From NCBI GenBank assembly GCA_963745835.1, contig CAVUZH010000014.1:416001-480000 (forward strand): a stretch of 64,000 nt of DNA, in the 5' to 3' direction. This stretch comes from an uncultured delta proteobacterium (GTDB taxonomy: Bacteria > Desulfobacterota > Binatia > UBA9968). Made by a program: the position numbers and the translations under genes. Positions 1 to 64,000 of the stretch are shown here, one piece after another. The notes below the pieces were generated by a model. The model did not search any database. It saw only the letters and a program-made list of their open reading frames with translations, and was not told the origin of the DNA. Position 1 is the stretch's first letter, and each line of letters opens with the position of its first letter.

Positions 1-1140
1 GATCGCTATTTTTCCTCCATGTTCCTTGACAATCTCCTGGCAAACAGCGAGGCCGAGGCCGGTACCATTGGCGGGATTCTTGGTGGTCATGAAAAAGTCA
101 AAAAGTTTAGGCAACAGGTCCGGGGAGATGCCGGCTCCGGTGTCTGAGATCTCTATGTTAACCCCTGAACGCTGCTGCTCCGATGCCTGCACAGTACAGG
201 TCGAAATTGTGATTCTTCGCTCTTGTCCCAGGGAATCGACGGCATTGTTGAGCAAGTTAATCAATACACGCTGTACAGATCCGCTATGTGCGTTCAGCAA
301 CGGCAACGACTCTGACAATTGAGTCATGACTTGGACGCTTTTCTCCGCGAAGACAGGCTTGAGCAGGAGCAAGGTCTCCGACACTAAATCGTTTAAGTTG
401 ACCGGACTGCGCCTGCTGGTCGATCCTCGCGTGCGATCCAAATAGTATTGGACAATGCCTGCCATGCGCCGGACCTGGCTCTCGATAGTTTTCACATGGC
501 GGCGGGGTTTCTCCGGCAGATCCTCTTGCGCTAAGAGTTGGGTATATCCTAACACCGAATTTAACGGCGTGCCGAGTTCGTGAGCAATGGCTCCGGTCAT
601 CCAGCCTAGGGCGGCGGCCTGCCCCACCCGCCCCACTTCCTGCTGCAGATTCCAGAGTTCCTTGTTGCGCTCAACCAGTTCTCTGGTAATTCTCTCAACG
701 CTCTCCTGTGCTTCCTTGCGGTCTAAATACAACTGCAACATTTCTGCAATAGAATCGAGCAAGCTCTTTTCCTCAGGAAGAAAAGGAAGATTAGTCGGTC
801 CGAGCCCACTTTCACTATATGCGATTTCCACAAGACCGTGCTTTCCACCAGCGGTGGTGAATTGCGCGCTCTGCGTCGGCGAACTTGAGCCGAAATGTTT
901 CGATCTATATTCGACTCCGTCCAAGACAATGCGCGCAGCGGCTAACTCCGCCTGATCGAATGCCGCGGGCAGAATGTTAACGAGTTCCTGCAGCAACATC
1001 CCGGGGGCTCTTTCATGATCCTGTAGCAAGCGCGCTGTGCGATGCAGCGCCGTGAGCTCTTTGATTCGTTCGTTGAGATCGTGAACCACCGATTGCTTCC
1101 GTTCATGACCCTTGTAATTGCTGATATTCTGAAGATGCAT
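1..1140 (-). CDS. Sensor histidine kinase (GAF-like + HisKA + HATPase), truncated by window edge
   Basis: Manual translation from ATG 1140 (MHLQNISNYKGHERKQSVVHDLNERIKELTALHR); in-frame H-box AHELGTPLNSVLGY near 585 and G2 box GTGLGLAVCQEIVKEHGG near 20-70. Confidence 0.9.
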   Translation of the reverse strand, partial: MHLQNISNYKGHERKQSVVHDLNERIKELTALHRTARLLQDHERAPGMLLQELVNILPAAFDQAELAAARIVLDGVEYRSKHFGSSSPTQSAQFTTAGGKHGLVEIAYSESGLGPTNLPFLPEEKSLLDSIAEMLQLYLDRKEAQESVERITRELVERNKELWNLQQEVGRVGQAAALGWMTGAIAHELGTPLNSVLGYTQLLAQEDLPEKPRRHVKTIESQVRRMAGIVQYYLDRTRGSTSRRSPVNLNDLVSETLLLLKPVFAEKSVQVMTQLSESLPLLNAHSGSVQRVLINLLNNAVDSLGQERRITISTCTVQASEQQRSGVNIEISDTGAGISPDLLPKLFDFFMTTKNPANGTGLGLAVCQEIVKEHGGKIAI

Positions 1141-1707
1141 GATCAAGTGTAATGGCTCGCCGTCCGGATCGCAGTCCACTCCGACGCTCGTTAGGGTCCA
1201 GACTGAATCTCCGGATTTGTGGACGTACTCTTTCTCTCGCTCGAAATGTTCCATCTTCCTATCCACCAGATCCTGAATTTTCCTCCGATCGTCATCGGAA
1301 AACTTTGGAAAGATCGACGGATCAAGCTTTCTCTTCCGGAACTGACTCTTTTCACATCCAAGTATGCGGCACAGGGCTCGATTTACTTCGAGCACATCAC
1401 CGGCAAGCGTTAGAATGGCGATGCCAACCGGGGCGTTGTCGAAAAAGCTCCGGAGACCGGGCGAACTCGTCGATTTAGGTTTGTCGGAGCGAGTTGTTTT
1501 CACGTTTTAACTTTACTTGAATCACGAACCATGCGCCAAACGCGCCAAGTAGAATGATAAACAGAATCGCTATTACTGCCACCACGATTCCACCGGCAAG
1601 CGTCAACGAAAGGTGAAGAAGGATCTTTGATAACTCTAGTATCATTACTGTGAAATCCCAATCAGCAGTTTTAAGCGTAGTATCGCAGCGGGCGCATTAT
1701 TTGTAGG

Positions 1708-2520
1708 TCAGCACCCGACCCCAGAGACTCTTGGTTCTCCAGATCCCGGAACGCAAGGTTTCAAGCTCAACAATTTGACTGTGATCCACGAACAGATTGA
1801 CCTCCGCCCATAGTTCTTAATGTACCATTGGAATACCTCAGGCTCAGCTGCTTCGAACATTACCTTTTCAACTCCGAGACTGTTGACGAAACGGACGGGG
1901 ACATCCGTCCGCCATGATTCTACGCTTTCCGTAATTCCCGCCGATTCGATCATGATCATGTATGCGCCCGCGTCGAGATACCGTCTGGCGCGATTAACCG
2001 CCCAGTCAATATCCTGTGTCCCTTCCGCTTCCAGCTCAGAGGCAGCCGTCGTACCGCCTGCGCCGAACTGGGTTCCCACTTCGGGTTTGGCCTTCATCCC
2101 AGATCTTTGCACCTTTTCTATTAACCTAAGAACGTCATCGACCGGGACTGTGATGAAGCCGGTGGATATCTCTATAATGTCGAACCCGATCAGGCCGCAT
2201 TCGTCGATATATTTGTCGACAGCCTCGGGATTCAAGTAAGCACACGCTCGATGAATCCGCCCGTGGAAACTAGAGCGCCGTGATCATGGAAGTAGTGAAT
2301 GAGATCTTGCACAGCGGTACGAGGCATCAAGGAAAATGAGCCTCCGGCGAACTTCAGCGCGTCCACATAACTCCCCATGGTTTCGAATATATCTTGTAAA
2401 TAATTTTCCCAGTCGGCGTGTAGTAGGGGCCTCGGATTTCCGTTATGCCGCGCGTGCGCGGTTTAGACTCGCGTTGGTTTACTGGATGAATGAAAACGCC
2501 CTTTCATGAGAACTTGACAT
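1708..2520 (-). pseudogene. comA: Phosphosulfolactate synthase (ComA/HSA32 family), frameshifted
   Basis: Motifs KPRTRGITEIRGPYY, VDALKFAGGSF, STGGFIE, IEISTGF, MIMIESAGITE, FEAAEPEVFQWYIKNYG spread over several frames. Confidence 0.8.
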
Positions 2521-2596
2521 AGTTTCCACTTCCTTTTATTCATTGCGCCACTTGCGCTTATTGCAGCTTCTTTGGATCGCGACGGTTCCAAGCTCG

Positions 2597-3178
2597 TTAG
2601 TGATGCGTTTCCGCAATTCTTCTGTCGATCTGCGAAGACCGCCCGATCCGCCTGCGTTTCACGGCGTGCCTTTCCTTCTTCCTGCGCCGGGGACATAGCT
2701 CCACAGGCTTCCTCCGTGGTCGGGGGACGGCGATCACCGGGCACGGTGCGTTTCGGATTACTTGCTCGGTGACGCTTCCGAAGATCATCCGGCGTAAACC
2801 TCGCCTCCCATGGCTCGCCATGATGATCAGATCCACCTGTTCTGCCTCTGCCAAACTCACGATATTTTTATCAGGAGTGCCGAACTCCACCTTTTTATGC
2901 ACCTCGACCAAGGGAAGTAAATCAGCAAAATTTTTCTCGAGATACGTCGCAAGATTAGCGTCGCACCTGCGAAGATAATCTTGTAACAGGTTAGAAGAGC
3001 CGGCTGCGCGCACGGCGTGATCTGTGAGTCTCTCACCAAGGTGCCGCAAATCTTCCACTTTGAACACATGATAAATTATTACTTCAGCGCCACTGGCTCT
3101 AGCCTTATTGAGCGCATAGCGAACACCTGCTCGCGAAAAGCTCGAAAGATCAGTGGGCGCCAAAATCTTTTTAATCAT
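2597..3178 (-). CDS. Universal stress protein (single USP domain)
   Basis: KKILAPTDLS...DLIIMASHGRRG...GSVTEQVIRNAPCPV; GGAGG RBS before ATG 3178. Confidence 0.92.
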   Translation of the reverse strand: MIKKILAPTDLSSFSRAGVRYALNKARASGAEVIIYHVFKVEDLRHLGERLTDHAVRAAGSSNLLQDYLRRCDANLATYLEKNFADLLPLVEVHKKVEFGTPDKNIVSLAEAEQVDLIIMASHGRRGLRRMIFGSVTEQVIRNAPCPVIAVPRPRRKPVELCPRRRKKERHAVKRRRIGRSSQIDRRIAETHH

Positions 3179-3429
3179 AATACCTCCTGAATGTGACACG
3201 AGCTGTCGCTCAAGAATCGAGCGATAACTGCGTACTCTATTAAATATTGATTAAACTCCGTCACGGCCCTGCCTACTTGCCGTGACTTAGTACTTGAGAT
3301 GCCGGCGAACGCGTTAACGGGAAATAATGACTGCTCTACTCTCAGGTGCCTGCTGCATTCGAGTGGCGAATCGAGTCCCGGCGCGGAGACAATAACTCAA
3401 AAACAATTAACGTTTCACGTATTACTTAG

Positions 3430-3445
3430 AGCAACTTCGATGCCA
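3430..3445 (-). promoter_or_regulatory. Putative sigma-54 (-24/-12) promoter upstream of USP
   Basis: Minus strand TGGCATCGAAGTTGCT fits TGGCAY-N5-TTGCW. Confidence 0.6.
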
Positions 3446-4483
3446 GCGAAATCGCGTTGTTGCAGGCACTCGAGCCCTTCGGGCGCAAAATTCGTTCAGA
3501 ACACACTGTGAGAGTGAGGCAGAAATGTGTGCACGTGTGGCGTTGTTGCAAGCGATCTCACACGAGGTAGATTCCGCGTGCTGTTGCGAACCGCTTTGGT
3601 CTTCGACTCGCAATGCCGATCGCGCCGACACTGTGGGTGCTTGTAAGATAGCTGGTCAGCTCGTTTGTAAGCGCTGGTATGAGCCAGGACAACTCATCAT
3701 GGAGACGTTGTGTCTGAGTTCCCCACAGGGACCGTATAAAGTCGAAGCAAGATTACCGTTCAGATGCGCGGACAAATCTTGGCCTTCGGAACTAGTACGT
3801 TTCTCTCGTGCACTGCTGAAACCTTGAGAATGGTGGATCCGCGATAAACTTACTGCAATATGCCCGCGGATCTTTAAGGGTGCAGTATGAACGCGTGGTG
3901 CCTCGTGAGCGATCGTCGCCATATGGAACACACTTTGCTCTGTCCAACATACGAAGTCAGCACATAATAGGAGAAGCATCGTGGCAGTTGTCAAAGCTCT
4001 AACTTTGGCAGTTCTTTTAACACAGGAGGTTTTCGAGGATCACCTTGGCAAGCGTGACGAAAACGATTAAGACGGCAATCTGAAATTTAACTAACTATGC
4101 TCCCGATGTCGTGTTGCTTACCTGCACCGTCGTCCTTCGGCGGTCATGAAGGCGTGCGGCAGTCGCATAAGATATGGTAGAGACTCTACCGGATGCGGGT
4201 ATTGAGATGCTTCAATAAACTCCTCGAGGGCAAGTTTGCTTTTCTGGAGTGGCGTGCCAGTCGAGCAGCGTTGAAGTGCGAGAAGGGACCGATTCGTTCG
4301 TGATACGGGATGGGAAGATCTGCTTTCAAAGCATTCATTACAAAGTCTATCCTGTGAGCCGCAGTGAGGGTAACAGTAACCATCCTACATGAGCCCAGGC
4401 GCGATGCACGCTGCCACCTACCATCGTCTGCCTTGGGTTCGGCCGTAGCGCTCGCAGCGCGAGAGAGAGGAAAGGGTAACGGC

Positions 4484-5383
4484 ATGAGACAGCTAAGACG
4501 GATTATTGTTGGATATGATCTGGGAGTCGGCGGAGAGGTAGCCTTAAGCTCGGCCGCCGTTCTTGCCAAGCGTTCTAATGCTGCACTTCGACTGGTGCAT
4601 GTGGTAGAGCCGCTCGATTCTTATCAAAGGATCTCGCATCCACTGACTTCTCCTTATCCTGTTGAGGAAATCGCACAGAAGATCGGAGCCAGACTGAAAG
4701 CCCTTATGACAGGCGCGGAGCTTGCCGGGTTGAACGCGGAATATGAGGTGCGCACGGGCAAACCCTTTGTGGAACTCATCGTTGCCCAGCGCGCCTGGCT
4801 CGCTGACCTGATCGTAGTTGGTGGCGCGTCGCAGCCGGAAGAGCCTTTTTCTGTCAGTACCAGCGAGCGGCTTATGCGCAAGGCCGACGTTCCTGTAATG
4901 GTCGCGAAAAGTCGCCTCAGTGTTGAAGCTAAGACATTCTTGGTTGCTACGGATTTCTCAGCAGGCGCCAGACAGGCGGCTGAGGAAGCGCTCATCCTGG
5001 CAGAGAATTTCCATGGACGTGTCGTTTTCTTACATGTATTTGACCAGCCCTCGTATGTGGTTAGCTATGTCCATGAGTTGGGCGTGTCGCTGCCGATTGC
5101 GCCACCCACGCCTGAGCAGATCGAGCCTGAATGGGAAGCTTTCCTCTCCGGTTTGCCTTTGGAGAAAGTGGACTGGGAGAAATCTTCTACCGAAGGGAAA
5201 GCGGCCACGTCTATTGTTCGCCAGGCGGAGCACGTCAAAGCGGATGTGATCGTGATGGGCACACATGGCAGAAGCGGGCTGCCTTATATTCTCCTGGGCA
5301 GCGTGGCAGAGAAGGTGGCGCGCACAGCGTCTTGCCCCGTCCTCACAATCAGGCCGGAGCATTTCCAGTTTCGAATCCCATGA
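4484..5383 (+). CDS. Tandem two-domain universal stress protein
   Basis: Two USP domains; second ends VIVMGTHGRSG...GSVAEKVARTASCPV. Confidence 0.92.
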   Translation: MRQLRRIIVGYDLGVGGEVALSSAAVLAKRSNAALRLVHVVEPLDSYQRISHPLTSPYPVEEIAQKIGARLKALMTGAELAGLNAEYEVRTGKPFVELIVAQRAWLADLIVVGGASQPEEPFSVSTSERLMRKADVPVMVAKSRLSVEAKTFLVATDFSAGARQAAEEALILAENFHGRVVFLHVFDQPSYVVSYVHELGVSLPIAPPTPEQIEPEWEAFLSGLPLEKVDWEKSSTEGKAATSIVRQAEHVKADVIVMGTHGRSGLPYILLGSVAEKVARTASCPVLTIRPEHFQFRIP

Positions 5384-5752
5384 CACGGTACCAATTTTAA
5401 GGTGCATCTCCCTTGCAGCACATCGATAAAATACTTCGCGCAGAGTCGATAGTCCGAGGAAGAAGAATAGCCCAGTGCGGCCACTGGCTGACCAATCGCC
5501 GAAGCGCTTGGGTGCGCAATCGCAACGACAGAAAGAAATCGCCCATAAGGAATAAACTGCTGTGAGCGCCACGGGGACACGTCGACACCTTCTGCGTCTA
5601 CTCCTCCAGTTTCGGGCGGCCGCCGATCAAAGCCATTGTCTTTTGCGGTCTCCAGTGTTTCATTTGACGGGTGGTATATTTCGCAATGAGCGACTACCTC
5701 TCTGACGAGGAGGCGGAGAGAAAGACTTACAGGCTGCCGGTCCGCGGGATAC

Positions 5753-6016
5753 TTAACGGCTTCGACGGCGACGATGAAGTTCGCACAGGACGAAGTTCGT
5801 TCCCACAATGTTACATATCAACGCTTCGACTTTCACCTGCTCCGCACATTGCGGGCACGTCTTCTTTCCCGCCGAATACGCAATTTGCCAACCAACGACA
5901 AAGACAATGAGGCCAACCCAAAACATCCAACCGGCGCCTATCCCGCAGCCGGCAAGGCCAACCAACCCTCCGCTTGCAGCGACCAAGATTCCCGATATGG
6001 GGACAAGTGTCCGCAT
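5753..6016 (-). CDS. Small membrane protein with zinc-ribbon-like C-terminus
   Basis: Two hydrophobic segments then KTCPQCAEQVKVEALIC; AAGGAG RBS. Confidence 0.65.
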   Translation of the reverse strand: MRTLVPISGILVAASGGLVGLAGCGIGAGWMFWVGLIVFVVGWQIAYSAGKKTCPQCAEQVKVEALICNIVGTNFVLCELHRRRRSR

Positions 6017-6237
6017 GTGACACTCCTTAATCTTCAGTTATCATTTCAAGCTATTGCCGGATCCCATTCGCCAAATAGGATTATGGCATGCCGCCAACAA
6101 GGCCACCGAATTAAGGAATTAGAGAGTTCATAAATCGTAGGGTGCAGGGCGAGTAGCCGTACCGATCTATTAAGGCTCGCGTAGAATCTTCCGTCAGCCC
6201 GGGCATTCTGCGAGGCCCCACGTTCGGGGAGCTGTTA

Positions 6238-6603
6238 AAGCCGGCGGCGCCGCGCCGCGAAGACAAGGAGAAGCTCCTGGAAGAAGTCACGCAGGAGATC
6301 ATGCAGGCGCCCCTTTTCACGACTGAAACGGGGTCACGTTTAGATCCGTCAAACCTTCGGCGCGCATTTCATTCGGTCCTTAAGGCGGCTGAGCTCCCAC
6401 GGATCCGCTACCATGATCAGCGCCATACCTATGCTTCAACTCTATTGAAAGCCGGCGTCGAGATCGCCGAAGTAAGCAGGCTCCTAGGCCACTCGTCGAT
6501 TAAAATTATTCTCGACGTCTATGTTCATTTCATTCCGCAGAAGGAACGGCGGGTCAGCGTGCTCTCGGATGCGATGGCGGCCGCCCGGCAGCAGCGTGCC
6601 TGA
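6238..6603 (+). pseudogene. C-terminal remnant of a tyrosine recombinase/integrase
   Basis: YHDQRHTYAS, LLGHS and catalytic Tyr (LDVYVH); no N-terminal domain. Confidence 0.8.
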
Positions 6604-6669
6604 AGGATGCTACAAAGTGGTAACATTTGGAGAGAAGATCAGACTTGCGGCGCGTAAGCTATTGATTTT

Positions 6670-6715
6670 ATGGCGCGCCCGGAGGGATTCGAACCCCCAA
6701 CCCTCAGATCCGAAG
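6670..6715 (-). repeat. att site: duplicate of the 3' part of tRNA-Arg(UCG)
   Basis: ATGGCGCGCCCGGAGGGATTCGAACCCCCAACCCTCAGATCCGAAG matches 43238-43283 with one mismatch. Confidence 0.95.
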
Positions 6716-6820
6716 AAGGTTGCAGGAGATAATGTCAAATTTTTTCAGCTATTCCTACCTTGATCTTACTGCGGTTTTTCCTATTCGCTCACCTGAGAAC
6801 AGCTCATATTACCCAGCGCG

Positions 6821-6842
6821 ATGGACACATTGTGGACACATT
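6821..6842 (+). repeat. Tandem TGGACACATT repeat, putative integrase arm-binding site (left)
   Basis: ATGGACACATTGTGGACACATT; near-identical copy at 43171. Confidence 0.7.
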
Positions 6843-6843
6843 T

Positions 6844-7611
6844 TTATTTCCCGCGTCTAATCTCGGCCTGCATCTCAACATATGCATCTCCCGCATCGTC
6901 GATGCATTTATCGCAAAAGTTTTCGCCTTCACTAGGTTGATAAGAAGTCACTGTCCTACGGCCGCAAGAATCGCATTTTTCACATTGATACAGATCAGCT
7001 CCGCAGAGGTGGCAGTAAACCGCGGTATCTGCTTTAAGGGACATCACATCCGAAGCGCCGCACCGCGGGCAAGTGTCTGTTGAGACATTGCCTTCTTTTG
7101 CCGCATCACTTCGTGCCATCTGCGCGGCAGTCTGCCAATCGGCAAGGAGCCGGTTTGCGTCTTTATACATATTCTTTGACAAAAAAGTTTCGAGTGGAGT
7201 GTTGAGTTCGTTTCGGAGAAAAATGGCGAGGAAATCTAACAATAAGGGAAGTTGCCTCTTGGCCATTGAGGGATCGAAGGTCGGCATGTGATGAACAATT
7301 GCATGGCGCCACTCTGCAACGTCTCGAATCAATTTTGCCTCTTTGGGAGCGAGTTCCATACCAAGGTTAGCAAATCGTCGTGGCAGTGCACCAAGTGATA
7401 CAGTTTGCTCTGCCTGTGGAATTTTCGTATCAATATTTTTTAGTATCAACGCTGGATTCACTCGGGCGAGACGTTCTTTGAGTACGAGTTCGGTTGCCGT
7501 TACTGCGTGGACGATAGCAAAATTGAGCCTGCCCGCGGAGAAGTTCCTGAGAGCTTCCTCAAGGAATTCGTGCGCTGATTCTAACAGCGGGCTTAACGTC
7601 TGATTGTCCAT
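6844..7611 (-). CDS. HEPN-like protein with C-terminal zinc ribbons
   Basis: HAVTATELVLKERL helix, RxxxxH (RHAIVH), four CxxC pairs. Confidence 0.6.
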   Translation of the reverse strand: MDNQTLSPLLESAHEFLEEALRNFSAGRLNFAIVHAVTATELVLKERLARVNPALILKNIDTKIPQAEQTVSLGALPRRFANLGMELAPKEAKLIRDVAEWRHAIVHHMPTFDPSMAKRQLPLLLDFLAIFLRNELNTPLETFLSKNMYKDANRLLADWQTAAQMARSDAAKEGNVSTDTCPRCGASDVMSLKADTAVYCHLCGADLYQCEKCDSCGRRTVTSYQPSEGENFCDKCIDDAGDAYVEMQAEIRRGK

Positions 7612-7627
7612 GTGTTCGTCTCCCCTT

Positions 7628-8732
7628 TCAATTCCCTAAAATGCTCGATGCCAATTCCTGCATTGTGGTGGTTTTCCGCGGAACGAAGTGACTGTAAACC
7701 TTGAGTGTAATTGCGCAATCCGAATGGCCTAGAAGCCGGCTCACTTCGGTAATGTCCTTGCCCTTCGATAAAAGCAGCGAGGCGAACGTGTGGCGCAATT
7801 TATGAAACGTGAGCCGCCTTACTTCGGCGCGAGCAACGATCGAATCAAAGATGTTTCCGGCGTTCTTTCGATGGATGAAGCCGCCGCCGATATTGGTAAG
7901 GACGAGACCCTGATGGCTGGGCGGGCACTTCAGCTTCCAGAGCTTTAATTCATGCGCCAGCTCGCGCGGCATATCTAAAACGCGCCGGCTCTTCTTTGAT
8001 TTCGGCGCTTTCAATTCCAAGCCGCCCTTATTCTTGGAAACAACCAGATTGAGCCGCACGTTGATAACCCCGGCTTTGAAATCCACGGCGGTCCAGGTAA
8101 GCCCCAGAACCTCGCCGATCCGCATCCCAGTTAAGCCCGGGACCATCACAAGGGCGCGCTCGAAACTCCCCTGCTCTGTCGCATTTACGAGCTTCTTTAG
8201 CTCCTCTTCCGAGTAAACCTGATCCGGCAATACCTCTTCGTCCTCGTTCTCTTCGTTCGAGACTTTCACGTTCGGCGAGCTCGGCCGCATTGGCTTTGCT
8301 CTGCAGTGGTCTGTAGCGTTGCGCAAGCTTAAAGATAGCGGTGACCGTTGTTAGGATCTTATTGGCTTCTTTGGTCGAGGCGGCCTTGGCCCATCCGACC
8401 GCCGCCGTCTCGATCTGCTCCACTGTGGCGCTTTGAATCCTCAATGCGCCGAGCGCTGGCACGATATGCTTATCGATGTGGATCCGCCAGTTGTGAAGCG
8501 TGCCGTGCCGATACGTGCCAGCGTCGTTTTTTCGCTTGTACCAGGATTCGGCAATATCCTTGACCGTAACGTCGGAAGGCGTGACAAAATCGCCCTTTGA
8601 GATATCCCCTATGTATTGCTTATTGAAATTGCGCGCGTCGTCTAGCCTGTCGAACGTCTTCCGTAGTCGTCGGCCGTGCTGGTCGTGGAAGTCCACGCAA
8701 TACGTTCCTGCAGCGGTTTTATTTATTGCCAT
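7628..8732 (-). CDS. Tyrosine integrase, frameshifted near 8270
   Basis: N-terminal arm-binding/SAM-like part (8028-8732 ORF) plus catalytic part TGMRIGE, FHKLRHTFAS, LLGHS, TLKVYSH (7628-8326 ORF). Confidence 0.88.
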
Positions 8733-8776
8733 AATTTTACTCCTCGCTATGCACGCCGTTCGCTTTCATCATCCGG

Positions 8777-8977
8777 TCACTTGGGGTTCTTCCTACTCCT
8801 CCGCCTCTTCACCTTTTCACTGAGTTGATTCAATAACATTGCATACGCGCCTTTCGGCTCGTTCACTCCGGTCTCCCAACGTGCGACGGTATGCTGTCGT
8901 GCCCCTATCTTGTCAGCCAGTTGCTGCTGAGTTAATTGAAGCGCTTGTCGTAGCTTTCTAATCTCTTGAGGACTCAT
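8777..8977 (-). CDS. XRE/Cro-family HTH regulator
   Basis: IRKLRQALQLTQQQLADKIG...VARWETGVNEP. Confidence 0.88.
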   Translation of the reverse strand: MSPQEIRKLRQALQLTQQQLADKIGARQHTVARWETGVNEPKGAYAMLLNQLSEKVKRRRSRKNPK

Positions 8978-9052
8978 GAGCTTCTTATATCAATTGGTAT
9001 TAATGTTTGCAAGCAGAATCCGTGAAAGACGACATTTGATTCACCCGGAGCG

Positions 9053-9144
9053 ATTGTGCTATTAACCCCGCCCTCGCTGCGCAGCGATAGGCGTCGCAGT
9101 CACCTCGACAGACCATCAAAGGCGCTGCGCCGGCGAGGCCCAAA
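9053..9144 (+). repeat. Structured repeat, copy 1 (promoter-like head plus long GC stem)
   Basis: CCTCGCTGCGCAGC...GCTGCGCCGGCGAGG; second copy at 9564-9656. Confidence 0.8.
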
Positions 9145-9154
9145 GGGAGGCGAT

Positions 9155-9349
9155 ATGGTAGACGTACCAGGTTTACTTGTTACTATCGTCATCGGATATG
9201 GTTGCTGGGCTCTTATCTCTCTCGGGTTATCGTTTCTCATCAGTAGTCGGGGAACCGCGCGAGACCCAACGGAAAAAAGCAGCGCGCGGCTGACAAGTTC
9301 ACTCGGTAACATAAGGCCGAGCCCCGACTTTCAGAAAAAAACGTCATAA
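9155..9349 (+). CDS. Small single-TM protein
   Basis: GGGAGG RBS then MVDVPGLLVTIVIGYGCWALISLGLSFLIS. Confidence 0.55.
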   Translation: MVDVPGLLVTIVIGYGCWALISLGLSFLISSRGTARDPTEKSSARLTSSLGNIRPSPDFQKKTS

Positions 9350-9515
9350 GGTCACTTTCGCAGGTTTGAAGTCTTGCGTGCGAAGGCGTCAAACGGCTCT
9401 TGCCGGCGGTGAATACATGCGCGGCCGCGATTTCCCCGAACGGCTCGAACATCCGGCGGATGTCGGTTGCTCTTGCGTTGTAAGCGATGTTCCCGACGTA
9501 GATTCGGGTTCTCAT
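9240..9515 (-). CDS. RRM-type RNA-binding protein, possibly degenerate at C-terminus
   Basis: RNP2-like RIYVGNIAYN...IRRMFEPFGEI; RNP1 not clearly present. Confidence 0.6.
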   Translation of the reverse strand: MRTRIYVGNIAYNARATDIRRMFEPFGEIAAAHVFTAGKSRLTPSHARLQTCESDLMTFFSESRGSALCYRVNLSAARCFFPLGLARFPDY

Positions 9516-9563
9516 TTCAGGTTCGTGCAGGCTACTTCTGCAGCCCTTGATCAGCTCATAGGA

Positions 9564-9656
9564 ATTGTGCTATCAACCCCGCCCTCGCTGCGCAGCAAAT
9601 AGCTTGCGCTAACCTTTGACAGCCCATCAAAGGTCGCTGCGCCGGCGAGGCCCAAA
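9564..9656 (+). repeat. Structured repeat, copy 2
   Basis: Same outer stem as 9053-9144; inner hairpins TAGC/GCTA and CCTTTGA/TCAAAGG. Confidence 0.8.
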
Positions 9657-9665
9657 ATCCCATCG

Positions 9666-10088
9666 TCAATGGATAGTTGATAGAAACAGCGCGTTGCTAG
9701 TGTCAGTTGATTTAAATAAAATAAAGAGGCCGGTGCCGACGGCTAACCATACCGCGAGAATAAAAGCAGCTCCAACCCAACCCAATAACTTGCCCTGAGC
9801 AATTCGCGCCGCCGTTTTGGCCCTGCATTCCGCCAACACGTCAGCGGGTATCATCCTAATCGTAAGAGTTATACCGACGGGAATTAAAATCAAATCATCG
9901 AGGTATCCTAAGACCGGGATGAAATCGGGTATCAGATCTATAGGACTCATGGCATAAGCAAGGACCGACAGAGCGAAGGCTTTTACATACCATTGAACTT
10001 TAGGATGTTTGACGGCTAGATAAATGACATAGGTCTCCGTTTTGAGTTCGTTCGCGCTCCGTTTCCATACCGCAACATTTATGGCCAT
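9666..10088 (-). CDS. YkvA/DUF1232 family membrane protein
   Basis: YAMSPIDLIPDFIPVLGYLDDL signature. Confidence 0.92.
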   Translation of the reverse strand: MAINVAVWKRSANELKTETYVIYLAVKHPKVQWYVKAFALSVLAYAMSPIDLIPDFIPVLGYLDDLILIPVGITLTIRMIPADVLAECRAKTAARIAQGKLLGWVGAAFILAVWLAVGTGLFILFKSTDTSNALFLSTIH

Positions 10089-10094
10089 GAGTTT

Positions 10095-10170
10095 TTAATC
10101 TGTTAGTCCAGCGATCTGTTCAAGCGACCAAAAGTGATTGGAGATTTCCGCCTCCATCGCCAAAGTTGTT
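10095..10170 (-). pseudogene. C-terminal remnant of an IS1-like DDE transposase
   Basis: TLAMEAEISNHFWSLEQIAGLTD* resembles the TPAMxAGxxDHxWSxEE tail of these transposases. Confidence 0.45.
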
Positions 10171-10578
10171 GACCTCATGGAAGGCCCTGAAGCGCAGCAT
10201 GGCAAGAGTGCCGGCCAAGAAAAAACCCGCGGTAAGAGCGGCCGCTAAGAAGAACAAGTTTCGTAGACAAGTTTGACAAAGAGTATTCATCCCGTTTCTT
10301 CCACTATCGATAAGACTCCAGTGCCACTTGCCTGGCGCTTCAAATATTCCTCAGGCACGATCGCCCTCCTATAGCTCACGGCAAACGTGCTCATATCCGT
10401 TGTTTAGAAGACACCTAACGATATTCGGATCGGTCCCGCTTTTGCCGTTCACGCTAGTGATGGTCTAACGATGAGGATACAAATATGGAGTTATTGGACT
10501 CGATCGTAAGTGTAGCGGTGGTTCTTGGATCAGTGGCCACGGTCTTTCTCTGGCTTTACTTATAAGATCATTTCCGGG

Positions 10579-10770
10579 CTAACTTGCGGGATTCTTGCTC
10601 AAGAGCAGGACTTTGCTATCAACCCATTCTATCGCCAGCTCCAATCCATGCGTCTCGGCTTCTTTCATCGTCTTGAATATCTTGCCCTCTATTCGCGCGA
10701 CTTCGATGATTTCAACCAGCGCGGCCGGTCTTGCAACCGAACCCGTCGATCCTTTACGCATTACGCACAA
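10579..10770 (-). CDS. Small protein, 'T-x2-EAE...WID' family
   Basis: FKTMKEAETHGLELAIEWVD; paralogs at 18933 and 36111. Confidence 0.55.
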   Translation of the reverse strand: MCVMRKGSTGSVARPAALVEIIEVARIEGKIFKTMKEAETHGLELAIEWVDSKVLLLSKNPAS

Positions 10771-10782
10771 AATGTGAACTCG

Positions 10783-11064
10783 TTACACGAAATCATTTCC
10801 GCTAAGCTCCGTCATGGCTGTGAGGGCCTTTGTGAGTCGACGCAGTTCCTCCAGATGGCCGTCCAGCCGGCTACATTCATCCTTTAAACCGATTATCAGC
10901 TCGCGGGTGTGTCGAGGATATCCTTCGTGTTTGTTGAGATCCATTTCGAGAAACTGAACCGCGCTGCAGATACTATTAGCTGAGTTGGCCAGATCATGCA
11001 CGATTTTAGTAATTGCGCTTTGCGGTGTGCTGTCATTGCCTGGTGTTTGCTCATCCATATCCAT
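10783..11064 (-). CDS. Stand-alone HisKA-like helical protein
   Basis: IVHDLANSANSI resembles an H-box; AGGAG RBS. Confidence 0.55.
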   Translation of the reverse strand: MDMDEQTPGNDSTPQSAITKIVHDLANSANSICSAVQFLEMDLNKHEGYPRHTRELIIGLKDECSRLDGHLEELRRLTKALTAMTELSGNDFV

Positions 11065-11073
11065 TTCTCCTAG

Positions 11074-11259
11074 TTATTGCGGGGTCGGATTCAGAATGCG
11101 CTGATATACCGCACGCTCCCTCCAGCAGCTTTGCTTGAACTCCGCGTCCATGATGACGCCCTTCTCGATCAGTAGCTTGGCGAGCGCGTCGGTCATCGCG
11201 AGAGTGGAGACCATGAGTTCTTCGAGCGATACAGGTTTGCCTTGTTCGAGTTCTGCCAT
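11074..11259 (-). CDS. Small hypothetical protein
   Basis: GGGAG RBS, directly downstream of SBP gene. Confidence 0.6.
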   Translation of the reverse strand: MAELEQGKPVSLEELMVSTLAMTDALAKLLIEKGVIMDAEFKQSCWRERAVYQRILNPTPQ

Positions 11260-11268
11260 TGCGTCTCC

Positions 11269-12256
11269 CTATTTGATCACCTTATCCGCCCGCGCCAGCA
11301 CGTTCGGCGGGATCGTGAGACCGATCTGCTTGGCTGTCTTCAGGTTGATCACTAACTCAAACTTCGTCGGCTGCTCGACGGGCAGGTCGCCCGGCTTCGC
11401 TCCCTTAAGAATCCTATCCACATAGATGGCAATGCGCTGATAGCGTTCCGTGCTGTCTCCACCGTAAGACATGAGTCCACCGGCATCTACAGCCCGCCTG
11501 TCGCTGTAAATCGACGGTAATCGCCTATTAAGTGTAAAGTCGACAATTCGTTTCTCGTTTGCACCGATTAACGGGTTTCTGCGGGGCACATAAAGCCCAT
11601 CCGGGCGCCACTCACTGATCGCACCGAATACCTTGTCAAAATCCCCCGTCGCTCGTACCTCCCAAGATTGAAGAGTCAACCGCAACTCACGCGTCGGGAT
11701 TGGGAGAACCTCTTTCAGATCTTGCACACTGTCCGGACGGGTTGGATCGTAGAGTACTGCGATACGCGAAAGTTTGGGTACGGCTTCTTTGAGCAGCTCC
11801 AGGCGCTTGCCGCCTCCCTCCCCGACAACATTGGTAATTCCGGTGACGTTACCGCCGGGACGCGCGAGGCTTTTAATCAGGCCGGCTTCGACCGGATCGA
11901 GCCCAGGTCCGGTCATAACGAGGGGAATTGTCTTGGTCTCGTTCATCGCCGCCCCGAATAACTGGGTCCGCTCCTGCGACCACTATGAGATCGACCTTGA
12001 GTTTCACCAGCTCGGCGGTAAGCTCAGGGATTCGATTGAGCTTCCCCTCCAAATACCGGTACTCGGTGACGATGTTCTTTCCTTCTATGTAGCCAAGCTC
12101 GCGCAATGCCAGCTGAATGGCCTCTGAACGGACGGAGTCACTCGTCGGATCGCTTGCTGCTAGATAACCTATGCGGTGGACTTTCCTTTGCTGCTGGGCC
12201 TCGGCAGAATCGACAGCGGCCAAAATTAAGCCGATCAGCAGAAGAACACCCCTCAT
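11269..12256 (-). CDS. ABC transporter substrate-binding protein, frameshifted in a G-run near 11952
   Basis: RIGYL, SLARPGGNVTG, GGLMSYG, GAKPGDLPVEQPTKFELVINLKTAKQIGL. Confidence 0.88.
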
Positions 12257-12269
12257 GCGTGATGCCTTT

Positions 12270-13259
12270 TCACTTAATCACCCTGTCCGTTTTTGCGAAT
12301 ATGCTGCTTGGAATTGTCAAACCAAGTTGCTTCGCTGTTTTCAAGTTAATCACTAGCTCGAATTTTGTCGGCTGCTCAACCGGAAGATCGGCGGGCTTTG
12401 CGCCTTTGAGAATCTTGTCAATGTAGAAAGCGGCGCGGCGAAAAGCCTCCAGATCGTTGGCTGAATAGGACATCAAGCCACCTTGTTCTACCCAGGTGTG
12501 TCCCTCGAATATCGAGGGTAGTCGGTTCTCTATTGCTAGTTCTCCAATCCGCCTCTGGTGTCGAATTAGGTTTCCATTAGTGATGGTGATGAGGGCATTG
12601 GCACCTCCTTTCGCCGCGCTCTGAATCGCTCCCTCAATATCAGGATTCGCACCTCGCACGGCGACAGATTGAACATTTACCTTTAGAGCGCGTCCGGCAG
12701 ACTCATATTCTTTAATACGGTTAGCCGTGTTTTTGCTGTCTGCATCTCGAAGAACTCCGATCTTAGATAGTTGCGGCACGACTTCGGTAAGCAACTGAAT
12801 CCGTTTTCCACTTAAGTCTCGGCCCAGTGTGTTCAGTCCGGTTATATTGCCACCAGGACGAGCCAAGCTATCAACTATTCCAGCTGCAACTGAATCAACA
12901 CCAGCTACCATCACAATCGGAATCGTCTTGGTGGCCTGCTTAGCTGCGAGTATTGCTGGCAGAATCGGTACGACAAGCACATCCACATTGAGTTGGACTA
13001 GCTCGGCTACGAGACTTTCTACTACACGGTCCGCTTTTCCTTCCGCGCCGCGATACTCAATCTTGAAATTCTTGCCCTCAATATAGCCGAGTTCTTTCAA
13101 CCCCTGTCGCAATGCCTCAACGTAAGGTCCCTGATTTAAGGCATCGCCGGTCCCTGAGACATAGCCTATACGTGGAATTTTGGTTGGCTGCTGCGCCTCA
13201 GCAACACCAGCGCTCATGAGGTTCAGCAGCAGCAGTAAAGACAAAACGCATTTGTTCAT
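12270..13259 (-). CDS. ABC transporter substrate-binding protein
   Basis: Signal peptide and the same family motifs. Confidence 0.93.
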   Translation of the reverse strand: MNKCVLSLLLLLNLMSAGVAEAQQPTKIPRIGYVSGTGDALNQGPYVEALRQGLKELGYIEGKNFKIEYRGAEGKADRVVESLVAELVQLNVDVLVVPILPAILAAKQATKTIPIVMVAGVDSVAAGIVDSLARPGGNITGLNTLGRDLSGKRIQLLTEVVPQLSKIGVLRDADSKNTANRIKEYESAGRALKVNVQSVAVRGANPDIEGAIQSAAKGGANALITITNGNLIRHQRRIGELAIENRLPSIFEGHTWVEQGGLMSYSANDLEAFRRAAFYIDKILKGAKPADLPVEQPTKFELVINLKTAKQLGLTIPSSIFAKTDRVIK

Positions 13260-13726
13260 CCCTGCTTTTACTGCTGTTCGCTAGAGTTTGTCTAATGATT
13301 TTATTGTGGAAGAATCTCGTTCAGCATCGACGCCAGTCTCGCTCCAGCTTGCGCCAGCCGCGTCCGAATCACAGCGCGTACCGATTCGACGTAAGTTGCG
13401 TCAATCCGAAATCGTTTCAGGTAGTGCTCCTACGGGCGGCCGTCTAAGTGTCTCATTTTTACAGGTCAAAATTTTGCCGTTGTATTGTATGTGAGACAGT
13501 GGCGATAGCCGAATCTCCGCTAATCGAAAGCGCAACGAGCAACCTCCGCTTTACGCATCCATAAGAGCGCGATGGCTGGAACAGCGCAAGCTAAAGCTGC
13601 CAACGAGCGCAAGCAATTAGCATTGGGACCATGGAAGCACGAGCTTCAAGCACGCCAACGGTCACGACACTGGCCTGTCCGTTGCTATCTCGGTGATGCA
13701 ACAAAGTAGCAGGTTTCGGGTCCCTA

Positions 13727-14998
13727 ATGACCCCATGGGGAGGCCCAATGAATCGTCTAAACGCGTGTTGCGATCTTTTGACTAAGGATGAATATGCCGG
13801 ACGAGCGGGGAAGTTGGGCGTGATCGTACTGCTTCTGATCATTTCGCTCGTAAGCTCACTACCTATTCCAGCAGCCGGGCAAGCACCACCGCTGATGGGC
13901 GAGGGAATGCACAGCTTACTGGATATCCCGAGTATCACCAGTCCTGACCGGTGCCCGACGGGTCCCGTCAGCTTTACTGTGTCTGGGATCGCCGTTGGTC
14001 CATATCCTGGAACGTTCACTGAGTCCATAACAATTGCTGGGAACACCTTCGAGGCATCATTTGCCATCGATAGCGCAATCGACGTAGCAGGTACTAAGTC
14101 GGGTACAGTGTCTTTCGAATGTTTCACATTTTTTACCAGCTCCGCACAAGTTCTCTCCATCGGATTCGAGGGCACAGCCATGTATAATGCGGATGTTCCA
14201 GACCAAGGGATTGCGCAGGTGGGTGGCAACTTTTTTATCGTCACCGACCTGATGGGAACAGTCCAGAACCGCGGGGGTGCATTCAGCCAGCGATTTGTTC
14301 TTTCTACGCTTGGCCCACCTTTCGCTCTACTCCTCCAACCAGTCGCAGATACCAATGAAGTCGGGACCCGGCACACCGTTACAGCGCGCGTCGTCGATGC
14401 GCTCGGACGGCCGATACCAGGTGTTGAGGTTGATTTTATCGTCGAGGGATCTGTCAATACGGCAGGCTCCTGTACAACAAACTCTACTGGGCAGTGTGAG
14501 TTCTCCTATACTGGGCCGCAGTTCCCTGGCGCTGACTTGATTACGGCCTTCGTGGACAGCGACCGAGATAACACCTTCGATCCGGGTGAACCGATCTCAG
14601 AAGCAACGAAAGCGTGGGTTCTCCCATCATCGACGCCGGGGCAAGTCACCGGTGGAGGTCAAATCAACAAGGCACTAATCCTCGAAAGCGTCGCCTTCGG
14701 GTTCAATGCTCGGTCAACCCTAACGAGCTTCCAGGGACATTGTAACGTGGTTGATCGTGAGGCCGGGATTCACATCAAGTGCCTTGACGTGGAGGCGCTG
14801 GTTGTCGTTGGTACGCATGCAACCATTTTTGGGCGTGCGACAGTCAATGGCACTCAAACAAGGTATCGGATACTGGTGGACGATCTTGACGAACCAGGGA
14901 GATTTCGCGATACGTTTTCAATCATCACAGAAAACGGCTATGCGGCGACTGGGCTGGTGACGCAAGGAAATATACAGATCCATGGTAGTCTAAGGTAG
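13727..14998 (+). CDS. Secreted protein with Ig-like domain and C-terminal post-COAP-1-like domain
   Basis: Signal peptide; HTVTARVVDALGRPIPGVEVDF Ig-like; VTGGGQI...FGFNA...DEPGRFRDTFSI...GNIQIH; start uncertain. Confidence 0.75.
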   Translation: MTPWGGPMNRLNACCDLLTKDEYAGRAGKLGVIVLLLIISLVSSLPIPAAGQAPPLMGEGMHSLLDIPSITSPDRCPTGPVSFTVSGIAVGPYPGTFTESITIAGNTFEASFAIDSAIDVAGTKSGTVSFECFTFFTSSAQVLSIGFEGTAMYNADVPDQGIAQVGGNFFIVTDLMGTVQNRGGAFSQRFVLSTLGPPFALLLQPVADTNEVGTRHTVTARVVDALGRPIPGVEVDFIVEGSVNTAGSCTTNSTGQCEFSYTGPQFPGADLITAFVDSDRDNTFDPGEPISEATKAWVLPSSTPGQVTGGGQINKALILESVAFGFNARSTLTSFQGHCNVVDREAGIHIKCLDVEALVVVGTHATIFGRATVNGTQTRYRILVDDLDEPGRFRDTFSIITENGYAATGLVTQGNIQIHGSLR

Positions 14999-15102
14999 TC
15001 AGCCGTTCTGCCACGGGGCGTCGTGCCGCTGTCCATTCACGCGCGGCGCCCGTTTTGCCTGCGCCGGTGTATTACGTCCCGAGCACAATGCCGAGGTAAC
15101 CG

Positions 15103-15985
15103 CTACATTGCGGACAGAGGCGAGCTAGATAGGTTGCCGTAGGCGAGATGATCTGTTGTGTGTACTATTGCTTCGCGCCACTTGTGACGAACATAATACA
15201 AGTTTGGGTCAATCCCTGCGGCACACAACGCTTTACCCCAACTCCCGAACTGCTTCTCGGCGGCACGCACCAGCGGCAGATGGTCACGTCGTGCTTCCGC
15301 GTATACCAGCGGCTGCTTGCGTCTATGCATCCGAGAAAGCGCTGTTGTAATCCTCCCCTTGGGTGACGTAGCGCGATCTTTTTTGGCTGCAGCGATGGCT
15401 GTTTGCAAACTCCCGAAGTAATAAACTGCCGACGATTTTAGCGAGTGAGGAACATCCCTTTTTGGATAGCCATGTACAGCGTCGTCCAATGCTCTTAGAA
15501 TCCCGAGACGACTTCCATATGCGTACTTTGGAATCTCTATGCCAGCAGCAATAAGAGCCTTTCGCCACGACCCGAATTGACGTAGTGCAGCAGAGAACAG
15601 CTTCTTGTGATTGTTCAGGACGTACTTGGCGTACAGCGGTGAATGTTGTTTTCTCAGGCGTTGCATTTGGCTGATAAGTTTTGCCTGATCCCAAAAAGCC
15701 CACATCCGCATCTGCTCTGGAGCGAACCCCGCTGCACTGAGAGCTTTGTCCAGTCACCGAAAAGCCAAACCGCCTGGTTATAAAGATGTGGACGGTTGTC
15801 TCGCAGGTATTCAGCGAAGACCTGTCCGTGCTTCTTATGAATCTTCTTAATCGCAGCAATCCACTCCTGCTTATTAAGCGCATGATAGTCATTTCGGGAA
15901 CTGTGATTTGTGCGGAATGATTTGGAGCAGAGCTTGTCTGGGCTGAGACGGTACTCCTGTATGTAGGTTTCACGGTCGATGCCAT
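15103..15985 (-). CDS. Protein with homing-endonuclease-associated FGSW..AL.AAG repeats; frameshifted 5' part
   Basis: FGSWRKALIAAGI, FGSLQTAIAAAK, FGSWGKALCAAGI plus a broken FGDW copy near 15750. Confidence 0.65.
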
Positions 15986-16356
15986 GCTTAGAAAGGTGGC
16001 GGCCGCTTATGACGCGACGATATTCTCCACAGATACGGCACCGAACAGAGGCGACGCTCTCCTTACCGTCGAGCCACTGGAGACCCCGGGAACCGCGGTG
16101 TTTTTTCTTGTGTTATGCGAGTCATGGTTGCAGTCGGAGGCGAGGTATATATCGGTGAGGTAGGCTACAAGTCAAGGCTGTAGTTTTGGGTTGCATTCCC
16201 GAACAGTGATCAAAGCTTAAGCCTGCGAATAATGTTGATTTATATCTTCGTAAACAAAGTTGCATCTCTTTCAAGCGTATCGTTTACAGCGCGACCTGAC
16301 CGATGCCAATTTCACTGCGTTTTGCAATGATTCCACCCGATTTTAACCGCACTTCA

Positions 16357-16372
16357 TGGCATTACCATTGCT
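16357..16372 (+). promoter_or_regulatory. Putative sigma-54 promoter
   Basis: TGGCATTACCATTGCT, 111 bp upstream of the 16484 ORF. Confidence 0.6.
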
Positions 16373-16483
16373 CATTTGGTTCTCGTGCGAACGTTGCGGC
16401 CGGTTGAGTAAGAAAATCGAATAATCGTTGCGTCAGGCATCACAATGACTCACTACCCGATAACTGGCATGGGGGTTTGAAAC

Positions 16484-16744
16484 ATGGAAGCAGAAATTAT
16501 CCTAAAGGCCGAAGAAAAAGAACGCCTATTTCAAATAGCTCCGGAAAATTCACCTGCTCGTTTTGCTCTTGCGAACGCTCGGTCCGACAACAATCAACCT
16601 GAATTAGTGGTTATAAACTGCGACGAGGAGGCGGCATATGGGCTGCTGGAAGCTGCAGCACCGCATTGTGGCGGCGCCTGGAGGGTAATGAATTACCAGA
16701 TGACTAGACTCGGGCTTTTGAAATCCAGAGCACATCTGAGATAG
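16484..16744 (+). CDS. Small protein, 'C-x9-A-x2-H-C' family
   Basis: VVINCDEEAAYGLLEAAAPHCGGA; paralogs at 27707 and 42096. Confidence 0.7.
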   Translation: MEAEIILKAEEKERLFQIAPENSPARFALANARSDNNQPELVVINCDEEAAYGLLEAAAPHCGGAWRVMNYQMTRLGLLKSRAHLR

Positions 16745-16954
16745 CCTGAACAGATCTATACTCCTCGGGCTTCCGGTTGGGAAGCAACATCACGTTCCAT
16801 ATCAAGAGTTAGACGAGGGCAACAAACGCAAGGTTGAGCGCCTCCTTCCAATAATGTCTTCGGGCTTATACTGGCATATACGCTTTGAGGATCTGCAACT
16901 TAAAGGCTTTCAGGATAACGGTGCGGTGTACGAAACCGGGCGGCTCCGTCTAAG

Positions 16955-17647
16955 CTATAAAAGGCGTCCCTGCGGATCTCGCGCAGCCTGAATGCACTCC
17001 GCGCTGTCATATTCTGGCTTATTTACTAGCGGTGATACGTCATGGGCCTGCATCTGTTCAGATGGGAACGGGGCAAGCACGGCCGCGATGTCCGCCGACC
17101 GGGTACTGAGTCGAGGATCTAGCCATTGCTTTGCCTGCAGCGCATCGAAGATCACAGGCATACGGTTGTGAATGCGTCTCAGCAGGGCGTTAGGGACGGT
17201 GGTTATGATCGTAAAGCTGTGGAGCGCCTCCCCGTCCACATCTCGCCACAAATCCCATAGACCAGCGAACGCGAACGGCTGTTTTTTCTTCAGGTGAAAC
17301 CAAACCGGATTTTTATCCCGGCCTTCTCGACGCCACTCAAAAAACCCATCTGCGGGTATAAGACAGCGCTTGCTCTCAACCAGCCGGCGATAGCTCGGTT
17401 TCTCCGTGATTGTCTCGGCTCGCTCATTGATCATGTTATTACCGATCGATGGATCCGGCGCCCACGACGGAACCAAGCCCCACTTCATTGGCTTTAGTTC
17501 GTTGACGCCGTCGTTCTGAACTATGACCGGCACTTCTTGGGAAGGTGCGATGTTATAGCGCGGGCTTAGTAGTGAAATCTCTCGCTGGAGGTTGAAGAGC
17601 AGCTTTATTTCTCGGAACTCAAATGAAGCAGTGAATCGGCCACACAT
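16955..17647 (-). CDS. SOS response-associated peptidase (SRAP/YedK/HMCES family)
   Basis: MCGRF N-terminus, RYNIAP, WGLVP, RCLIPADGFFEW, IHNRMPVI. Confidence 0.95.
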   Translation of the reverse strand: MCGRFTASFEFREIKLLFNLQREISLLSPRYNIAPSQEVPVIVQNDGVNELKPMKWGLVPSWAPDPSIGNNMINERAETITEKPSYRRLVESKRCLIPADGFFEWRREGRDKNPVWFHLKKKQPFAFAGLWDLWRDVDGEALHSFTIITTVPNALLRRIHNRMPVIFDALQAKQWLDPRLSTRSADIAAVLAPFPSEQMQAHDVSPLVNKPEYDSAECIQAARDPQGRLL

Positions 17648-17907
17648 AATGGCGTTAAGCTATAACATGGTTGGCGCCCTTTTTCATTTCTCGCGAATAA
17701 CGTCACGCGATTCTTATCGTCTTGAAACCGCAAAATTTGAATGGACGATAAGCTCATATCGTCAGTACGGTTCGCAAACCCTGCGGTCGCTCCCAAAAAG
17801 AGAATTTATAAACGAGATGACCAATGATATACGTTCCTGTAGTAGCTGCTAAAAAGTTTGCCAAAACAGCAACTGGATATTAGATTATAATGGAGGTTTA
17901 ATTCTCA

Positions 17908-18144
17908 ATGAACACGATCAAGAAAAAACTGCTAATCTTACTAACCGCGGCGGTTATGGTTGCGCCTGCCGGTTGTAAACGGAGCGAGGATGGGGAAGGC
18001 CCTGCAGAACAAGTCGGTCGAAAGATCGACTCTGGTTTCAACGCTGTCGAGAAAGCCGGTCAGGAAACCGGTAAGCTAATGGAACGAGCGGGTGAGTCCA
18101 TGCAGAAGGCAGGAGAAAGCATGCAAGACAAGCCGAAAGAATAG
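17908..18144 (+). CDS. Small lipoprotein
   Basis: GGAGG RBS, lipobox-like PAGC, GPAEQVGRKID. Confidence 0.8.
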   Translation: MNTIKKKLLILLTAAVMVAPAGCKRSEDGEGPAEQVGRKIDSGFNAVEKAGQETGKLMERAGESMQKAGESMQDKPKE

Positions 18145-18932
18145 GCGTACAATAGTCCAGCACAAAATTAGGTCCTACAGCAGGATCAGCAGCTTCAAAA
18201 GATCCCTTGCTTATCACCTTGTCATCAACTCATCACGAGAGCCGATCTCCACTCGAACCCTGCCCGCCAGCTCAGGAATGTTGGCTTCTATGAACCGCCG
18301 CAGTTTAAGTCTTAGCTGCTCTTCAAGCGGTAGCCGAGCCTCACCTTGCCGCAGATCGCTGGGTGCAATCGTATTCATCTAAATGAGGGGGCTCCTCTTC
18401 AGCGCAAATTCAGTTGGAGACACGCCGCCTCATTCCGTGCAAACAGGCTTCACTCTGGCGCCGCTTTCTCTCCGGCGCCACATTCACTGTAATGGCCGCT
18501 TGATCATGAAATGTAGCTTCTCAACCTTGCGCGTAAGCTGGCCTTCAAGCGTGATCACGGCCGACACCACGTCCAGCAGCTGAGAAACGTTCCCGCTTCT
18601 AATCTCGACTTCCTCGTCCGTGAACTCGGCGGTTTTCGGAAGTTTGTTGACGATCGATCGATAGCGCTGCAGGGCTCGCTTGATCTCGGTTACGCATCGC
18701 CGAAAGTCCACGGTTTGTTCTGTCCCTCGACCATCGCGACCTCTTCAGACCACGCCGCAAACTGCTCGCGGCTTTTTTCCATCAATTTGTGAAGCTCTTC
18801 ATATTGAATCCGCCAAAGCCGCAATTGATCTGGAGTTGCCCTGTCTAAATCGTCTTCGGAGTTCATGGGCTCGTTCGGCCCCGGGCGAGCTCCAACCCCG
18901 TGAGCCGACACCAATTCAAGCCGCCGCCTGCT

Positions 18933-19145
18933 TCAAAGTTTTACATCGATCCATTTTTTCGAGAATACCAGGCCGGCCCGCTCTGCTTGCTGAGCGGTAT
19001 CGTAATCAAGATCTAGCTGGAGATACTCGACCACCTCAACTCCATCCTTCAAAAACTTGACCGTGCAGCTTGATCTCCATCTGAGCCCCTTAGCGCTTCG
19101 TAGAGTTGTGATCAGAATGATCGCGTCTTTGTAAGAGTCTTGCAT
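18933..19145 (-). CDS. Small protein, 'T-x2-EAE...WID' family
   Basis: YDTAQQAERAGLVFSKKWID. Confidence 0.65.
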   Translation of the reverse strand: MQDSYKDAIILITTLRSAKGLRWRSSCTVKFLKDGVEVVEYLQLDLDYDTAQQAERAGLVFSKKWIDVKL

Positions 19146-19494
19146 ACATCTTCTCTCTTTTGCACTTGAAGGCACATCGCAAGAGGAAGATGTTCAATAT
19201 TAGACCCTGCGGCTGAGGCGGGCGCGCCTGTAGCGGTTCAGATCACAGACACAGGAAAATCCAAACTGCTAGGAGAACTACGATCAAATCCAAAGCGGCA
19301 TGTACGACTAACAGGTGAGCGTCATCGGTGCCGTAATACGTCAATGATTGATCGGAACTGGGATTGTCAAAGATGCGCATCAGGTATTCCTTGGGACAGA
19401 TTCAGCAAACTTTACTCGGTCTCAGTTTTGCCGGCAAATGATCCTAAATCACTCTTTCCATTTTATACTAACAGAGTCGGCTAACGGCGGATAA

Positions 19495-19872
19495 ATGAAA
19501 ATTTTGATCGTCGAAGACGATGCGGATATGCGCGATCTATTACGTCTTATACTAGAACGATCGTACTATGTTCCGATCGTTGCGAGTCACGGTAAAGAGG
19601 GCGTGGAAAAAGCTATTTCGGAAAAGCCGAAGTTGATCCTGATGGACATGATGATGCCGGTAATGGACGGCTGGGAAGCGGCGCGAGCCATTCGCGCCAA
19701 TCCCGACACGAAGAATATTCCGATTTTGGCAACAACCGTGCTGTTTCGTCCTCATGAACTAAAAGCCTGCCTGGAAGCGGGCTGCAATGCCTACATGGTC
19801 AGGCCGTTTAACGTTCTCGATCTCCAGGACAAAATTAGACAACTGGTAACCGCTCCTATCGCCGAAGTATAG
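19495..19872 (+). CDS. Single-domain response regulator (DivK-like)
   Basis: KILIVEDD...LILMDMMMPVMDG. Confidence 0.92.
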   Translation: MKILIVEDDADMRDLLRLILERSYYVPIVASHGKEGVEKAISEKPKLILMDMMMPVMDGWEAARAIRANPDTKNIPILATTVLFRPHELKACLEAGCNAYMVRPFNVLDLQDKIRQLVTAPIAEV

Positions 19873-20069
19873 GACCGCGTGTGACAACCCGAACCTGCTT
19901 CGGCTGTGCCGGCGCATTCGGTCCAATCCTATCGATCACGAGACTAAGCGCATTCTGAATGCTGCCCTGAACCGTCTTCAAATCTGGCGATCGGCTGAGC
20001 GCTTGAGCTATCAGCGTTGCCTCTGGGTTAACCTGAAACTTAGGCCAGAACGTGAAATGCTCAACGCTG

Positions 20070-20206
20070 CTAAGTAACGCCGCCATGGCATCTCTCTGCC
20101 CAACTATCGAGCGACTGAAATGCTGGGAGTGAACCAAATAGACTTTTATGCTGAATGGCGGAGATGATATCGGGTGTTTTCTTAGGCTTAGGCATTCCCA
20201 TTATGG
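20070..20206 (-). pseudogene. Possible N-terminal remnant of a phage terminase large subunit
   Basis: PDIISAIQHKSLFGSLPAFQSLDSW resembles the N-terminus of some TerL proteins; recognition from memory only. Confidence 0.35.
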
Positions 20207-20273
20207 TGTCCCCTTGAACTGAAAAGGGTTTGTGATATTTACCCCGGACATTTTGCACCGGGAGATACTTACT

Positions 20274-20579
20274 ATGACTCTATTCTGGTCCAGGCATAAC
20301 GAACAAACTTTCCTTGCACTATTGTTGACGATCCTTTTCCTGGCTGTTTGTCTCAGCGGTTGCAGTAACAAAGATTCGCTAGAGTCTTTGGAGATCGATG
20401 TTGTGGCGTGGAATGAAAAAGTAGACAAACTCAAAGCCAAAATAAAAAAGGCTGCTGCTGACAATGATCGAATTGCCCATCGGAACAACGAAGAAGAGGC
20501 TAAACGTCTCGAAGTTGAGCTAGGGGAATTACTGGACCGCACTACTGCATTAGAGGCAGAAAAAGAAGGACGGATCTGA
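20274..20579 (+). CDS. Small coiled-coil lipoprotein
   Basis: Hydrophobic signal with LSGC lipobox; GGGAG RBS. Confidence 0.7.
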   Translation: MTLFWSRHNEQTFLALLLTILFLAVCLSGCSNKDSLESLEIDVVAWNEKVDKLKAKIKKAAADNDRIAHRNNEEEAKRLEVELGELLDRTTALEAEKEGRI

Positions 20580-20785
20580 GCTTTAAGCATCCAGGGTTCC
20601 AACCTCAGCAAGCATTTGCCCGCGCTCAACGGACGGACCGGTGTCTTGATGCGCTTGATCATTGATTGTCTGCTGATCGTCGTCGTCAAAGATGCCCACT
20701 GTGTCGTCTCCTTGCGCCGAAGAAGATTTCTCTGTATATACGCTTCGCCTTTGGGCTCGAATTACCTAACACCGGGAGTACTCAC

Positions 20786-20917
20786 ATGATCAAAACTGCC
20801 AAGCTGCAAAAGCTCTCGTCGGAAAAGGCGGAAGATTTCTTACTTGTCTCAGCAACACTGATCTTCACAGTGGGTCTCTATCTGCTGCTTACGTATCTGT
20901 TCATCAACACATTTTAA
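20786..20917 (+). CDS. 43-aa single-TM protein
   Basis: GGGAG RBS; FLLVSATLIFTVGLYLLLTYLFI. Confidence 0.6.
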   Translation: MIKTAKLQKLSSEKAEDFLLVSATLIFTVGLYLLLTYLFINTF

Positions 20918-21052
20918 GCAGATTACTTCACCGGTCCGCAGCGCCGCCCGTCCTGATCATAAAGAATCGTCACAGATTACCATTGTGTCGTCATTGCAAA
21001 TAAGAAGGTTTGTGATATTTAACCCGCCGCATTTGCGCTGGGGGATACTCAC

Positions 21053-21235
21053 ATGTTCAAGTGGCGTGGACTCTGGTCGGAGTATAAGGAAGAGACCTTG
21101 TATGTGTTAGCCATGATGATCGTTTTCTCCGGAGTGTTTTTCCTGATTTCCTACTTAATGGTCGAGAGCCTTGAACAGCATACTTCACCGGACCCGCTAG
21201 ACCGCCCGTCTTCGATCCGGTCATGGTCTTTTTGA
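21053..21235 (+). CDS. 60-aa single-TM protein
   Basis: GGGGA RBS; LYVLAMMIVFSGVFFLISYLMV. Confidence 0.6.
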   Translation: MFKWRGLWSEYKEETLYVLAMMIVFSGVFFLISYLMVESLEQHTSPDPLDRPSSIRSWSF

Positions 21236-21250
21236 CGATGGCACCGAACT

Positions 21251-21514
21251 CTAAAAACCTGTCCTTTGGAGAATCGCATTGAACTCCACGATGCCAACCT
21301 CGTCCAGCATTGCTTTCGCACGTCGCAACACATAGCGATGGATGCGACAACGATCAGAGCAAGCTAGCCTAACCGGTGCGTGATTGTTCTTTGTAGCCAT
21401 TGGAGCATCACAGAACGGATTAGAGCATCGTTCAGGATGCTTTTGGAACTCCGTTAATGGCTCACTGCCGGATGATTGAGCGTTAACTCTTACCATTGCC
21501 TTCCTCTGCACCAT
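21251..21514 (-). CDS. Zinc-finger protein (CxNPxC...CSDRCR)
   Basis: CSNPFC...ACSDRCR; paralog remnant at 42360-42527. Confidence 0.6.
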   Translation of the reverse strand: MVQRKAMVRVNAQSSGSEPLTEFQKHPERCSNPFCDAPMATKNNHAPVRLACSDRCRIHRYVLRRAKAMLDEVGIVEFNAILQRTGF

Positions 21515-21952
21515 TGCTGCCGTTAACGGGCTGATCTTCCTTCAGAATATCGTCGAGAGGTTGGTTTTGTGCCGGCGCTCTAGGTCCAGCTGTGCAAGGT
21601 ATCGCGCCAGTGCATCAGCGAGCGCCTGCCTTTGGATGACTACCCGGAAGTAGTGTCCGCTTGCGCACGTTGATCAAGCTCGGCTGAACAAGCAGCCATC
21701 GATCAACGCTATCGAGCAGCAGCTTTGACCTCACCGCAAACTCAACCAGCGCCGCCTGCTGCGTGCTGATCATGTCCTGTCCGCCAAGATCATTGATAAG
21801 ATCGTTGCGCCACTTCGCGAGCCCTCTGCCGGTGGTGGTTCTCTTGTCTATCGCCCGACCACCCAACTGTCTTACTGCTTGCTTCAGCGCGTGTTAAGGC
21901 CGTGCTTTGTGTACCGGCAAGGGGTCTTCCGGTATGGTTCTGCTTCGCTCAT
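21483..21952 (-). pseudogene. Terminase small subunit-like protein, copy A (frameshifted)
   Basis: KHGL...LGGRAIDKRT...WRNDLINDLGG...STQQAALV...QPSLIN; homologous to 42524-42936. Confidence 0.55.
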
Positions 21953-22192
21953 GCGCACCTCGGCAACACGGACAATTCGCGGACAATCGCAAAAAAAGCC
22001 TTTTGCTGAAACGAGTTATGGCGGAACATCCGCTTTACAGGCAACGGACATTCGCGGTTTTCGTTTTTACCCCGATAGTCACTCTGCCAGGGGACGGACA
22101 AGCACTGCAAATTGAGTTGAAGGAGAATTCAATTCAATCCTGGTTGTTCAAGTAAAACCCCGATCTTAAAAATCGCCTCGTTCCGAACAAAT

Positions 22193-23190
22193 CTACTTGA
22201 TCAACTTGGTCGCCAGCGCGAGTACCCCGGCGGTATAGCCAGCCCAATCTGTTTGGCTGTTTTGAGGTTGATCACCAGCTCAAACTTTGTCGGCTGTTCA
22301 ATCGGCAAATCGCCGGGCTTGGCTCCTTTGAGAATTTTGTCCACGTAGATGGCTACGCGCCGGTAGCTGTGGGCGAGGTCCGCATTGTAGGACATGAGCC
22401 CACCGGCTTCTACAGCTTCTCTGCTGCCGTACACCGACGGTAGCCGACTCTTTAACGCAAAGCCCACGATCCGTTTTTCGTTAGGACGCATTATCCGGCC
22501 CGCGGTGATCACGTAGAGTCCATCCGGGCGCTGCTTGTTTAGCGCAGCAAAGACCTTCTCGAAGTCGTCCACCCCTCGTATCTCCCAAGGTTGAATAGTC
22601 AACCTTAGTGCATGCGCGTCGGCTGGGAGAAGCTCTTTTACCTCGTGTAAACTGGGTGCGGTTGGATCGTAAAGAACCGCGACACGGGCAAGTTTGGGAA
22701 CGGTTTCTTTGAGCAGCTCCAGCCGCTTCCCGCCTAGTTCTCTGGTAAGGTTTGTAATACCGGTAACATTGCCGCCGGGACGAGCAAGGCTTTCAACGAA
22801 GCCTGCCCTAACAGGATCGGACCCAACGCCCATCATGATGATGGGAATCGTTTTGGTCGCATTCTTGACCGCCTGGATCGGCCGGTTCCCTTCTGCCACC
22901 ACAATGATATCAACCTTCAGACGCACCAGCTCAGCCGCAAGGTCAGGATACCGATCGCGGTTCCCCTCCCCATATCGGTACTCGATGACGATGTTCTGTC
23001 CTTCTATGTAGCCAAGCTCGCGCAGAGCCAGCCGCATTGCCTCGGCACGGCCGGAGTTAGTAGCCGGATCGACCGCCGATAGATACCCTATCCGGGGGAC
23101 TTTCTTCGGCTGCTGTGCCTCGGCGAATTGGATGCTGGCCAAGAAAACAGTCAGCAGAAGAACGGTCTTCATGCCTGACGCTCTTATCAC
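22193..23190 (-). CDS. ABC transporter substrate-binding protein (1-nt G-run indel near 3' end)
   Basis: Family motifs; corrected end IPPGVLALATKLIK*. Confidence 0.92.
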
Positions 23191-24167
23191 TTTATGACCC
23201 TGTCGGCCCGCGCCAACACATTGGGCGGAATGGTGAGGCCGATCTGCTTGGCTGTTTTAAAATTGATTACAAGTTCGAACTTGGTCGGCTGCTCTAGTGG
23301 AAGATCAGCGGGCTTCGCGCCTTTGAGAATCTTATCGACGTAAATAGCAGCCCGCCGGAACAAATCGCCACGATCCGTTCCATAGGACATGAGGCCACCG
23401 GGTTCCACGAAGTTTTTATCGTCGTACATTCCCGGAAGCCGGTTTTGCAGTGCAATTTTCAGGAACTCCGTTCGATACTTAATGAAGAGGGGATTTCTCA
23501 GGGCGATCAAAGCGCCGGCCCTTTCTCTGAGTGCGCTCTTGAATGCGATCCCAAAGTCCTCAGGCCTGCCAACCTCAAGAGGTTGGAGCTTGATGCCCAA
23601 TGCGCCCGCTGCGGTTTCCGTTTCCTTGATCTGATCTTCTAGAGATGCATTGGTCGGATTCCAAAAGACGGCCACGCGACTGAGGTTGGCGAGAGTGTCC
23701 TTGAGAATCTCAAGCCTTTTCCCGCCAAGCTCCACGAACCCGGATAGACCTGTTACGTTCCCGCCAGGCCGTGCCAGGCTTGTTACCAATCCAGAGCCGA
23801 CTGGGTCACCCACCAGGATCACGATGGGTATGGAGGGGTTCGCCTTTTTGGCTGCGTGTGCCGCTGCTGTGATCGGCGTAAAGATGACATCAACTTTGCT
23901 GCCGATCAGCTCTGTTACGAGAGGCGCAATTCGGTCAGGTTTACCTTCCATAGCTCGGATTTCAAGACTTACGTTCTTTCCCTCAACGTATCCAAGCTCG
24001 CGCAGCCCCTGACGGAACGGTTCGATGCCCTGGCTCTCGGAAATCGAGGCACCCTCAAAAAATCCTATCCGATGAACTTTCGTCGCCTGCTGCGCCTCGA
24101 CTGCAAAGCTAAGCGACCAGAGCATAGCAGCTAGGCCGAACTGAATGACTCTCTGAGTGAGTCTCAC
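23187..24167 (-). CDS. ABC transporter substrate-binding protein
   Basis: Family motifs; stop overlaps next start. Confidence 0.93.
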   Translation of the reverse strand: MRLTQRVIQFGLAAMLWSLSFAVEAQQATKVHRIGFFEGASISESQGIEPFRQGLRELGYVEGKNVSLEIRAMEGKPDRIAPLVTELIGSKVDVIFTPITAAAHAAKKANPSIPIVILVGDPVGSGLVTSLARPGGNVTGLSGFVELGGKRLEILKDTLANLSRVAVFWNPTNASLEDQIKETETAAGALGIKLQPLEVGRPEDFGIAFKSALRERAGALIALRNPLFIKYRTEFLKIALQNRLPGMYDDKNFVEPGGLMSYGTDRGDLFRRAAIYVDKILKGAKPADLPLEQPTKFELVINFKTAKQIGLTIPPNVLARADRVIK

Positions 24168-24242
24168 TTGATCACCTTATCAGCACGGGCAAGGACATTC
24201 TGCGGAATCATCAAAGCAATCTGCTTGGCGGTTTTCAGCTTA
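24164..24242 (-). pseudogene. C-terminal remnant of a fifth SBP
   Basis: KLKTAKQIALMIPQNVLARADKVIK*. Confidence 0.75.
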
Positions 24243-24318
24243 ATGCCATCTCGAAGTCCCTCACCGAATGGAAAAAACTCGCGCCCATTAAAAACAACGC
24301 CCACGCGAGGAACGTGCC

Positions 24319-24405
24319 TTATACGGCATACGCTACATAAACCGAGGTCATCAGGAAGACGAAAGATAAAGGAAGGAACTCTAGAACAGAAACCCATTCA
24401 TTCAT
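24319..24405 (-). CDS. 28-aa hydrophobic micropeptide
   Basis: GGAGG RBS, MNEWVSVLEFLPLSFVFLMTSVYVAYAV*; sigma-54 site upstream. Confidence 0.55.
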   Translation of the reverse strand: MNEWVSVLEFLPLSFVFLMTSVYVAYAV

Positions 24406-24447
24406 CGTGCCTCCGTCTGTGTTCCAATTAGCGGCTGGTACTAACAC

Positions 24448-24463
24448 CGCAATGGTTATGCCA
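24448..24463 (-). promoter_or_regulatory. Putative sigma-54 promoter
   Basis: Minus strand TGGCATAACCATTGCG. Confidence 0.6.
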
Positions 24464-24627
24464 TAAAAGGAAACCTCTGAATACGGTATTCTTTTGATTA
24501 AACATGAGTCGGCGTAGTGCTTTGACTACAGGGCAGTATCAGATTTGATTCCCAATCCCCGAGGAGTGATCTAATGCTCAGCCTTCGTGAACTGCGAACG
24601 CTCGTAAGCGAAGCGGTAGCGGTACGA

Positions 24628-24920
24628 TTATGTCAGCGTCTCGTTCAGCATCCACGCCAGCCTCGCTCCGGCCTGTGCTAAGGGAGTCCGAATCACAGCG
24701 CGTGCCGATTCGATGCAAGTTGCAGTGATCTCGCCGGACGCAGGTAGCCGAAAAACTTGCGTCCTGACTATTGCCAGTGATTCCAGCGCCCATTTTGCCG
24801 GTGTTCCTTGTTGCCACTGGTGATCCTCACGCGTCATCGTAGCTTGGATACGTCCAACGATCTCTGTCGGAGTGCCTTGCTCTAATTCAACGAGAGCCGT
24901 AAGCAAATACTTACGTTCGA
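24628..24920 (-). pseudogene. S1/P1 nuclease C-terminal remnant (copy 1)
   Basis: WALES...LAQAGARLAWMLN, characteristic S1/P1 C-terminal helix. Confidence 0.7.
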
Positions 24921-25067
24921 TACTCGGGTCTCTTTGAGAGCATCGCGGCAAACCGTACTTACGAGAAGACGTGGTCTGGGATCATTATTGACGATTCTCT
25001 CTAGACAGACACCCACATTTTTGACGCCGGTACTCCATAGATTGCCAAATCAGTCCAAGGTAAATCT

Positions 25068-25083
25068 TGGCATCAGCGTTGCT
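25068..25083 (+). promoter_or_regulatory. Putative sigma-54 promoter
   Basis: TGGCATCAGCGTTGCT immediately upstream of ATG 25099. Confidence 0.6.
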
Positions 25084-25098
25084 CGGTCAGGACTGCCT

Positions 25099-25287
25099 AT
25101 GGAAAACGATCTTGAACCGCTTCGTTTGTTAACTCTCGATGAGGCGGCTAAGGTTCTGCAGGTCTCTAAGCGAACGGTACGCCGTATGGTCGATCAGAAA
25201 GAATTTCCGGCATTTAAGGTCGGCGGACAGTGGCGTGTCCGTGAAAGCGAAGTCACCAAATGGATTCAAGAACTCTCTGAGCTATAG
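25099..25287 (+). CDS. Excisionase-family HTH DNA-binding protein
   Basis: LLTLDEAAKVLQVSKRTVRRMV...PAFKVGGQWRV. Confidence 0.88.
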   Translation: MENDLEPLRLLTLDEAAKVLQVSKRTVRRMVDQKEFPAFKVGGQWRVRESEVTKWIQELSEL

Positions 25288-25566
25288 ACAGAACGTGCTT
25301 ACCACTGATTGCTCTTAGCAACACCCCAAACGGCTGCACATGCATTCAACTCAAAATGGCCAAAGCGGTTTTAAACTCTGAGATGTCATCCCAGTAAGCG
25401 TATGTTGGCTTGATCAGTGGCTCTAGCGCGGTTACAATGTCAGCTACGTAAACGCCAGCGACCCACACACACCCTAACACATTCAAGAATATAACGGCTC
25501 TGTCGTCAGCGAACTGTGCGTCGCGGAGTCCGCCTCCGCCATCAGGACGCATTAAGGCATCACCGG

Positions 25567-27264
25567 ATGACGCACTATACATTCCCGCAACTCCTCAAGC
25601 ATGATTTCGCCGATTATAACATTCCAAAATTCCGGCAGGATCTACTCGCCGGGTTGACAGTTGCCGCAGTCGCATTGCCATTGGCGCTCGCCTTCGGTGT
25701 CGCTTCAGGTGCGACTGCCAGCGCTGGTTTGATCACGGCGATATTGGCGGGCTTGATCATTGGCGGGCTTTCAGGGGCTCCTTATCAGATTTCAGGCCCA
25801 ACGGGCGCGATGAGCGCAGTGCTAATTGTGTTAGCGGAAAAACACGGTTTGGCTGGAATCTGGTTTGCCGGGATGCTGGCCGGTATGCTCTTGTTGGTTA
25901 TCGGTGTTGCCCGGCTAGGCCGCTTTATCGCGTTTGTTCCCGCCCCGGTGATTGCCGGCTTTACCTCCGGCATCGCGCTCATCATTGCGATCGGTCAAAT
26001 CGATAATCTTCTCGGCGTGCAATCAGGCCCGACAAGCTCTGCGGCTTTAAAGCTATTTGGTTACTTCAACGCCGGGCTGGTTCCGGATTGGCATGCTCTC
26101 GCGCTCGGGACTGTGGTGATTCTTACGATGATCTTGTGGCCAAAGGCATGGAGCGCTCGCTTTCCCGCATCACTCTTAGCGATCATCCTCGCAACCGTTA
26201 TTAATGCGGTGCTCGGATGGCCGGTCGGCGTCATAGGCGAAATCCCGCAAACGCTTTTGCTCGATCAACGCTTGACCTTCGATATGATTCCCTGGGCTCA
26301 TCTACAGGAGTTCGTCGCGCCAGCTCTGGCGATTACCGCATTAGGCGCGGTGGAGAGTTTGCTCTGCGGCGCAGTGGCGAGCAACATGACGGGAATTCGT
26401 TTGCAGGCCAATCAGGAACTGATTGCGCAGGGCATCGGCAATGCAATTATCCCATTTTTCGGCGGCGTACCGGCCACGGCCGCGATTGCCCGCAGCAGCG
26501 TTGGCATCAAGTCCGGCGGCCAGACCCGCCTGGTCAGCATTGTGCACGCTCTGGGCCTACTGGCTTCCATGTTTTTGCTCGGACCGATCATGGGAACCAT
26601 TCCGCTAGCCGCCCTTGCTGGGGTCTTGATGGTCACGGCATGGCACATGAATGAATGGGAAGCAATTCACTATATCTTCAGTCACCGTTTCAAAACCGCG
26701 ATGATTACGTTCTTGGTTACAATGGTGGCGACGGTCGGCTTGGACTTGACCGAGGCGATCTTACTCGGGGCCTTTATATCCGGCGCGATATTTTTGAATC
26801 AGAGCGCGAGCATCGATATCGATGTTCAAGAAGTAGACCCCGAGAAGTTGCGCAAGCGCGGCATCGAGAACGCCGGCAATTGCCGTCATGTGCGTGTGGC
26901 GTACTTGACCGGTCCGCTGTTCTTCGCCGCCACAAGCAATTTCAACGAAGCCTTTGCGCGGTTCGAAAGCACGCATGCGCTGATTCTTTCAATGCGCGGC
27001 GTGCCTTTGATCGACACCTCCGGCCTGCAAGCGATGACGGCGTTATTCTATAAGCTCAACAAGCAAGGCATCACCCTTAGCGTGACCGCGGCCCATGAAG
27101 ATGTATTGCGTATGATGGAGCGAGGCGGGTTGATTTCGATTATCGGCTCGGAGAATGTCTTTTGGAGCTCGGATCAAGCAATCGTCGCGTTGGAAAGCCG
27201 GGGCTGCGGCTATTGCCTCAAGAAGAAGCATACTATTTCCCGCCAACAAGTGGTTGCCATCTGA
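25567..27264 (+). CDS. SulP/SLC26 anion transporter with STAS domain
   Basis: DLLAGLTVAAVALPLALAFG, ISGPTGAM, NQELIAQG, GPLFFAA, IDTSGL. Confidence 0.95.
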   Translation: MTHYTFPQLLKHDFADYNIPKFRQDLLAGLTVAAVALPLALAFGVASGATASAGLITAILAGLIIGGLSGAPYQISGPTGAMSAVLIVLAEKHGLAGIWFAGMLAGMLLLVIGVARLGRFIAFVPAPVIAGFTSGIALIIAIGQIDNLLGVQSGPTSSAALKLFGYFNAGLVPDWHALALGTVVILTMILWPKAWSARFPASLLAIILATVINAVLGWPVGVIGEIPQTLLLDQRLTFDMIPWAHLQEFVAPALAITALGAVESLLCGAVASNMTGIRLQANQELIAQGIGNAIIPFFGGVPATAAIARSSVGIKSGGQTRLVSIVHALGLLASMFLLGPIMGTIPLAALAGVLMVTAWHMNEWEAIHYIFSHRFKTAMITFLVTMVATVGLDLTEAILLGAFISGAIFLNQSASIDIDVQEVDPEKLRKRGIENAGNCRHVRVAYLTGPLFFAATSNFNEAFARFESTHALILSMRGVPLIDTSGLQAMTALFYKLNKQGITLSVTAAHEDVLRMMERGGLISIIGSENVFWSSDQAIVALESRGCGYCLKKKHTISRQQVVAI

Positions 27265-27447
27265 GCGGGCAGAGAAAGTCGCAAGTGATCACAATCCAGC
27301 TAATGGCAATGCCTCCTTTATAAGCGAGTAAGGCTTAATAAGCAGCCGAATGCGTCTCGATACCTTTTCAACATGGAAACAGCATGATGACAATGATGCC
27401 CTGTCCTGAAAGTATCAGAATTGATTCATCAAGCTCGTAGCATGCTC

Positions 27448-27590
27448 TTTACTGAACGGTCTCATTAAGCATCCACGCCAGCCTCACTCCTGCCTGCGCT
27501 AAACGAGTGCGGATTACAGCACCTGCCGGTTCGATGTAAGTTGCAGTGATCTCGCCCCACACCGGTAGCTGATACACCTGCGCCCTCACA
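27448..27590 (-). pseudogene. S1/P1 nuclease C-terminal remnant (copy 2)
   Basis: Diverged direct repeat of about 24635-24770 (GCATCCACGCCAGCCTC...AGTTGCAGTGATCTCGCC). Confidence 0.7.
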
Positions 27591-27706
27591 AGTCAAAGGC
27601 TGCTGGTATAAACGACCAGGATCCAAAATCACAGCAATGTTCGCGAGTTCTGAAGAAATGGACTCAACTAATTAAGTTGAAAGCTCGGGACAATTTGAGT
27701 CCGTAC

Positions 27707-28132
27707 TCAATGTCCCCGTACCGCTTGCGGACAATGCTCTTTAGCCGCTTCTAAAAGCACAACGGCTTCGTCTTCAGTGCACTCTAGGATCACGCACTTA
27801 AAAAGCGGTCTTTCATGTGACCACCGGGCGAGTTCCGGGCATTTGCGGAGAACAGTGTAGGCGGAAGCCTCAGGCATAATGTTCTGCAACAGTTGCTCGT
27901 AGTCCGCACGCGCCAGCCCGATCGTAATCTTCATTAGTTTTAGAGCGTCTGACGGTGGCAAATTGACAGCTCTATAAGCATCGATGTCAAATGAAGCATC
28001 CTCTTCCATGCGCAGATGTATAGCGATATCAATGGCCCGAATATCTGCCTCCAACTTTGCTTGTTTTTCGTAGAGCTCCCGGATCTCACGTAAAATTCTC
28101 GCCTGTAGATCGGGATCAGCAAACGTCGACAT
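27707..28132 (-). CDS. Hypothetical protein with C-terminal 'C...A..HCP' family domain
   Basis: AGGAGG RBS; VILECTEDEAVVLLEAAKEHCPQA. Confidence 0.65.
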   Translation of the reverse strand: MSTFADPDLQARILREIRELYEKQAKLEADIRAIDIAIHLRMEEDASFDIDAYRAVNLPPSDALKLMKITIGLARADYEQLLQNIMPEASAYTVLRKCPELARWSHERPLFKCVILECTEDEAVVLLEAAKEHCPQAVRGH

Positions 28133-28711
28133 TTCTGTCCCTCCTCTTGAGGAAACTATCAAGCAGCGCAACAAACAGGCCATCCAACAGTCATTAAGTA
28201 CAACCAAATTCAACCGCCAAGCGTAAATCAGATGGACAGAAATAAACAAAAGTACATAGATGAAAGAGCCACATGGCAGAATTGACAAAGAGGCAGGAGA
28301 AGAGATGGCAGACTGTTTCGGAGAGGTTGTGTTCTAACGGTTTGGTGGTAGGAAAACTTTTAGAGCCTTAATGCCGCCGTAAAGAGACAAGGAAGGATTT
28401 TTATGGCAGCTCCTAACATTACAAGCGCTACCTCCTTCTATTCCTTGGTCCTGGCATAGGCCCTTATTGTGCTATCGCTGTGGAAGGTCGATATGGGCTT
28501 AGTTGGACGAGCAGGACTTACCTCCTGGGGAGGCGACAGCGCTGTCGTAACAAGGTTAGCACCTACAGCGGCAGGGGATGAGTCCCGCTCCGAAGTCTTT
28601 CGTCTACTCGCATCTTTGTTTTGAACTTCTGACGCTACTCGCTCCGCGAGGAAATCGTCTCCTGCTCGACAGACCCGGGACCGCACCAGCTAGTGCAAGG
28701 AGCGTTTAGGT

Positions 28712-30265
28712 ATGTACAACAGCTATTTTGGGTTTTCGGTCTCGCCTTTCAGTGTCAGTCCTGATCCGAGTTTTTTTTATACCAATCCGGTTTACCAGGA
28801 AGCTTATGCCAATCTGCAGGATGGTATTAAGTCCAAGAAGGGCTTAATCATCATTACGGGCAAGGCGGGAACAGGCAAAACCACATTGCTGCGGAAACTG
28901 ATGACGGACCACCTACACGGACCCATACAGACGGTGTTCGTATCCAAGACGTACCTGGATTTCACTGAATTACTCCAAGTAATTCATCACGACTTGGGTT
29001 TGGGCATTGATGACGCAAACAAGCTAAGTCTGCTTCAGGAGCTTAACGAGTACCTGATCACGCAGCTCAAGCAGTCTCATGTTGTGTCGGTGCTAGTTGA
29101 TGAAGCTCAATACCTGAGCGATGATGCTCTCGAAGGTCTGAGACTTCTCTCAAAACTCGAAATTAATCAGGAGAGGCTGATTCAGATCGTGCTCATGGGT
29201 CGGCCTGAGCTTCGGGCAAAACTAGAGCGACCTACTCTCCCGCAGCTCAAACAGCGAGTGGCGCTTCAATGTCGAGTCTTTCCCCTTATACGCTCGGAGG
29301 TCGGTCCATATATAGATTTTCGACTGCGGGCTGCGGGGTACACGAGCAATGATCTATTTTCTCCTGATGCCGTTCGGCTGATTGCGACCTGTTCGTATGG
29401 TATTCCCCGGCTGGTGAACATAATCTGTGATAATGCGCTACTCACCGCCTATTCAGGCGATCAGAAAAATGTTTCTGCGGAGGTGATCAAGCAAGTTACT
29501 CGCGATCTCAGTTCAGGGTTAGAAGAACAGTCCGCTCAAGCCGAGATCGCGCCTGCTGTTGCGGTGACTAAGCCCGAAGCGGCAATGCCTGAGGATGGCC
29601 GCTTTCCCTCGCTCGCCGAGCCAGTTACGCCGCGCTTACAACGACAACGACGCAACAGAAGTTTGACCTGGGTACCGCTAGGCGCGGCCCTAGCGCTGGT
29701 TGCGCTTGGGGGTGCCGCGGCTACCCTCTATTCACCGCGAATCAAGGGCTACCTCGCACAAGTGACGTCACCGGAAAATCGCCGCTTAGCAACACAGTAT
29801 CTTTATCAAAATCGTTCAGTGACTTTTAAAACGAGCGCACCTGAGGTTTCGGTGCCACCGTGGGAGGGTGCCGCCCGCGACCGCGCCGAACCCGAGAACT
29901 CTGCCAAGGATCGGCTTTCATTTCCGCAAGGCACGCCTGACCCCGAACAAGCGCAGCCGCAAGAAAGCCCACCCAAAAAGAAAGACCCGCGTTTAGGAGT
30001 TTTTGAAGTTGTCGGGGGCTCATCATTTCTGCGCGGCAGTCCTGGTCCGAACGCCGAAATCGTCGCCACCCTGGAGCCCTCTACACGTGTCAAGGTAGTA
30101 ACTGCGCGAGGAGATTACCTTCAAGTACAGGCGGTCTTGGAAGGCAAGACCATTCGTGGCTATGTTCATCGCGAAGATGCTCATTTTGAGCGGCCAAAAA
30201 AAGACAGCAGCGGGCCAATGGGACCAGTGTCACTACCGGAATCAACTGATAAAACGAATCGCTGA
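28712..30265 (+). CDS. ExeA/GspA-like AAA ATPase with TM segment and C-terminal SH3-like domain
   Basis: YFGFSVSPFSVSPDP, Walker A GKAGTGKTT, Walker B VLVDEAQ, GIPRLVNIICDNALL, GYVHRE. Confidence 0.9.
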   Translation: MYNSYFGFSVSPFSVSPDPSFFYTNPVYQEAYANLQDGIKSKKGLIIITGKAGTGKTTLLRKLMTDHLHGPIQTVFVSKTYLDFTELLQVIHHDLGLGIDDANKLSLLQELNEYLITQLKQSHVVSVLVDEAQYLSDDALEGLRLLSKLEINQERLIQIVLMGRPELRAKLERPTLPQLKQRVALQCRVFPLIRSEVGPYIDFRLRAAGYTSNDLFSPDAVRLIATCSYGIPRLVNIICDNALLTAYSGDQKNVSAEVIKQVTRDLSSGLEEQSAQAEIAPAVAVTKPEAAMPEDGRFPSLAEPVTPRLQRQRRNRSLTWVPLGAALALVALGGAAATLYSPRIKGYLAQVTSPENRRLATQYLYQNRSVTFKTSAPEVSVPPWEGAARDRAEPENSAKDRLSFPQGTPDPEQAQPQESPPKKKDPRLGVFEVVGGSSFLRGSPGPNAEIVATLEPSTRVKVVTARGDYLQVQAVLEGKTIRGYVHREDAHFERPKKDSSGPMGPVSLPESTDKTNR

Positions 30266-30420
30266 GAGCCGCGAAATCGTAAGTCAGAGTCGGGCGCTAC
30301 TTCTAAGAAGCATGTATCTGGCGGAACGAACGAACTAAGTCTTAACGGGACAATGCCGGCAGTCGGACACCGACCAAAGTGTTTCGGAATATCCGTCTGC
30401 GTTGAATCCGCTTCCGTCGC

Positions 30421-31035
30421 TCACCAGCGCCTATCCTTTTCGCGCACGACATCCTTTGGCTCTTTATCCTCTCGCAACCCGCAGAACTTAGAATGCCGCA
30501 AATGGCCGTCCGGCGTCCACTCGGTAAGTTCGATCTGCGCGACAAGCTGCGGTTTGAGCCAAATGCAGTTCTTCATTTCCTCGCGGGTGAGCGAGAACTG
30601 GGTGCGTTTCTTCTCAGGCAGGTTGGCAAACGGATACAGAGGCGCCTCCAATCCTTTCAGCTTCCGCCAAACTTCACGACGCAGGCGAGGCACGAAGCCG
30701 TTTCGAACTTTAGCAGCATAGGTCAGCTTGTCGCCTTCATAGTAGCCGACGGTCACTGCATCGAGCGGATTGCCCGGCGTGTAGCCGCCGATGACGAACT
30801 CTTGTGATTTGTTGACCTTGTACTTCACCCAAGCGCCGCTGCGCTTGCCGGATTCGTAGAAAGAGTCTTTGCGCTTGGCGATCACACCTTCGAACCCGAA
30901 CTCCTTGACGACTTGGATCAGTTCGGCGGGACTTGCATCGATGCTCTCCGATAGCGAGATTGCGGTGGCTTTTCGGGTGAGCGGTTTCATTAAGTCGCTC
31001 AGCACTTCCCGTCGTTTCGACAGTGGCTCATTGAC
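30421..31035 (-). pseudogene. ATP-dependent DNA ligase (LigD/LigC-type) C-terminal part, 5'-truncated
   Basis: PLSKRREVL, EGVIAKRKDS.Y.SGKRSGAWVKYK, EFVIGGYT, EWTPDGHLRH..FCGLREDK; KxDG motif missing. Confidence 0.85.
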
Positions 31036-31039
31036 TAAA

Positions 31040-31651
31040 TTGATCCCTAGAAATGTATTGCTCGTCGCGGGTATTTGGTTCGTCTTATTTCCGGCGATCT
31101 CGTACGGGCAAAGCGCAGAAGCGCCGGTGTACAAAGATGGTGATTGGTGGCGCATCAAGCAGGAAATAACTCGCGTGGGATTCGATGTTTCCGGTCCGTG
31201 TTCGGAAGCATACGCAGAGTATGTCGTTAGAATAGCCGGCGGAAAGCCGAATGTCTTTGGCCTGACAAGTGACGGAGAAACTGCTACAGACTGCCCTTTG
31301 ATCGCGGCAAAAGTCTTAGGTAGAGCTGATTTAAAGTTTCCATTATATGTAGGTCTGTCTTGGTCGGAGCGCGGTTCCAGACAAGTCCCTGGGATGAGAC
31401 CTACCTCGGTGGACTATAAGTATGAAGTCAATGCCTGGGAGAAAATAAAGACTCCCAAGGGCGAGTTCGAGGCTTTTAAGGTTGTGAAGTCTTTTCTCCT
31501 TTCGCAACCTGGCGGTAAAGGTATTAAGCCTCGTTGGCAGATTCAGACCTACTATTACGCCCCGGCACTCAAAGCGGTTGTTCATTATCGTGCTGAGGAC
31601 GAGGGTTTTACGGCAACTACTACACTTGTGGATTCTAACTTGGTCCAATGA
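31040..31651 (+). CDS. Secreted beta-rich hypothetical protein
   Basis: Signal peptide, APVYKDGDWW, EKIKTPKGEFEAFKV, YYYAPAL; start uncertain. Confidence 0.7.
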   Translation: MIPRNVLLVAGIWFVLFPAISYGQSAEAPVYKDGDWWRIKQEITRVGFDVSGPCSEAYAEYVVRIAGGKPNVFGLTSDGETATDCPLIAAKVLGRADLKFPLYVGLSWSERGSRQVPGMRPTSVDYKYEVNAWEKIKTPKGEFEAFKVVKSFLLSQPGGKGIKPRWQIQTYYYAPALKAVVHYRAEDEGFTATTTLVDSNLVQ

Positions 31652-31898
31652 GTGTTGCCATCAGTCAGCTCATGAAAAACTTCAATTCGACCGGCCTAGG
31701 GTTATTTGACATTTCTATCGAAAAGATTCACGAGCCAATGCACTGAATACTCAGCGCGACTTCAAGAAGATAAGAAAATCCGACAGCAAAAGTTTCGCAA
31801 TAGGTTAGCTATCTCAAAGGCGTCCATATTATAAACCTTATTATAAACCTTGTCGCACAACCTGCATTTGCGACCCATATTCGAATCGAGGTAATGCA

Positions 31899-32297
31899 AT
31901 GGCCTTTACTATCAACCAAATTAAGACATACCGCCGTTGGTTTGGATGGGGGTTTGTCGGATCATTTTTAGTGTTCGCGATTCTATTAGCGGTTGTGCTG
32001 ATGCCAGACGCCCCAAGTGGTTATCGTCTGCCTGATGATAATAGGATGTACCCACCGCTTAAGGCCGAGATGGTACTGGCACTTGGTTTCTTTGTAATTT
32101 CTTTCACAACTCTTATCGGATTCCTAGTTATGACGGTTGTTATGTGGCGCAAACAACAGACAGAGAGTAACCACGCCAGTATTGAGTTGGAGAAAAAGCA
32201 ACCAGAGCTTGAGAAACTTCGCCGAGAGATCGCCGATAAAAACGCCGCAGCTCAAGAAAAAAGGAACAAGATATCTAAGCGAAGGCGCATCGTCTAA
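31899..32297 (+). CDS. Two-TM membrane protein with coiled coil
   Basis: GAGG RBS; two hydrophobic helices. Confidence 0.65.
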   Translation: MAFTINQIKTYRRWFGWGFVGSFLVFAILLAVVLMPDAPSGYRLPDDNRMYPPLKAEMVLALGFFVISFTTLIGFLVMTVVMWRKQQTESNHASIELEKKQPELEKLRREIADKNAAAQEKRNKISKRRRIV

Positions 32298-33156
32298 GAC
32301 GCAATTCGCTACTTCGCAGACGCCGCAGGATCTAACCACGTACTCGACATAGCGGAAAGCATCATTCAGAGCGTTTATCTTTATGACGAGGAAGTTGCGA
32401 GCCTTCGTGACCACATTCCGGTTCGACCGAAAAAACGCCCATAGTCAAAGATATACATACCAACCGTGACGGACGCAATTGACGATGTCCGTACGATCCA
32501 AAACGTAGCCACTGCAAGGGCTGCGGTCGTCCTATCAAATAACGGAATGCGACTCAGCACCTCGACAAAGACGCATTGGAACCGTACCTCGATGGAGCTA
32601 GTAGGATTAGGATATCTTACCGTCGTGAGCGCAACCGCTTGGCTATTTCATTCCTCCATACGTCCAAATTTTTACGCGCTTATTTGTAGAGAAACTGGTC
32701 TTTCCCTTCCAGTCGGACCAAGAGTTGCTGAACCTCTGGCTGATCGACCAAATACAAGGCAGGGCAAATGAGTGCATAATCGACTAACGAATCGCCGCTC
32801 TGCTCGGCTTTTGTCTTTAGGTTGCGGAAGATTTCGTCAATCCACTCTGGAGATTCAACTACGAAGCTTCGATAAGGCCAGCCTCCCTGAGTTTCTGGCG
32901 AAATCAACGACCATTTGACTTGATCTACATAAAAGTCAGCGGCAAACACGAGGAACTTATCGAACCCGTCCGATCTATACTTTAGGAACTCCGAATCGCT
33001 TATCGTGATCTTTTTCCTTCTCGCAACCTTTGAATCTGGGCATCGAGCGAATCTGCCCATACGCAGTCGCCGTTGATGAAGCAAGGCTGCACACCCAAAC
33101 GTGGCGCAAACACCGACACAGATTTTCTATAGTTCACTTTAGTTCCGTTCCTCGAT

Positions 33157-33534
33157 CTATGGCTGTGGTCCTGTGCCGGGCAACAGTTCTCGAATCTTTC
33201 TCTGAAGATCCCGAACGCCAAACGGCTTGACGATGTAAGCGTTACAGCCAGCTTCCAAACAGGCGTTGAGATCGTCAGGACTAAACAGCGCGGTTGTTGC
33301 CAAAATCGGTATTCCCTTCGTCTCAGGGTTCGCCCGAAGTCTTCGTGCCATTTCCCGACCATCCATTATGGGCATCATCATGTCCAACAGGATCAAGTCT
33401 GGCTTCTCTGCGATGGTCTTCTCTATGCCCTCTTCACCTCCACTCGCTAAGACCGGAACATAGCCCATTCCTTCTACTATACGGCCTAGTAGATCGCGCA
33501 TATCGGGATGGTCTTCGACAATTAAAACTCTCAT
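33157..33534 (-). CDS. Single-domain response regulator (paralog of 19495)
   Basis: MRVLIVEDH...LILLDMMMPIMDG...YIVKPF. Confidence 0.92.
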   Translation of the reverse strand: MRVLIVEDHPDMRDLLGRIVEGMGYVPVLASGGEEGIEKTIAEKPDLILLDMMMPIMDGREMARRLRANPETKGIPILATTALFSPDDLNACLEAGCNAYIVKPFGVRDLQRKIRELLPGTGPQP

Positions 33535-34195
33535 TCGCCGCCGTCGATCCGAACACTGACTACCTACGTGGAAACGAAAGAGCGATGCCGGGGTAGAAGA
33601 AAATCCGTGTTGTAGTAACAAGCTGCGCTTCCTCGCCCCGGCTGAAAGGCGTTGAGCAAGCGTTGTGCCCTCGCTCGGCATTGAACAGCTACTCACTCTA
33701 GAGAATCTGTAAGCGTCAGAAGGGAGTTCTGGCTCGGCAGAGTTAGCGGCAACTCTGCCTGGTAAACTAAAGCCACTTACTGATCGGGTTTAGCGGTAAG
33801 TGCTTTTAATGAAGTGACGGAAGCAATCTGACCAACAATGCCCATACAGGCGGGCATGTTCCATGCTCTACCGACAATCGACTGAAGAACATGTGTTCTC
33901 ACTCTTCGGATTGCGCAGGTATTCATGGGAGGCGATTGCATGTCCAGAATCATCATCAAGGAGCCTTTTGCGCCGCGAAGGCGCCACCTCATGATCAACT
34001 ATCGCGGGGAATCTAGCCGAGTCAGCCGTGTCTCCTGGGGTCTGCAAAGATCATCCATCGCCTTTCCGAAATTGGCTAACGCCTCCAGCGAGGACATTTG
34101 TATGATTGTTCTTTTGGTCTCGTTGTTAGTGACCACTCTGCTTTTGCCATGGATCGTCCTGTGAATTGTTTCCCCTCGATCAGAAGGTTTAATCG

Positions 34196-34543
34196 ATGAA
34201 ACGAAAATTCCAGAAACGTCATCCAGATGCTTTCGATCTGGCCTGGCTTGATGATGAAGAGCTTCACAAGCTCCAAGAGGCCATGGTGTCATACCGTGAG
34301 AACCACATTTGCGGCTATTGGCTGCATTGCTTGAACGAACAGCTGGCCATTCGGGCTGGCAAACTTCGTATCATGCCCGGTGCCGAAGCCAGAGACCCAG
34401 ATTTAAAGCAATATCCGATCAGCGATCTGCATGCGGCCCGCCTAATCTTCCGCGCCATCGGTAGCGACTTCAAAGCTACTGGTAAACCAACCGGCCAGCG
34501 CTTTTGTGAAATGCTGGTTCAATGTTGCGAAGGCGCGTTGTGA
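34196..34543 (+). CDS. Hypothetical protein
   Basis: 115-aa ORF with AAGG RBS. Confidence 0.55.
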   Translation: MKRKFQKRHPDAFDLAWLDDEELHKLQEAMVSYRENHICGYWLHCLNEQLAIRAGKLRIMPGAEARDPDLKQYPISDLHAARLIFRAIGSDFKATGKPTGQRFCEMLVQCCEGAL

Positions 34544-34622
34544 CGTTCGGTTTATTACCATCTAGTCTGGCTAGGAAGGGGAAATAACTCCCCGAAATAC
34601 TCTGAGCTAAGAGGAGATTCTT

Positions 34623-34997
34623 ATGAATGTAATACCGAGATTGCCGGAAAATACGAAGCCAGTTTTTTGGAGCTTCGTCATTGGAGGCATTGTTACAATG
34701 TTCCTGGGCTTTAACTTTTTTGGCTGGATGCTTGAAAGCACGGCAAAACAAATGGCCTCTGAACAGTCAATGGCGCAGGTAGTAAAAGCTCTTTTCCCGA
34801 TCTGTCTAGAGCAGGCAAAAAGAGACCCCAAGTACAAAGAGCAATTGGTAGCTCTGGAGAAAGAATCGTCTTGGTCACGTGGGGCTTTCGTAGAGAAGAC
34901 CGGTTGGGCAAATGTTCCTGGAATTGAAAAGCCATATTCAGGCGTAGCAGACGCATGCGCAGAACAGCTTTCAAAGTCATTTACGCCCCCTAAATGA
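34623..34997 (+). CDS. Hypothetical membrane-anchored protein
   Basis: AGGAG RBS; N-terminal TM; PICLEQAKRDP...FVEKTGWA...ADACAE. Confidence 0.8.
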   Translation: MNVIPRLPENTKPVFWSFVIGGIVTMFLGFNFFGWMLESTAKQMASEQSMAQVVKALFPICLEQAKRDPKYKEQLVALEKESSWSRGAFVEKTGWANVPGIEKPYSGVADACAEQLSKSFTPPK

Positions 34998-35616
34998 GGG
35001 TAGTGAGTAAACCAAGGTCGCGGCAAAACGATCTATCCTATGCCGCGACTTTGGCGCGCGGGTAGCTGCATGGAAGTAAAGTCATCGCAACAGATATGGG
35101 TTAAAACCAACGTTCATCAAACGCCTGGCACTACAGAATGGATCTTCTAGGATTGTCTAAATTTACCGTGCGGCTCACACGACGTGAGGCAATCGTAATA
35201 ACCCTATTCTTTCGATTGATATGGTTGCCGGGTATATGCCCGGAGCCGAAGTTACCCCATTTGGGGAGAAGAGTGGGGTTATTTACGATTGTATCTTTCT
35301 ACCAGCACCTGAAAACAGCAGCCGAGTCTAAAGTAAGAGATAACGGAACAGCGAGCTCTTGGAGGTGGTCATGAGCGATGAGAAAAGCATAAGCAAACCT
35401 AAATCTGGTATCTGTACCAACTACAGCCCAGGTGGGTACAAGAAGCCGGTAAAGCCGGAACCAGAAGAGGACCGGGAAATGAATGAAGGAACAGTTGATT
35501 CGCCGGTAACAGCGAAACCCTACTGACAAAAAGTTGGACGTGTGAACTGCCTAGAACTTCCCGGTCATATGCGATCTCCAAAATGAAAGTAGCATCGGCG
35601 TACTTTGAAGCGGCGA

Positions 35617-35802
35617 AAGGTGAAGAACATTAAAGCAAAGAAACGGTTAACAACTTTCACCCTTGTCCTAGCTCTCATGACTGGCAGCGTGGCAGAACTG
35701 GCAGTCCTGTTATATCGAGGTGCCCGTATCGTTGTGGTAAGTAGCTTGAGCTTTGCTGCGGAAAACGGCGTGCCGAGCGGCGTGAGCAAGACCGGCTTCA
35801 GC
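35617..35802 (+). repeat. Diverged inverted repeat, copy 1 (partner 39248-39422)
   Basis: Shared GTAAGTAGCTTGAGCTTTGCTGC core, AAGGTGAA.AACATTAA and GAGCAAGAC..GCTTCAGCA. Confidence 0.75.
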
Positions 35803-36110
35803 ATGAGATAAGAGGGATGTTATCGCATCGGCGAGACACGATGCTGGTATTATCCTAAACTGCAACCGTATTCACGGCGAAACTAACCTGTTGGGAAATT
35901 ACGGGTGTATCCAACATTGCGCCAACATCAACGCTGTCAATGAAAGTTCTACTCGTAGAGGACGAGAATAATCTTGGTATACTCCCGATGGTTCCGGGTA
36001 CTGCTAGTGGCGTTATTGACTGTAATGTTGATGGTTCTCAAAATACTACTGTGACCGCAATCAGCACGTTCACTCAAGTTATCTCCCCTTCTTCATCGCC
36101 GGGAGACCTA

Positions 36111-36341
36111 ATGTCCATTCGTTATCGCAAACACCTGATTCTCCCCACAATCAATCAGGATGAAGTTACGGGCGCTTGGTTCGGCAGTGTCCACATCCAG
36201 TACACGGAGAAGCTGAAATTTCATAATGTTTTGATACAAGTACGCGGAATATTTTGGACAAGTGCTGAGGCAGAAAAGCAGGTCATAAAGGAAGCGAAGG
36301 AATGGATCGACAGCAGACTACGTTCGGGCCACGGCAAATAG
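36111..36341 (+). CDS. Small protein, 'T-x2-EAE...WID' family
   Basis: GGGAG RBS; FWTSAEAEKQVIKEAKEWID. Confidence 0.65.
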   Translation: MSIRYRKHLILPTINQDEVTGAWFGSVHIQYTEKLKFHNVLIQVRGIFWTSAEAEKQVIKEAKEWIDSRLRSGHGK

Positions 36342-37144
36342 TTCATAACACTCAATTACAGTCAGGGTGTGAAGAGTCTTGCTAACAGTAGAAGACGAAG
36401 CAAAGAAGCTGTCTCACCTGTCACGACCTTGACCCGTTGTCAGGCTTCTTTCCGCCGATAATAGGCGATGAAGGTTGGCCACTTTCCTGTTGGTTTGCCG
36501 GCATTTAATCCGCTTTAAACCTTCGCTTCAGGAAGTCCTTGGACAAGAAAGTACAACGGCATCGTTGGCATTCCCATAACACATCCTTGGATATCACCTT
36601 CAGCTTGTGGCCACGAATTCGACAGACGAGTGTCTGCAAGCGATGAATCAGCGTCCGGCCCACAGTGCCCTCCTAAGCGTTAAAGCAAAAGGTCGCTCTA
36701 GCACTCTTGACGGAGCCGGAAGATTGAATTTACGTTGTTACGAGATGTGGTTAAAAGCTAGGCGAGAATTTAAACAACGTGTGAGAGCTAAGATCAATAT
36801 ACATCAATTCCAGCGTTAGAAGAAGATCGCTTCAGTGCAATTGGACCAATACCATTCAGAATCACCAGAGACCCGAACTATAGCGGTCCTGTGATAATCC
36901 CCCTTTGCTAAGTTCATCTCTGCGACGGCAGATGAGAAGTTGATAACGTTCAATCGGAGGAACTATTGGAACTCGAACCGAAAGCTCAGGATATTTTCGA
37001 TCGGATAAAACCGTTTGCGCCAGAGACGGCATATGAGAAAGGACTTATCTCAGCCGAAGAAAGGGATTATTTCGTCAATCTTCTGGCGGAAAGAAAATGG
37101 GCGCGAAACAACAAAGCATCCGATCAGTAGGCTAAGTTGACGGA

Positions 37145-37444
37145 TCAGTCATTTTGGATGGATGTCTTTGACAGATCGCCATTAAAATAGCGATTAACTC
37201 TAGTTCTGGCCTTTTCGGTTTTCTTCTTTTGAAGATAATCTTGTAACTTCGACTTGAAGTCTGAATGGTCCCAATCAAGTGGTTCAATGATGTCGTCCCT
37301 GTCGATAATCATCCGTCCATAGTCATTCAGGTTATAGCTCTTTCCTTTTGCACCAGTCTCCAGCAACTCTTTGAACTTGTGTTCTGGGAGTTCCCAGATT
37401 GATCCAAATTGCCTTACGTACTTCATCGATTTCGGTTTGGCCAT
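37145..37444 (-). CDS. Hypothetical protein
   Basis: 99-aa ORF with protein-like composition. Confidence 0.55.
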   Translation of the reverse strand: MAKPKSMKYVRQFGSIWELPEHKFKELLETGAKGKSYNLNDYGRMIIDRDDIIEPLDWDHSDFKSKLQDYLQKKKTEKARTRVNRYFNGDLSKTSIQND

Positions 37445-38043
37445 ATTTCACGATAATTTTTTCACCCATGACGATAATGTGATCGGACCGTTCTTCCTCA
37501 ATTTAACGACGGTTTAGTGTCCGTTGGAGTCTACAATCAGCGGATCGGCTATTTTCCGGCGCGTCAGTTCCCTTCCTTACCCAATGCAGTTCAGCAATAA
37601 GCGCCCTCCAAGGCTAGGAGCGTATGAAGTGTGATCCTATAGAGACTACCCCTTTTCTTTTTTGGGCATCCGCCATGATACTCTGGCCCCAGTCATTGGC
37701 CTAAGAAAAAGTTTTGTAATTAGTCGTCCCCTTAGAGTTGCGATCAGTCCAGCCGGTATGACATCGCAGTATTTCATTGGGATCACTGCCTTGGCCCGAT
37801 TCAGGATGGTGTCAGCCGAGCCTCATCCCGGCAGCTTACTGCTTAAATTCGTGTCAGTGATTACAGTTTTCTCGATCAGCAGTTTGCCAGCAAGAGCTTT
37901 GGACCACGTTGTCTTTTGGTTCCGGTTTCCCTTCAGATAATTATGCTGTTGTAGGTATATTAGTTCAGGACAGGCCCCTGATCACTCTCAAAGAGAGATG
38001 GGCCATCAAAGAACTTCATTACGGCGGTGAGCCACCAAAACAA

Positions 38044-38340
38044 ATGGATAAGCATGACTTCAGTTACGTTTTGTTTAGCGCAGCCTTGGGTGCGTTGGGT
38101 GTGTTTCTGATAGCCGGACTAGCTCTAAAGGATCGCATCCTGATTATCTTTGGCGGCGTCTGTCTAGGTCTGGCGCTTATCGCTTCTATTGTTTATATGA
38201 TTCACCTCGCTCGCGGTCCGAAATATGAGCCGAGACTCAATGAGAACGGCGACATCATTTCCATCTGGTGTCTGAGGTGTATGAAAAACAACGATCCGAC
38301 ACGTAGCCGCTGCAAGAGCTGCGGTCGTCCTATTAGATAA
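38044..38340 (+). CDS. Two-TM protein with C-terminal zinc ribbon
   Basis: WCLRC...RCKSCG. Confidence 0.65.
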   Translation: MDKHDFSYVLFSAALGALGVFLIAGLALKDRILIIFGGVCLGLALIASIVYMIHLARGPKYEPRLNENGDIISIWCLRCMKNNDPTRSRCKSCGRPIR

Positions 38341-38385
38341 TGGAATCCGACTCGCAATCTCGACAAAGAGGCCCGAATGCCGTTT

Positions 38386-38697
38386 TCAATGATCTTTGCC
38401 GGTGACTTTAAACTGGGTTAAAGAAGACTGTCCGGCTCCCAAGTTTTGCATCATCTTCTCGTATTCAAGGATTACTCTATCCTCAAGCTTTTTGCGTGTT
38501 TCACTATTAATCGGATGTGCAATGTCTTTATAGGTGCCATCTTTTCGCTTTCTACTAGGCATCGATAAGAAGTAACCCTTGCTTCCTGTGATGATCTTAA
38601 GATCGCTAATGACGAAACAGTGATCGAGAGTGATCGTAACGTATGCTCGAAGCTTGTCTTCATCGGTCGGACGAATCTTTACGTCGGTAACTTCCAT
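38386..38697 (-). CDS. spoVG: SpoVG family nucleic-acid-binding protein
   Basis: MEVTDVKIR...FLSMPSRKRKDGTYKDIAHPINSETR. Confidence 0.93.
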   Translation of the reverse strand: MEVTDVKIRPTDEDKLRAYVTITLDHCFVISDLKIITGSKGYFLSMPSRKRKDGTYKDIAHPINSETRKKLEDRVILEYEKMMQNLGAGQSSLTQFKVTGKDH

Positions 38698-38716
38698 CGA
38701 ACCAATCCAGCAGCCG

Positions 38717-39112
38717 TCAAGTCGAAGACCTCGCCAACGCACACTTGGCTTTATCGTGGAGAGATCTTCGTATGGCCTCGACTAGCTCTCTCACACGAAA
38801 AGGTTTGATCAAAAGGGAGGATACACCGGATTCAGTAATGCTTGCCGTCATTCGTGCTGTTGGATCGGCGGTGATAAGCACGACTGGGGTGCTGCCGAAG
38901 TTTCCAAGTATGTGCCTAGCCAACTCGAAGCCGTTTAATCCTGGCATCCTGACATCGGATACGACCACATCGAAAGACTCACATTCCAGTCTCTGAAGAG
39001 CTTGGGAGCCGTTGAGAGCTTGTTCCACAACAATACCTCTAAATTCGAGGCACTTCGCGAGTAATCGCAGATTGTCTTGGTGGTCCTCGACTATTAGAAC
39101 TTTCGTTGACAC
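38717..39112 (-). CDS. Single-domain response regulator
   Basis: KVLIVEDH...VVSDVRMPGLNG...LIKPF. Confidence 0.9.
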   Translation of the reverse strand: MSTKVLIVEDHQDNLRLLAKCLEFRGIVVEQALNGSQALQRLECESFDVVVSDVRMPGLNGFELARHILGNFGSTPVVLITADPTARMTASITESGVSSLLIKPFRVRELVEAIRRSLHDKAKCALARSST

Positions 39113-39247
39113 CGGCGCTAACAGCGCAATGTTCGGACCAAACTCTTTAGGTAATCAAAGCCTAGTGTCTCATGAATCTGGTTGCACATTTGGGAAAATA
39201 GGCAGGGCCATGTCTCGCCGGTGGTCGATCACAGCCGTCTTTTCTCC

Positions 39248-39422
39248 TGCTGAAGCTTGTCTTGCTCCCACCCCGGTGAACCATTCTCGGCAGCAAAGCT
39301 CAAGCTACTTACAATAACTATGCGGCCCCTTCGGTATGACAGCACTGCGAGTTCTGCCGGTGTCAATCCTGAGAGCTATGACAAGGTTGTCAGCCAGTTC
39401 ATTATTAATGTTCTTTCACCTT
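39248..39422 (-). repeat. Diverged inverted repeat, copy 2
   Basis: Reverse complement aligns with 35617-35802. Confidence 0.75.
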
Positions 39423-39925
39423 CTCGCTGTGCAATATACCCGTGACAACTTCATTCTGCAGACCGCATAGCTCATCATAAATAAAGCATGCGCCTGATAC
39501 TGATTTCCGGTCATCGATCTTGGAAACGCTTCTATCGTAGATTTACGATATGTCTCCGGCACTGCAGCTGAGATGCTTGATGTGCATTTCCCATCTCTCT
39601 TCTCTCTTTTGATTCTCGATATTAAGAACGTGCTCTCTCTTCTGAATTCCTCTTCTCTATCACATTCGAGTCAACAATTGCCTGGAGGGAATAGAAATTC
39701 CCATAACTGCCTAATAACTTCTGAAACTGCTGAACGTCAGCAAGACCGAACCTCAGTTGAGAGAGGATCAAACAGCAAACGATAGAAAACGATTGACAGA
39801 AATTCACAGCTATGGAAATGAATTGTTGCCACTCAGTACCGTAGCCTGAACTAAAACAGTCTCTAGGATTACTGCTGAGCGGGCCAACAGCATATCTATA
39901 AACTCGCGAGCTTTGGTGCAGGGCA

Positions 39926-40288
39926 ATGACCAAGAGGGTTTTGGTCGTCGATGATGAGCCAGCCAATCTACGAATGTTAAGGTACGTCCTCAGCCATAAG
40001 GGATATGAAACGGCGGAAGCAAAAGATGGCTTGGAGGCTCTGGAGCTGTTGGGCCAGTCGCGATTTGATCTTGTGATTTCCGATGTGAGAATGCCTCGCA
40101 TGGACGGCGTGGCTCTCGCAAGGCACATTGTTTCCAGCCAGCCGATCACTCCTATTTTTCTGATGACCGCGTACCACTTCGACATTCGTGACGATATTTC
40201 AGCCCTTAACGTTCCCTGCCTGGGTAAGCCTTTTTCATTTGACGAGTTGCTGTCGCAAATCCAAAAGGTGCTTGGAGAAGATCGGTAA
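39926..40288 (+). CDS. Single-domain response regulator
   Basis: RVLVVDDE...VISDVRMPRMDG...GKPF. Confidence 0.92.
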   Translation: MTKRVLVVDDEPANLRMLRYVLSHKGYETAEAKDGLEALELLGQSRFDLVISDVRMPRMDGVALARHIVSSQPITPIFLMTAYHFDIRDDISALNVPCLGKPFSFDELLSQIQKVLGEDR

Positions 40289-40446
40289 ACCGAACTCTGA
40301 ACTGGTGAGGCGCTGACTGTCAGTTGGCTTTGCTATGGATTGATCCCCACAGGGCCAACCTATCTTATTCCTAATTCAACATAGTGGTAGAGTCCATCGA
40401 GAAGACCTTCAGGACCGGCTCTAACTGAGGCTCGATCGGAGGATAC

Positions 40447-40851
40447 TTGGAACCCAATTACTTCAATCCATCTGGCCCGTTATCCGCAAGCGCCACAGAT
40501 CACCGCATCTTACCCGAAGCGGAACTTTGGACCCAGGTGATCCTACAGGCGATAGCTGATCTCGACGGACGTACATCACTAACGCCACGTTCAGCCAAAG
40601 ATTCTGCTAGAGAATGGTTTGCCTCCGAGTGTGATGGGGTGTGCAGCTTTATTTGGGCTTGTCAGATCATCAATGTGGACCCAAATTTCATTCGCTCGCA
40701 ACTGGCCAAGAAGCTGCGGATGAAGAAGTCAGACCAAGTGATGCCAGCCATAGCTCAAGGAGCAAAAGCCTTGAGGAGAAAAAACTCACCGCTGTTGGAT
40801 AACTTGGATCGCGCCGAAGCGCGGCCAGCTTTAAAAAGACTGGTAGCATAA
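40447..40851 (+). CDS. Hypothetical protein (phage-associated type)
   Basis: GGAGG RBS; LWTQVILQAIADL...AREWF...SFIWACQII. Confidence 0.7.
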   Translation: MEPNYFNPSGPLSASATDHRILPEAELWTQVILQAIADLDGRTSLTPRSAKDSAREWFASECDGVCSFIWACQIINVDPNFIRSQLAKKLRMKKSDQVMPAIAQGAKALRRKNSPLLDNLDRAEARPALKRLVA

Positions 40852-40982
40852 CTGTGAAGGGACGCTCAGCAAGAGCGACCCGTTTAACCTCGGCGCTTTC
40901 TACTCTATTATTTGATAGCATCGCATCAAGGCAGAACCATAACGTTTCTAAATGATCAAAGCTTGGTCGTAAGGAGGAAATA

Positions 40983-41528
40983 ATGAAGTCACACAAAAGG
41001 CTCGTGCTTCGTTTCGCGTTTGGCATCGCTTTTCTTTTCGCGATTTCCCCGGCATCGGCTCTCAACGTTGGCGATAAGGCACCGGATTTCGAGCTTGAGA
41101 GTAGCAAAGGCGGCAAGCTTAAATTGAGTGATCTCAAAGGTAAAAACGTACTAATCAACTTTTATGTTCTCGATTTCAGTCCGACCTGAATCAAAGACTT
41201 GCAAGCGTCCGGTTCGGACAATTATTCGATGTTTCAGGCCGAGAATACTGAAGTGGTCGGAATTAGCGGCAACGCTCCTTTCTCACAAAAGGCTTTTGCC
41301 GACTTCGCAAAAATCACATACCCGCTGTTGAGCGACAGAGAGGGTAAAGTCATGCAAGCATTCGGGGTGTATGATGAACCGAGGAGGGTAGCCAAACGCT
41401 CTTATGTCATTGTCGATAAGGAGGGAGTAATCCGGTATCTCAATATCCGTCCTAGCAACAGCGAGAAGGATCTTCTCTCGACCGAAGAATTGCTCACCGC
41501 AGTCAAGAAGGTCAATAAAGGTACCTAG
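40983..41528 (+). CDS. Exported peroxiredoxin-like selenoprotein (TGA at 41187-41189 read as Sec)
   Basis: ORFs 40983-41189 and 41199-41528 are in frame; FYVLDFSPT-TGA-IKDLQ at the peroxidatic position; signal peptide; conserved Arg in KRSYVIVDKEG; hairpin GTCC-GGTTC-GGAC. Confidence 0.88.
41207..41219 (+). promoter_or_regulatory. Candidate bacterial SECIS
   Basis: GTCC GGTTC GGAC; GGTTC starts 21 nt after TGA. Confidence 0.7.
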
Positions 41529-41679
41529 TATAATCTTTGCGCCGATGTAGCGCAGAAAGATTTTAGTTTGCTGTCAGCCCCGTGCATCCGCTGGAGCTGA
41601 CAGCCTGAGAACGACTGCTTGACGCACCCTAACGAAGCCTTGGAAAACCAGGTGCCTCAGCTCTAAGGCTACAGAACGC

Positions 41680-41870
41680 TTGACCAAGGGCACAAGTGCT
41701 CACGGTAATGCGGGCGAAGCATCCATATTTCTTGTTCTCGCCGATCGCAAGCTGAAGCCCGGGGGCATGTTGGCGTTGGTCATGCCTCTTAGTCTCATGT
41801 CTGGTGACTCTTGGGAGGACTCATGTGCGTTACTGGCTAAGAACTACACCGACGTTGTGCTGGTCTGTTG
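41680..41870 (+). pseudogene. Fragment of N6-adenine DNA methyltransferase (type IIG-like RM)
   Basis: IFLVLADRKLKPGGMLALVMPLSLMSGDSW, motif typical downstream of NPPY. Confidence 0.5.
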
Positions 41871-42095
41871 TAGCATGCTTGGTCATTTGTTCCTTGCTCT
41901 AGCTCCACAGTCCGGAGTTCATAATCCAGCCATCAGTGCGCAAAAACAGCCTTGCAATGCACGAACTTAGATGACCGCATTTGATCTGAAGTCAACGCGC
42001 TCCGACAGGAAATAGGGAAATTGCCAGACGATGACGCGATCGCCCGACTGGTGAAATCTTTTTTCTTCTTTGCTTTTGCCTGCGAACGGAAGAAA

Positions 42096-42350
42096 ATGCC
42101 GGACATGACAACAATATCCATCGATACTGAAACCTATAAGCGGCTGCTTAAGCACCTCCCCAGCGACGTCAAGCTGCGAATTGACGGACGGGCAACGACA
42201 CCTTCCGGAAACGCCACAACGATCAATTGCGACGCGAAGGATCAGGAGAACATCATCGCAATCGCGAGGCGACACTTTCCGGACAAAGCATGGGAAATTG
42301 AGAGAGAGGTTCGAATTGCTAGGGCTGAGCCACAGGAGAAACCGAAATAG
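42096..42350 (+). CDS. Small protein, divergent 'C...A..H.P' family member
   Basis: TINCDAKDQENIIAIARRHFPDKAWEIE. Confidence 0.6.
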   Translation: MPDMTTISIDTETYKRLLKHLPSDVKLRIDGRATTPSGNATTINCDAKDQENIIAIARRHFPDKAWEIEREVRIARAEPQEKPK

Positions 42351-42523
42351 GCGGATTGTCGGAATTTTGTCGGACCTGTCATAACAGAACCGCCGCGGAC
42401 TCATCGACAGGCCGGTTTGAGGGAACGAGATAGCACACAGGGGATTCTTACAATCCGTCAGGGATGCCGAATCTACAGCGTGCACGGTTCGTAGAATCGA
42501 CGCAGGATCACTCATTGGTAGGA

Positions 42524-42936
42524 TCATGGATCAGGCTCAGTTGTGGCTTTACCGTTGGTATGCGCTGGTTCATGCTCATCGTCTTCATCTCTCACTGCTG
42601 GTAAGAGTGTTTTCTTTTGCTTGTTGATCAGCGAAGGCTGCGTGAGTAACCGGGCGTCAATCGAATCGAGGATCAGCTTGGACTTAACGCAGAGATCGAT
42701 GAGTGCGGATTGTTGAGTTGAAATACTATCGGCGCCGCCGAGATCGTCAATTAGATCAGCGCGCCACTTGGCCAGCGTTTTTCCAAGAGAGGTTCGTTGT
42801 CTATTACCCGTCCACCTAGCCCCTTAACGGCCTCTCTGAGCGGCCTAAGTCCGTGTGTGACGGCATATCCGTTGCCTTTTGCTGCCGGCTGGCGGCGGAT
42901 TTCCGTTCCAACGGCGCTTTTTACTTCTAATCGCAT
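42524..42936 (-). pseudogene. Terminase small subunit-like protein, copy B (frameshifted)
   Basis: KGNGYAVTHGL...LGGRVID...WRADLIDDLGG...STQQSALI...QPSLIN. Confidence 0.55.
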
Positions 42937-43170
42937 CCAACAACCGCATCCACACCACAAAACTGCTTTAAATCAATAGCTTTCGTCTCAGAGCGAGACT
43001 CCCAGGAAATATGTCACTAGCGTCTGAGAAATAGTGAAGCGTCGAAATCTGATCTCTCCGTTGGATAGATGCTCTTGTCGTGGAGTGTTCTTATCATTAC
43101 ATAACCTGCCGGCCGTAGAAGCGATAACGGCGGTCTGCCTATCTCTTGAAGTTGCGATTTTTAAGAGCGG

Positions 43171-43192
43171 ATGGACACATTTTGGACACATT
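43171..43192 (+). repeat. Tandem TGGACACATT repeat, putative integrase arm-binding site (right)
   Basis: ATGGACACATTTTGGACACATT. Confidence 0.7.
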
Positions 43193-43238
43193 GGATAATC
43201 TGCAAGGTGAGCTCTTTAGACATAAGCACTTGTTTTCA

Positions 43239-43315
43239 TGGCGCGCCCGGAGGGATTTGAACCCCCAACCCTCAGATCCGAAGTCTGATGCTCTGTCCAG
43301 TTGAGCTACGGGCGC
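43239..43315 (-). tRNA. tRNA-Arg (anticodon UCG)
   Basis: GCGCCCGTAGCTCAACTGGACAGAGCATCAGACTTCGGATCTGAGGGTTGGGGGTTCAAATCCCTCCGGGCGCGCCA; cloverleaf with CCA. Confidence 0.97.
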
Positions 43316-43331
43316 CCTTAACCGTCAGGGA

Positions 43332-45122
43332 CTAATCAAAGTAAACTAAATCCAAACCTTTTTCAAAAAAGAAGCGATGCAACGATGGTGGGATCTGACG
43401 GTCGGTGAGAAATATGGAACGGTTGCGCAACCAAAATCCTGCCGTGCTTATGTTAACTCGATCTTTGTTGCCGTTATCGGCTGAAAACTTATGTTCGCGG
43501 TAAACGGTCTGATCGCGCAATTCCCCGAGGACTCGGGTGATTATCTCCTTCGCTGACATGGACGATAAATCAAGTTCAACCACCTTCATTCCTTGTCGTT
43601 GTTGCAAGGCTTTCTTGATTTCAGGTTGTACTTGGTGAAAGAAGAGCCCGATTCGCTGCCCTTTGGATTCGAATATGCGATCAGTCTGAGTTTCAAATCG
43701 AAGCCCCTCTCCCATTTCGACTGACTGCGGCTCGGCCACGCCGAAGGGTATTCCATAAGCTAGCAGCAAAGCGTCAATTTTCTCGGACTTTTCTCTGGGC
43801 CAAATCTTAACCTCTCCAGTTAATCTCGTGGTCTCATTCGTCGTTGTTTGCGGTTGAGAAGAAGAGGCCAAGACGACCTCCTTCAGATGAACCCCTTTTG
43901 CCGACAATTGCTCCTGCAGGTATTCGGGAATTTCATCTGCTTGATCAGTGACCGTGATGATGAAGATCTCCTGAGCTTTGCCGCTCTCTTCCGGAGCAGC
44001 GGCAATCCATGTTCCCATCGCTTCGAACGCAACATCGCCCTGCTGAATGCTGATCGGCCGATCACTTGGCAACGCCTGATACCCTAGGCGCGATAATAAT
44101 TGACTCACCGTCTCCTGAAGGTCGGCGCCCGTGGCGAGAGAGAACACCGATGTACCGGCATCGGGAGACTCAAAACTCTTGCGCAATGATGTTGGCAATC
44201 GCTCGCGTGTATCGAGAATTACTCTTTGTTGCAGCTTACGGTTTAACACAATCGGGTAAGAAGCTTTATCCAACCGAACCGTGCCGTTGGGTAAGGGAAA
44301 CACCTCGTCCCCATCACTCTCGACTTCGATCCCAACCGTATTCAGCACTTGTGCCAATAACGGCAGGTTTTCTTGCGCAAGAAGTCGCCTCGCATGATCC
44401 AAAGGCAGCGGCGCGCGCACAGGAGTTGGATTCTGAGGTGGTGCGATGGGCTCATACGATTGCGCCAACTTTTCCGTTCCCGGCGCCAACGATGATGCGT
44501 TCTGCGCCACCACGGCTCCGGTTTTATCCGCAGGAAGTTGGATAACCTCTCCTTCCTGCAAAACATCCCATTCCTTACGCTGTGGGTTCAGGTCTTTAAC
44601 CAGCGCGTAGTACGTCGCCAATTCCTTCTCGTCGGTAATTTTTAATTGCTCGCGCAGTATTTGATAGAGATGATTGCCCCGTTTCACCCGATAATCAGTT
44701 GTCAAGCCATTGCCGAGGGACTCGTTCAATTCCTTCCCACCGGCGGCAACAGTTGACGGCACAACAAGAACTTCGTCGGGCCGCATGGGGATAAAGAGAG
44801 TATCGCCGACCTTAAGCACGCTCGCGCTTTTCATTTGAGGATTGAGGGCTTGAACGACAATGACATACTGGCTGAATTTTCGTTGGGTTAATCCTCGTTC
44901 TTGAATCAGGATTCGCCACAGCGAATCGCCGGGACCGATCCGGCGATTTTCCCCTTGGACCATGGCTCCTTTGTACTCGCGCGTCTCGGCGGACTTGCGC
45001 AGGGTCAGTTGCGATTCAGCTCTGTCGAATTGTTCTTGCCCGAAAACATCGGCAACAAGCATTGCGGTGGAAAACGCGATCGAAACGAGGCCGAGGGCTT
45101 TGTCGGACAACGGATACTTCAT
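43332..45122 (-). CDS. Secreted LysM-domain protein
   Basis: Signal peptide; two LysM-like repeats (IGPGDSLWRI...LNPQ...LKVGDTLFIP; YRVKRGNHLY...LNPQ...LQEGEVIQLP). Confidence 0.85.
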   Translation of the reverse strand: MKYPLSDKALGLVSIAFSTAMLVADVFGQEQFDRAESQLTLRKSAETREYKGAMVQGENRRIGPGDSLWRILIQERGLTQRKFSQYVIVVQALNPQMKSASVLKVGDTLFIPMRPDEVLVVPSTVAAGGKELNESLGNGLTTDYRVKRGNHLYQILREQLKITDEKELATYYALVKDLNPQRKEWDVLQEGEVIQLPADKTGAVVAQNASSLAPGTEKLAQSYEPIAPPQNPTPVRAPLPLDHARRLLAQENLPLLAQVLNTVGIEVESDGDEVFPLPNGTVRLDKASYPIVLNRKLQQRVILDTRERLPTSLRKSFESPDAGTSVFSLATGADLQETVSQLLSRLGYQALPSDRPISIQQGDVAFEAMGTWIAAAPEESGKAQEIFIITVTDQADEIPEYLQEQLSAKGVHLKEVVLASSSQPQTTTNETTRLTGEVKIWPREKSEKIDALLLAYGIPFGVAEPQSVEMGEGLRFETQTDRIFESKGQRIGLFFHQVQPEIKKALQQRQGMKVVELDLSSMSAKEIITRVLGELRDQTVYREHKFSADNGNKDRVNISTAGFWLRNRSIFLTDRQIPPSLHRFFFEKGLDLVYFD

Positions 45123-46531
45123 CTAACCTTCCACGTAGTGCCGCCTCGAGTGTCTTCCACAACGATTCCTTTGGCGAGTAGTTCATTGCGAATACGATCC
45201 GCCTCACGCCAGTTCTTGTTCATTCGGGCCTGATCCCTGGCGGCAATTGCCTTCTGCACCTCCGCTTCCGCAAAGCCTTGTTGCCGCAGCCACCGTGCCT
45301 TCTTTCTGCTGAGAAATGCCTCTGGACCATCTTGCAACAGTCCAAGAGCATCGCACATGGTTTCCAACGCCGAAGCGCGTTCAGCGACGCCATCGTTCTG
45401 CTTAGAATCGAGCAAGCGATTGAGAGATCGAACCTCGTCAAAGATCAAAGCTAATGCTCGCGGCGTGTTAAAATCATCATCCATTTCCTGGCGAAAGCTA
45501 GACATCAATGAAGGGTCCGCAACCCTGTTCTGCCGGCTGGTTCCGGAACACGCAATCCGCTCAATCGTTTCATAGATTCTCTCGGCGGACCGTTCCGCTT
45601 CCTGAAGAACTTCCTTGGAGAAATCACCTGGACTCCGATAATGGCTAGTCAAGAACAACTGACGCACGGCAACCGGATCGTGCTCCTGTAAAATCTCCTC
45701 TATCGTAAAGTAGTTGCCTAACGACTTCGACATTTTCTCGCCGTTCACGGTCAGGAGCCCATTATGCATCCAGTAACGCGCCAGCGGCAAGCCGAATGCG
45801 CCCTCAGACTGGGCAATTTCATTTTCGTGATGCGGAAACATCAAGTCTCTGCCGCCGCCGTGGATGTCGAAGGGCTGGCCGAGATATTTGCTGCTCATCA
45901 CCGAACACTCGATATGCCAGCCCGGACGGCCCGGACCCCAGGGGCTTTCCCAACTAGGCTCGCCGGCCTTACTCGATTTCCAAAGAGCGAAATCCAGCGG
46001 CGATTTCTTGCGCTCATCGATTTCGACGCGAGCCCCCGCCTCCAACTCCTCGATCCTTTTGCGCGAAAGCCTGCCATAGCCAGGAAAACCCGGAACTGAA
46101 AAGAATACATCGCCGTCAATGCGGTAGGCCAGCTGACGCTCCTCGAGTTTTTGTATGAGCTCGATGATCTCTGCAATATGCAAGGTCGCCCGCGGCTCTA
46201 GGCTCGGCGGCAGCAATCCTAACGACTCGGCGTCCCGGTGAAATTCGTCAATATAGCGGTCGGTAACGGCTTTACAGCTAATTTTCTGGTCGTTGGCTTT
46301 ATTGATAATTTTATCGTCGACGTCGGTGAAATTGCGCACGAACTGCACGCGATAACCGCAAAATTTCAGATAGCGATAGATGGTATCGAAGGTCAGCAGT
46401 GAGCGCGCATGGCCGATGTGCGAGGAATCGTAAACCGTCACGCCGCACACGTACATCCGCACTTCTCCCGGGGTCAGTGGCACAAAATCTTCTTTTTCCC
46501 CGCTGAGTGTATTGAAAATTTTTAGCGACAT
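45119..46531 (-). CDS. cysS: Cysteine--tRNA ligase
   Basis: YVCGVTVYD, HIGH, PGWHIECS, HGGG.DL.FPHHENE, KMSKS. Confidence 0.98.
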   Translation of the reverse strand: MSLKIFNTLSGEKEDFVPLTPGEVRMYVCGVTVYDSSHIGHARSLLTFDTIYRYLKFCGYRVQFVRNFTDVDDKIINKANDQKISCKAVTDRYIDEFHRDAESLGLLPPSLEPRATLHIAEIIELIQKLEERQLAYRIDGDVFFSVPGFPGYGRLSRKRIEELEAGARVEIDERKKSPLDFALWKSSKAGEPSWESPWGPGRPGWHIECSVMSSKYLGQPFDIHGGGRDLMFPHHENEIAQSEGAFGLPLARYWMHNGLLTVNGEKMSKSLGNYFTIEEILQEHDPVAVRQLFLTSHYRSPGDFSKEVLQEAERSAERIYETIERIACSGTSRQNRVADPSLMSSFRQEMDDDFNTPRALALIFDEVRSLNRLLDSKQNDGVAERASALETMCDALGLLQDGPEAFLSRKKARWLRQQGFAEAEVQKAIAARDQARMNKNWREADRIRNELLAKGIVVEDTRGGTTWKVR

Positions 46532-46630
46532 ATGAAGGAATTCTCAATGTTACGGATCAGATCCGGATTTGCAAGCAATTTCGCGCAGCCCGCTTGCTAA
46601 TGCGAGGAAAAGAGCATAGACAAAAAATCT

Positions 46631-48286
46631 ATGAATTTTGCTAAACCTTATGAGGACTTAAGAGAGTTTATCGCCGCACTCGACGCTCACGACAAACTGT
46701 ACCGAATTCATCGAGAGATAAATAAAGACAGCGAATTGCAACCGTTGGTACGCTGGCAGTTTCGCGGCCTACCCGAAGAAGCGCGCCGCGGCTTTCTCTT
46801 CGACAATGTCACGGATGGAAAAGGACGCAAATACCATTGCCGCGTGTTAGTCGGCGGTCTCGCCGGCTCGGAAGCGATCTACTGTCTGGGGCTGAAGTGC
46901 CAGCCCGATGAGGTTGCCGATCGCTGGCTATACGCCATGGATCATCCCATTGATCCGATCATTGTCGGCTCCGGATCTTGCCAGGAGGAGGTCCACACAG
47001 GAGACGATCTTCTGTCCCAGGGCGGTCTGCTGGAGTTTGCGATCCCGATGTCCACACCGGGATTCGACAATGGTCCTTATATCACCGCCGGCCACTGGAT
47101 CACCAAAGATCCCGAGACCGGCAGGAGGAACGTCGGCAATTATCGCGGCTTGATCAAAGGACCTGCGCTGAGTGGACTTATGTCGGGAACGCCGCAGGAC
47201 TTGTCCTCGCATTGGGAAAAATGCCGCAAGGTCGGAAAGCCTTTGGAGGTTGCTATCGTTGTCGGCACAGTTCCGGCCGTATCTTATTGCGCGACCCAAA
47301 AGGTACCGCCGGACGTCGATGAAATTGCATTGGCGGGAGGCCTCACAGGCGCCCCGGTGAAGCTAGTGAAATGCAAGACCGTGGATCTGGAGGTGCCTGC
47401 CACCGCCGAAATTGTTTTGGAAGGCATCATTCCGACCAACTATATGGAGGAAGAAGGTCCTTACGGCGAGTCGATGGGTTATGTCGACCCTAGAACGTTG
47501 AGCACGATGTTCGAGTTGAAGTGCGTTACGCATCGCAAGGATCCCATCTGGGTGTCGATCATCAGCCAGGTCACTCCAAGCGAAAGTTCCAAGATTAAAG
47601 CGATGGGAATGTCGACTTTGGTCAAACGGTTCATCGTCAGCAAAGGCTTCGACTGCGTCCGCGAGGTTCACATGATCGAGCCCTTGGTGAACCTGCGGCC
47701 GTACGTTGCGGTCAGTTTGAAAAAACGGAACGACGAAGATCCTTGGGGAGTCATGCAGGCTGTCCTGGACTATGGCGACCGTGTTGGAAAGATGATCGTT
47801 GCGGTCGATGAGGACATAAACGTCAAAGATCCTATCGCGGTCAATTGGGCCATCACACATCGCTCGCAACCTCATAAGGATATCAAAATTGTCGGCGACC
47901 GGCCGTTCGGCGCCACGCCTATCGGCATGGTAGCAACGCATTCCTCGAGCCGTTATGACAATTGCGAGTCCTCGTTGCTGATCGACGCCACCCGCAAGGC
48001 TGACTTCCCGCCCCTATCGCTGCCGAAGAAAGAATTCATGGTCCGGGCGAAGGAGATTTGGGAAGAGCTGGGCCTGCCGAAACTTGAACCGCAGGAACCA
48101 TGGCATGGCTACTTGATGGGTCTATGGCCGGAAGATCTAGAAGAAGAAGCCGAGCTGGCAGCACAGAGCGAACATGAAAAAGTATGGGAGAAGCTGCGCC
48201 AAACTCGAGTTCAGGTAGGGGAAGGTGAGACATTAAAATCGATGCGCGCCAAATGGGGTAAATCCCACACCGGACGCTCGGAATAG
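46631..48286 (+). CDS. UbiD-family (prFMN-dependent) decarboxylase
   Basis: DLREFI, RNVGNYR, VPATAEIVLEG, EEEGPYGESMGY, VDEDINV, IDATRK. Confidence 0.93.
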   Translation: MNFAKPYEDLREFIAALDAHDKLYRIHREINKDSELQPLVRWQFRGLPEEARRGFLFDNVTDGKGRKYHCRVLVGGLAGSEAIYCLGLKCQPDEVADRWLYAMDHPIDPIIVGSGSCQEEVHTGDDLLSQGGLLEFAIPMSTPGFDNGPYITAGHWITKDPETGRRNVGNYRGLIKGPALSGLMSGTPQDLSSHWEKCRKVGKPLEVAIVVGTVPAVSYCATQKVPPDVDEIALAGGLTGAPVKLVKCKTVDLEVPATAEIVLEGIIPTNYMEEEGPYGESMGYVDPRTLSTMFELKCVTHRKDPIWVSIISQVTPSESSKIKAMGMSTLVKRFIVSKGFDCVREVHMIEPLVNLRPYVAVSLKKRNDEDPWGVMQAVLDYGDRVGKMIVAVDEDINVKDPIAVNWAITHRSQPHKDIKIVGDRPFGATPIGMVATHSSSRYDNCESSLLIDATRKADFPPLSLPKKEFMVRAKEIWEELGLPKLEPQEPWHGYLMGLWPEDLEEEAELAAQSEHEKVWEKLRQTRVQVGEGETLKSMRAKWGKSHTGRSE

Positions 48287-48288
48287 CC

Positions 48289-48858
48289 ATGAAGAAGAAC
48301 GTCACTTTTACCGTCAACGGTGAGGAACACGAGGTTGAAATAGAGTCAAACCGGCTCCTGCTTCAAGTCCTCAGGGATACGCTGGGTTTGACTGGAACGA
48401 AGGAAGGCTGCTCCATCGGAGTCTGCGGCGCATGCAGTGTCATTGTCGACGGCCGGGTCGTGAGCTCGTGTCTGACATTGGCGGCCGGCTGCGCCGGAAA
48501 AGAGATCCAAACCATCGAAGGTCTCGCCAAGAATGGCAAGCTCCATCCGTTGCAGCAGGCTTTCATCGAATACGGCGGCTTTCAATGCGGCATCTGCACT
48601 CCCGGACAGATCATGGCTGCGAAGTCTCTATTGGATGAAAACCCCACGCCAACAGAAGACGAAGTCAAAGAATGGATGTCGGGCAATCTCTGCCGCTGCA
48701 CCGGCTACTATAAAATTCTCGAAGCCGTGATGGCGGTAGTTAATAACAAGATCGATCCCGATTTCGCATTTCGAAAACGCGAGCAGACCGCCAAAATTCA
48801 AAGCCTGGACGTTTACAAAGCGGTCGCAAAGACACCTCACTCACACAAAGGTGAGTGA
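48289..48858 (+). CDS. Mo-hydroxylase 2Fe-2S subunit (CoxS-like)
   Basis: GTKEGCSIGVCGACSV, QCGICTPG, GNLCRCTGY. Confidence 0.95.
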   Translation: MKKNVTFTVNGEEHEVEIESNRLLLQVLRDTLGLTGTKEGCSIGVCGACSVIVDGRVVSSCLTLAAGCAGKEIQTIEGLAKNGKLHPLQQAFIEYGGFQCGICTPGQIMAAKSLLDENPTPTEDEVKEWMSGNLCRCTGYYKILEAVMAVVNNKIDPDFAFRKREQTAKIQSLDVYKAVAKTPHSHKGE

Positions 48859-48970
48859 GCGCCCTGAGCGCTGCCAAGAAAGTCAATCCAAGTGAAAGGA
48901 TCGACCTGAGCGAACCGGTCACAAGGATCGCATATAGACCTCCTACGAAATTATAAAGAGATCGTAACCT

Positions 48971-51268
48971 ATGGCAAAAGCAGAAAAGTTCTCGGTCGTC
49001 GGCCGGCGCGTTCAGCGAGTCGAAGGCTTCGACAAGGTCACTGGTGATTCGAAATTCATCGCGGATGTCTTTCTTCCCAATATGCTTGTCGGAAAAGTGC
49101 TGCGCAGCCCATTCCCCCATGCGCGGATCCGCAGCATCGACACCCGCAAGGCGGAAAAAGTTCGCGGGGTGCGCGCCGTGGTCACCGCTGAAGATACCAT
49201 CAAGCGACCCTGGGGCGCGTTTTTTGCCGATCAGTATATTCTTTCGGTCGGAAAGACTCGTTACGTTGGCGAAGAAGTCGCCGCAGTCGCGGCCATAGAT
49301 CCCGACATTGCCGAAGAGGCCATCGATCTGATCGAGGTCGATTGGGAACCGCTGCCCGGGGTCTTCGACGCCGAAGAAGCGATGCAAGACGGCGCCCCGC
49401 TGGTGCATGATGACAAGTCCAACAACATTGCAATGACGATGGACATCGAACGCGGCAATATCGCCCAAGCGTTCGCCGAGTCCGATGTGATAGTCGAAGA
49501 TACATTTCAGAGCATGCCGCAATGGCACTGCTCTATCGAGACCATCGGTAGCGTTGCCGAATATTCGCCTAACGGCAAATACACGATCTACATGAACACT
49601 CAAACCTTGTTTAACGCGCGTTACCGAATTGCCACCGCGCTGGGCGTGCCGGAGACCGATGTCCGGATCATACAGAGCGCGGTGGGCGGCGGCTTCGGCG
49701 GCAAGTCCTGCGATGACAACAATGCATTGGTCGCAGCGGTTCTATCGTGCAAAGCCGGCAAACCGGTAAAGCTTATCAACACGCGTGAGGAAGAATTCCT
49801 GGCGGGCTGCCGTCCGCGGGTTTTCATGAAGATCAATGTCAAGCTGGGCTTCAAAAAAGACGGTCGCATCCGCGCCAAGCACATCAAGGTGATCGCCGAT
49901 AACGGCGCCTATTCGGCGAAAGCGCCGGCAATCACTGGAGTAGCGGCCATGCGCCATGACACCTGTTATAAATATTCGGATGTCAAAACCGAAGCTTATC
50001 TGGTCTATACCAACAAAATTCCAACCGGCGCGTTTCGTGGATTCGGCAACCCGTCAGCCGAATGGGCGGTCGAGCAGGCGATCGATTTGGGCGCTCATGA
50101 GCTTGGCATAGATCCCATCGAAATCGCTCGTATCAATGCGGCCGAAACCGGCTACGTCTCGCCGCACGGCAACCGGGTCACCAGCTGCGAGTTGAAGCAG
50201 TGTCTCGATATGGCGGAGAAGATGATCGATTGGAAAACGCAGCGCGGCACCAGGGAGCCGAATACCGGCTTGGGGCTGGCATGCACGGTGCACGTAAGCG
50301 GCAAGCGTCACTTCGGCGACTATGATGGAAGTTCCGCAACGATCAAGCTGAACGAAGACGGCAAAGCGTTGATCCTCAGCGGCGAAGGTGAATGCGGGCA
50401 GGGAGTCCATACCGCGATGTGCCAGATTGCCGCTGAAGAATTGGGACTGCCGGTTGAAGACGTGGAGATCTCTCGCGCCGACACCGATTTGACGACGTTC
50501 TGTCTAGGCGCTTTTGCCAGCCGGCTCACCTACGTCAGCGGCAATGCGGTAAAAAACGCCGCCGCCAACGTCAAGCAACAACTATTTCAGCAAGCAGCTG
50601 AAATGCTCGAAGCCAATGCCGAAGACCTCGTTTCTAACGACGGGCGCATATTCGTGGCGGGCACCCAAGGGAAATCAGTGTCCGTAGCCGACGTCGCTCG
50701 AGCACGCCTGTTTCGCCATAATGGCGCGCCGATCGTCGGCTCAGGCAGCTTCGATGCCGATTCCGTTTTGCCGGACAGCACGCGTTTCGGCAACGAATCG
50801 GGCGCGTACAATTACGGCGTTCAGGCAGCTCAGGTTCGCGTCGATCCGGAAACCGGACAGGTCGAAATATTGAAATTTGTCATCGCATCCGACTGTGGCA
50901 CCGTCATCTATCCTCTGGGCGCCGAAGGGCAAGTGGAAGGCGGATTATCGCAGGGGATTGGCTATGCACTCACGGAAGGTTTGCAAATCGATGAAGGCAA
51001 ACCGGTCAATCCAAACTTTTCTGATTACCGCATTCCGTCGATGCGAGACATGCCGCCGCTTCAGCATGCATTCGCGGAGTCCTACGAGCCGACCGGCCCT
51101 TTTGGCGCCAAAGGATTGGGAGAGTTGAATATGGATCCGACAGCGGCGGTCATCAGCAATGCCATCTTCGATGCCGTCGGAGTGCGCATTAGGACGCTGC
51201 CGATCACGCCGGAGAAGATCCTTCGCGCCCTACAAAAAAAACGCGCCGGAGAAAGCGCCAAGCCATGA
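48971..51268 (+). CDS. Xanthine dehydrogenase-family molybdopterin-binding subunit
   Basis: GGGFGGK, AFRGFG, GQG, GAFASR, GAKGLGE. Confidence 0.95.
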   Translation: MAKAEKFSVVGRRVQRVEGFDKVTGDSKFIADVFLPNMLVGKVLRSPFPHARIRSIDTRKAEKVRGVRAVVTAEDTIKRPWGAFFADQYILSVGKTRYVGEEVAAVAAIDPDIAEEAIDLIEVDWEPLPGVFDAEEAMQDGAPLVHDDKSNNIAMTMDIERGNIAQAFAESDVIVEDTFQSMPQWHCSIETIGSVAEYSPNGKYTIYMNTQTLFNARYRIATALGVPETDVRIIQSAVGGGFGGKSCDDNNALVAAVLSCKAGKPVKLINTREEEFLAGCRPRVFMKINVKLGFKKDGRIRAKHIKVIADNGAYSAKAPAITGVAAMRHDTCYKYSDVKTEAYLVYTNKIPTGAFRGFGNPSAEWAVEQAIDLGAHELGIDPIEIARINAAETGYVSPHGNRVTSCELKQCLDMAEKMIDWKTQRGTREPNTGLGLACTVHVSGKRHFGDYDGSSATIKLNEDGKALILSGEGECGQGVHTAMCQIAAEELGLPVEDVEISRADTDLTTFCLGAFASRLTYVSGNAVKNAAANVKQQLFQQAAEMLEANAEDLVSNDGRIFVAGTQGKSVSVADVARARLFRHNGAPIVGSGSFDADSVLPDSTRFGNESGAYNYGVQAAQVRVDPETGQVEILKFVIASDCGTVIYPLGAEGQVEGGLSQGIGYALTEGLQIDEGKPVNPNFSDYRIPSMRDMPPLQHAFAESYEPTGPFGAKGLGELNMDPTAAVISNAIFDAVGVRIRTLPITPEKILRALQKKRAGESAKP

Positions 51269-52125
51269 TCAGATTCGACTACTTGGAGCCGGCTACTCTA
51301 TCCGAGGCTTTTTCACTTCTGCAACAACACGGGGATAATGCCCGGGTGATTGCCGGCGGCACTTCCCTGATCATCTGGATGCGCCAACGTTTGCTGATGC
51401 CCAAGATGGTAATCGGCCTCGGGCGAATTCCTGAATTCGATACCATTACATTCGACCGACGAGAGGGTCTGCGCATCGGCGCCGGCGCGCGACACCGCGA
51501 TATCGAGCTTTCGCCGGCTGTGAAGCAACATTATCCCCTACTCCACGAGACCTTTCGCAAAGTCGCGCAGCCCAGAATTCGCAACATGGGAACCATCGGC
51601 GGCAATTTAGCCGGTGGCGACCCATTGACAGATCCGGGCGCGAGCCTGATTGCTCTGGATGCGGAACTCACGTTGGCCAACAGCAATGCAACGAGAACCG
51701 TGTCCGTAGAGGATTTTTTTGTCGATTACTATCAGACTGCGCTAGAACCGGGCGAGCTGTTGACTGAAATCCGCGTCCCACCACCTCAACGGCCCGGCTG
51801 GTCTCATATTAAGTTCACCCCTCGCAGCGTAGAAGATTTTGCAACGGTCGGCGTGGCCATGACGCTGCGCGGCAAGGCGGGCTCCTGCGAAGATGTGCGG
51901 CTGGCGCTCAACTCCGTGGCTTCCACTATCGTCCGGGCCAAACGCGCCGAAGATGTCTTACGCGGACAGCGCCTTTCAGACGATCTCCTCCGAGAAGCCG
52001 GCGAGATTGCCGCAACCGAGGTCGATCCGATGGACGATAATCGCGGCTCGGCCGATTATAAGCGTGATCTGGTGAAAGTGCTCGTGCGCCGCGCCGCTGA
52101 ACAAGCCATCCAGCGCCTTGGTTGA
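51265..52125 (+). CDS. Mo-hydroxylase FAD-binding subunit (CoxM-like)
   Basis: IAGGTSL, IRNMGTIGGNL. Confidence 0.95.
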   Translation: MIRFDYLEPATLSEAFSLLQQHGDNARVIAGGTSLIIWMRQRLLMPKMVIGLGRIPEFDTITFDRREGLRIGAGARHRDIELSPAVKQHYPLLHETFRKVAQPRIRNMGTIGGNLAGGDPLTDPGASLIALDAELTLANSNATRTVSVEDFFVDYYQTALEPGELLTEIRVPPPQRPGWSHIKFTPRSVEDFATVGVAMTLRGKAGSCEDVRLALNSVASTIVRAKRAEDVLRGQRLSDDLLREAGEIAATEVDPMDDNRGSADYKRDLVKVLVRRAAEQAIQRLG

Positions 52126-52158
52126 CCCGTTTTCCGGCAGACGTTAGTTTAAAAATAT

Positions 52159-52633
52159 ATGAAGAAGACGATACGCGTTACAGTTAACGGGCGGTTGTAT
52201 GAAGAAGACGTCGAGCCGCGCATTCTTGCTGTCGCATTTTCTGCGCGAAACGATCGGCTTAACCGGCACCCACGTTGGCTGCGTCGTCGGCGAATGCGGC
52301 GCGTGCTCGGTTCTTCTCGATGACAAGCTGATTAAATCTTGTCTCCACTTTGCGGTGCAGGCGGACGGCTGCAGTGTGACCACAATCGAGGGATTGGCCA
52401 AAGACGGTCAGCTGAGTGTAATTCAAGAAGCGTTCGTTAAGCATTACGCCTTACAGTGCGGTTACTGCACCCCCGGGATGGTGATGGCAAGCCATGCGCT
52501 GTTGCGCGATCATCCCCAGCCCACCGAAGAAGAAATTCGCAAAGCGCTCGGCGGCAATCTATGCATGTGCACCGGCTATGTGCAGATTGTCGAAGCCGTA
52601 AAGGACGCCGCAAAAGGATCCACCCATGCCTGA
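52159..52633 (+). CDS. Second 2Fe-2S subunit (1-nt frameshift near 52222)
   Basis: [21 protein letters not shown] then shift to FLLSHFLRE...[11 protein letters not shown]...QCGYCTPG...NLCMCTGY. Confidence 0.9.
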
Positions 52634-55052
52634 TTTCATCGGCAGCCGCACACGCAGCAAAGAAGGGCCGCGACATGTCACCGGTCGAGGTCTTTATACC
52701 GACGACTTCATTTTGCCCGGCATGTTGCAGGCGATGATTCTGCGCAGTCCGCACGCTCACGCCAAAATTCTGTCCGTTGATCCGTCGCCAGCTTTAACCA
52801 ATCCAAACGTCATAGCCGTGATCACCCCGGACGATATCAAGCAAAGCACCAAACCGTTCAAGCCGGGTCGTTATGCCGCCGGCCTCAAACGGCCTATCGA
52901 TGAGTATGCCGGCGCCGTCGATAAAGTGCGTTACGTCGGTGAGCCTCTCGGCGCAGTCGCCGCTCGCGACCGCGGCACCGCGGAAGATGCTTTGGAGCTC
53001 ATCTCGGTGGAATACGAGCCGATCCGTCCGGTGGTTGACGTACGCGAAGCGATCAAGCCTTCCTCCGCGACACTGTTCGAGGAGTTGGGCAGCAATCTGG
53101 CCTGGCATGGCTCTCTCCAATACGGCGACATCGATGGCGCATTTAAATCGGCCGACCGCGTTGTCAAAGAAAACTTAAAAATTCACCGGTACAGCTCGAC
53201 GCCGCTGGAGCCGTTCGTGGTAATCGCATCCTACGATTCCGCCAGCAAACGACTGACGGTCTGGGTCACGGCACAGGTGCCGGAAGTGATCTACGATGGT
53301 TTGCGTGAGGCGCTGGGGCTGCAAGACGTGCGCGTCATTATTCCTGATGTTGGCGGCGGATTCGGACAAAAAATTCACTTGATCCGCAAGTACGTTGTCA
53401 TGGTCGCATTGCTGTCGATGAAAAGCGGCAGGCCCGTGAAGTGGGTGGAAGATCGCAGCGAGCACATGATGGCCGGGGGACACGCGTGCGCCCAAGAGTT
53501 TGAGGCCGAGGTCGCCGTTAAAAACGACGGCACGGTGCTCGGGCTGCGCTTTAAAGAATACGACGATGTCGGCGGCTCGATCAGCACATTGACGATTCAT
53601 TTCACCAATAAGTTAAACAATCTATCGAATACTTACCGCACCCCCAGTATCGCCATGGAAGGCTATGCGGTGGTTACTAACAAGTGTCCGGTGATTCCAA
53701 ATCGCGGCATCGGCAAGCCCGGCATGTGTTACATCTGGGAGCGGATGATGGATCGCGTCGCCCAGGACTTGAACATGAGTCCTATCGACGTACGCCGGAA
53801 AAATTTGATTCAACCGAGTGAGATGCCGTACCGGACCATCAGCGGCAACATCTATGACAGCGGCGATTATCCCGGCCTGCTGTCAACTCTCCTGGAAAAA
53901 ATTGATTACGATAAGCTGCGTGAAGAGCAAAAGCGCGAGCGCGCAAAAGGCCGTTTAATCGGCATCGGCATCGTCGTCGGCGTTGAACCCGGGGGCCGGA
54001 ACGCCGCCCGGGATATGGCGATCTTTCCTGAGATGAAAGAGCCGCCGGGATCGGGCGGTGTCAACGGCGCCACCATCAAGCTCGAAAAGAACGGTACCAT
54101 TGCGTTGCATTTGGGCTCGCCCAATTGCGGCCAGGCGCACGAGACGACGACGGCTCAAGTTGCCGCGGATATCCTAGGGACGAGTCCTGAGCAGATCAGC
54201 ACAAGTATTCCTTTCGATAGCGATCTGTCGCCTTGGGGCGTGGCGGCGGCCAACAGCGGCAACAATTTTCATCTTTACGATATCGGCGCCATCCACGGCG
54301 CGGCAAAAAAGCTGCGAGAGAAAGTGGTGAAGTTGGCCGCGCACCTGCTTAACGCCGATCCGTTGGAATTGACCATCGAAAATGGTGTTGTCCAGGTACC
54401 CGGTTCAGCCACCAGGAAAGTGACATTCGCCGAACTTGGGCGCATCGCCTACAACAATCAGCATCTAATTCCCGATGACATGGAAGCGGGACTACAAGCG
54501 ACCCATTACTACACGTTCCCTCACGCTAAACCGAACATTGTTCCCGGCGCGGACCGTTTAGTGCGCGCGCAGTTTACTTTTTCGGCGGGCGCGCACGCGG
54601 CGATCATAGAAGTCGATAAAGCGACGGGTAAAGTTGAAGTCCTGCGCTATCTCATCGTTGGCGATAACGGCACGGTGATCAACCCCGACGTGGTTAATGG
54701 GCAGGTTTACGGCTCGGCGGCGCATGGCATCGCCGTAGCGCTGGGGGAAGGTTTTATCTACAGCCCGGAGGGGCAACCGCTTACCGTAACCTATTTGGAT
54801 TACGGCAAATGCTCCACGGCGGAAACTCCGAAGGTCGAAGTCATCCATCGACCATCGCCATCGCCGTTCACGTCGCTGGGCCAAAAAGCGGCCGGCGAAG
54901 GCGCCGCTATCCCCTCACCCGCCGCCATTGCCAGCGCGGTTGAAGATGCGCTTACGCCTTTCGGCGTCAAGATCACTGACCTGCCGCTCACGCCGGAAGT
55001 GGTTTGGCGCCTCGCCAACCACAACCCCGATTCCGTGCGGAGGTCTTACTAA
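52626..55052 (+). CDS. Second molybdopterin-binding large subunit (CoxL/CutL-like, atypical active-site loops)
   Basis: GGGFGQK, PNRGIG, GQAHET, KAAGEG. Confidence 0.93.
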
Positions 55053-55054
55053 CC

Positions 55055-55912
55055 ATGATCCCCGGTTCTTTTGATTATTTTTCGCCGCGATCTATTCCCG
55101 AGGCAATCGAGTTGCTATCGGCCCACAGGGATGATGTGAAAGTTCTATCCGGCGGGCAAAGCTTACTGCCTCTGATGAAGATGCGGCTTTCGAAGCCGGG
55201 TTATATTGTGGATATCGGCAAGATTCCGGGACTCGATGGCATCGTCGAGGAAGGCAACAGTCTTGTTCTTGGTGCGCTGGTCACCCATGCGCAGATTGAA
55301 CATTCCGAACTGCTTCAGAAACACTGTCCGCTCCTACCACAAACGGCGGCAACCATCGCCGACATTCAGATCCGAAATCGCGGCACTATTGGCGGCAGCG
55401 TTGCCCACGCGGATCCGGCGGGCGACATGCCTGCAGCGATCATGGCTCTGGATGCCGAAATCAAAGTGGCAGGACCCAATGGCGAGCGTTGGATTAAGGC
55501 CGATGATTTTTTCCTGGGACTGCTAATGAGCGTGCTCGAACCAGATGAGATCGTCTCTGCCGTAAGAGTTCCGTTCACGGACAAGGACAAAACAGCGTAC
55601 CTGAAGGCCGCACCCCGGTCGTCGGGTTTTGCAGTAGTTGGCGTGGCGGTTCGGATGACCATGGACGCTGCGGGAAGTTGCACGCGCGCAGCGTTGGGAA
55701 TCACCGGCATCAGTGATAAAGCTTACCGGCCGGATCGTTCCGAAGAAATATTGAGTGGGAAAAAACTCGATTCAAAAATCATTGCGGAAGCCGCCGCCGA
55801 GTCGACCCGCAATATCGACGTCATCGAAGACATTAACGGTTCCAGCGAATACCGTACTCACCTGACACATATTTACGTTCAGCGGGCGATCGAAGCAGCG
55901 CTACAGAGCTAA
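55055..55912 (+). CDS. Second FAD-binding subunit
   Basis: LSGGQSLLPLMKMRL, QIRNRGTIGGSVAHADPAGD. Confidence 0.95.
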   Translation: MIPGSFDYFSPRSIPEAIELLSAHRDDVKVLSGGQSLLPLMKMRLSKPGYIVDIGKIPGLDGIVEEGNSLVLGALVTHAQIEHSELLQKHCPLLPQTAATIADIQIRNRGTIGGSVAHADPAGDMPAAIMALDAEIKVAGPNGERWIKADDFFLGLLMSVLEPDEIVSAVRVPFTDKDKTAYLKAAPRSSGFAVVGVAVRMTMDAAGSCTRAALGITGISDKAYRPDRSEEILSGKKLDSKIIAEAAAESTRNIDVIEDINGSSEYRTHLTHIYVQRAIEAALQS

Positions 55913-55916
55913 ATAG

Positions 55917-55945
55917 CGCGGCGGCCAGGATCTGACCGCCGCGCA
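55917..55945. terminator. GC hairpin between convergent genes
   Basis: GCGCGGCGG-N-CCGCCGCGC; lacks a U-tract. Confidence 0.55.
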
Positions 55946-55958
55946 CCAGCTAAATCAA

Positions 55959-56405
55959 TCATTCGGGATATTTGTCGGCCCGGAATTCCTTGTGGCAAGA
56001 GGAGCAGACTTCGCCGACAGCCTTGAATTTGGCTGCCACCGCTGCATCATCCTTTGACTTTGCCGCGGAGGCGAGCTCACCGCTCGCTTTGCTCAAGTTC
56101 TTGGCTTGTTTGGCAAATTCATCGGATTTTTCCCAGATCGCGGCCGTCGCCTTGGTCTTCCCTTTATCACTACCTTTAGGAAACAGGCTGGGAATCTTAT
56201 CCGCAGTGCCCATGATGTCTTTGGCCTTGGTTTCTACCGTTGCATAGTCTTTGCTCTCAACTGCCCCCTTGATCGCTTTGACATCTGCGCTGTTGCCCTT
56301 CATTGCTTTCTGTCTCTTCTCAATAACTTCTTCTTGAGCCAAAACCTGTGAGGAGACTGATGCTGTAAGTAAAATGAAAAGTCCAGTGATGATAATTTTT
56401 TGCAT
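55959..56405 (-). CDS. Class II cytochrome c (c'/c556)
   Basis: Signal peptide, KRQKAMK, IWEKSDEF, C-terminal CSSCHKEFR. Confidence 0.93.
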   Translation of the reverse strand: MQKIIITGLFILLTASVSSQVLAQEEVIEKRQKAMKGNSADVKAIKGAVESKDYATVETKAKDIMGTADKIPSLFPKGSDKGKTKATAAIWEKSDEFAKQAKNLSKASGELASAAKSKDDAAVAAKFKAVGEVCSSCHKEFRADKYPE

Positions 56406-56877
56406 GATCCCGTACCCTCCTTATGGTTAACGCCCGTTGATCCGGTAGCTCCGAAGATAAATTGTCATAGGCTATACCTAAGTGACCGATGCAAGAAAAA
56501 AACCGGTTAGGATTCTAGCCGGCCTATTCTGGCCGAGTCGAATTATATAGTCGTACAGATTACCTCGCCGCGGTATGAGCAAAGAAAGTACCAGCACGTT
56601 CGTATGTGAAAAGCCAACAGCCACGGGAGCCTTTCAACTGGCCCGAAGTTTCATTGTCCCGAAACCGAATCAGCCGTTCTAGAAAACAATACAGCCATAC
56701 ACGCATATTGATCCGGATGAATCGCCAAATACCTTAGCCGCGATAACATACTACATTCCGAGTAGCACGTGGCGATTGCACCAAGCTTTGACATACGCTT
56801 ATTTGGACGACACAATCGGTCGCAAATTCAAGGATGTCCAACGGATCGAAAATATAGCAGATGGGACAAGTTAATCG

Positions 56878-56904
56878 CGAGGCCCCCACTTGTGGGGGCC
56901 TCGA
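56878..56904. terminator. Hairpin downstream of transglutaminase gene
   Basis: CGAGGCCCCCAC-TT-GTGGGGGCCTCG near-perfect inverted repeat. Confidence 0.65.
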
Positions 56905-56932
56905 ATAAGAACGACAACGAAACGGGTACTAA

Positions 56933-58030
56933 TCAAATCTCTTTAGCCGTGATGGTGTATTTGAAATTATCCGGATCGAGGCTATCGCGCCGACCGTTGG
57001 CTTCCTCAACCTGGGGGTACATCAGAAAGCCAAGTTCAGGTCCGTTAGAGTTGGGTAATTTAACGTCATGAGCATAGTTATACGCTAACCAGTTCATTTC
57101 CCATGCGCCAAACAGTTTGGCTCGCGCCTTCTTGACCTTGGGATCATCGAGCGGCAGCGGCTGGCCGGGCAGGTTCTCTTCCAGAACCACCTTGCGCACG
57201 TCGGCTGGATCGACCGGTACCCAGCCCTGCCCAGTCAAAAAGACTTCAGCCCGGCAATGCTGGGCGCGGGTAATATCGTCGGCCTTGCCGAGACTTTTGA
57301 ATTCTGATGAGTTAGCGCAGCGGATTCCGTAGACATCCCGTGCCGGCAGGCCGGCGGCGCGGGCCAATCCCACGTATAGCGCGTTTAGGTCGGCGCACTT
57401 GCCGCCGAGATAACCGGTTTGAAGCATCGTCGAAATGTCGCCGATACCACAACCTTTCACCTTGGGATCGCGAAAAGTATTATCGACGATCCACTCATAG
57501 ATCGCTCGCGCTTTGTCGACGTCGCTCTTCATACCCATGGTAATGCCACGTGAAGTCGTACCGACGATACCATCGGTTCGTATAAGCTTTGACGGCTTAC
57601 GGAAATAGTCCAGCACGGCCTTATCTTCTTTGACCGCAACATTTGGTTTCTCGCTCAAATTCACTTGCCGGTCGCGGGTCTTAAAACGGCTCTTCAGTTC
57701 TAATGAAGGCGCGGTTTCCCCGGCCGTCCATTCGGCGAATAACATCCCTGTTCCATATCGATCGTACTGGACGATTCGAGCAGACTTGAAGTTACCAGTC
57801 CAGCTATCATCTTCACGTTTGAAATAGTCCGTCTGCTTGGTAAGTGGGACTGGAAGCCACACGCGAGTAGCTCCCACGGGTTTGATGACATCGACTTTGG
57901 TAATCACCTCGAAGCTTCGCCACTTCGTCGGATCGTCAGCACTCGCAAAATGATTCAACCTGGGCGTAGCCCCCAGCGCCAGCCCAGCAGAAACGGTCAG
58001 GCTCGATTTTAAAAATGATCTCCGGTTCAT
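56933..58030 (-). CDS. Tat-exported transglutaminase-like protein
   Basis: MNRRSFLK Tat motif; catalytic triad GGKCADLN, QHCRAE, WVPVDPAD. Confidence 0.93.
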   Translation of the reverse strand: MNRRSFLKSSLTVSAGLALGATPRLNHFASADDPTKWRSFEVITKVDVIKPVGATRVWLPVPLTKQTDYFKREDDSWTGNFKSARIVQYDRYGTGMLFAEWTAGETAPSLELKSRFKTRDRQVNLSEKPNVAVKEDKAVLDYFRKPSKLIRTDGIVGTTSRGITMGMKSDVDKARAIYEWIVDNTFRDPKVKGCGIGDISTMLQTGYLGGKCADLNALYVGLARAAGLPARDVYGIRCANSSEFKSLGKADDITRAQHCRAEVFLTGQGWVPVDPADVRKVVLEENLPGQPLPLDDPKVKKARAKLFGAWEMNWLAYNYAHDVKLPNSNGPELGFLMYPQVEEANGRRDSLDPDNFKYTITAKEI

Positions 58031-58145
58031 GGACTCCCCCAATTGGTTTTATCGAATGGATTCGATTGGTAATCCCTACAACGGTTTTTTTGGAAAAACA
58101 ACCGGATAATGACCGGATTGTTCTGAGACTTTGGTACTGTTTCGA

Positions 58146-58625
58146 TCAATCTTTGCCCGATTGTTCCCGTAGAAAAGTCAGCACCTCTTGCGGGTGCTGA
58201 TCAGCTTTTTTGACGGTCGGCCAGTGTTTGATCACGTTGCCCCTTGAGCCGATTACCAATGTTGAGCGGATCGTGCCCTCCACGGTTTTTCCGTACATCA
58301 TCTTCTTGCCGAATGCCTGGTATTTTTTCATGACCTCGGCCTTGGGATCGGCCAAAAGCACGAACGGCAAATCGAACTTCTCAGCAAACTTCTTATGAGA
58401 AGCAATGCTGTCTTTGCTGATACCCAGAACTATCGCTCCCAGTCTTTTCATTTGCGTATTTAGCTCGCGGAACCCGCAAGCTTCCTTGGTTCAGCCCGGA
58501 GTACTGTCCTTGGGATAGAAGAATAAGACCATTTTTTGGCCGCGATAATCCTCAAGCGAATGTGTCTTGCCGTCGTGGCCTTCCAGACTGAACGCCGGCG
58601 CTTTCTGCCCCTCCAAACTCTTCAT
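58146..58625 (-). CDS. bcp: BCP/PrxQ selenoprotein (U45, UxxxxC)
   Basis: ATG 58625 with GGAG RBS; [12 protein letters not shown](58493-58491)-TKEACGFR in frame with ORF 58146-58451; aligns to Cys paralog at 60311. Confidence 0.9.
58462..58482 (-). promoter_or_regulatory. Candidate bacterial SECIS
   Basis: AGCTTGCG-GGTTC-CGCGAGCT; GGTTC starts 16 nt after TGA. Confidence 0.75.
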
Positions 58626-58933
58626 GCCCAGCCTTTCTCCTCAACCGAGAATGTAGCATTCATTGTTCGAATCGGTACGCTCTTAAGAAATCAACCCAGC
58701 GAAACGGTTTGCGGCGACAAATCGGATTAGGCGCCTCGAAAAGCCGTTCGCGCTCCTGCCATGGGATTCCTGCTACACTTCGTAGGTTTCGCGAGCTTTT
58801 TCCCAGGTACTGCGCCCAAAACCTTCGCAGAAGGGTTCGTTACTCTCCGCCATACAGGTGGCGAGATCCACTAAGTACATCTCGCGGTTCTCCGATACCG
58901 CTTTCAAGAGACGACTCTTGGTAAATTATTGCT

Positions 58934-60298
58934 TTAAGTCGAAACGCAGCGAAATTTGGCGAACACATACGGATAGTGACCTTGATACCAATTGCGAAAC
59001 GTCGGTCGCAGCAGTTCCGCCGGAGTCGCCCAGGAAGCGCCCTTGAAGACGAAGTGCTTTCCATCGAAAAAATCCTTGGAGTAGTCGGGATAGCGAGGAA
59101 TATAAGGCGTGAAGCCTGGAAACGGCGCGAATGGCGTATCGGTTAACTCCCAGCCATTACCGACCAATTCTCCGATACCCCATCGGCTCACGCCGGCTGG
59201 ATGCGAGCCTACGGGATTCGGCGACCACGAGCTAAAATCGAAATTGCCATGACGATGCGCTGGAGCTAATTCGCCCCACGGATAACGCGTCGAGATTTCG
59301 TCAGGTCCGCCGTAGCAGGCGCGTTGAAACTCCGCCTCAGTCGGCAATCGCTTGCCGCGCCAGCTAGCGTAGGCACGCGCCTCAGCAACGGTCACATAGA
59401 CCGGCCAACTGGAAACCTGGGCGAGCGGAAAGAGATCGAACATCGCTTTGTAGAGCCAGAGGCTGCCCCGTTGAAGCCAAACGCTGGGATGCTTCCTGGC
59501 GGTTTGCACTTTCCAGCGCCAATCTTCCGGTCGCCAGTAACGCTCTACATCGTAAGCGCCGGACTGCACGAATTCAAAATATTCGCCATTGGTGACCGGC
59601 ATCGAATCCATCGTAAATGCCGGTACATCGACAACCGTTTGTGAAAACTCGTTGTCCCAGCCGAAGTCTAACTCGGAAAACTTTGCGCCAAGTGAAACTT
59701 TGCCGCTCTGGTATTTCCGTTGGAACGAGAACGCGCAGCCGCCTGGAAGGAATACCGTGGTGATTTGGTTGGGCGGTTTTTTTTATCAAGCGGCAGCTCA
59801 TGCATCATATACAACAGAGTTTCTTGATGCATGTATTCATGCTCGAGAACCATTTCGAAGGCGCGCCCGTTTTGTGCCATGATATCTGAGGATTCCAAAC
59901 GCGACATCATTATCGAGCGCTTCCAAGACCGCCGAGCGAACCTGGTCGCGGTATTTCAGTACTGTATGCAGATCGGGCCAGGTCTCCGGAACCTCGGGAT
60001 GCCAATGACACTCGCCAGTGTCAACGTCCGGATCGATGCCGCGACAAAACAAATCGTCGAAATAAGGATTGAAGGACTTCCACTGCAGCAGTGCGCCACA
60101 GGTTTGATTCCAGGTGAACGCAGGAAGATGTCCGACATAAAAAATAAAAGGGTGGCGCCAGACAATCGGCTTGGTTAACATCTGATCTTCGTTGATCAGA
60201 CGAAACAGCTCATCGGTCTTAGACCAAGCCGAGTGAAACCGTGCTTCGAACCTCGCCCTCTCGACGTTGACCCGCGGTACGAATGCCCGGTTCATCAC
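58934..60298 (-). CDS. EgtB/Egt1-type non-heme-iron sulfoxide synthase (DinB + FGE-like domains); frameshifts near 59910 and 59710
   Basis: RHPFIFYVGH, RGIDPDVD..CHWHPEVPETWP, EHEYMHQETLLYM, FGWDNE, PVTNGEY, RLPTEAE, LVGNGWE, YSKDFFDGKH, RNWYQ. Confidence 0.85.
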
Positions 60299-60310
60299 GA
60301 TACCCCGCCG

Positions 60311-60778
60311 TCACTTCTGGAGAAACTGCAACACTTCACGAGGATGCTCCTCCGCATTAGCAACCGGCGCCCATTGGCGTAACACCTTACCGTCAGGACC
60401 GATCACCACCGTCGAGCGAATAGCGCCTTCGACGGTTTTGCCCTCCATATTTTTCCTCTCACCCCAAGCGCCGTAAGCCTGCATAACTTTGGTTTCGGGA
60501 TCGGAAAGAAGAGTAAACGGCAAGTTATATTTAGCGATAAATTGATTGTGCGATTCGATTCCGTCTTTGCTTACGCCCAAAACGATGGCGTTGGAATTCG
60601 TCACCGAATCGATAGAATCGCGAAAGCCGCAAGCTTCCTTGGTGCAGCCCGGCGTGTCATCTTTCGGATAAAAATAAAGGATAACGCTTTTACCTCGGTA
60701 GTCGGACAAAGAATGTCGCTTGCCATCGCTGCCGTCTAAATTAAATGCCGGCGCCTGCTGTCCTTCTAAATTACTCAT
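60311..60778 (-). CDS. bcp: BCP/PrxQ peroxiredoxin, Cys form (CxxxxC)
   Basis: [19 protein letters not shown]; AGGAGG RBS. Confidence 0.95.
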   Translation of the reverse strand: MSNLEGQQAPAFNLDGSDGKRHSLSDYRGKSVILYFYPKDDTPGCTKEACGFRDSIDSVTNSNAIVLGVSKDGIESHNQFIAKYNLPFTLLSDPETKVMQAYGAWGERKNMEGKTVEGAIRSTVVIGPDGKVLRQWAPVANAEEHPREVLQFLQK

Positions 60779-60959
60779 GAAGCCTCCTTCTCGGGATTTA
60801 AGCTATTTCTTTTGTCTATCATGTGTAAAGGCTCGGTCAATACAACCCGCGATAAAACTTGTGGGTTCGCATTGTCGCCCAAATAGTCGTGCCGGGAGAG
60901 TGGGCTGGAGATGTCCAGGGCGGGATCGTGGCGCGGTTATTACCCGTGGTAACCAGGAG

Positions 60960-61871
60960 CTATTTGTTTTTCAGAAACTCGCGGAATGCCTGAGCAACTG
61001 GTGATAGCGGCCGGCCCTTATAACAAACCTCGTAGAAGTCGCGGATCATCTTCAACTCGCGAATTGGAATTTCCGTAAGAAGGCCTTCAGCCAATTCACG
61101 TGCGACTGAAACGCGGGACAAAATCGAAATACCGAATCCCGAGATCAGAGCCTCTTTAACCGCCGCGGTACTTCCAAGCTCCATTGCTACACTGAGCAGG
61201 TCGTCGGCAGAACGTCGGCCCTTACTGATAAGGTGACGAAAAGAATCCAAGGTTCCCGAGCCGCGTTCCCGCGAGATGAAGTGTTCCGAACGCAAATCTG
61301 CCAGGTGAACGAATTTTCGGCGGGCCCACGGATGTGCACTCGGCACAGTGAGTACCATTTCATCCTGCCAGATCTTGTCGAAAGATAGTCTGTTCTCCGC
61401 GTTCTTGAAGCCGACGAATCCGATTTCGACTTTGCCGTCGAGCACCTCGTCCACTATGCTCGCCGAGTCGCCGATTCGCAGAATCGGCTTTACCCGAGGA
61501 TGCTTTTGGATGAATGCGGCAAGGCTATGCGGCAGTAAATATTCACCGGGAATGTTGCTGCCGCCGATCCAAAGCTCGCCGCTCAGGCTACCGTGAAAAC
61601 GCTCGATCTTAGCCACCGTTTCTCTTTTGAAAGCCAGCAGATCCTTGGCCTGTTCGAGCAGCAGTATGCCTAATGCGGTCAGAGTAACCTTCCCGGGAAT
61701 CCGATAGAACAACTTGCCGCCAAGGGTTTTTTCCAGTTCCTGGATATGCGCGCTGACTGTGGGTTGCTTCAAAGATAGCCGTTGTGCCGCTTCCGAAAAG
61801 CTTTTAAGCTCTGCTACCCAGAAGAAGACTTCGAGCTTGTGTAGATCCAAATCGCCTTTTAGTTTGCTCAT
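60960..61871 (-). CDS. LysR-family regulator, CysL-like, possibly selenium-metabolism-associated
   Basis: HTH SFSEAAQRLSLKQPTVSAHI; GGSNIPGEYLLP, RERGSGT, ELGSTAAVKEA. Confidence 0.9.
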   Translation of the reverse strand: MSKLKGDLDLHKLEVFFWVAELKSFSEAAQRLSLKQPTVSAHIQELEKTLGGKLFYRIPGKVTLTALGILLLEQAKDLLAFKRETVAKIERFHGSLSGELWIGGSNIPGEYLLPHSLAAFIQKHPRVKPILRIGDSASIVDEVLDGKVEIGFVGFKNAENRLSFDKIWQDEMVLTVPSAHPWARRKFVHLADLRSEHFISRERGSGTLDSFRHLISKGRRSADDLLSVAMELGSTAAVKEALISGFGISILSRVSVARELAEGLLTEIPIRELKMIRDFYEVCYKGRPLSPVAQAFREFLKNK

Positions 61872-61958
61872 GGTAAGTTGATCGCTGTGATTTTCGCTAT
61901 TAAATGCGCCGGGACCGAACGTTGTCAACTGCGCAACTTGGCGTTATATTTTTGATCA

Positions 61959-63062
61959 ATGTCAAAGCAATCGCCGTTAGTCAGCGTTCATCAGGCCAAT
62001 GGAGCAATACTGGCCGAGTATGACGGCTGGTCGCTGCCCCGACATTTCGGCGACCCGCATGAGGAGCACTTATCGGTGCGCCGTGCGGCCGGCCTTTTGG
62101 ACTTCTCAAACCGCGCCGTCTTGGAGTTCACCGGCGTTGATCGTCTATCTTATCTGCAGGGCTTGATCTCAAATGATTTGCGGGTGCCTTCCGCAGGGGA
62201 AGGAATTTATGCCGCGTTCCTGAGCCAGCAGGGAAAAGTTCTCGGCGACTGCCGCGTCTTGACTACGGACGATAGTTTCATTGTCGACTTGTGGGAACCG
62301 CTTAAGCAAAAAATTCTCGATCACCTACACCGTTATTTGGTTGCCGACGAGGTGGAGATCGCGGATTTAAGCGACCGCTGCGCCATCTTGTCCATTCAGG
62401 GACCCAAGTCGGAAACACTGCTAGAAAAATTTCTCGCCAGGGAACAACAGCCGCAGACAAGTCTAGCTCACTCGATTGCTGAATTTGCCGGGGTCGAAAT
62501 GCGCATCTGCCGCTCTGGCCATACGGGTGAAGATGGGTTCGATCTGATGATTCCTCTCGCCCACATTGAAAACATGGCTCAGCAGTTGACCGAAGCCGCC
62601 TCGACGTACTCTGCCCGATGGGTTGGCACTGAGGCTTACGAGATCCTGCGAATCGAAGCAGGTATTCCGCGTTATGGCATCGACATTACCGATGACAATC
62701 TCATACTGGAAACCGGTCTGACTCACGCTGTGAGCTTCGACAAGGGTTGCTATCTGGGTCAGGAAGTCGTCGAAAGGATTCGCTCCCGCGGCCACGTCAA
62801 CAAAAATCTTACCGGGCTATTGATCCACGGCGAAAAGCCCCCGCCGGCAGGCAGCAAGATATTGTCAACCGAAAAGGAAATCGGCACGATCACGAGCTCA
62901 GTCTACTCCCCGAGTCTCGAGTCCCCGATCGCGTTGGGCTATGTTCATCGCGACCATCGTTCTCGAGGTACACAGCTACTGGTACGCTACGATGCGGAAC
63001 TTCTTGTCAACGCCACGGTTACGGAGTTACCGTTCACCGCTACCGACCCGGCGAGACACTAA
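61959..63062 (+). CDS. ygfZ: YgfZ/GcvT-family folate-binding protein
   Basis: FDKGCYLGQEVVER signature; LRIEAGIP. Confidence 0.9.
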   Translation: MSKQSPLVSVHQANGAILAEYDGWSLPRHFGDPHEEHLSVRRAAGLLDFSNRAVLEFTGVDRLSYLQGLISNDLRVPSAGEGIYAAFLSQQGKVLGDCRVLTTDDSFIVDLWEPLKQKILDHLHRYLVADEVEIADLSDRCAILSIQGPKSETLLEKFLAREQQPQTSLAHSIAEFAGVEMRICRSGHTGEDGFDLMIPLAHIENMAQQLTEAASTYSARWVGTEAYEILRIEAGIPRYGIDITDDNLILETGLTHAVSFDKGCYLGQEVVERIRSRGHVNKNLTGLLIHGEKPPPAGSKILSTEKEIGTITSSVYSPSLESPIALGYVHRDHRSRGTQLLVRYDAELLVNATVTELPFTATDPARH

Positions 63063-63191
63063 CGTGATCTTGCCAATCGGATGCGCCGGGATTCGAACCG
63101 GCCTGTCCGGAGTATTCGGCACTTGAATCCGAACGCCGAGTCCGTATATTGAACGGAAAATTTTGCTCCACCCGAGAAAGGCTGAAGAGAA

Positions 63192-63497
63192 ATGGCTAAT
63201 TTTGTCAAAGTCTGCAGGGCCGAGGATATCAAAGCCGGTTGTGCCAGGAGCCTTGAAGTTAACGGTAAGTCAATTGGCGTCTACAATGTCGACGGCAAGT
63301 TTTATGCGATCAATGACATTTGCGGTCATCGCGGCGGACCGTTAGCCGAAGGCGAACTGGATGGCACCACGGTGATCTGTCCTTGGCATGGCTGGCGCTA
63401 CAATGTCACCACCGGTGAAAACGAATTGCTACCGGCATTGCCGATTGAAAAATATGAAGTAAAAGTTGAAGGCGATGACGTGCTGGTGGACGTTTAA
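63192..63497 (+). CDS. Rieske-type ferredoxin
   Basis: CGHRGGPL...CPWHGWRY. Confidence 0.95.
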   Translation: MANFVKVCRAEDIKAGCARSLEVNGKSIGVYNVDGKFYAINDICGHRGGPLAEGELDGTTVICPWHGWRYNVTTGENELLPALPIEKYEVKVEGDDVLVDV

Positions 63498-63517
63498 GAA
63501 AACCACGCGAATCAAAC

Positions 63518-63553
63518 AAGGCCCGCTGCCATCGTTGATGGAGCGGGCCTTTT
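63518..63553. terminator. Intrinsic terminator between convergent genes
   Basis: AAGGCCCGCT.CCATC-GTT-GATGG.AGCGGGCCTTTT. Confidence 0.75.
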
Positions 63554-63567
63554 GTTAAATATCCTTC

Positions 63568-64000
63568 CTAGCTTTGATTGATTTTGTCGAGCTCATTAAA
63601 CAGATCGGAATTTTCCGGAACGCCCTTGTCGTACTCTTTGGCGAATCGAATCGTCCCCTGTTTGTCGATAATGAAGACCGCGCGCTTCGGCATCCCCTGC
63701 GGTCGCAAACAGTCATATTGAGCGCACACTGCGCCATGAGGCCAGAAGTCCGACAGCATCGGGAAGTTGATGCCACCCATTCTTTCGGCAAATACTTTGT
63801 GAGAGAAAACGGAATCGACACTTACGCTCAGAACCTGAGCGTCGCGGGCTTCGAATTCCTTGCGGTCTTTTTCGAAGCTGCTTAGCTCACGCTCTCACCC
63901 GCCGGTGAAATCCAGAGGATAGAAGGCCAACACTACGTTCTTGCTGCCCTGGTAATCCTTGAGTGATACATTATGTTCGCGTGAAATGGGCAGGGTGAAT
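63568..64000 (-). CDS. AhpE/AhpC-like peroxiredoxin selenoprotein, 5' end beyond window
   Basis: KNVVLAFYPLDFTGG-TGA(63897-63895)-ERELSSFE...VLSVSVDSVFSHKVFAE in frame with MGGINFPMLSDFWPHG...KRAVFIIDKQG. Confidence 0.88.

Follow-up and report, generated by a model that had tools for sequence, protein, structure and literature searches.

Candidate bacterial SECIS hairpins behind in-frame UGA codons of three peroxiredoxin genes in an uncultured Binatia genome, with a possible tandem-hairpin variant

Results

Three peroxiredoxin genes carry UGA at the peroxidatic position

We analyzed a 64,000-nucleotide stretch of contig CAVUZH010000014.1 (positions 416,001 to 480,000 of the forward strand, assembly GCA_963745835.1), referred to below as the window, together with the genome from which it comes, a MAG with an estimated contamination of 9.3%. 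In three peroxiredoxin genes of the window, the codon for the peroxidatic residue is an in-frame TGA, and a hairpin tipped with GGTTC lies downstream of each (Table 1), as the preliminary description had reported; its remark that standard ORF calling splits these genes holds as well, since only fragments of genes 1–3 are listed by such calling. When TGA is read as Sec (U), all three products match Pfam AhpC-TSA (PF00578, E 1e-33 to 3e-38), as do Sec peroxiredoxins, and in each of them the U aligns with the Cys of four to six paralogs in the same genome (four for gene 1). Against the PrxU equivalog of NCBIfam (NF040737) the products score 70.4, 45.2 and 70.7 bits, below the cut-off of 270, and genes 1–3 thus represent Prx subfamilies other than PrxU. 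For gene 2, the best NCBIfam match is PrxQ, at 172.7 bits and under the cut-off of 260.

Table 1. Positions in the window of the three peroxiredoxin genes, their UGA codons and hairpins, and a Cys paralog.
Feature	Position	Strand	Description
Gene 1	40983..41528	+	Secreted-type AhpC/TSA peroxiredoxin, predicted Sec at residue 69 in LDFSPT-U; translation with TGA as U; Pfam AhpC-TSA E 9.2e-34
Gene 1 Sec-UGA codon	41187..41189	+	
Gene 1 candidate SECIS hairpin	41207..41219	+	GTCC-GGTTC-GGAC, G-C-closed GUU triloop; encodes S-G-S-D
Gene 2	58146..58625	-	Bcp/PrxQ-like peroxiredoxin, predicted Sec at residue 45 in DSTPG-U; Pfam AhpC-TSA E 3e-38
Gene 2 Sec-UGA codon	58491..58493	-	
Gene 2 candidate SECIS hairpin	58462..58482	-	AGCTTGCG-GGTTC-CGCGAGCT, 8 bp including one G-U; encodes C-G-F-R
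Cys Bcp paralog of gene 2	60311..60778	-	Between genes 2 and 3, 59% identical to gene 2, without TGA; no stops; Pfam AhpC-TSA E 1.6e-39
Gene 3	63568..64000	-	Peroxiredoxin, predicted Sec in YPLDFTGG-U; 5' end about 36 nt outside the window; Pfam AhpC-TSA E 1e-33
Gene 3 Sec-UGA codon	63895..63897	-	
Gene 3 spacer (proximal) hairpin	63848..63878	-	GCTTCGAA...TTCGAAGC, 8 bp, internal CC-GCAA-GG tip; from folding
Gene 3 distal hairpin	63824..63842	-	ACGCTCA-GGTTC-TGAGCGT, candidate SelB-binding element; encodes A-Q-V-L-S

The TGA is conserved in relatives of these genes. All 30 distinct gene 1 orthologs used have it, and among the gene 3 matches listed that cover the Sec position (68–99% identity), 72 of 72 have one in-frame TGA. 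The loop of the gene 1 hairpin is GGTTC in 27 of the 30 orthologs, the stretch GTCCGGTTCGGAC at the hairpin is unchanged in 23 of them (70–99% protein identity) and its synonymous sites are nearly invariant. In the gene 2 family, GGTTC is found in 10 of 11 TGA orthologs versus 1 of 17 Cys orthologs. One could still suppose that the TGAs are real stops, or decay in split or broken genes, with the hairpins there by chance, and the fragmentary ORF calls are what such genes would give. However, the TGA is kept at the catalytic position in three families of the order, the sequence scores as coding-like on both flanks, and the region downstream shows constraint at synonymous sites and compensatory changes, so that we attach practically no probability to this explanation.

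The hairpins compared with the published model and the genome background

According to the consensus model of bSECISearch, as restated in PMC13188914 and PMC10778597, the bacterial SECIS element is a stem-loop within the ORF, close to the 3' side of the UGA. Its apical loop has 3–9 nt and is located 16–37 nt from the UGA, its upper stem has 4–16 bp and its MFE is -7.5 kcal/mol or lower. The loop is described in PMC13188914 as containing a G in its first two positions, usually as N1-G[G/U]-N-N2 with N1 and N2 paired. The hairpins of genes 1–3 all read G-GU-U-C, in agreement with this pattern, and their loop and stem sizes are within the model (4–5 bp with a 5- or 3-nt loop in gene 1, 8–9 bp in gene 2, 7–8 bp in the distal hairpin of gene 3). 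The distance from the UGA is 21–22 nt in gene 1 and 16–17 nt in gene 2, inside the spacing range; the distal hairpin of gene 3 is much farther away, at 59–60 nt, and it lies outside that range together with the gene 3 paralog on contig C15 (59 nt). With respect to the -7.5 kcal/mol limit, for which either the hairpin by itself or a longer fold may be the model's energy window, the hairpin of gene 2 (-11.4 to -13.5 kcal/mol; fold MFE -15.8 kcal/mol, z -1.81) and the distal hairpin of gene 3 (-8.9 to -10.8 kcal/mol) would be below it, while the gene 1 hairpin is weak (5 bp, -4.9 kcal/mol, range -3.7 to -4.9 by itself) and the 64-nt fold around it, at -8.4 kcal/mol, does not exceed shuffled sequences in stability (z +1.28). 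The Rfam SECIS families gave no match in positions 40500–64000 of the window at E up to 10, and none across the whole window at gathering score.

We counted 325 hairpins in the genome that have a GGTTC pentaloop and a stem of 4 bp or more, a rate at background level (0.0226 versus 0.0202 overall, rank 131 of the 1024 pentamers). Of these, 88 follow a TGA that is open on both sides, but both flanks are coding-like in only four cases, namely genes 1, 2 and 3 and the paralog of gene 1 on contig C3. The preliminary description had asked if such hairpins are equally frequent after genuine TGA stops, and they are not: they follow 2 of 1823 TGA, 1 of 1437 TAA and 1 of 1272 TAG stops, with 0.0015 expected per stop. 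The coincidence of GGTTC in genes 1–3 exceeds chance.

Sec machinery and selenoproteome

Searches of the whole genome found selA (609 bits), selB (394 bits) and selD (383 bits) by profile, as well as one canonical tRNA-Sec (selC), and the host thus carries the full Sec-decoding trait. The selD gene itself has an internal TGA. Together with 19 candidate selenoprotein genes, eight of them of the peroxiredoxin family, this supports the hidden selenoproteome that the preliminary description had proposed. As can be seen in the table of selenogenes compiled for this genome, a G[G/U]-loop hairpin is present at 19 of 19, and the spacing from UGA to loop is 16–33 nt in 17 of them, while gene 3 and the C15 paralog have 59–60 nt.

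UGA may also be read as Cys, by a tRNA-Cys that resembles tRNA-Sec together with a SelB-like factor; Cys-inserting systems of this kind have been described. The preliminary description had offered this as an alternative, and our analysis found no support for it. The only tRNA of the genome with a UCA anticodon combines acceptor and T stems of 8 and 5 bp with a long variable arm and G73; apart from it, a tRNA-Leu(UAA) is the sole match that exceeds the cut-off of Rfam for tRNA-Sec; a single SelB is over its family cut-off; and selA and a Sec-containing selD are present. All of these argue against Cys insertion, which we regard as highly improbable.

The main proposal of the preliminary description was that GGUUC forms a lineage-specific SECIS consensus, read by the SelB of this lineage. 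The proposal draws on the presence of GGTTC hairpins at 4 of 19 Sec-UGAs as opposed to 2 of 1823 true TGA stops, on the retention of the loop in gene 1 orthologs (27/30) and in the TGA forms of gene 2 (10/11), and on GUU being the commonest triloop among the SECIS candidates of the genome. However, those four selenogenes are the only ones that carry the pentamer. The hairpin of fdhA is GGTCGCC-GGTCT-GGCGGCC, with a GGUCU loop, selD has A-GUU-U, and further selenogenes have GGC, GGU, GUC, GGA or CGGGU. GGUUC is therefore missing from both selD and fdh, the result that had been set beforehand as refuting the consensus reading, and the reading is refuted in these terms. In addition, orthologs of gene 3 vary the fourth loop base freely and alternate between G-C and A-U as the closing pair, and the pentamer falls within the general published pattern. 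Related peroxiredoxins from other phyla, which according to record titles are Chloroflexota, Acidobacteriota, Bacillota, Planctomycetota and others, likewise have GGTTC more often than any other loop downstream of the Sec codon (13 of 37). The inspection of SelB and selC that had been suggested turned up a canonical tRNA-Sec and an ordinary SelB domain set (GTP_EFTU, beta-barrel, SelB-wing_2 and SelB-wing_3). A consensus specific to the lineage is thus very unlikely.

Two hairpins in the gene 3 family

Between the UGA and the distal hairpin of gene 3 lies a second hairpin, which begins 17 nt past the UGA and varies in sequence across the family. We found both hairpins in 107 distinct TGA forms, which come from this order as well as other phyla, whereas 33 Cys forms lack them. 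The distal helix (56–63/67–74) is 98.2% paired, with compensatory changes in four of its eight pairs (70 distinct sequences), and the spacer helix (20–27/43–50) is 83.9% paired, with compensatory changes in three pairs (alignment A1). The comparison with other lineages covered 80 loci, including 37 Sec and 33 Cys forms: 35 of the 37 distant Sec forms have 7–8 of 8 distal pairs, versus 1 of the 33 Cys forms, most of which have 4–6 (Mann-Whitney p 1e-12, a value that overstates the evidence, as the sequences compared are related and not independent). With RNAalifold, the Sec set yielded the distal hairpin, whereas the Cys set gave no structure. The spacer helix was not returned by RNAalifold, and its registers differ between clades, so that its support comes from per-sequence folding statistics and not from column-wise covariation across phyla. 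These statistics gave spacer z-scores of -2.97, -2.54 and -3.04 in three Sec groups versus +0.18 in Cys forms of equal G+C, and five Cys forms from the same subfamily as gene 3 are unstructured.

GU is found in the distal loop of all Sec forms (107 of 107), a count confounded by coding, since the G and U of this loop in gene 3 are also positions 1 and 2 of a conserved Val codon. As the Cys forms retain GGTNC too, only the complementarity of the stem separates Sec from Cys forms. It should also be noted that in this genus the gene 3 region can adopt a rival fold (MFE -30.6), which pairs the 5' arm of the distal hairpin with bases immediately downstream of the UGA and would compete with that hairpin.

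These data bear on which hairpin would be the signal. The proximal hairpin might be the real SECIS, with the distal one an accessory, such as a pause site, or a by-product of a palindromic peptide. Its tip is 24–30 nt past the UGA, within the 16–37 nt of the model, and in 64 of the 107 Sec sequences a G occupies loop position one or two, so that the published model in its loosest version could accept this hairpin. Its specificity to Sec forms equals that of the distal hairpin, and the GGTNC of the Cys forms is explained by Q-V-L codons. An AhpC-type Cys homolog (L180) that also makes an 8-bp hairpin at the same place is a further point on this side. Nonetheless, no base of the proximal loop is conserved and just 12 of 107 sequences agree with N?G[GU] there, distal complementarity strictly follows TGA (35/37 versus 1/33), and it is the distal hairpin that the SECIS candidates of the remaining 17 selenogenes resemble, both in the length of the stem and in the triloop. 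We therefore consider a proximal SECIS unlikely, although less so than the other alternatives.

Discussion

The hairpins of genes 1–3 are under selection, and their association with TGA rather than with Cys codons supports, at the level of sequence, the earlier view that SECIS-type hairpins follow these UGA codons. We consider it probable that they are bacterial SECIS elements, and that the gene 3 family holds a tandem-hairpin variant with a compacting spacer. Through them, SelB would bring Sec-tRNA(Sec) to a UGA that stands in place of the codon for the peroxidatic Cys in three different peroxiredoxin genes. GGUUC is no special word in such a mechanism, but a GUU triloop closed by a G-C pair, in line with N1-G[G/U]-N-N2, and the exposed G and U may be contacted by SelB, by analogy with G23/U24 of Escherichia coli fdhF. 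Each of the three genes encodes the pentamer in a different reading frame, by the choice of codons within conserved peptides (TCC GGT TCG GAC in gene 1, TGC GGG TTC CGC in gene 2 and CAG GTT CTG in gene 3).

For gene 3, we infer the tandem arrangement from sequence comparison. The distal hairpin makes use of the palindromic coding potential that the strand D-A/T-Q-V-L-S/G-V/I offers, and would be the one bound by SelB. The spacer hairpin spans 33–42 nt of the gap, leaving about 8–17 nt of single strand before it and 2–5 nt after it, and may compact the distance so that the G/U-loop hairpin comes near the ordinary SECIS position, at the mRNA entrance of the ribosome. Gene 3 would then carry an ordinary bacterial signal at an unusual distance from its UGA, with another conserved hairpin placed before it.

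Comparison with known systems

Genes 1 and 2 are like the consensus bacterial SECIS in loop, stem and spacing, although the minimal hairpin of gene 1 (-4.9 kcal/mol) is weaker than the model's limit. The gene 3 family differs from it in the 59–60 nt distance and in the second conserved hairpin in between. Sec peroxiredoxins (Prx, PF00578, T/SxxU), for which PMC13188914 cites PrxU of Eubacterium acidaminophilum, share with our genes the AhpC/TSA fold and the replacement of the peroxidatic Cys by Sec; genes 2 and 3 have the motif PxxxTxxU, and gene 1 has SxxU. Genes 1–3 belong to Prx subfamilies other than PrxU, and this one genome holds eight Sec-Prx-family genes. The SECIS of Moorella thermoacetica fdhA exposes a G and a U in its apical loop, as does that of E. 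coli fdhF, and the elements described here likewise present a G and a U, the fdhA loop of this genome being of the same type. In fdhF, the upper stem-loop, to which SelB binds, is 11 nt from the UGA, with G23/U24 exposed (PMC8659212). However, fdhF has one long hairpin with a bulged U17, whereas the stems in this genome are short, perfectly paired and unbulged and end in a triloop, and gene 3 has two hairpins in tandem instead of one. The distal element of gene 3, in acting at a distance from the UGA and without the fixed short spacing, would resemble the SECIS elements in the 3' UTRs of archaea and eukaryotes, but these have other structures and factors, while the gene 3 element lies inside the ORF, at a fixed 59–60 nt, with a loop of the bacterial type.

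Selenocysteine peroxiredoxin genes in the window

Genes 1, 2 and 3 each read as one uninterrupted AhpC/TSA peroxiredoxin when the in-frame TGA at the peroxidatic Cys position is translated as selenocysteine (Sec, U), and all three match Pfam AhpC-TSA (E 1e-33 to 3e-38). The preliminary description had paired an active-site UGA with a GGTTC hairpin in each of these genes, and the hairpins are found in the sequence exactly as it had them; as it also held, standard ORF calling recovers only pieces of each gene. The GGTTC pentamer is read in three different frames across the three genes, and the pentaloop starts 21 nt after the UGA in gene 1, 16 nt in gene 2 and 59 nt in gene 3. The source assembly comprises 7.28 Mb in 25 contigs, with an estimated completeness of 97.1% and contamination of 9.33%.

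Coordinates of the genes and RNA features considered, in window positions except where contig C14 or C15 is named
Feature	Position	Strand	Remarks
Gene 1	40983-41528	+	U69 in LDFSPT-U
Gene 1 hairpin	41207-41219	+	GTCC-GGTTC-GGAC, encodes S-G-S-D
tRNA gene	43242-43315	-	Rfam 69.8 bits
Gene 2 (Sec Bcp)	58625-58146	-	U45 in DSTPG-U
Gene 2 hairpin	58482-58462	-	AGCTTGCG-GGTTC-CGCGAGCT, encodes C-G-F-R
Cys Bcp	60311-60778	-	Same strand as gene 2
LysR-family regulator	60960-61928		Just beyond Cys Bcp
Gene 3	beyond window end to 63568	-	U in YPLDFTGG-U
Gene 3 distal hairpin	63842-63824	-	ACGCTCA-GGTTC-TGAGCGT, encodes A-Q-V-L-S
Gene 3 alternative pairing	63894-63885 with 63842-63831	-	GAGCGUGAGC with distal 5' arm and loop
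MetE-like gene	C14:585906-587042	-	Outside the window; F-H-V-U-R-G-N-Q-G
VTT-rhodanese fusion gene	C15:23145-24257	-	C-S-U active-site motif

When the whole window was searched against Rfam at gathering score, the sole match was an ordinary tRNA gene, unrelated to the peroxiredoxin hairpins; the Rfam SECIS families gave no match at that score or, in positions 40500-64000, at E up to 10. Gene 2, a Sec Bcp, lies 1.7 kb from a Cys Bcp to which it is 59% identical, and a LysR-family regulator and, 3 kb further on, gene 3 complete the neighbourhood. The same Sec Bcp/Cys Bcp/Sec-Prx arrangement is found in two genomes of the same genus (G004:C12 and G006:C9). The two Bcp genes may form a selenium-dependent enzyme and its selenium-independent backup.

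Selenocysteine machinery and selenoproteome

The genome carries a selA-selB-selD cluster on contig C22 (608.6, 394.3 and 383.4 bits, each above its cut-off), in which selD itself contains one in-frame TGA. SelB (643 aa) has the usual domain set of GTP_EFTU, domain 2, beta-barrel, SelB-wing_2 and SelB-wing_3. The genome's single tRNA-Sec has anticodon UCA and G73, and combines acceptor and T stems of 8 and 5 bp with a long extra arm; the only other match above the Rfam tRNA-Sec cut-off is a tRNA-Leu. A coding-potential screen of the genome yielded 255 read-through candidates, from which 19 likely selenoprotein genes were kept on the basis of self-BLAST (Cys aligned to U), Pfam, NCBIfam and hairpin inspection: eight of the peroxiredoxin family, two GrdB, one GrdA, a PrdB-like gene, two with rhodanese domains, a DsbA-like gene, a glutaredoxin, a MetE-like gene, FdhA and SelD. 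This complete Sec system together with the 19 genes therefore supports the hidden selenoproteome that had been proposed, and it is large and antioxidant-heavy for a Binatia-type MAG. The eight Sec peroxiredoxin-family genes, GrdA, both GrdB genes and the PrdB-like gene were noted with contigs C3, C13, C15, C18 and C19.

Among the candidates dropped, c230 joins an Rrf2 regulator to an ABC ATPase that follows it in the same frame, c20 aligns its U position to R, G, C or Q in paralogs, and c152 is an upstream extension of the rhodanese gene. Two borderline cases, the polysaccharide deacetylase c164 with U at residue 22 and the multihaem cytochrome c218, stand outside the 19.

Two members are described separately. 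The VTT-rhodanese fusion, a membrane VTT-domain protein joined to a rhodanese domain, has a CGGGU-loop hairpin 21 nt after the UGA, and its C-S-U motif matches the 'CxU' rhodanese form that the review PMC13188914 lists. The families Prx, Prx-like, Grx, DsbA-like, rhodanese, GrdA/B, PrdB, FdhA and SelD are all listed as selenoproteins in PMC13188914 and PMC1794560. The MetE-like protein matches Pfam Meth_synt_2 (the cobalamin-independent synthase catalytic domain), and its gene has a CGUUG-loop hairpin 18 nt downstream of the TGA. Six alignments to paralogs in the genome were obtained, and Cys stands opposite U in all four that are listed; about 30 relatives (60-99% identity) share the TGA, which no paralog at 45% identity or less has. 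The H-x-U of this protein presumably corresponds to the His-x-Cys zinc ligands of MetE. The main text of PMC13188914 mentions neither PF01717 nor methionine synthase.

The GGUUC tip and its background

Across both strands of the genome, GGTTC occurs 14,411 times, 325 of them at the tip of a stem with 4 bp or more, counting G-U pairs. Genome-wide, the pentamer shows no general enrichment on stems (0.0226 vs 0.0202 for all pentamers, rank 131 of 1024). A TGA open on both sides precedes 88 of these hairpins by 8-74 nt, and only four of the 88 have coding-like sequence on both flanks, namely genes 1, 2 and 3 and a gene 1 paralog on contig C3. After genuine stops of long coding ORFs, a GGTTC hairpin follows 2/1823 TGA, 1/1437 TAA and 1/1272 TAG codons, the background expectation being 0.0015 per stop. 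Equal frequency after true stops, which the preliminary description had named as refuting, is thus not seen: the hairpins are at background level there, and their association with Sec-UGA genes is real.

The further proposal, that GGUUC is a lineage-specific SECIS consensus, does not hold. All 19 selenogenes have a hairpin bearing a G[G/U] loop, and GGUUC itself occurs in only 4/19; as in the second refuting outcome that the preliminary description had named, the exact motif is absent from selD and fdhA of the same genome, where the loops are A-GUU-U and GGUCU, respectively, and other genes present GGC, GGU, GUC, GGA or CGGGU. The published loop model also accommodates GGUUC (N1=G, GU, N=U, N2=C), which RNAfold folds into a GUU triloop closed by G-C; in E. 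coli fdhF, where the stem-loop lies 11 nt away from the UGA, the conserved loop contacts are G23 and U24 (PMC8659212). In other phyla, GGTTC is the commonest loop after the Sec codon of related peroxiredoxins (13/37). Given this loop diversity, the generality of the published loop and the occurrence in other phyla, the shared tip is the standard SelB-recognition loop, ordinary rather than special.

Selection on the hairpins of genes 1 and 2

For gene 1, all 30 distinct orthologs used (70-99% protein identity) carry the TGA, and GTCCGGTTCGGAC is identical in 23/30 and the loop GGTTC in 27/30, mostly at synonymous positions. Gene 2 provides a natural experiment, as its orthologs mix Sec forms (TGA at the catalytic codon) and Cys forms: the TGA forms write Gly-Phe as GGG-TTC in 10/11 and GGG-TTT in 1/11, and GGG-TTC is used by 1/17 Cys forms, most of which have GGC-TTT. 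Ordinary as their tip is, the hairpins are under selection. It should be noted that loci L019, L042, L071, L076 and L092, from the unpublished genomes G012, G018 and G047, were left out of the ortholog hairpin counts and of the gene 3 alignment; these genomes were included in the raw match tallies and listings, and no claim depends on them alone.

Two tandem hairpins in gene 3

All 72 listed matches to gene 3 that cover the Sec position (68-99% identity, three families of the order) carry TGA, as does a paralog family of about 44% identity (DWTPT-U, one copy on contig C15). An ungapped alignment from the UGA to +80 brought 50 orthologs together with 20 members of the paralog family (70 distinct sequences). 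In it, the distal helix, which in gene 3 carries the GGUUC tip (columns 56-63/67-74), is 98.2% paired, with compensatory double changes in four of its eight pairs (CG/UA 9, GC/AU 17, UA/CG 19 and, at the loop-closing pair, GC/AU 8). A second, proximal helix in the spacer (columns 20-27/43-50) is 83.9% paired, with three compensatory pairs. Pairing falls to 17-41% when the partners are slid by 1-3 columns, and the RNAalifold consensus is the distal hairpin. Among the 19 genes, only gene 3 and its C15 paralog have their G/U-loop hairpin outside 16-37 nt.

We infer, as the best-supported reading, that SelB binds gene 3 at the distal hairpin, which resembles the other 17 SECIS hairpins of the genome, and that the whole is a candidate tandem-hairpin SECIS. 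The spacer hairpin would shorten the path from the UGA to the distal hairpin, which could then lie near the mRNA entrance while the UGA is in the A site.

In this genus, the gene 3 region also has a competing long-range fold. The 10 nt after the UGA can pair with the distal 5' arm and loop (-30.6 kcal/mol); this pairing is confined to the genus and absent from orthologs outside it. The alternative fold resembles the lower stem in the fdhF SECIS of E. coli, a structure that the ribosome would unwind.

The tandem arrangement across phyla

A scan of one genome per species gave 80 loci of gene 3's peroxiredoxin clade, which were sorted by protein identity to gene 3 into 10 close Sec forms (at least 60%), 37 distant Sec forms (below 60%) and 33 Cys forms. 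As named in public records, the distant Sec forms come from Chloroflexota classes, Acidobacteriota, Bacillota, Ignavibacteriales, Planctomycetota, Tectomicrobia, Elarobacter, Vulcanimicrobiaceae and others, and the Cys forms mostly from Actinomycetota, with Chloroflexota, Acidobacteriota and Eisenbacteria. In all 80 loci, the stretch from the catalytic codon to the hairpin is free of indels.

The distal helix has all 8 pairs in 23 of the distant Sec forms, 7 pairs in 12, and 6 and 5 pairs in one each, compared with 2-6 pairs in 32 Cys forms and 7 in one (Mann-Whitney p 1e-12, which overstates the case because the sequences are related). RNAalifold returned the distal hairpin for the Sec set and zero pairs for the Cys set. 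The loop word fails to discriminate the two, since Q-V-L is written CAG-GTN-CTN, and Cys forms also read GGTGC or GGTCC there; TGA is tracked by the complementarity of the codons flanking the loop, not by the loop word. Indeed, the codons GAT-GCC-CAG-GTN-CTG-GGC-ATC encode D-A-Q-V-L-G-I and at the same time form a perfect 8-bp palindrome around GUN.

Across phyla, column-wise covariation of the spacer helix was not found, and the RNAalifold consensus contained the distal hairpin alone; as the helix register differs between clades, the spacer (columns 14-55) was assessed by register-free folding z-scores against dinucleotide shuffles. The three Sec groups average z of -2.97, -2.54 and -3.04, with z below -1.5 in 80-97% of Sec-form sequences, vs +0.18 in the Cys forms, where none falls below -1.5 and G+C is equal to that of the Sec forms (0.58-0.60). 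Five Cys forms from the distant Sec forms' own subfamily have z of -0.95 to +1.13 and form 5-6 of the distal pairs. From a median start 8-15 nt downstream of the UGA, the spacer helix covers 33-42 nt with 11-15 bp and stops 2-4 nt short of the distal stem. In its outer strand, 20, 15 and 32 different 8-mers occur in the three groups: the sequence changes but the structure persists. In 107 distinct Sec forms, and in none of the 33 Cys forms of this protein family, a spacer hairpin is followed by a G/U-loop hairpin 59-60 nt downstream of the UGA.

The main rival is that the proximal hairpin of gene 3 is itself the SECIS. In its favour, 24-30 nt separate its tip from the UGA, and a G stands among its first two loop positions in 64/107 sequences; its apical loop fits N?G[GU] in 6/50, 3/20 and 3/37 sequences of the three groups, and the distal loop has GU in 107/107 Sec sequences, a count confounded with a Val codon. 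We consider this rival improbable.

That the widespread clade uses a distinct bacterial SECIS class of two tandem hairpins, in which the spacer folds distance away, seems to us evenly balanced. A sequence-variable spacer hairpin of 33-42 nt would let a SelB-type GUN-triloop hairpin act at the ribosome, this hairpin being fixed 53 nt after the UGA and arising from palindromic codons of the D-A/T-Q-V-L-G/S-I/V strand. The clade occurs in Candidatus Binatia relatives, and public records also place it in Chloroflexota, Acidobacteriota, Bacillota, Planctomycetota, Eremiobacterota-type MAGs and others.

A separate observation concerns L180 (G005:C109), an AhpC-type Cys homolog with catalytic codon TGT, whose D-A-E-I-L-G-V region forms a perfect 8-bp hairpin, GACGCCGA...TCGGCGTC, with an AATT loop lacking G-U. 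As this hairpin exists without a Sec codon, the codons of the strand can drift into palindromes independently. The locus would fit recruitment of a SECIS from a pre-existing hairpin, and it is also a caution that not every hairpin in this strand should be read as functional.

Relation to known bacterial SECIS elements

Sec peroxiredoxins are a known family and the loop motif is also known already; we therefore rate the main claim of the preliminary description as ordinary and the gene 3 arrangement as new as a variant. A useful by-product is the correct reading of genes split by ORF callers, along with the roughly 19-gene selenoproteome of a Binatia-type MAG. A literature search, whose scope stopped short of supplements and the 2005 bSECISearch paper, returned nothing relevant on two-hairpin or long-spacing bacterial SECIS elements and nothing linking PrxU with SECIS; the consulted parts of PMC12013277, PMC1794560, PMC1088965 and PMC13188914 describe no such element. 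The genes missed by bSECISearch (Fig. S1 of PMC12013277) may already include gene 3's clade.

If the tandem reading is true, the SelB spacing rule would be one of three-dimensional reach, not nucleotide count, which would give selenoprotein engineering a testable rule for moving the SECIS further from the Sec codon, and the clade would show SECIS recruitment from a peptide whose codons are palindromic by happenstance. Bacterial selenoprotein finders rest on a 16-37 nt spacing model, and reviews and the deep-Sep paper say that a subset of genes violates the SECIS model, in a manner left unstated, and that 'distinct classes' may exist (PMC13188914 and PMC12013277); in 20 genomes, at least 40 known genes (13.0%) escaped bSECISearch (PMC12013277). 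The layout of gene 3 is a defined exception to the spacing model and may matter more than the GGUUC tip: if true, the tandem element would explain why model-based finders miss some known selenogenes, and would supply an actual case of the 'distinct classes of bSECIS' whose existence the reviews state without defining them.
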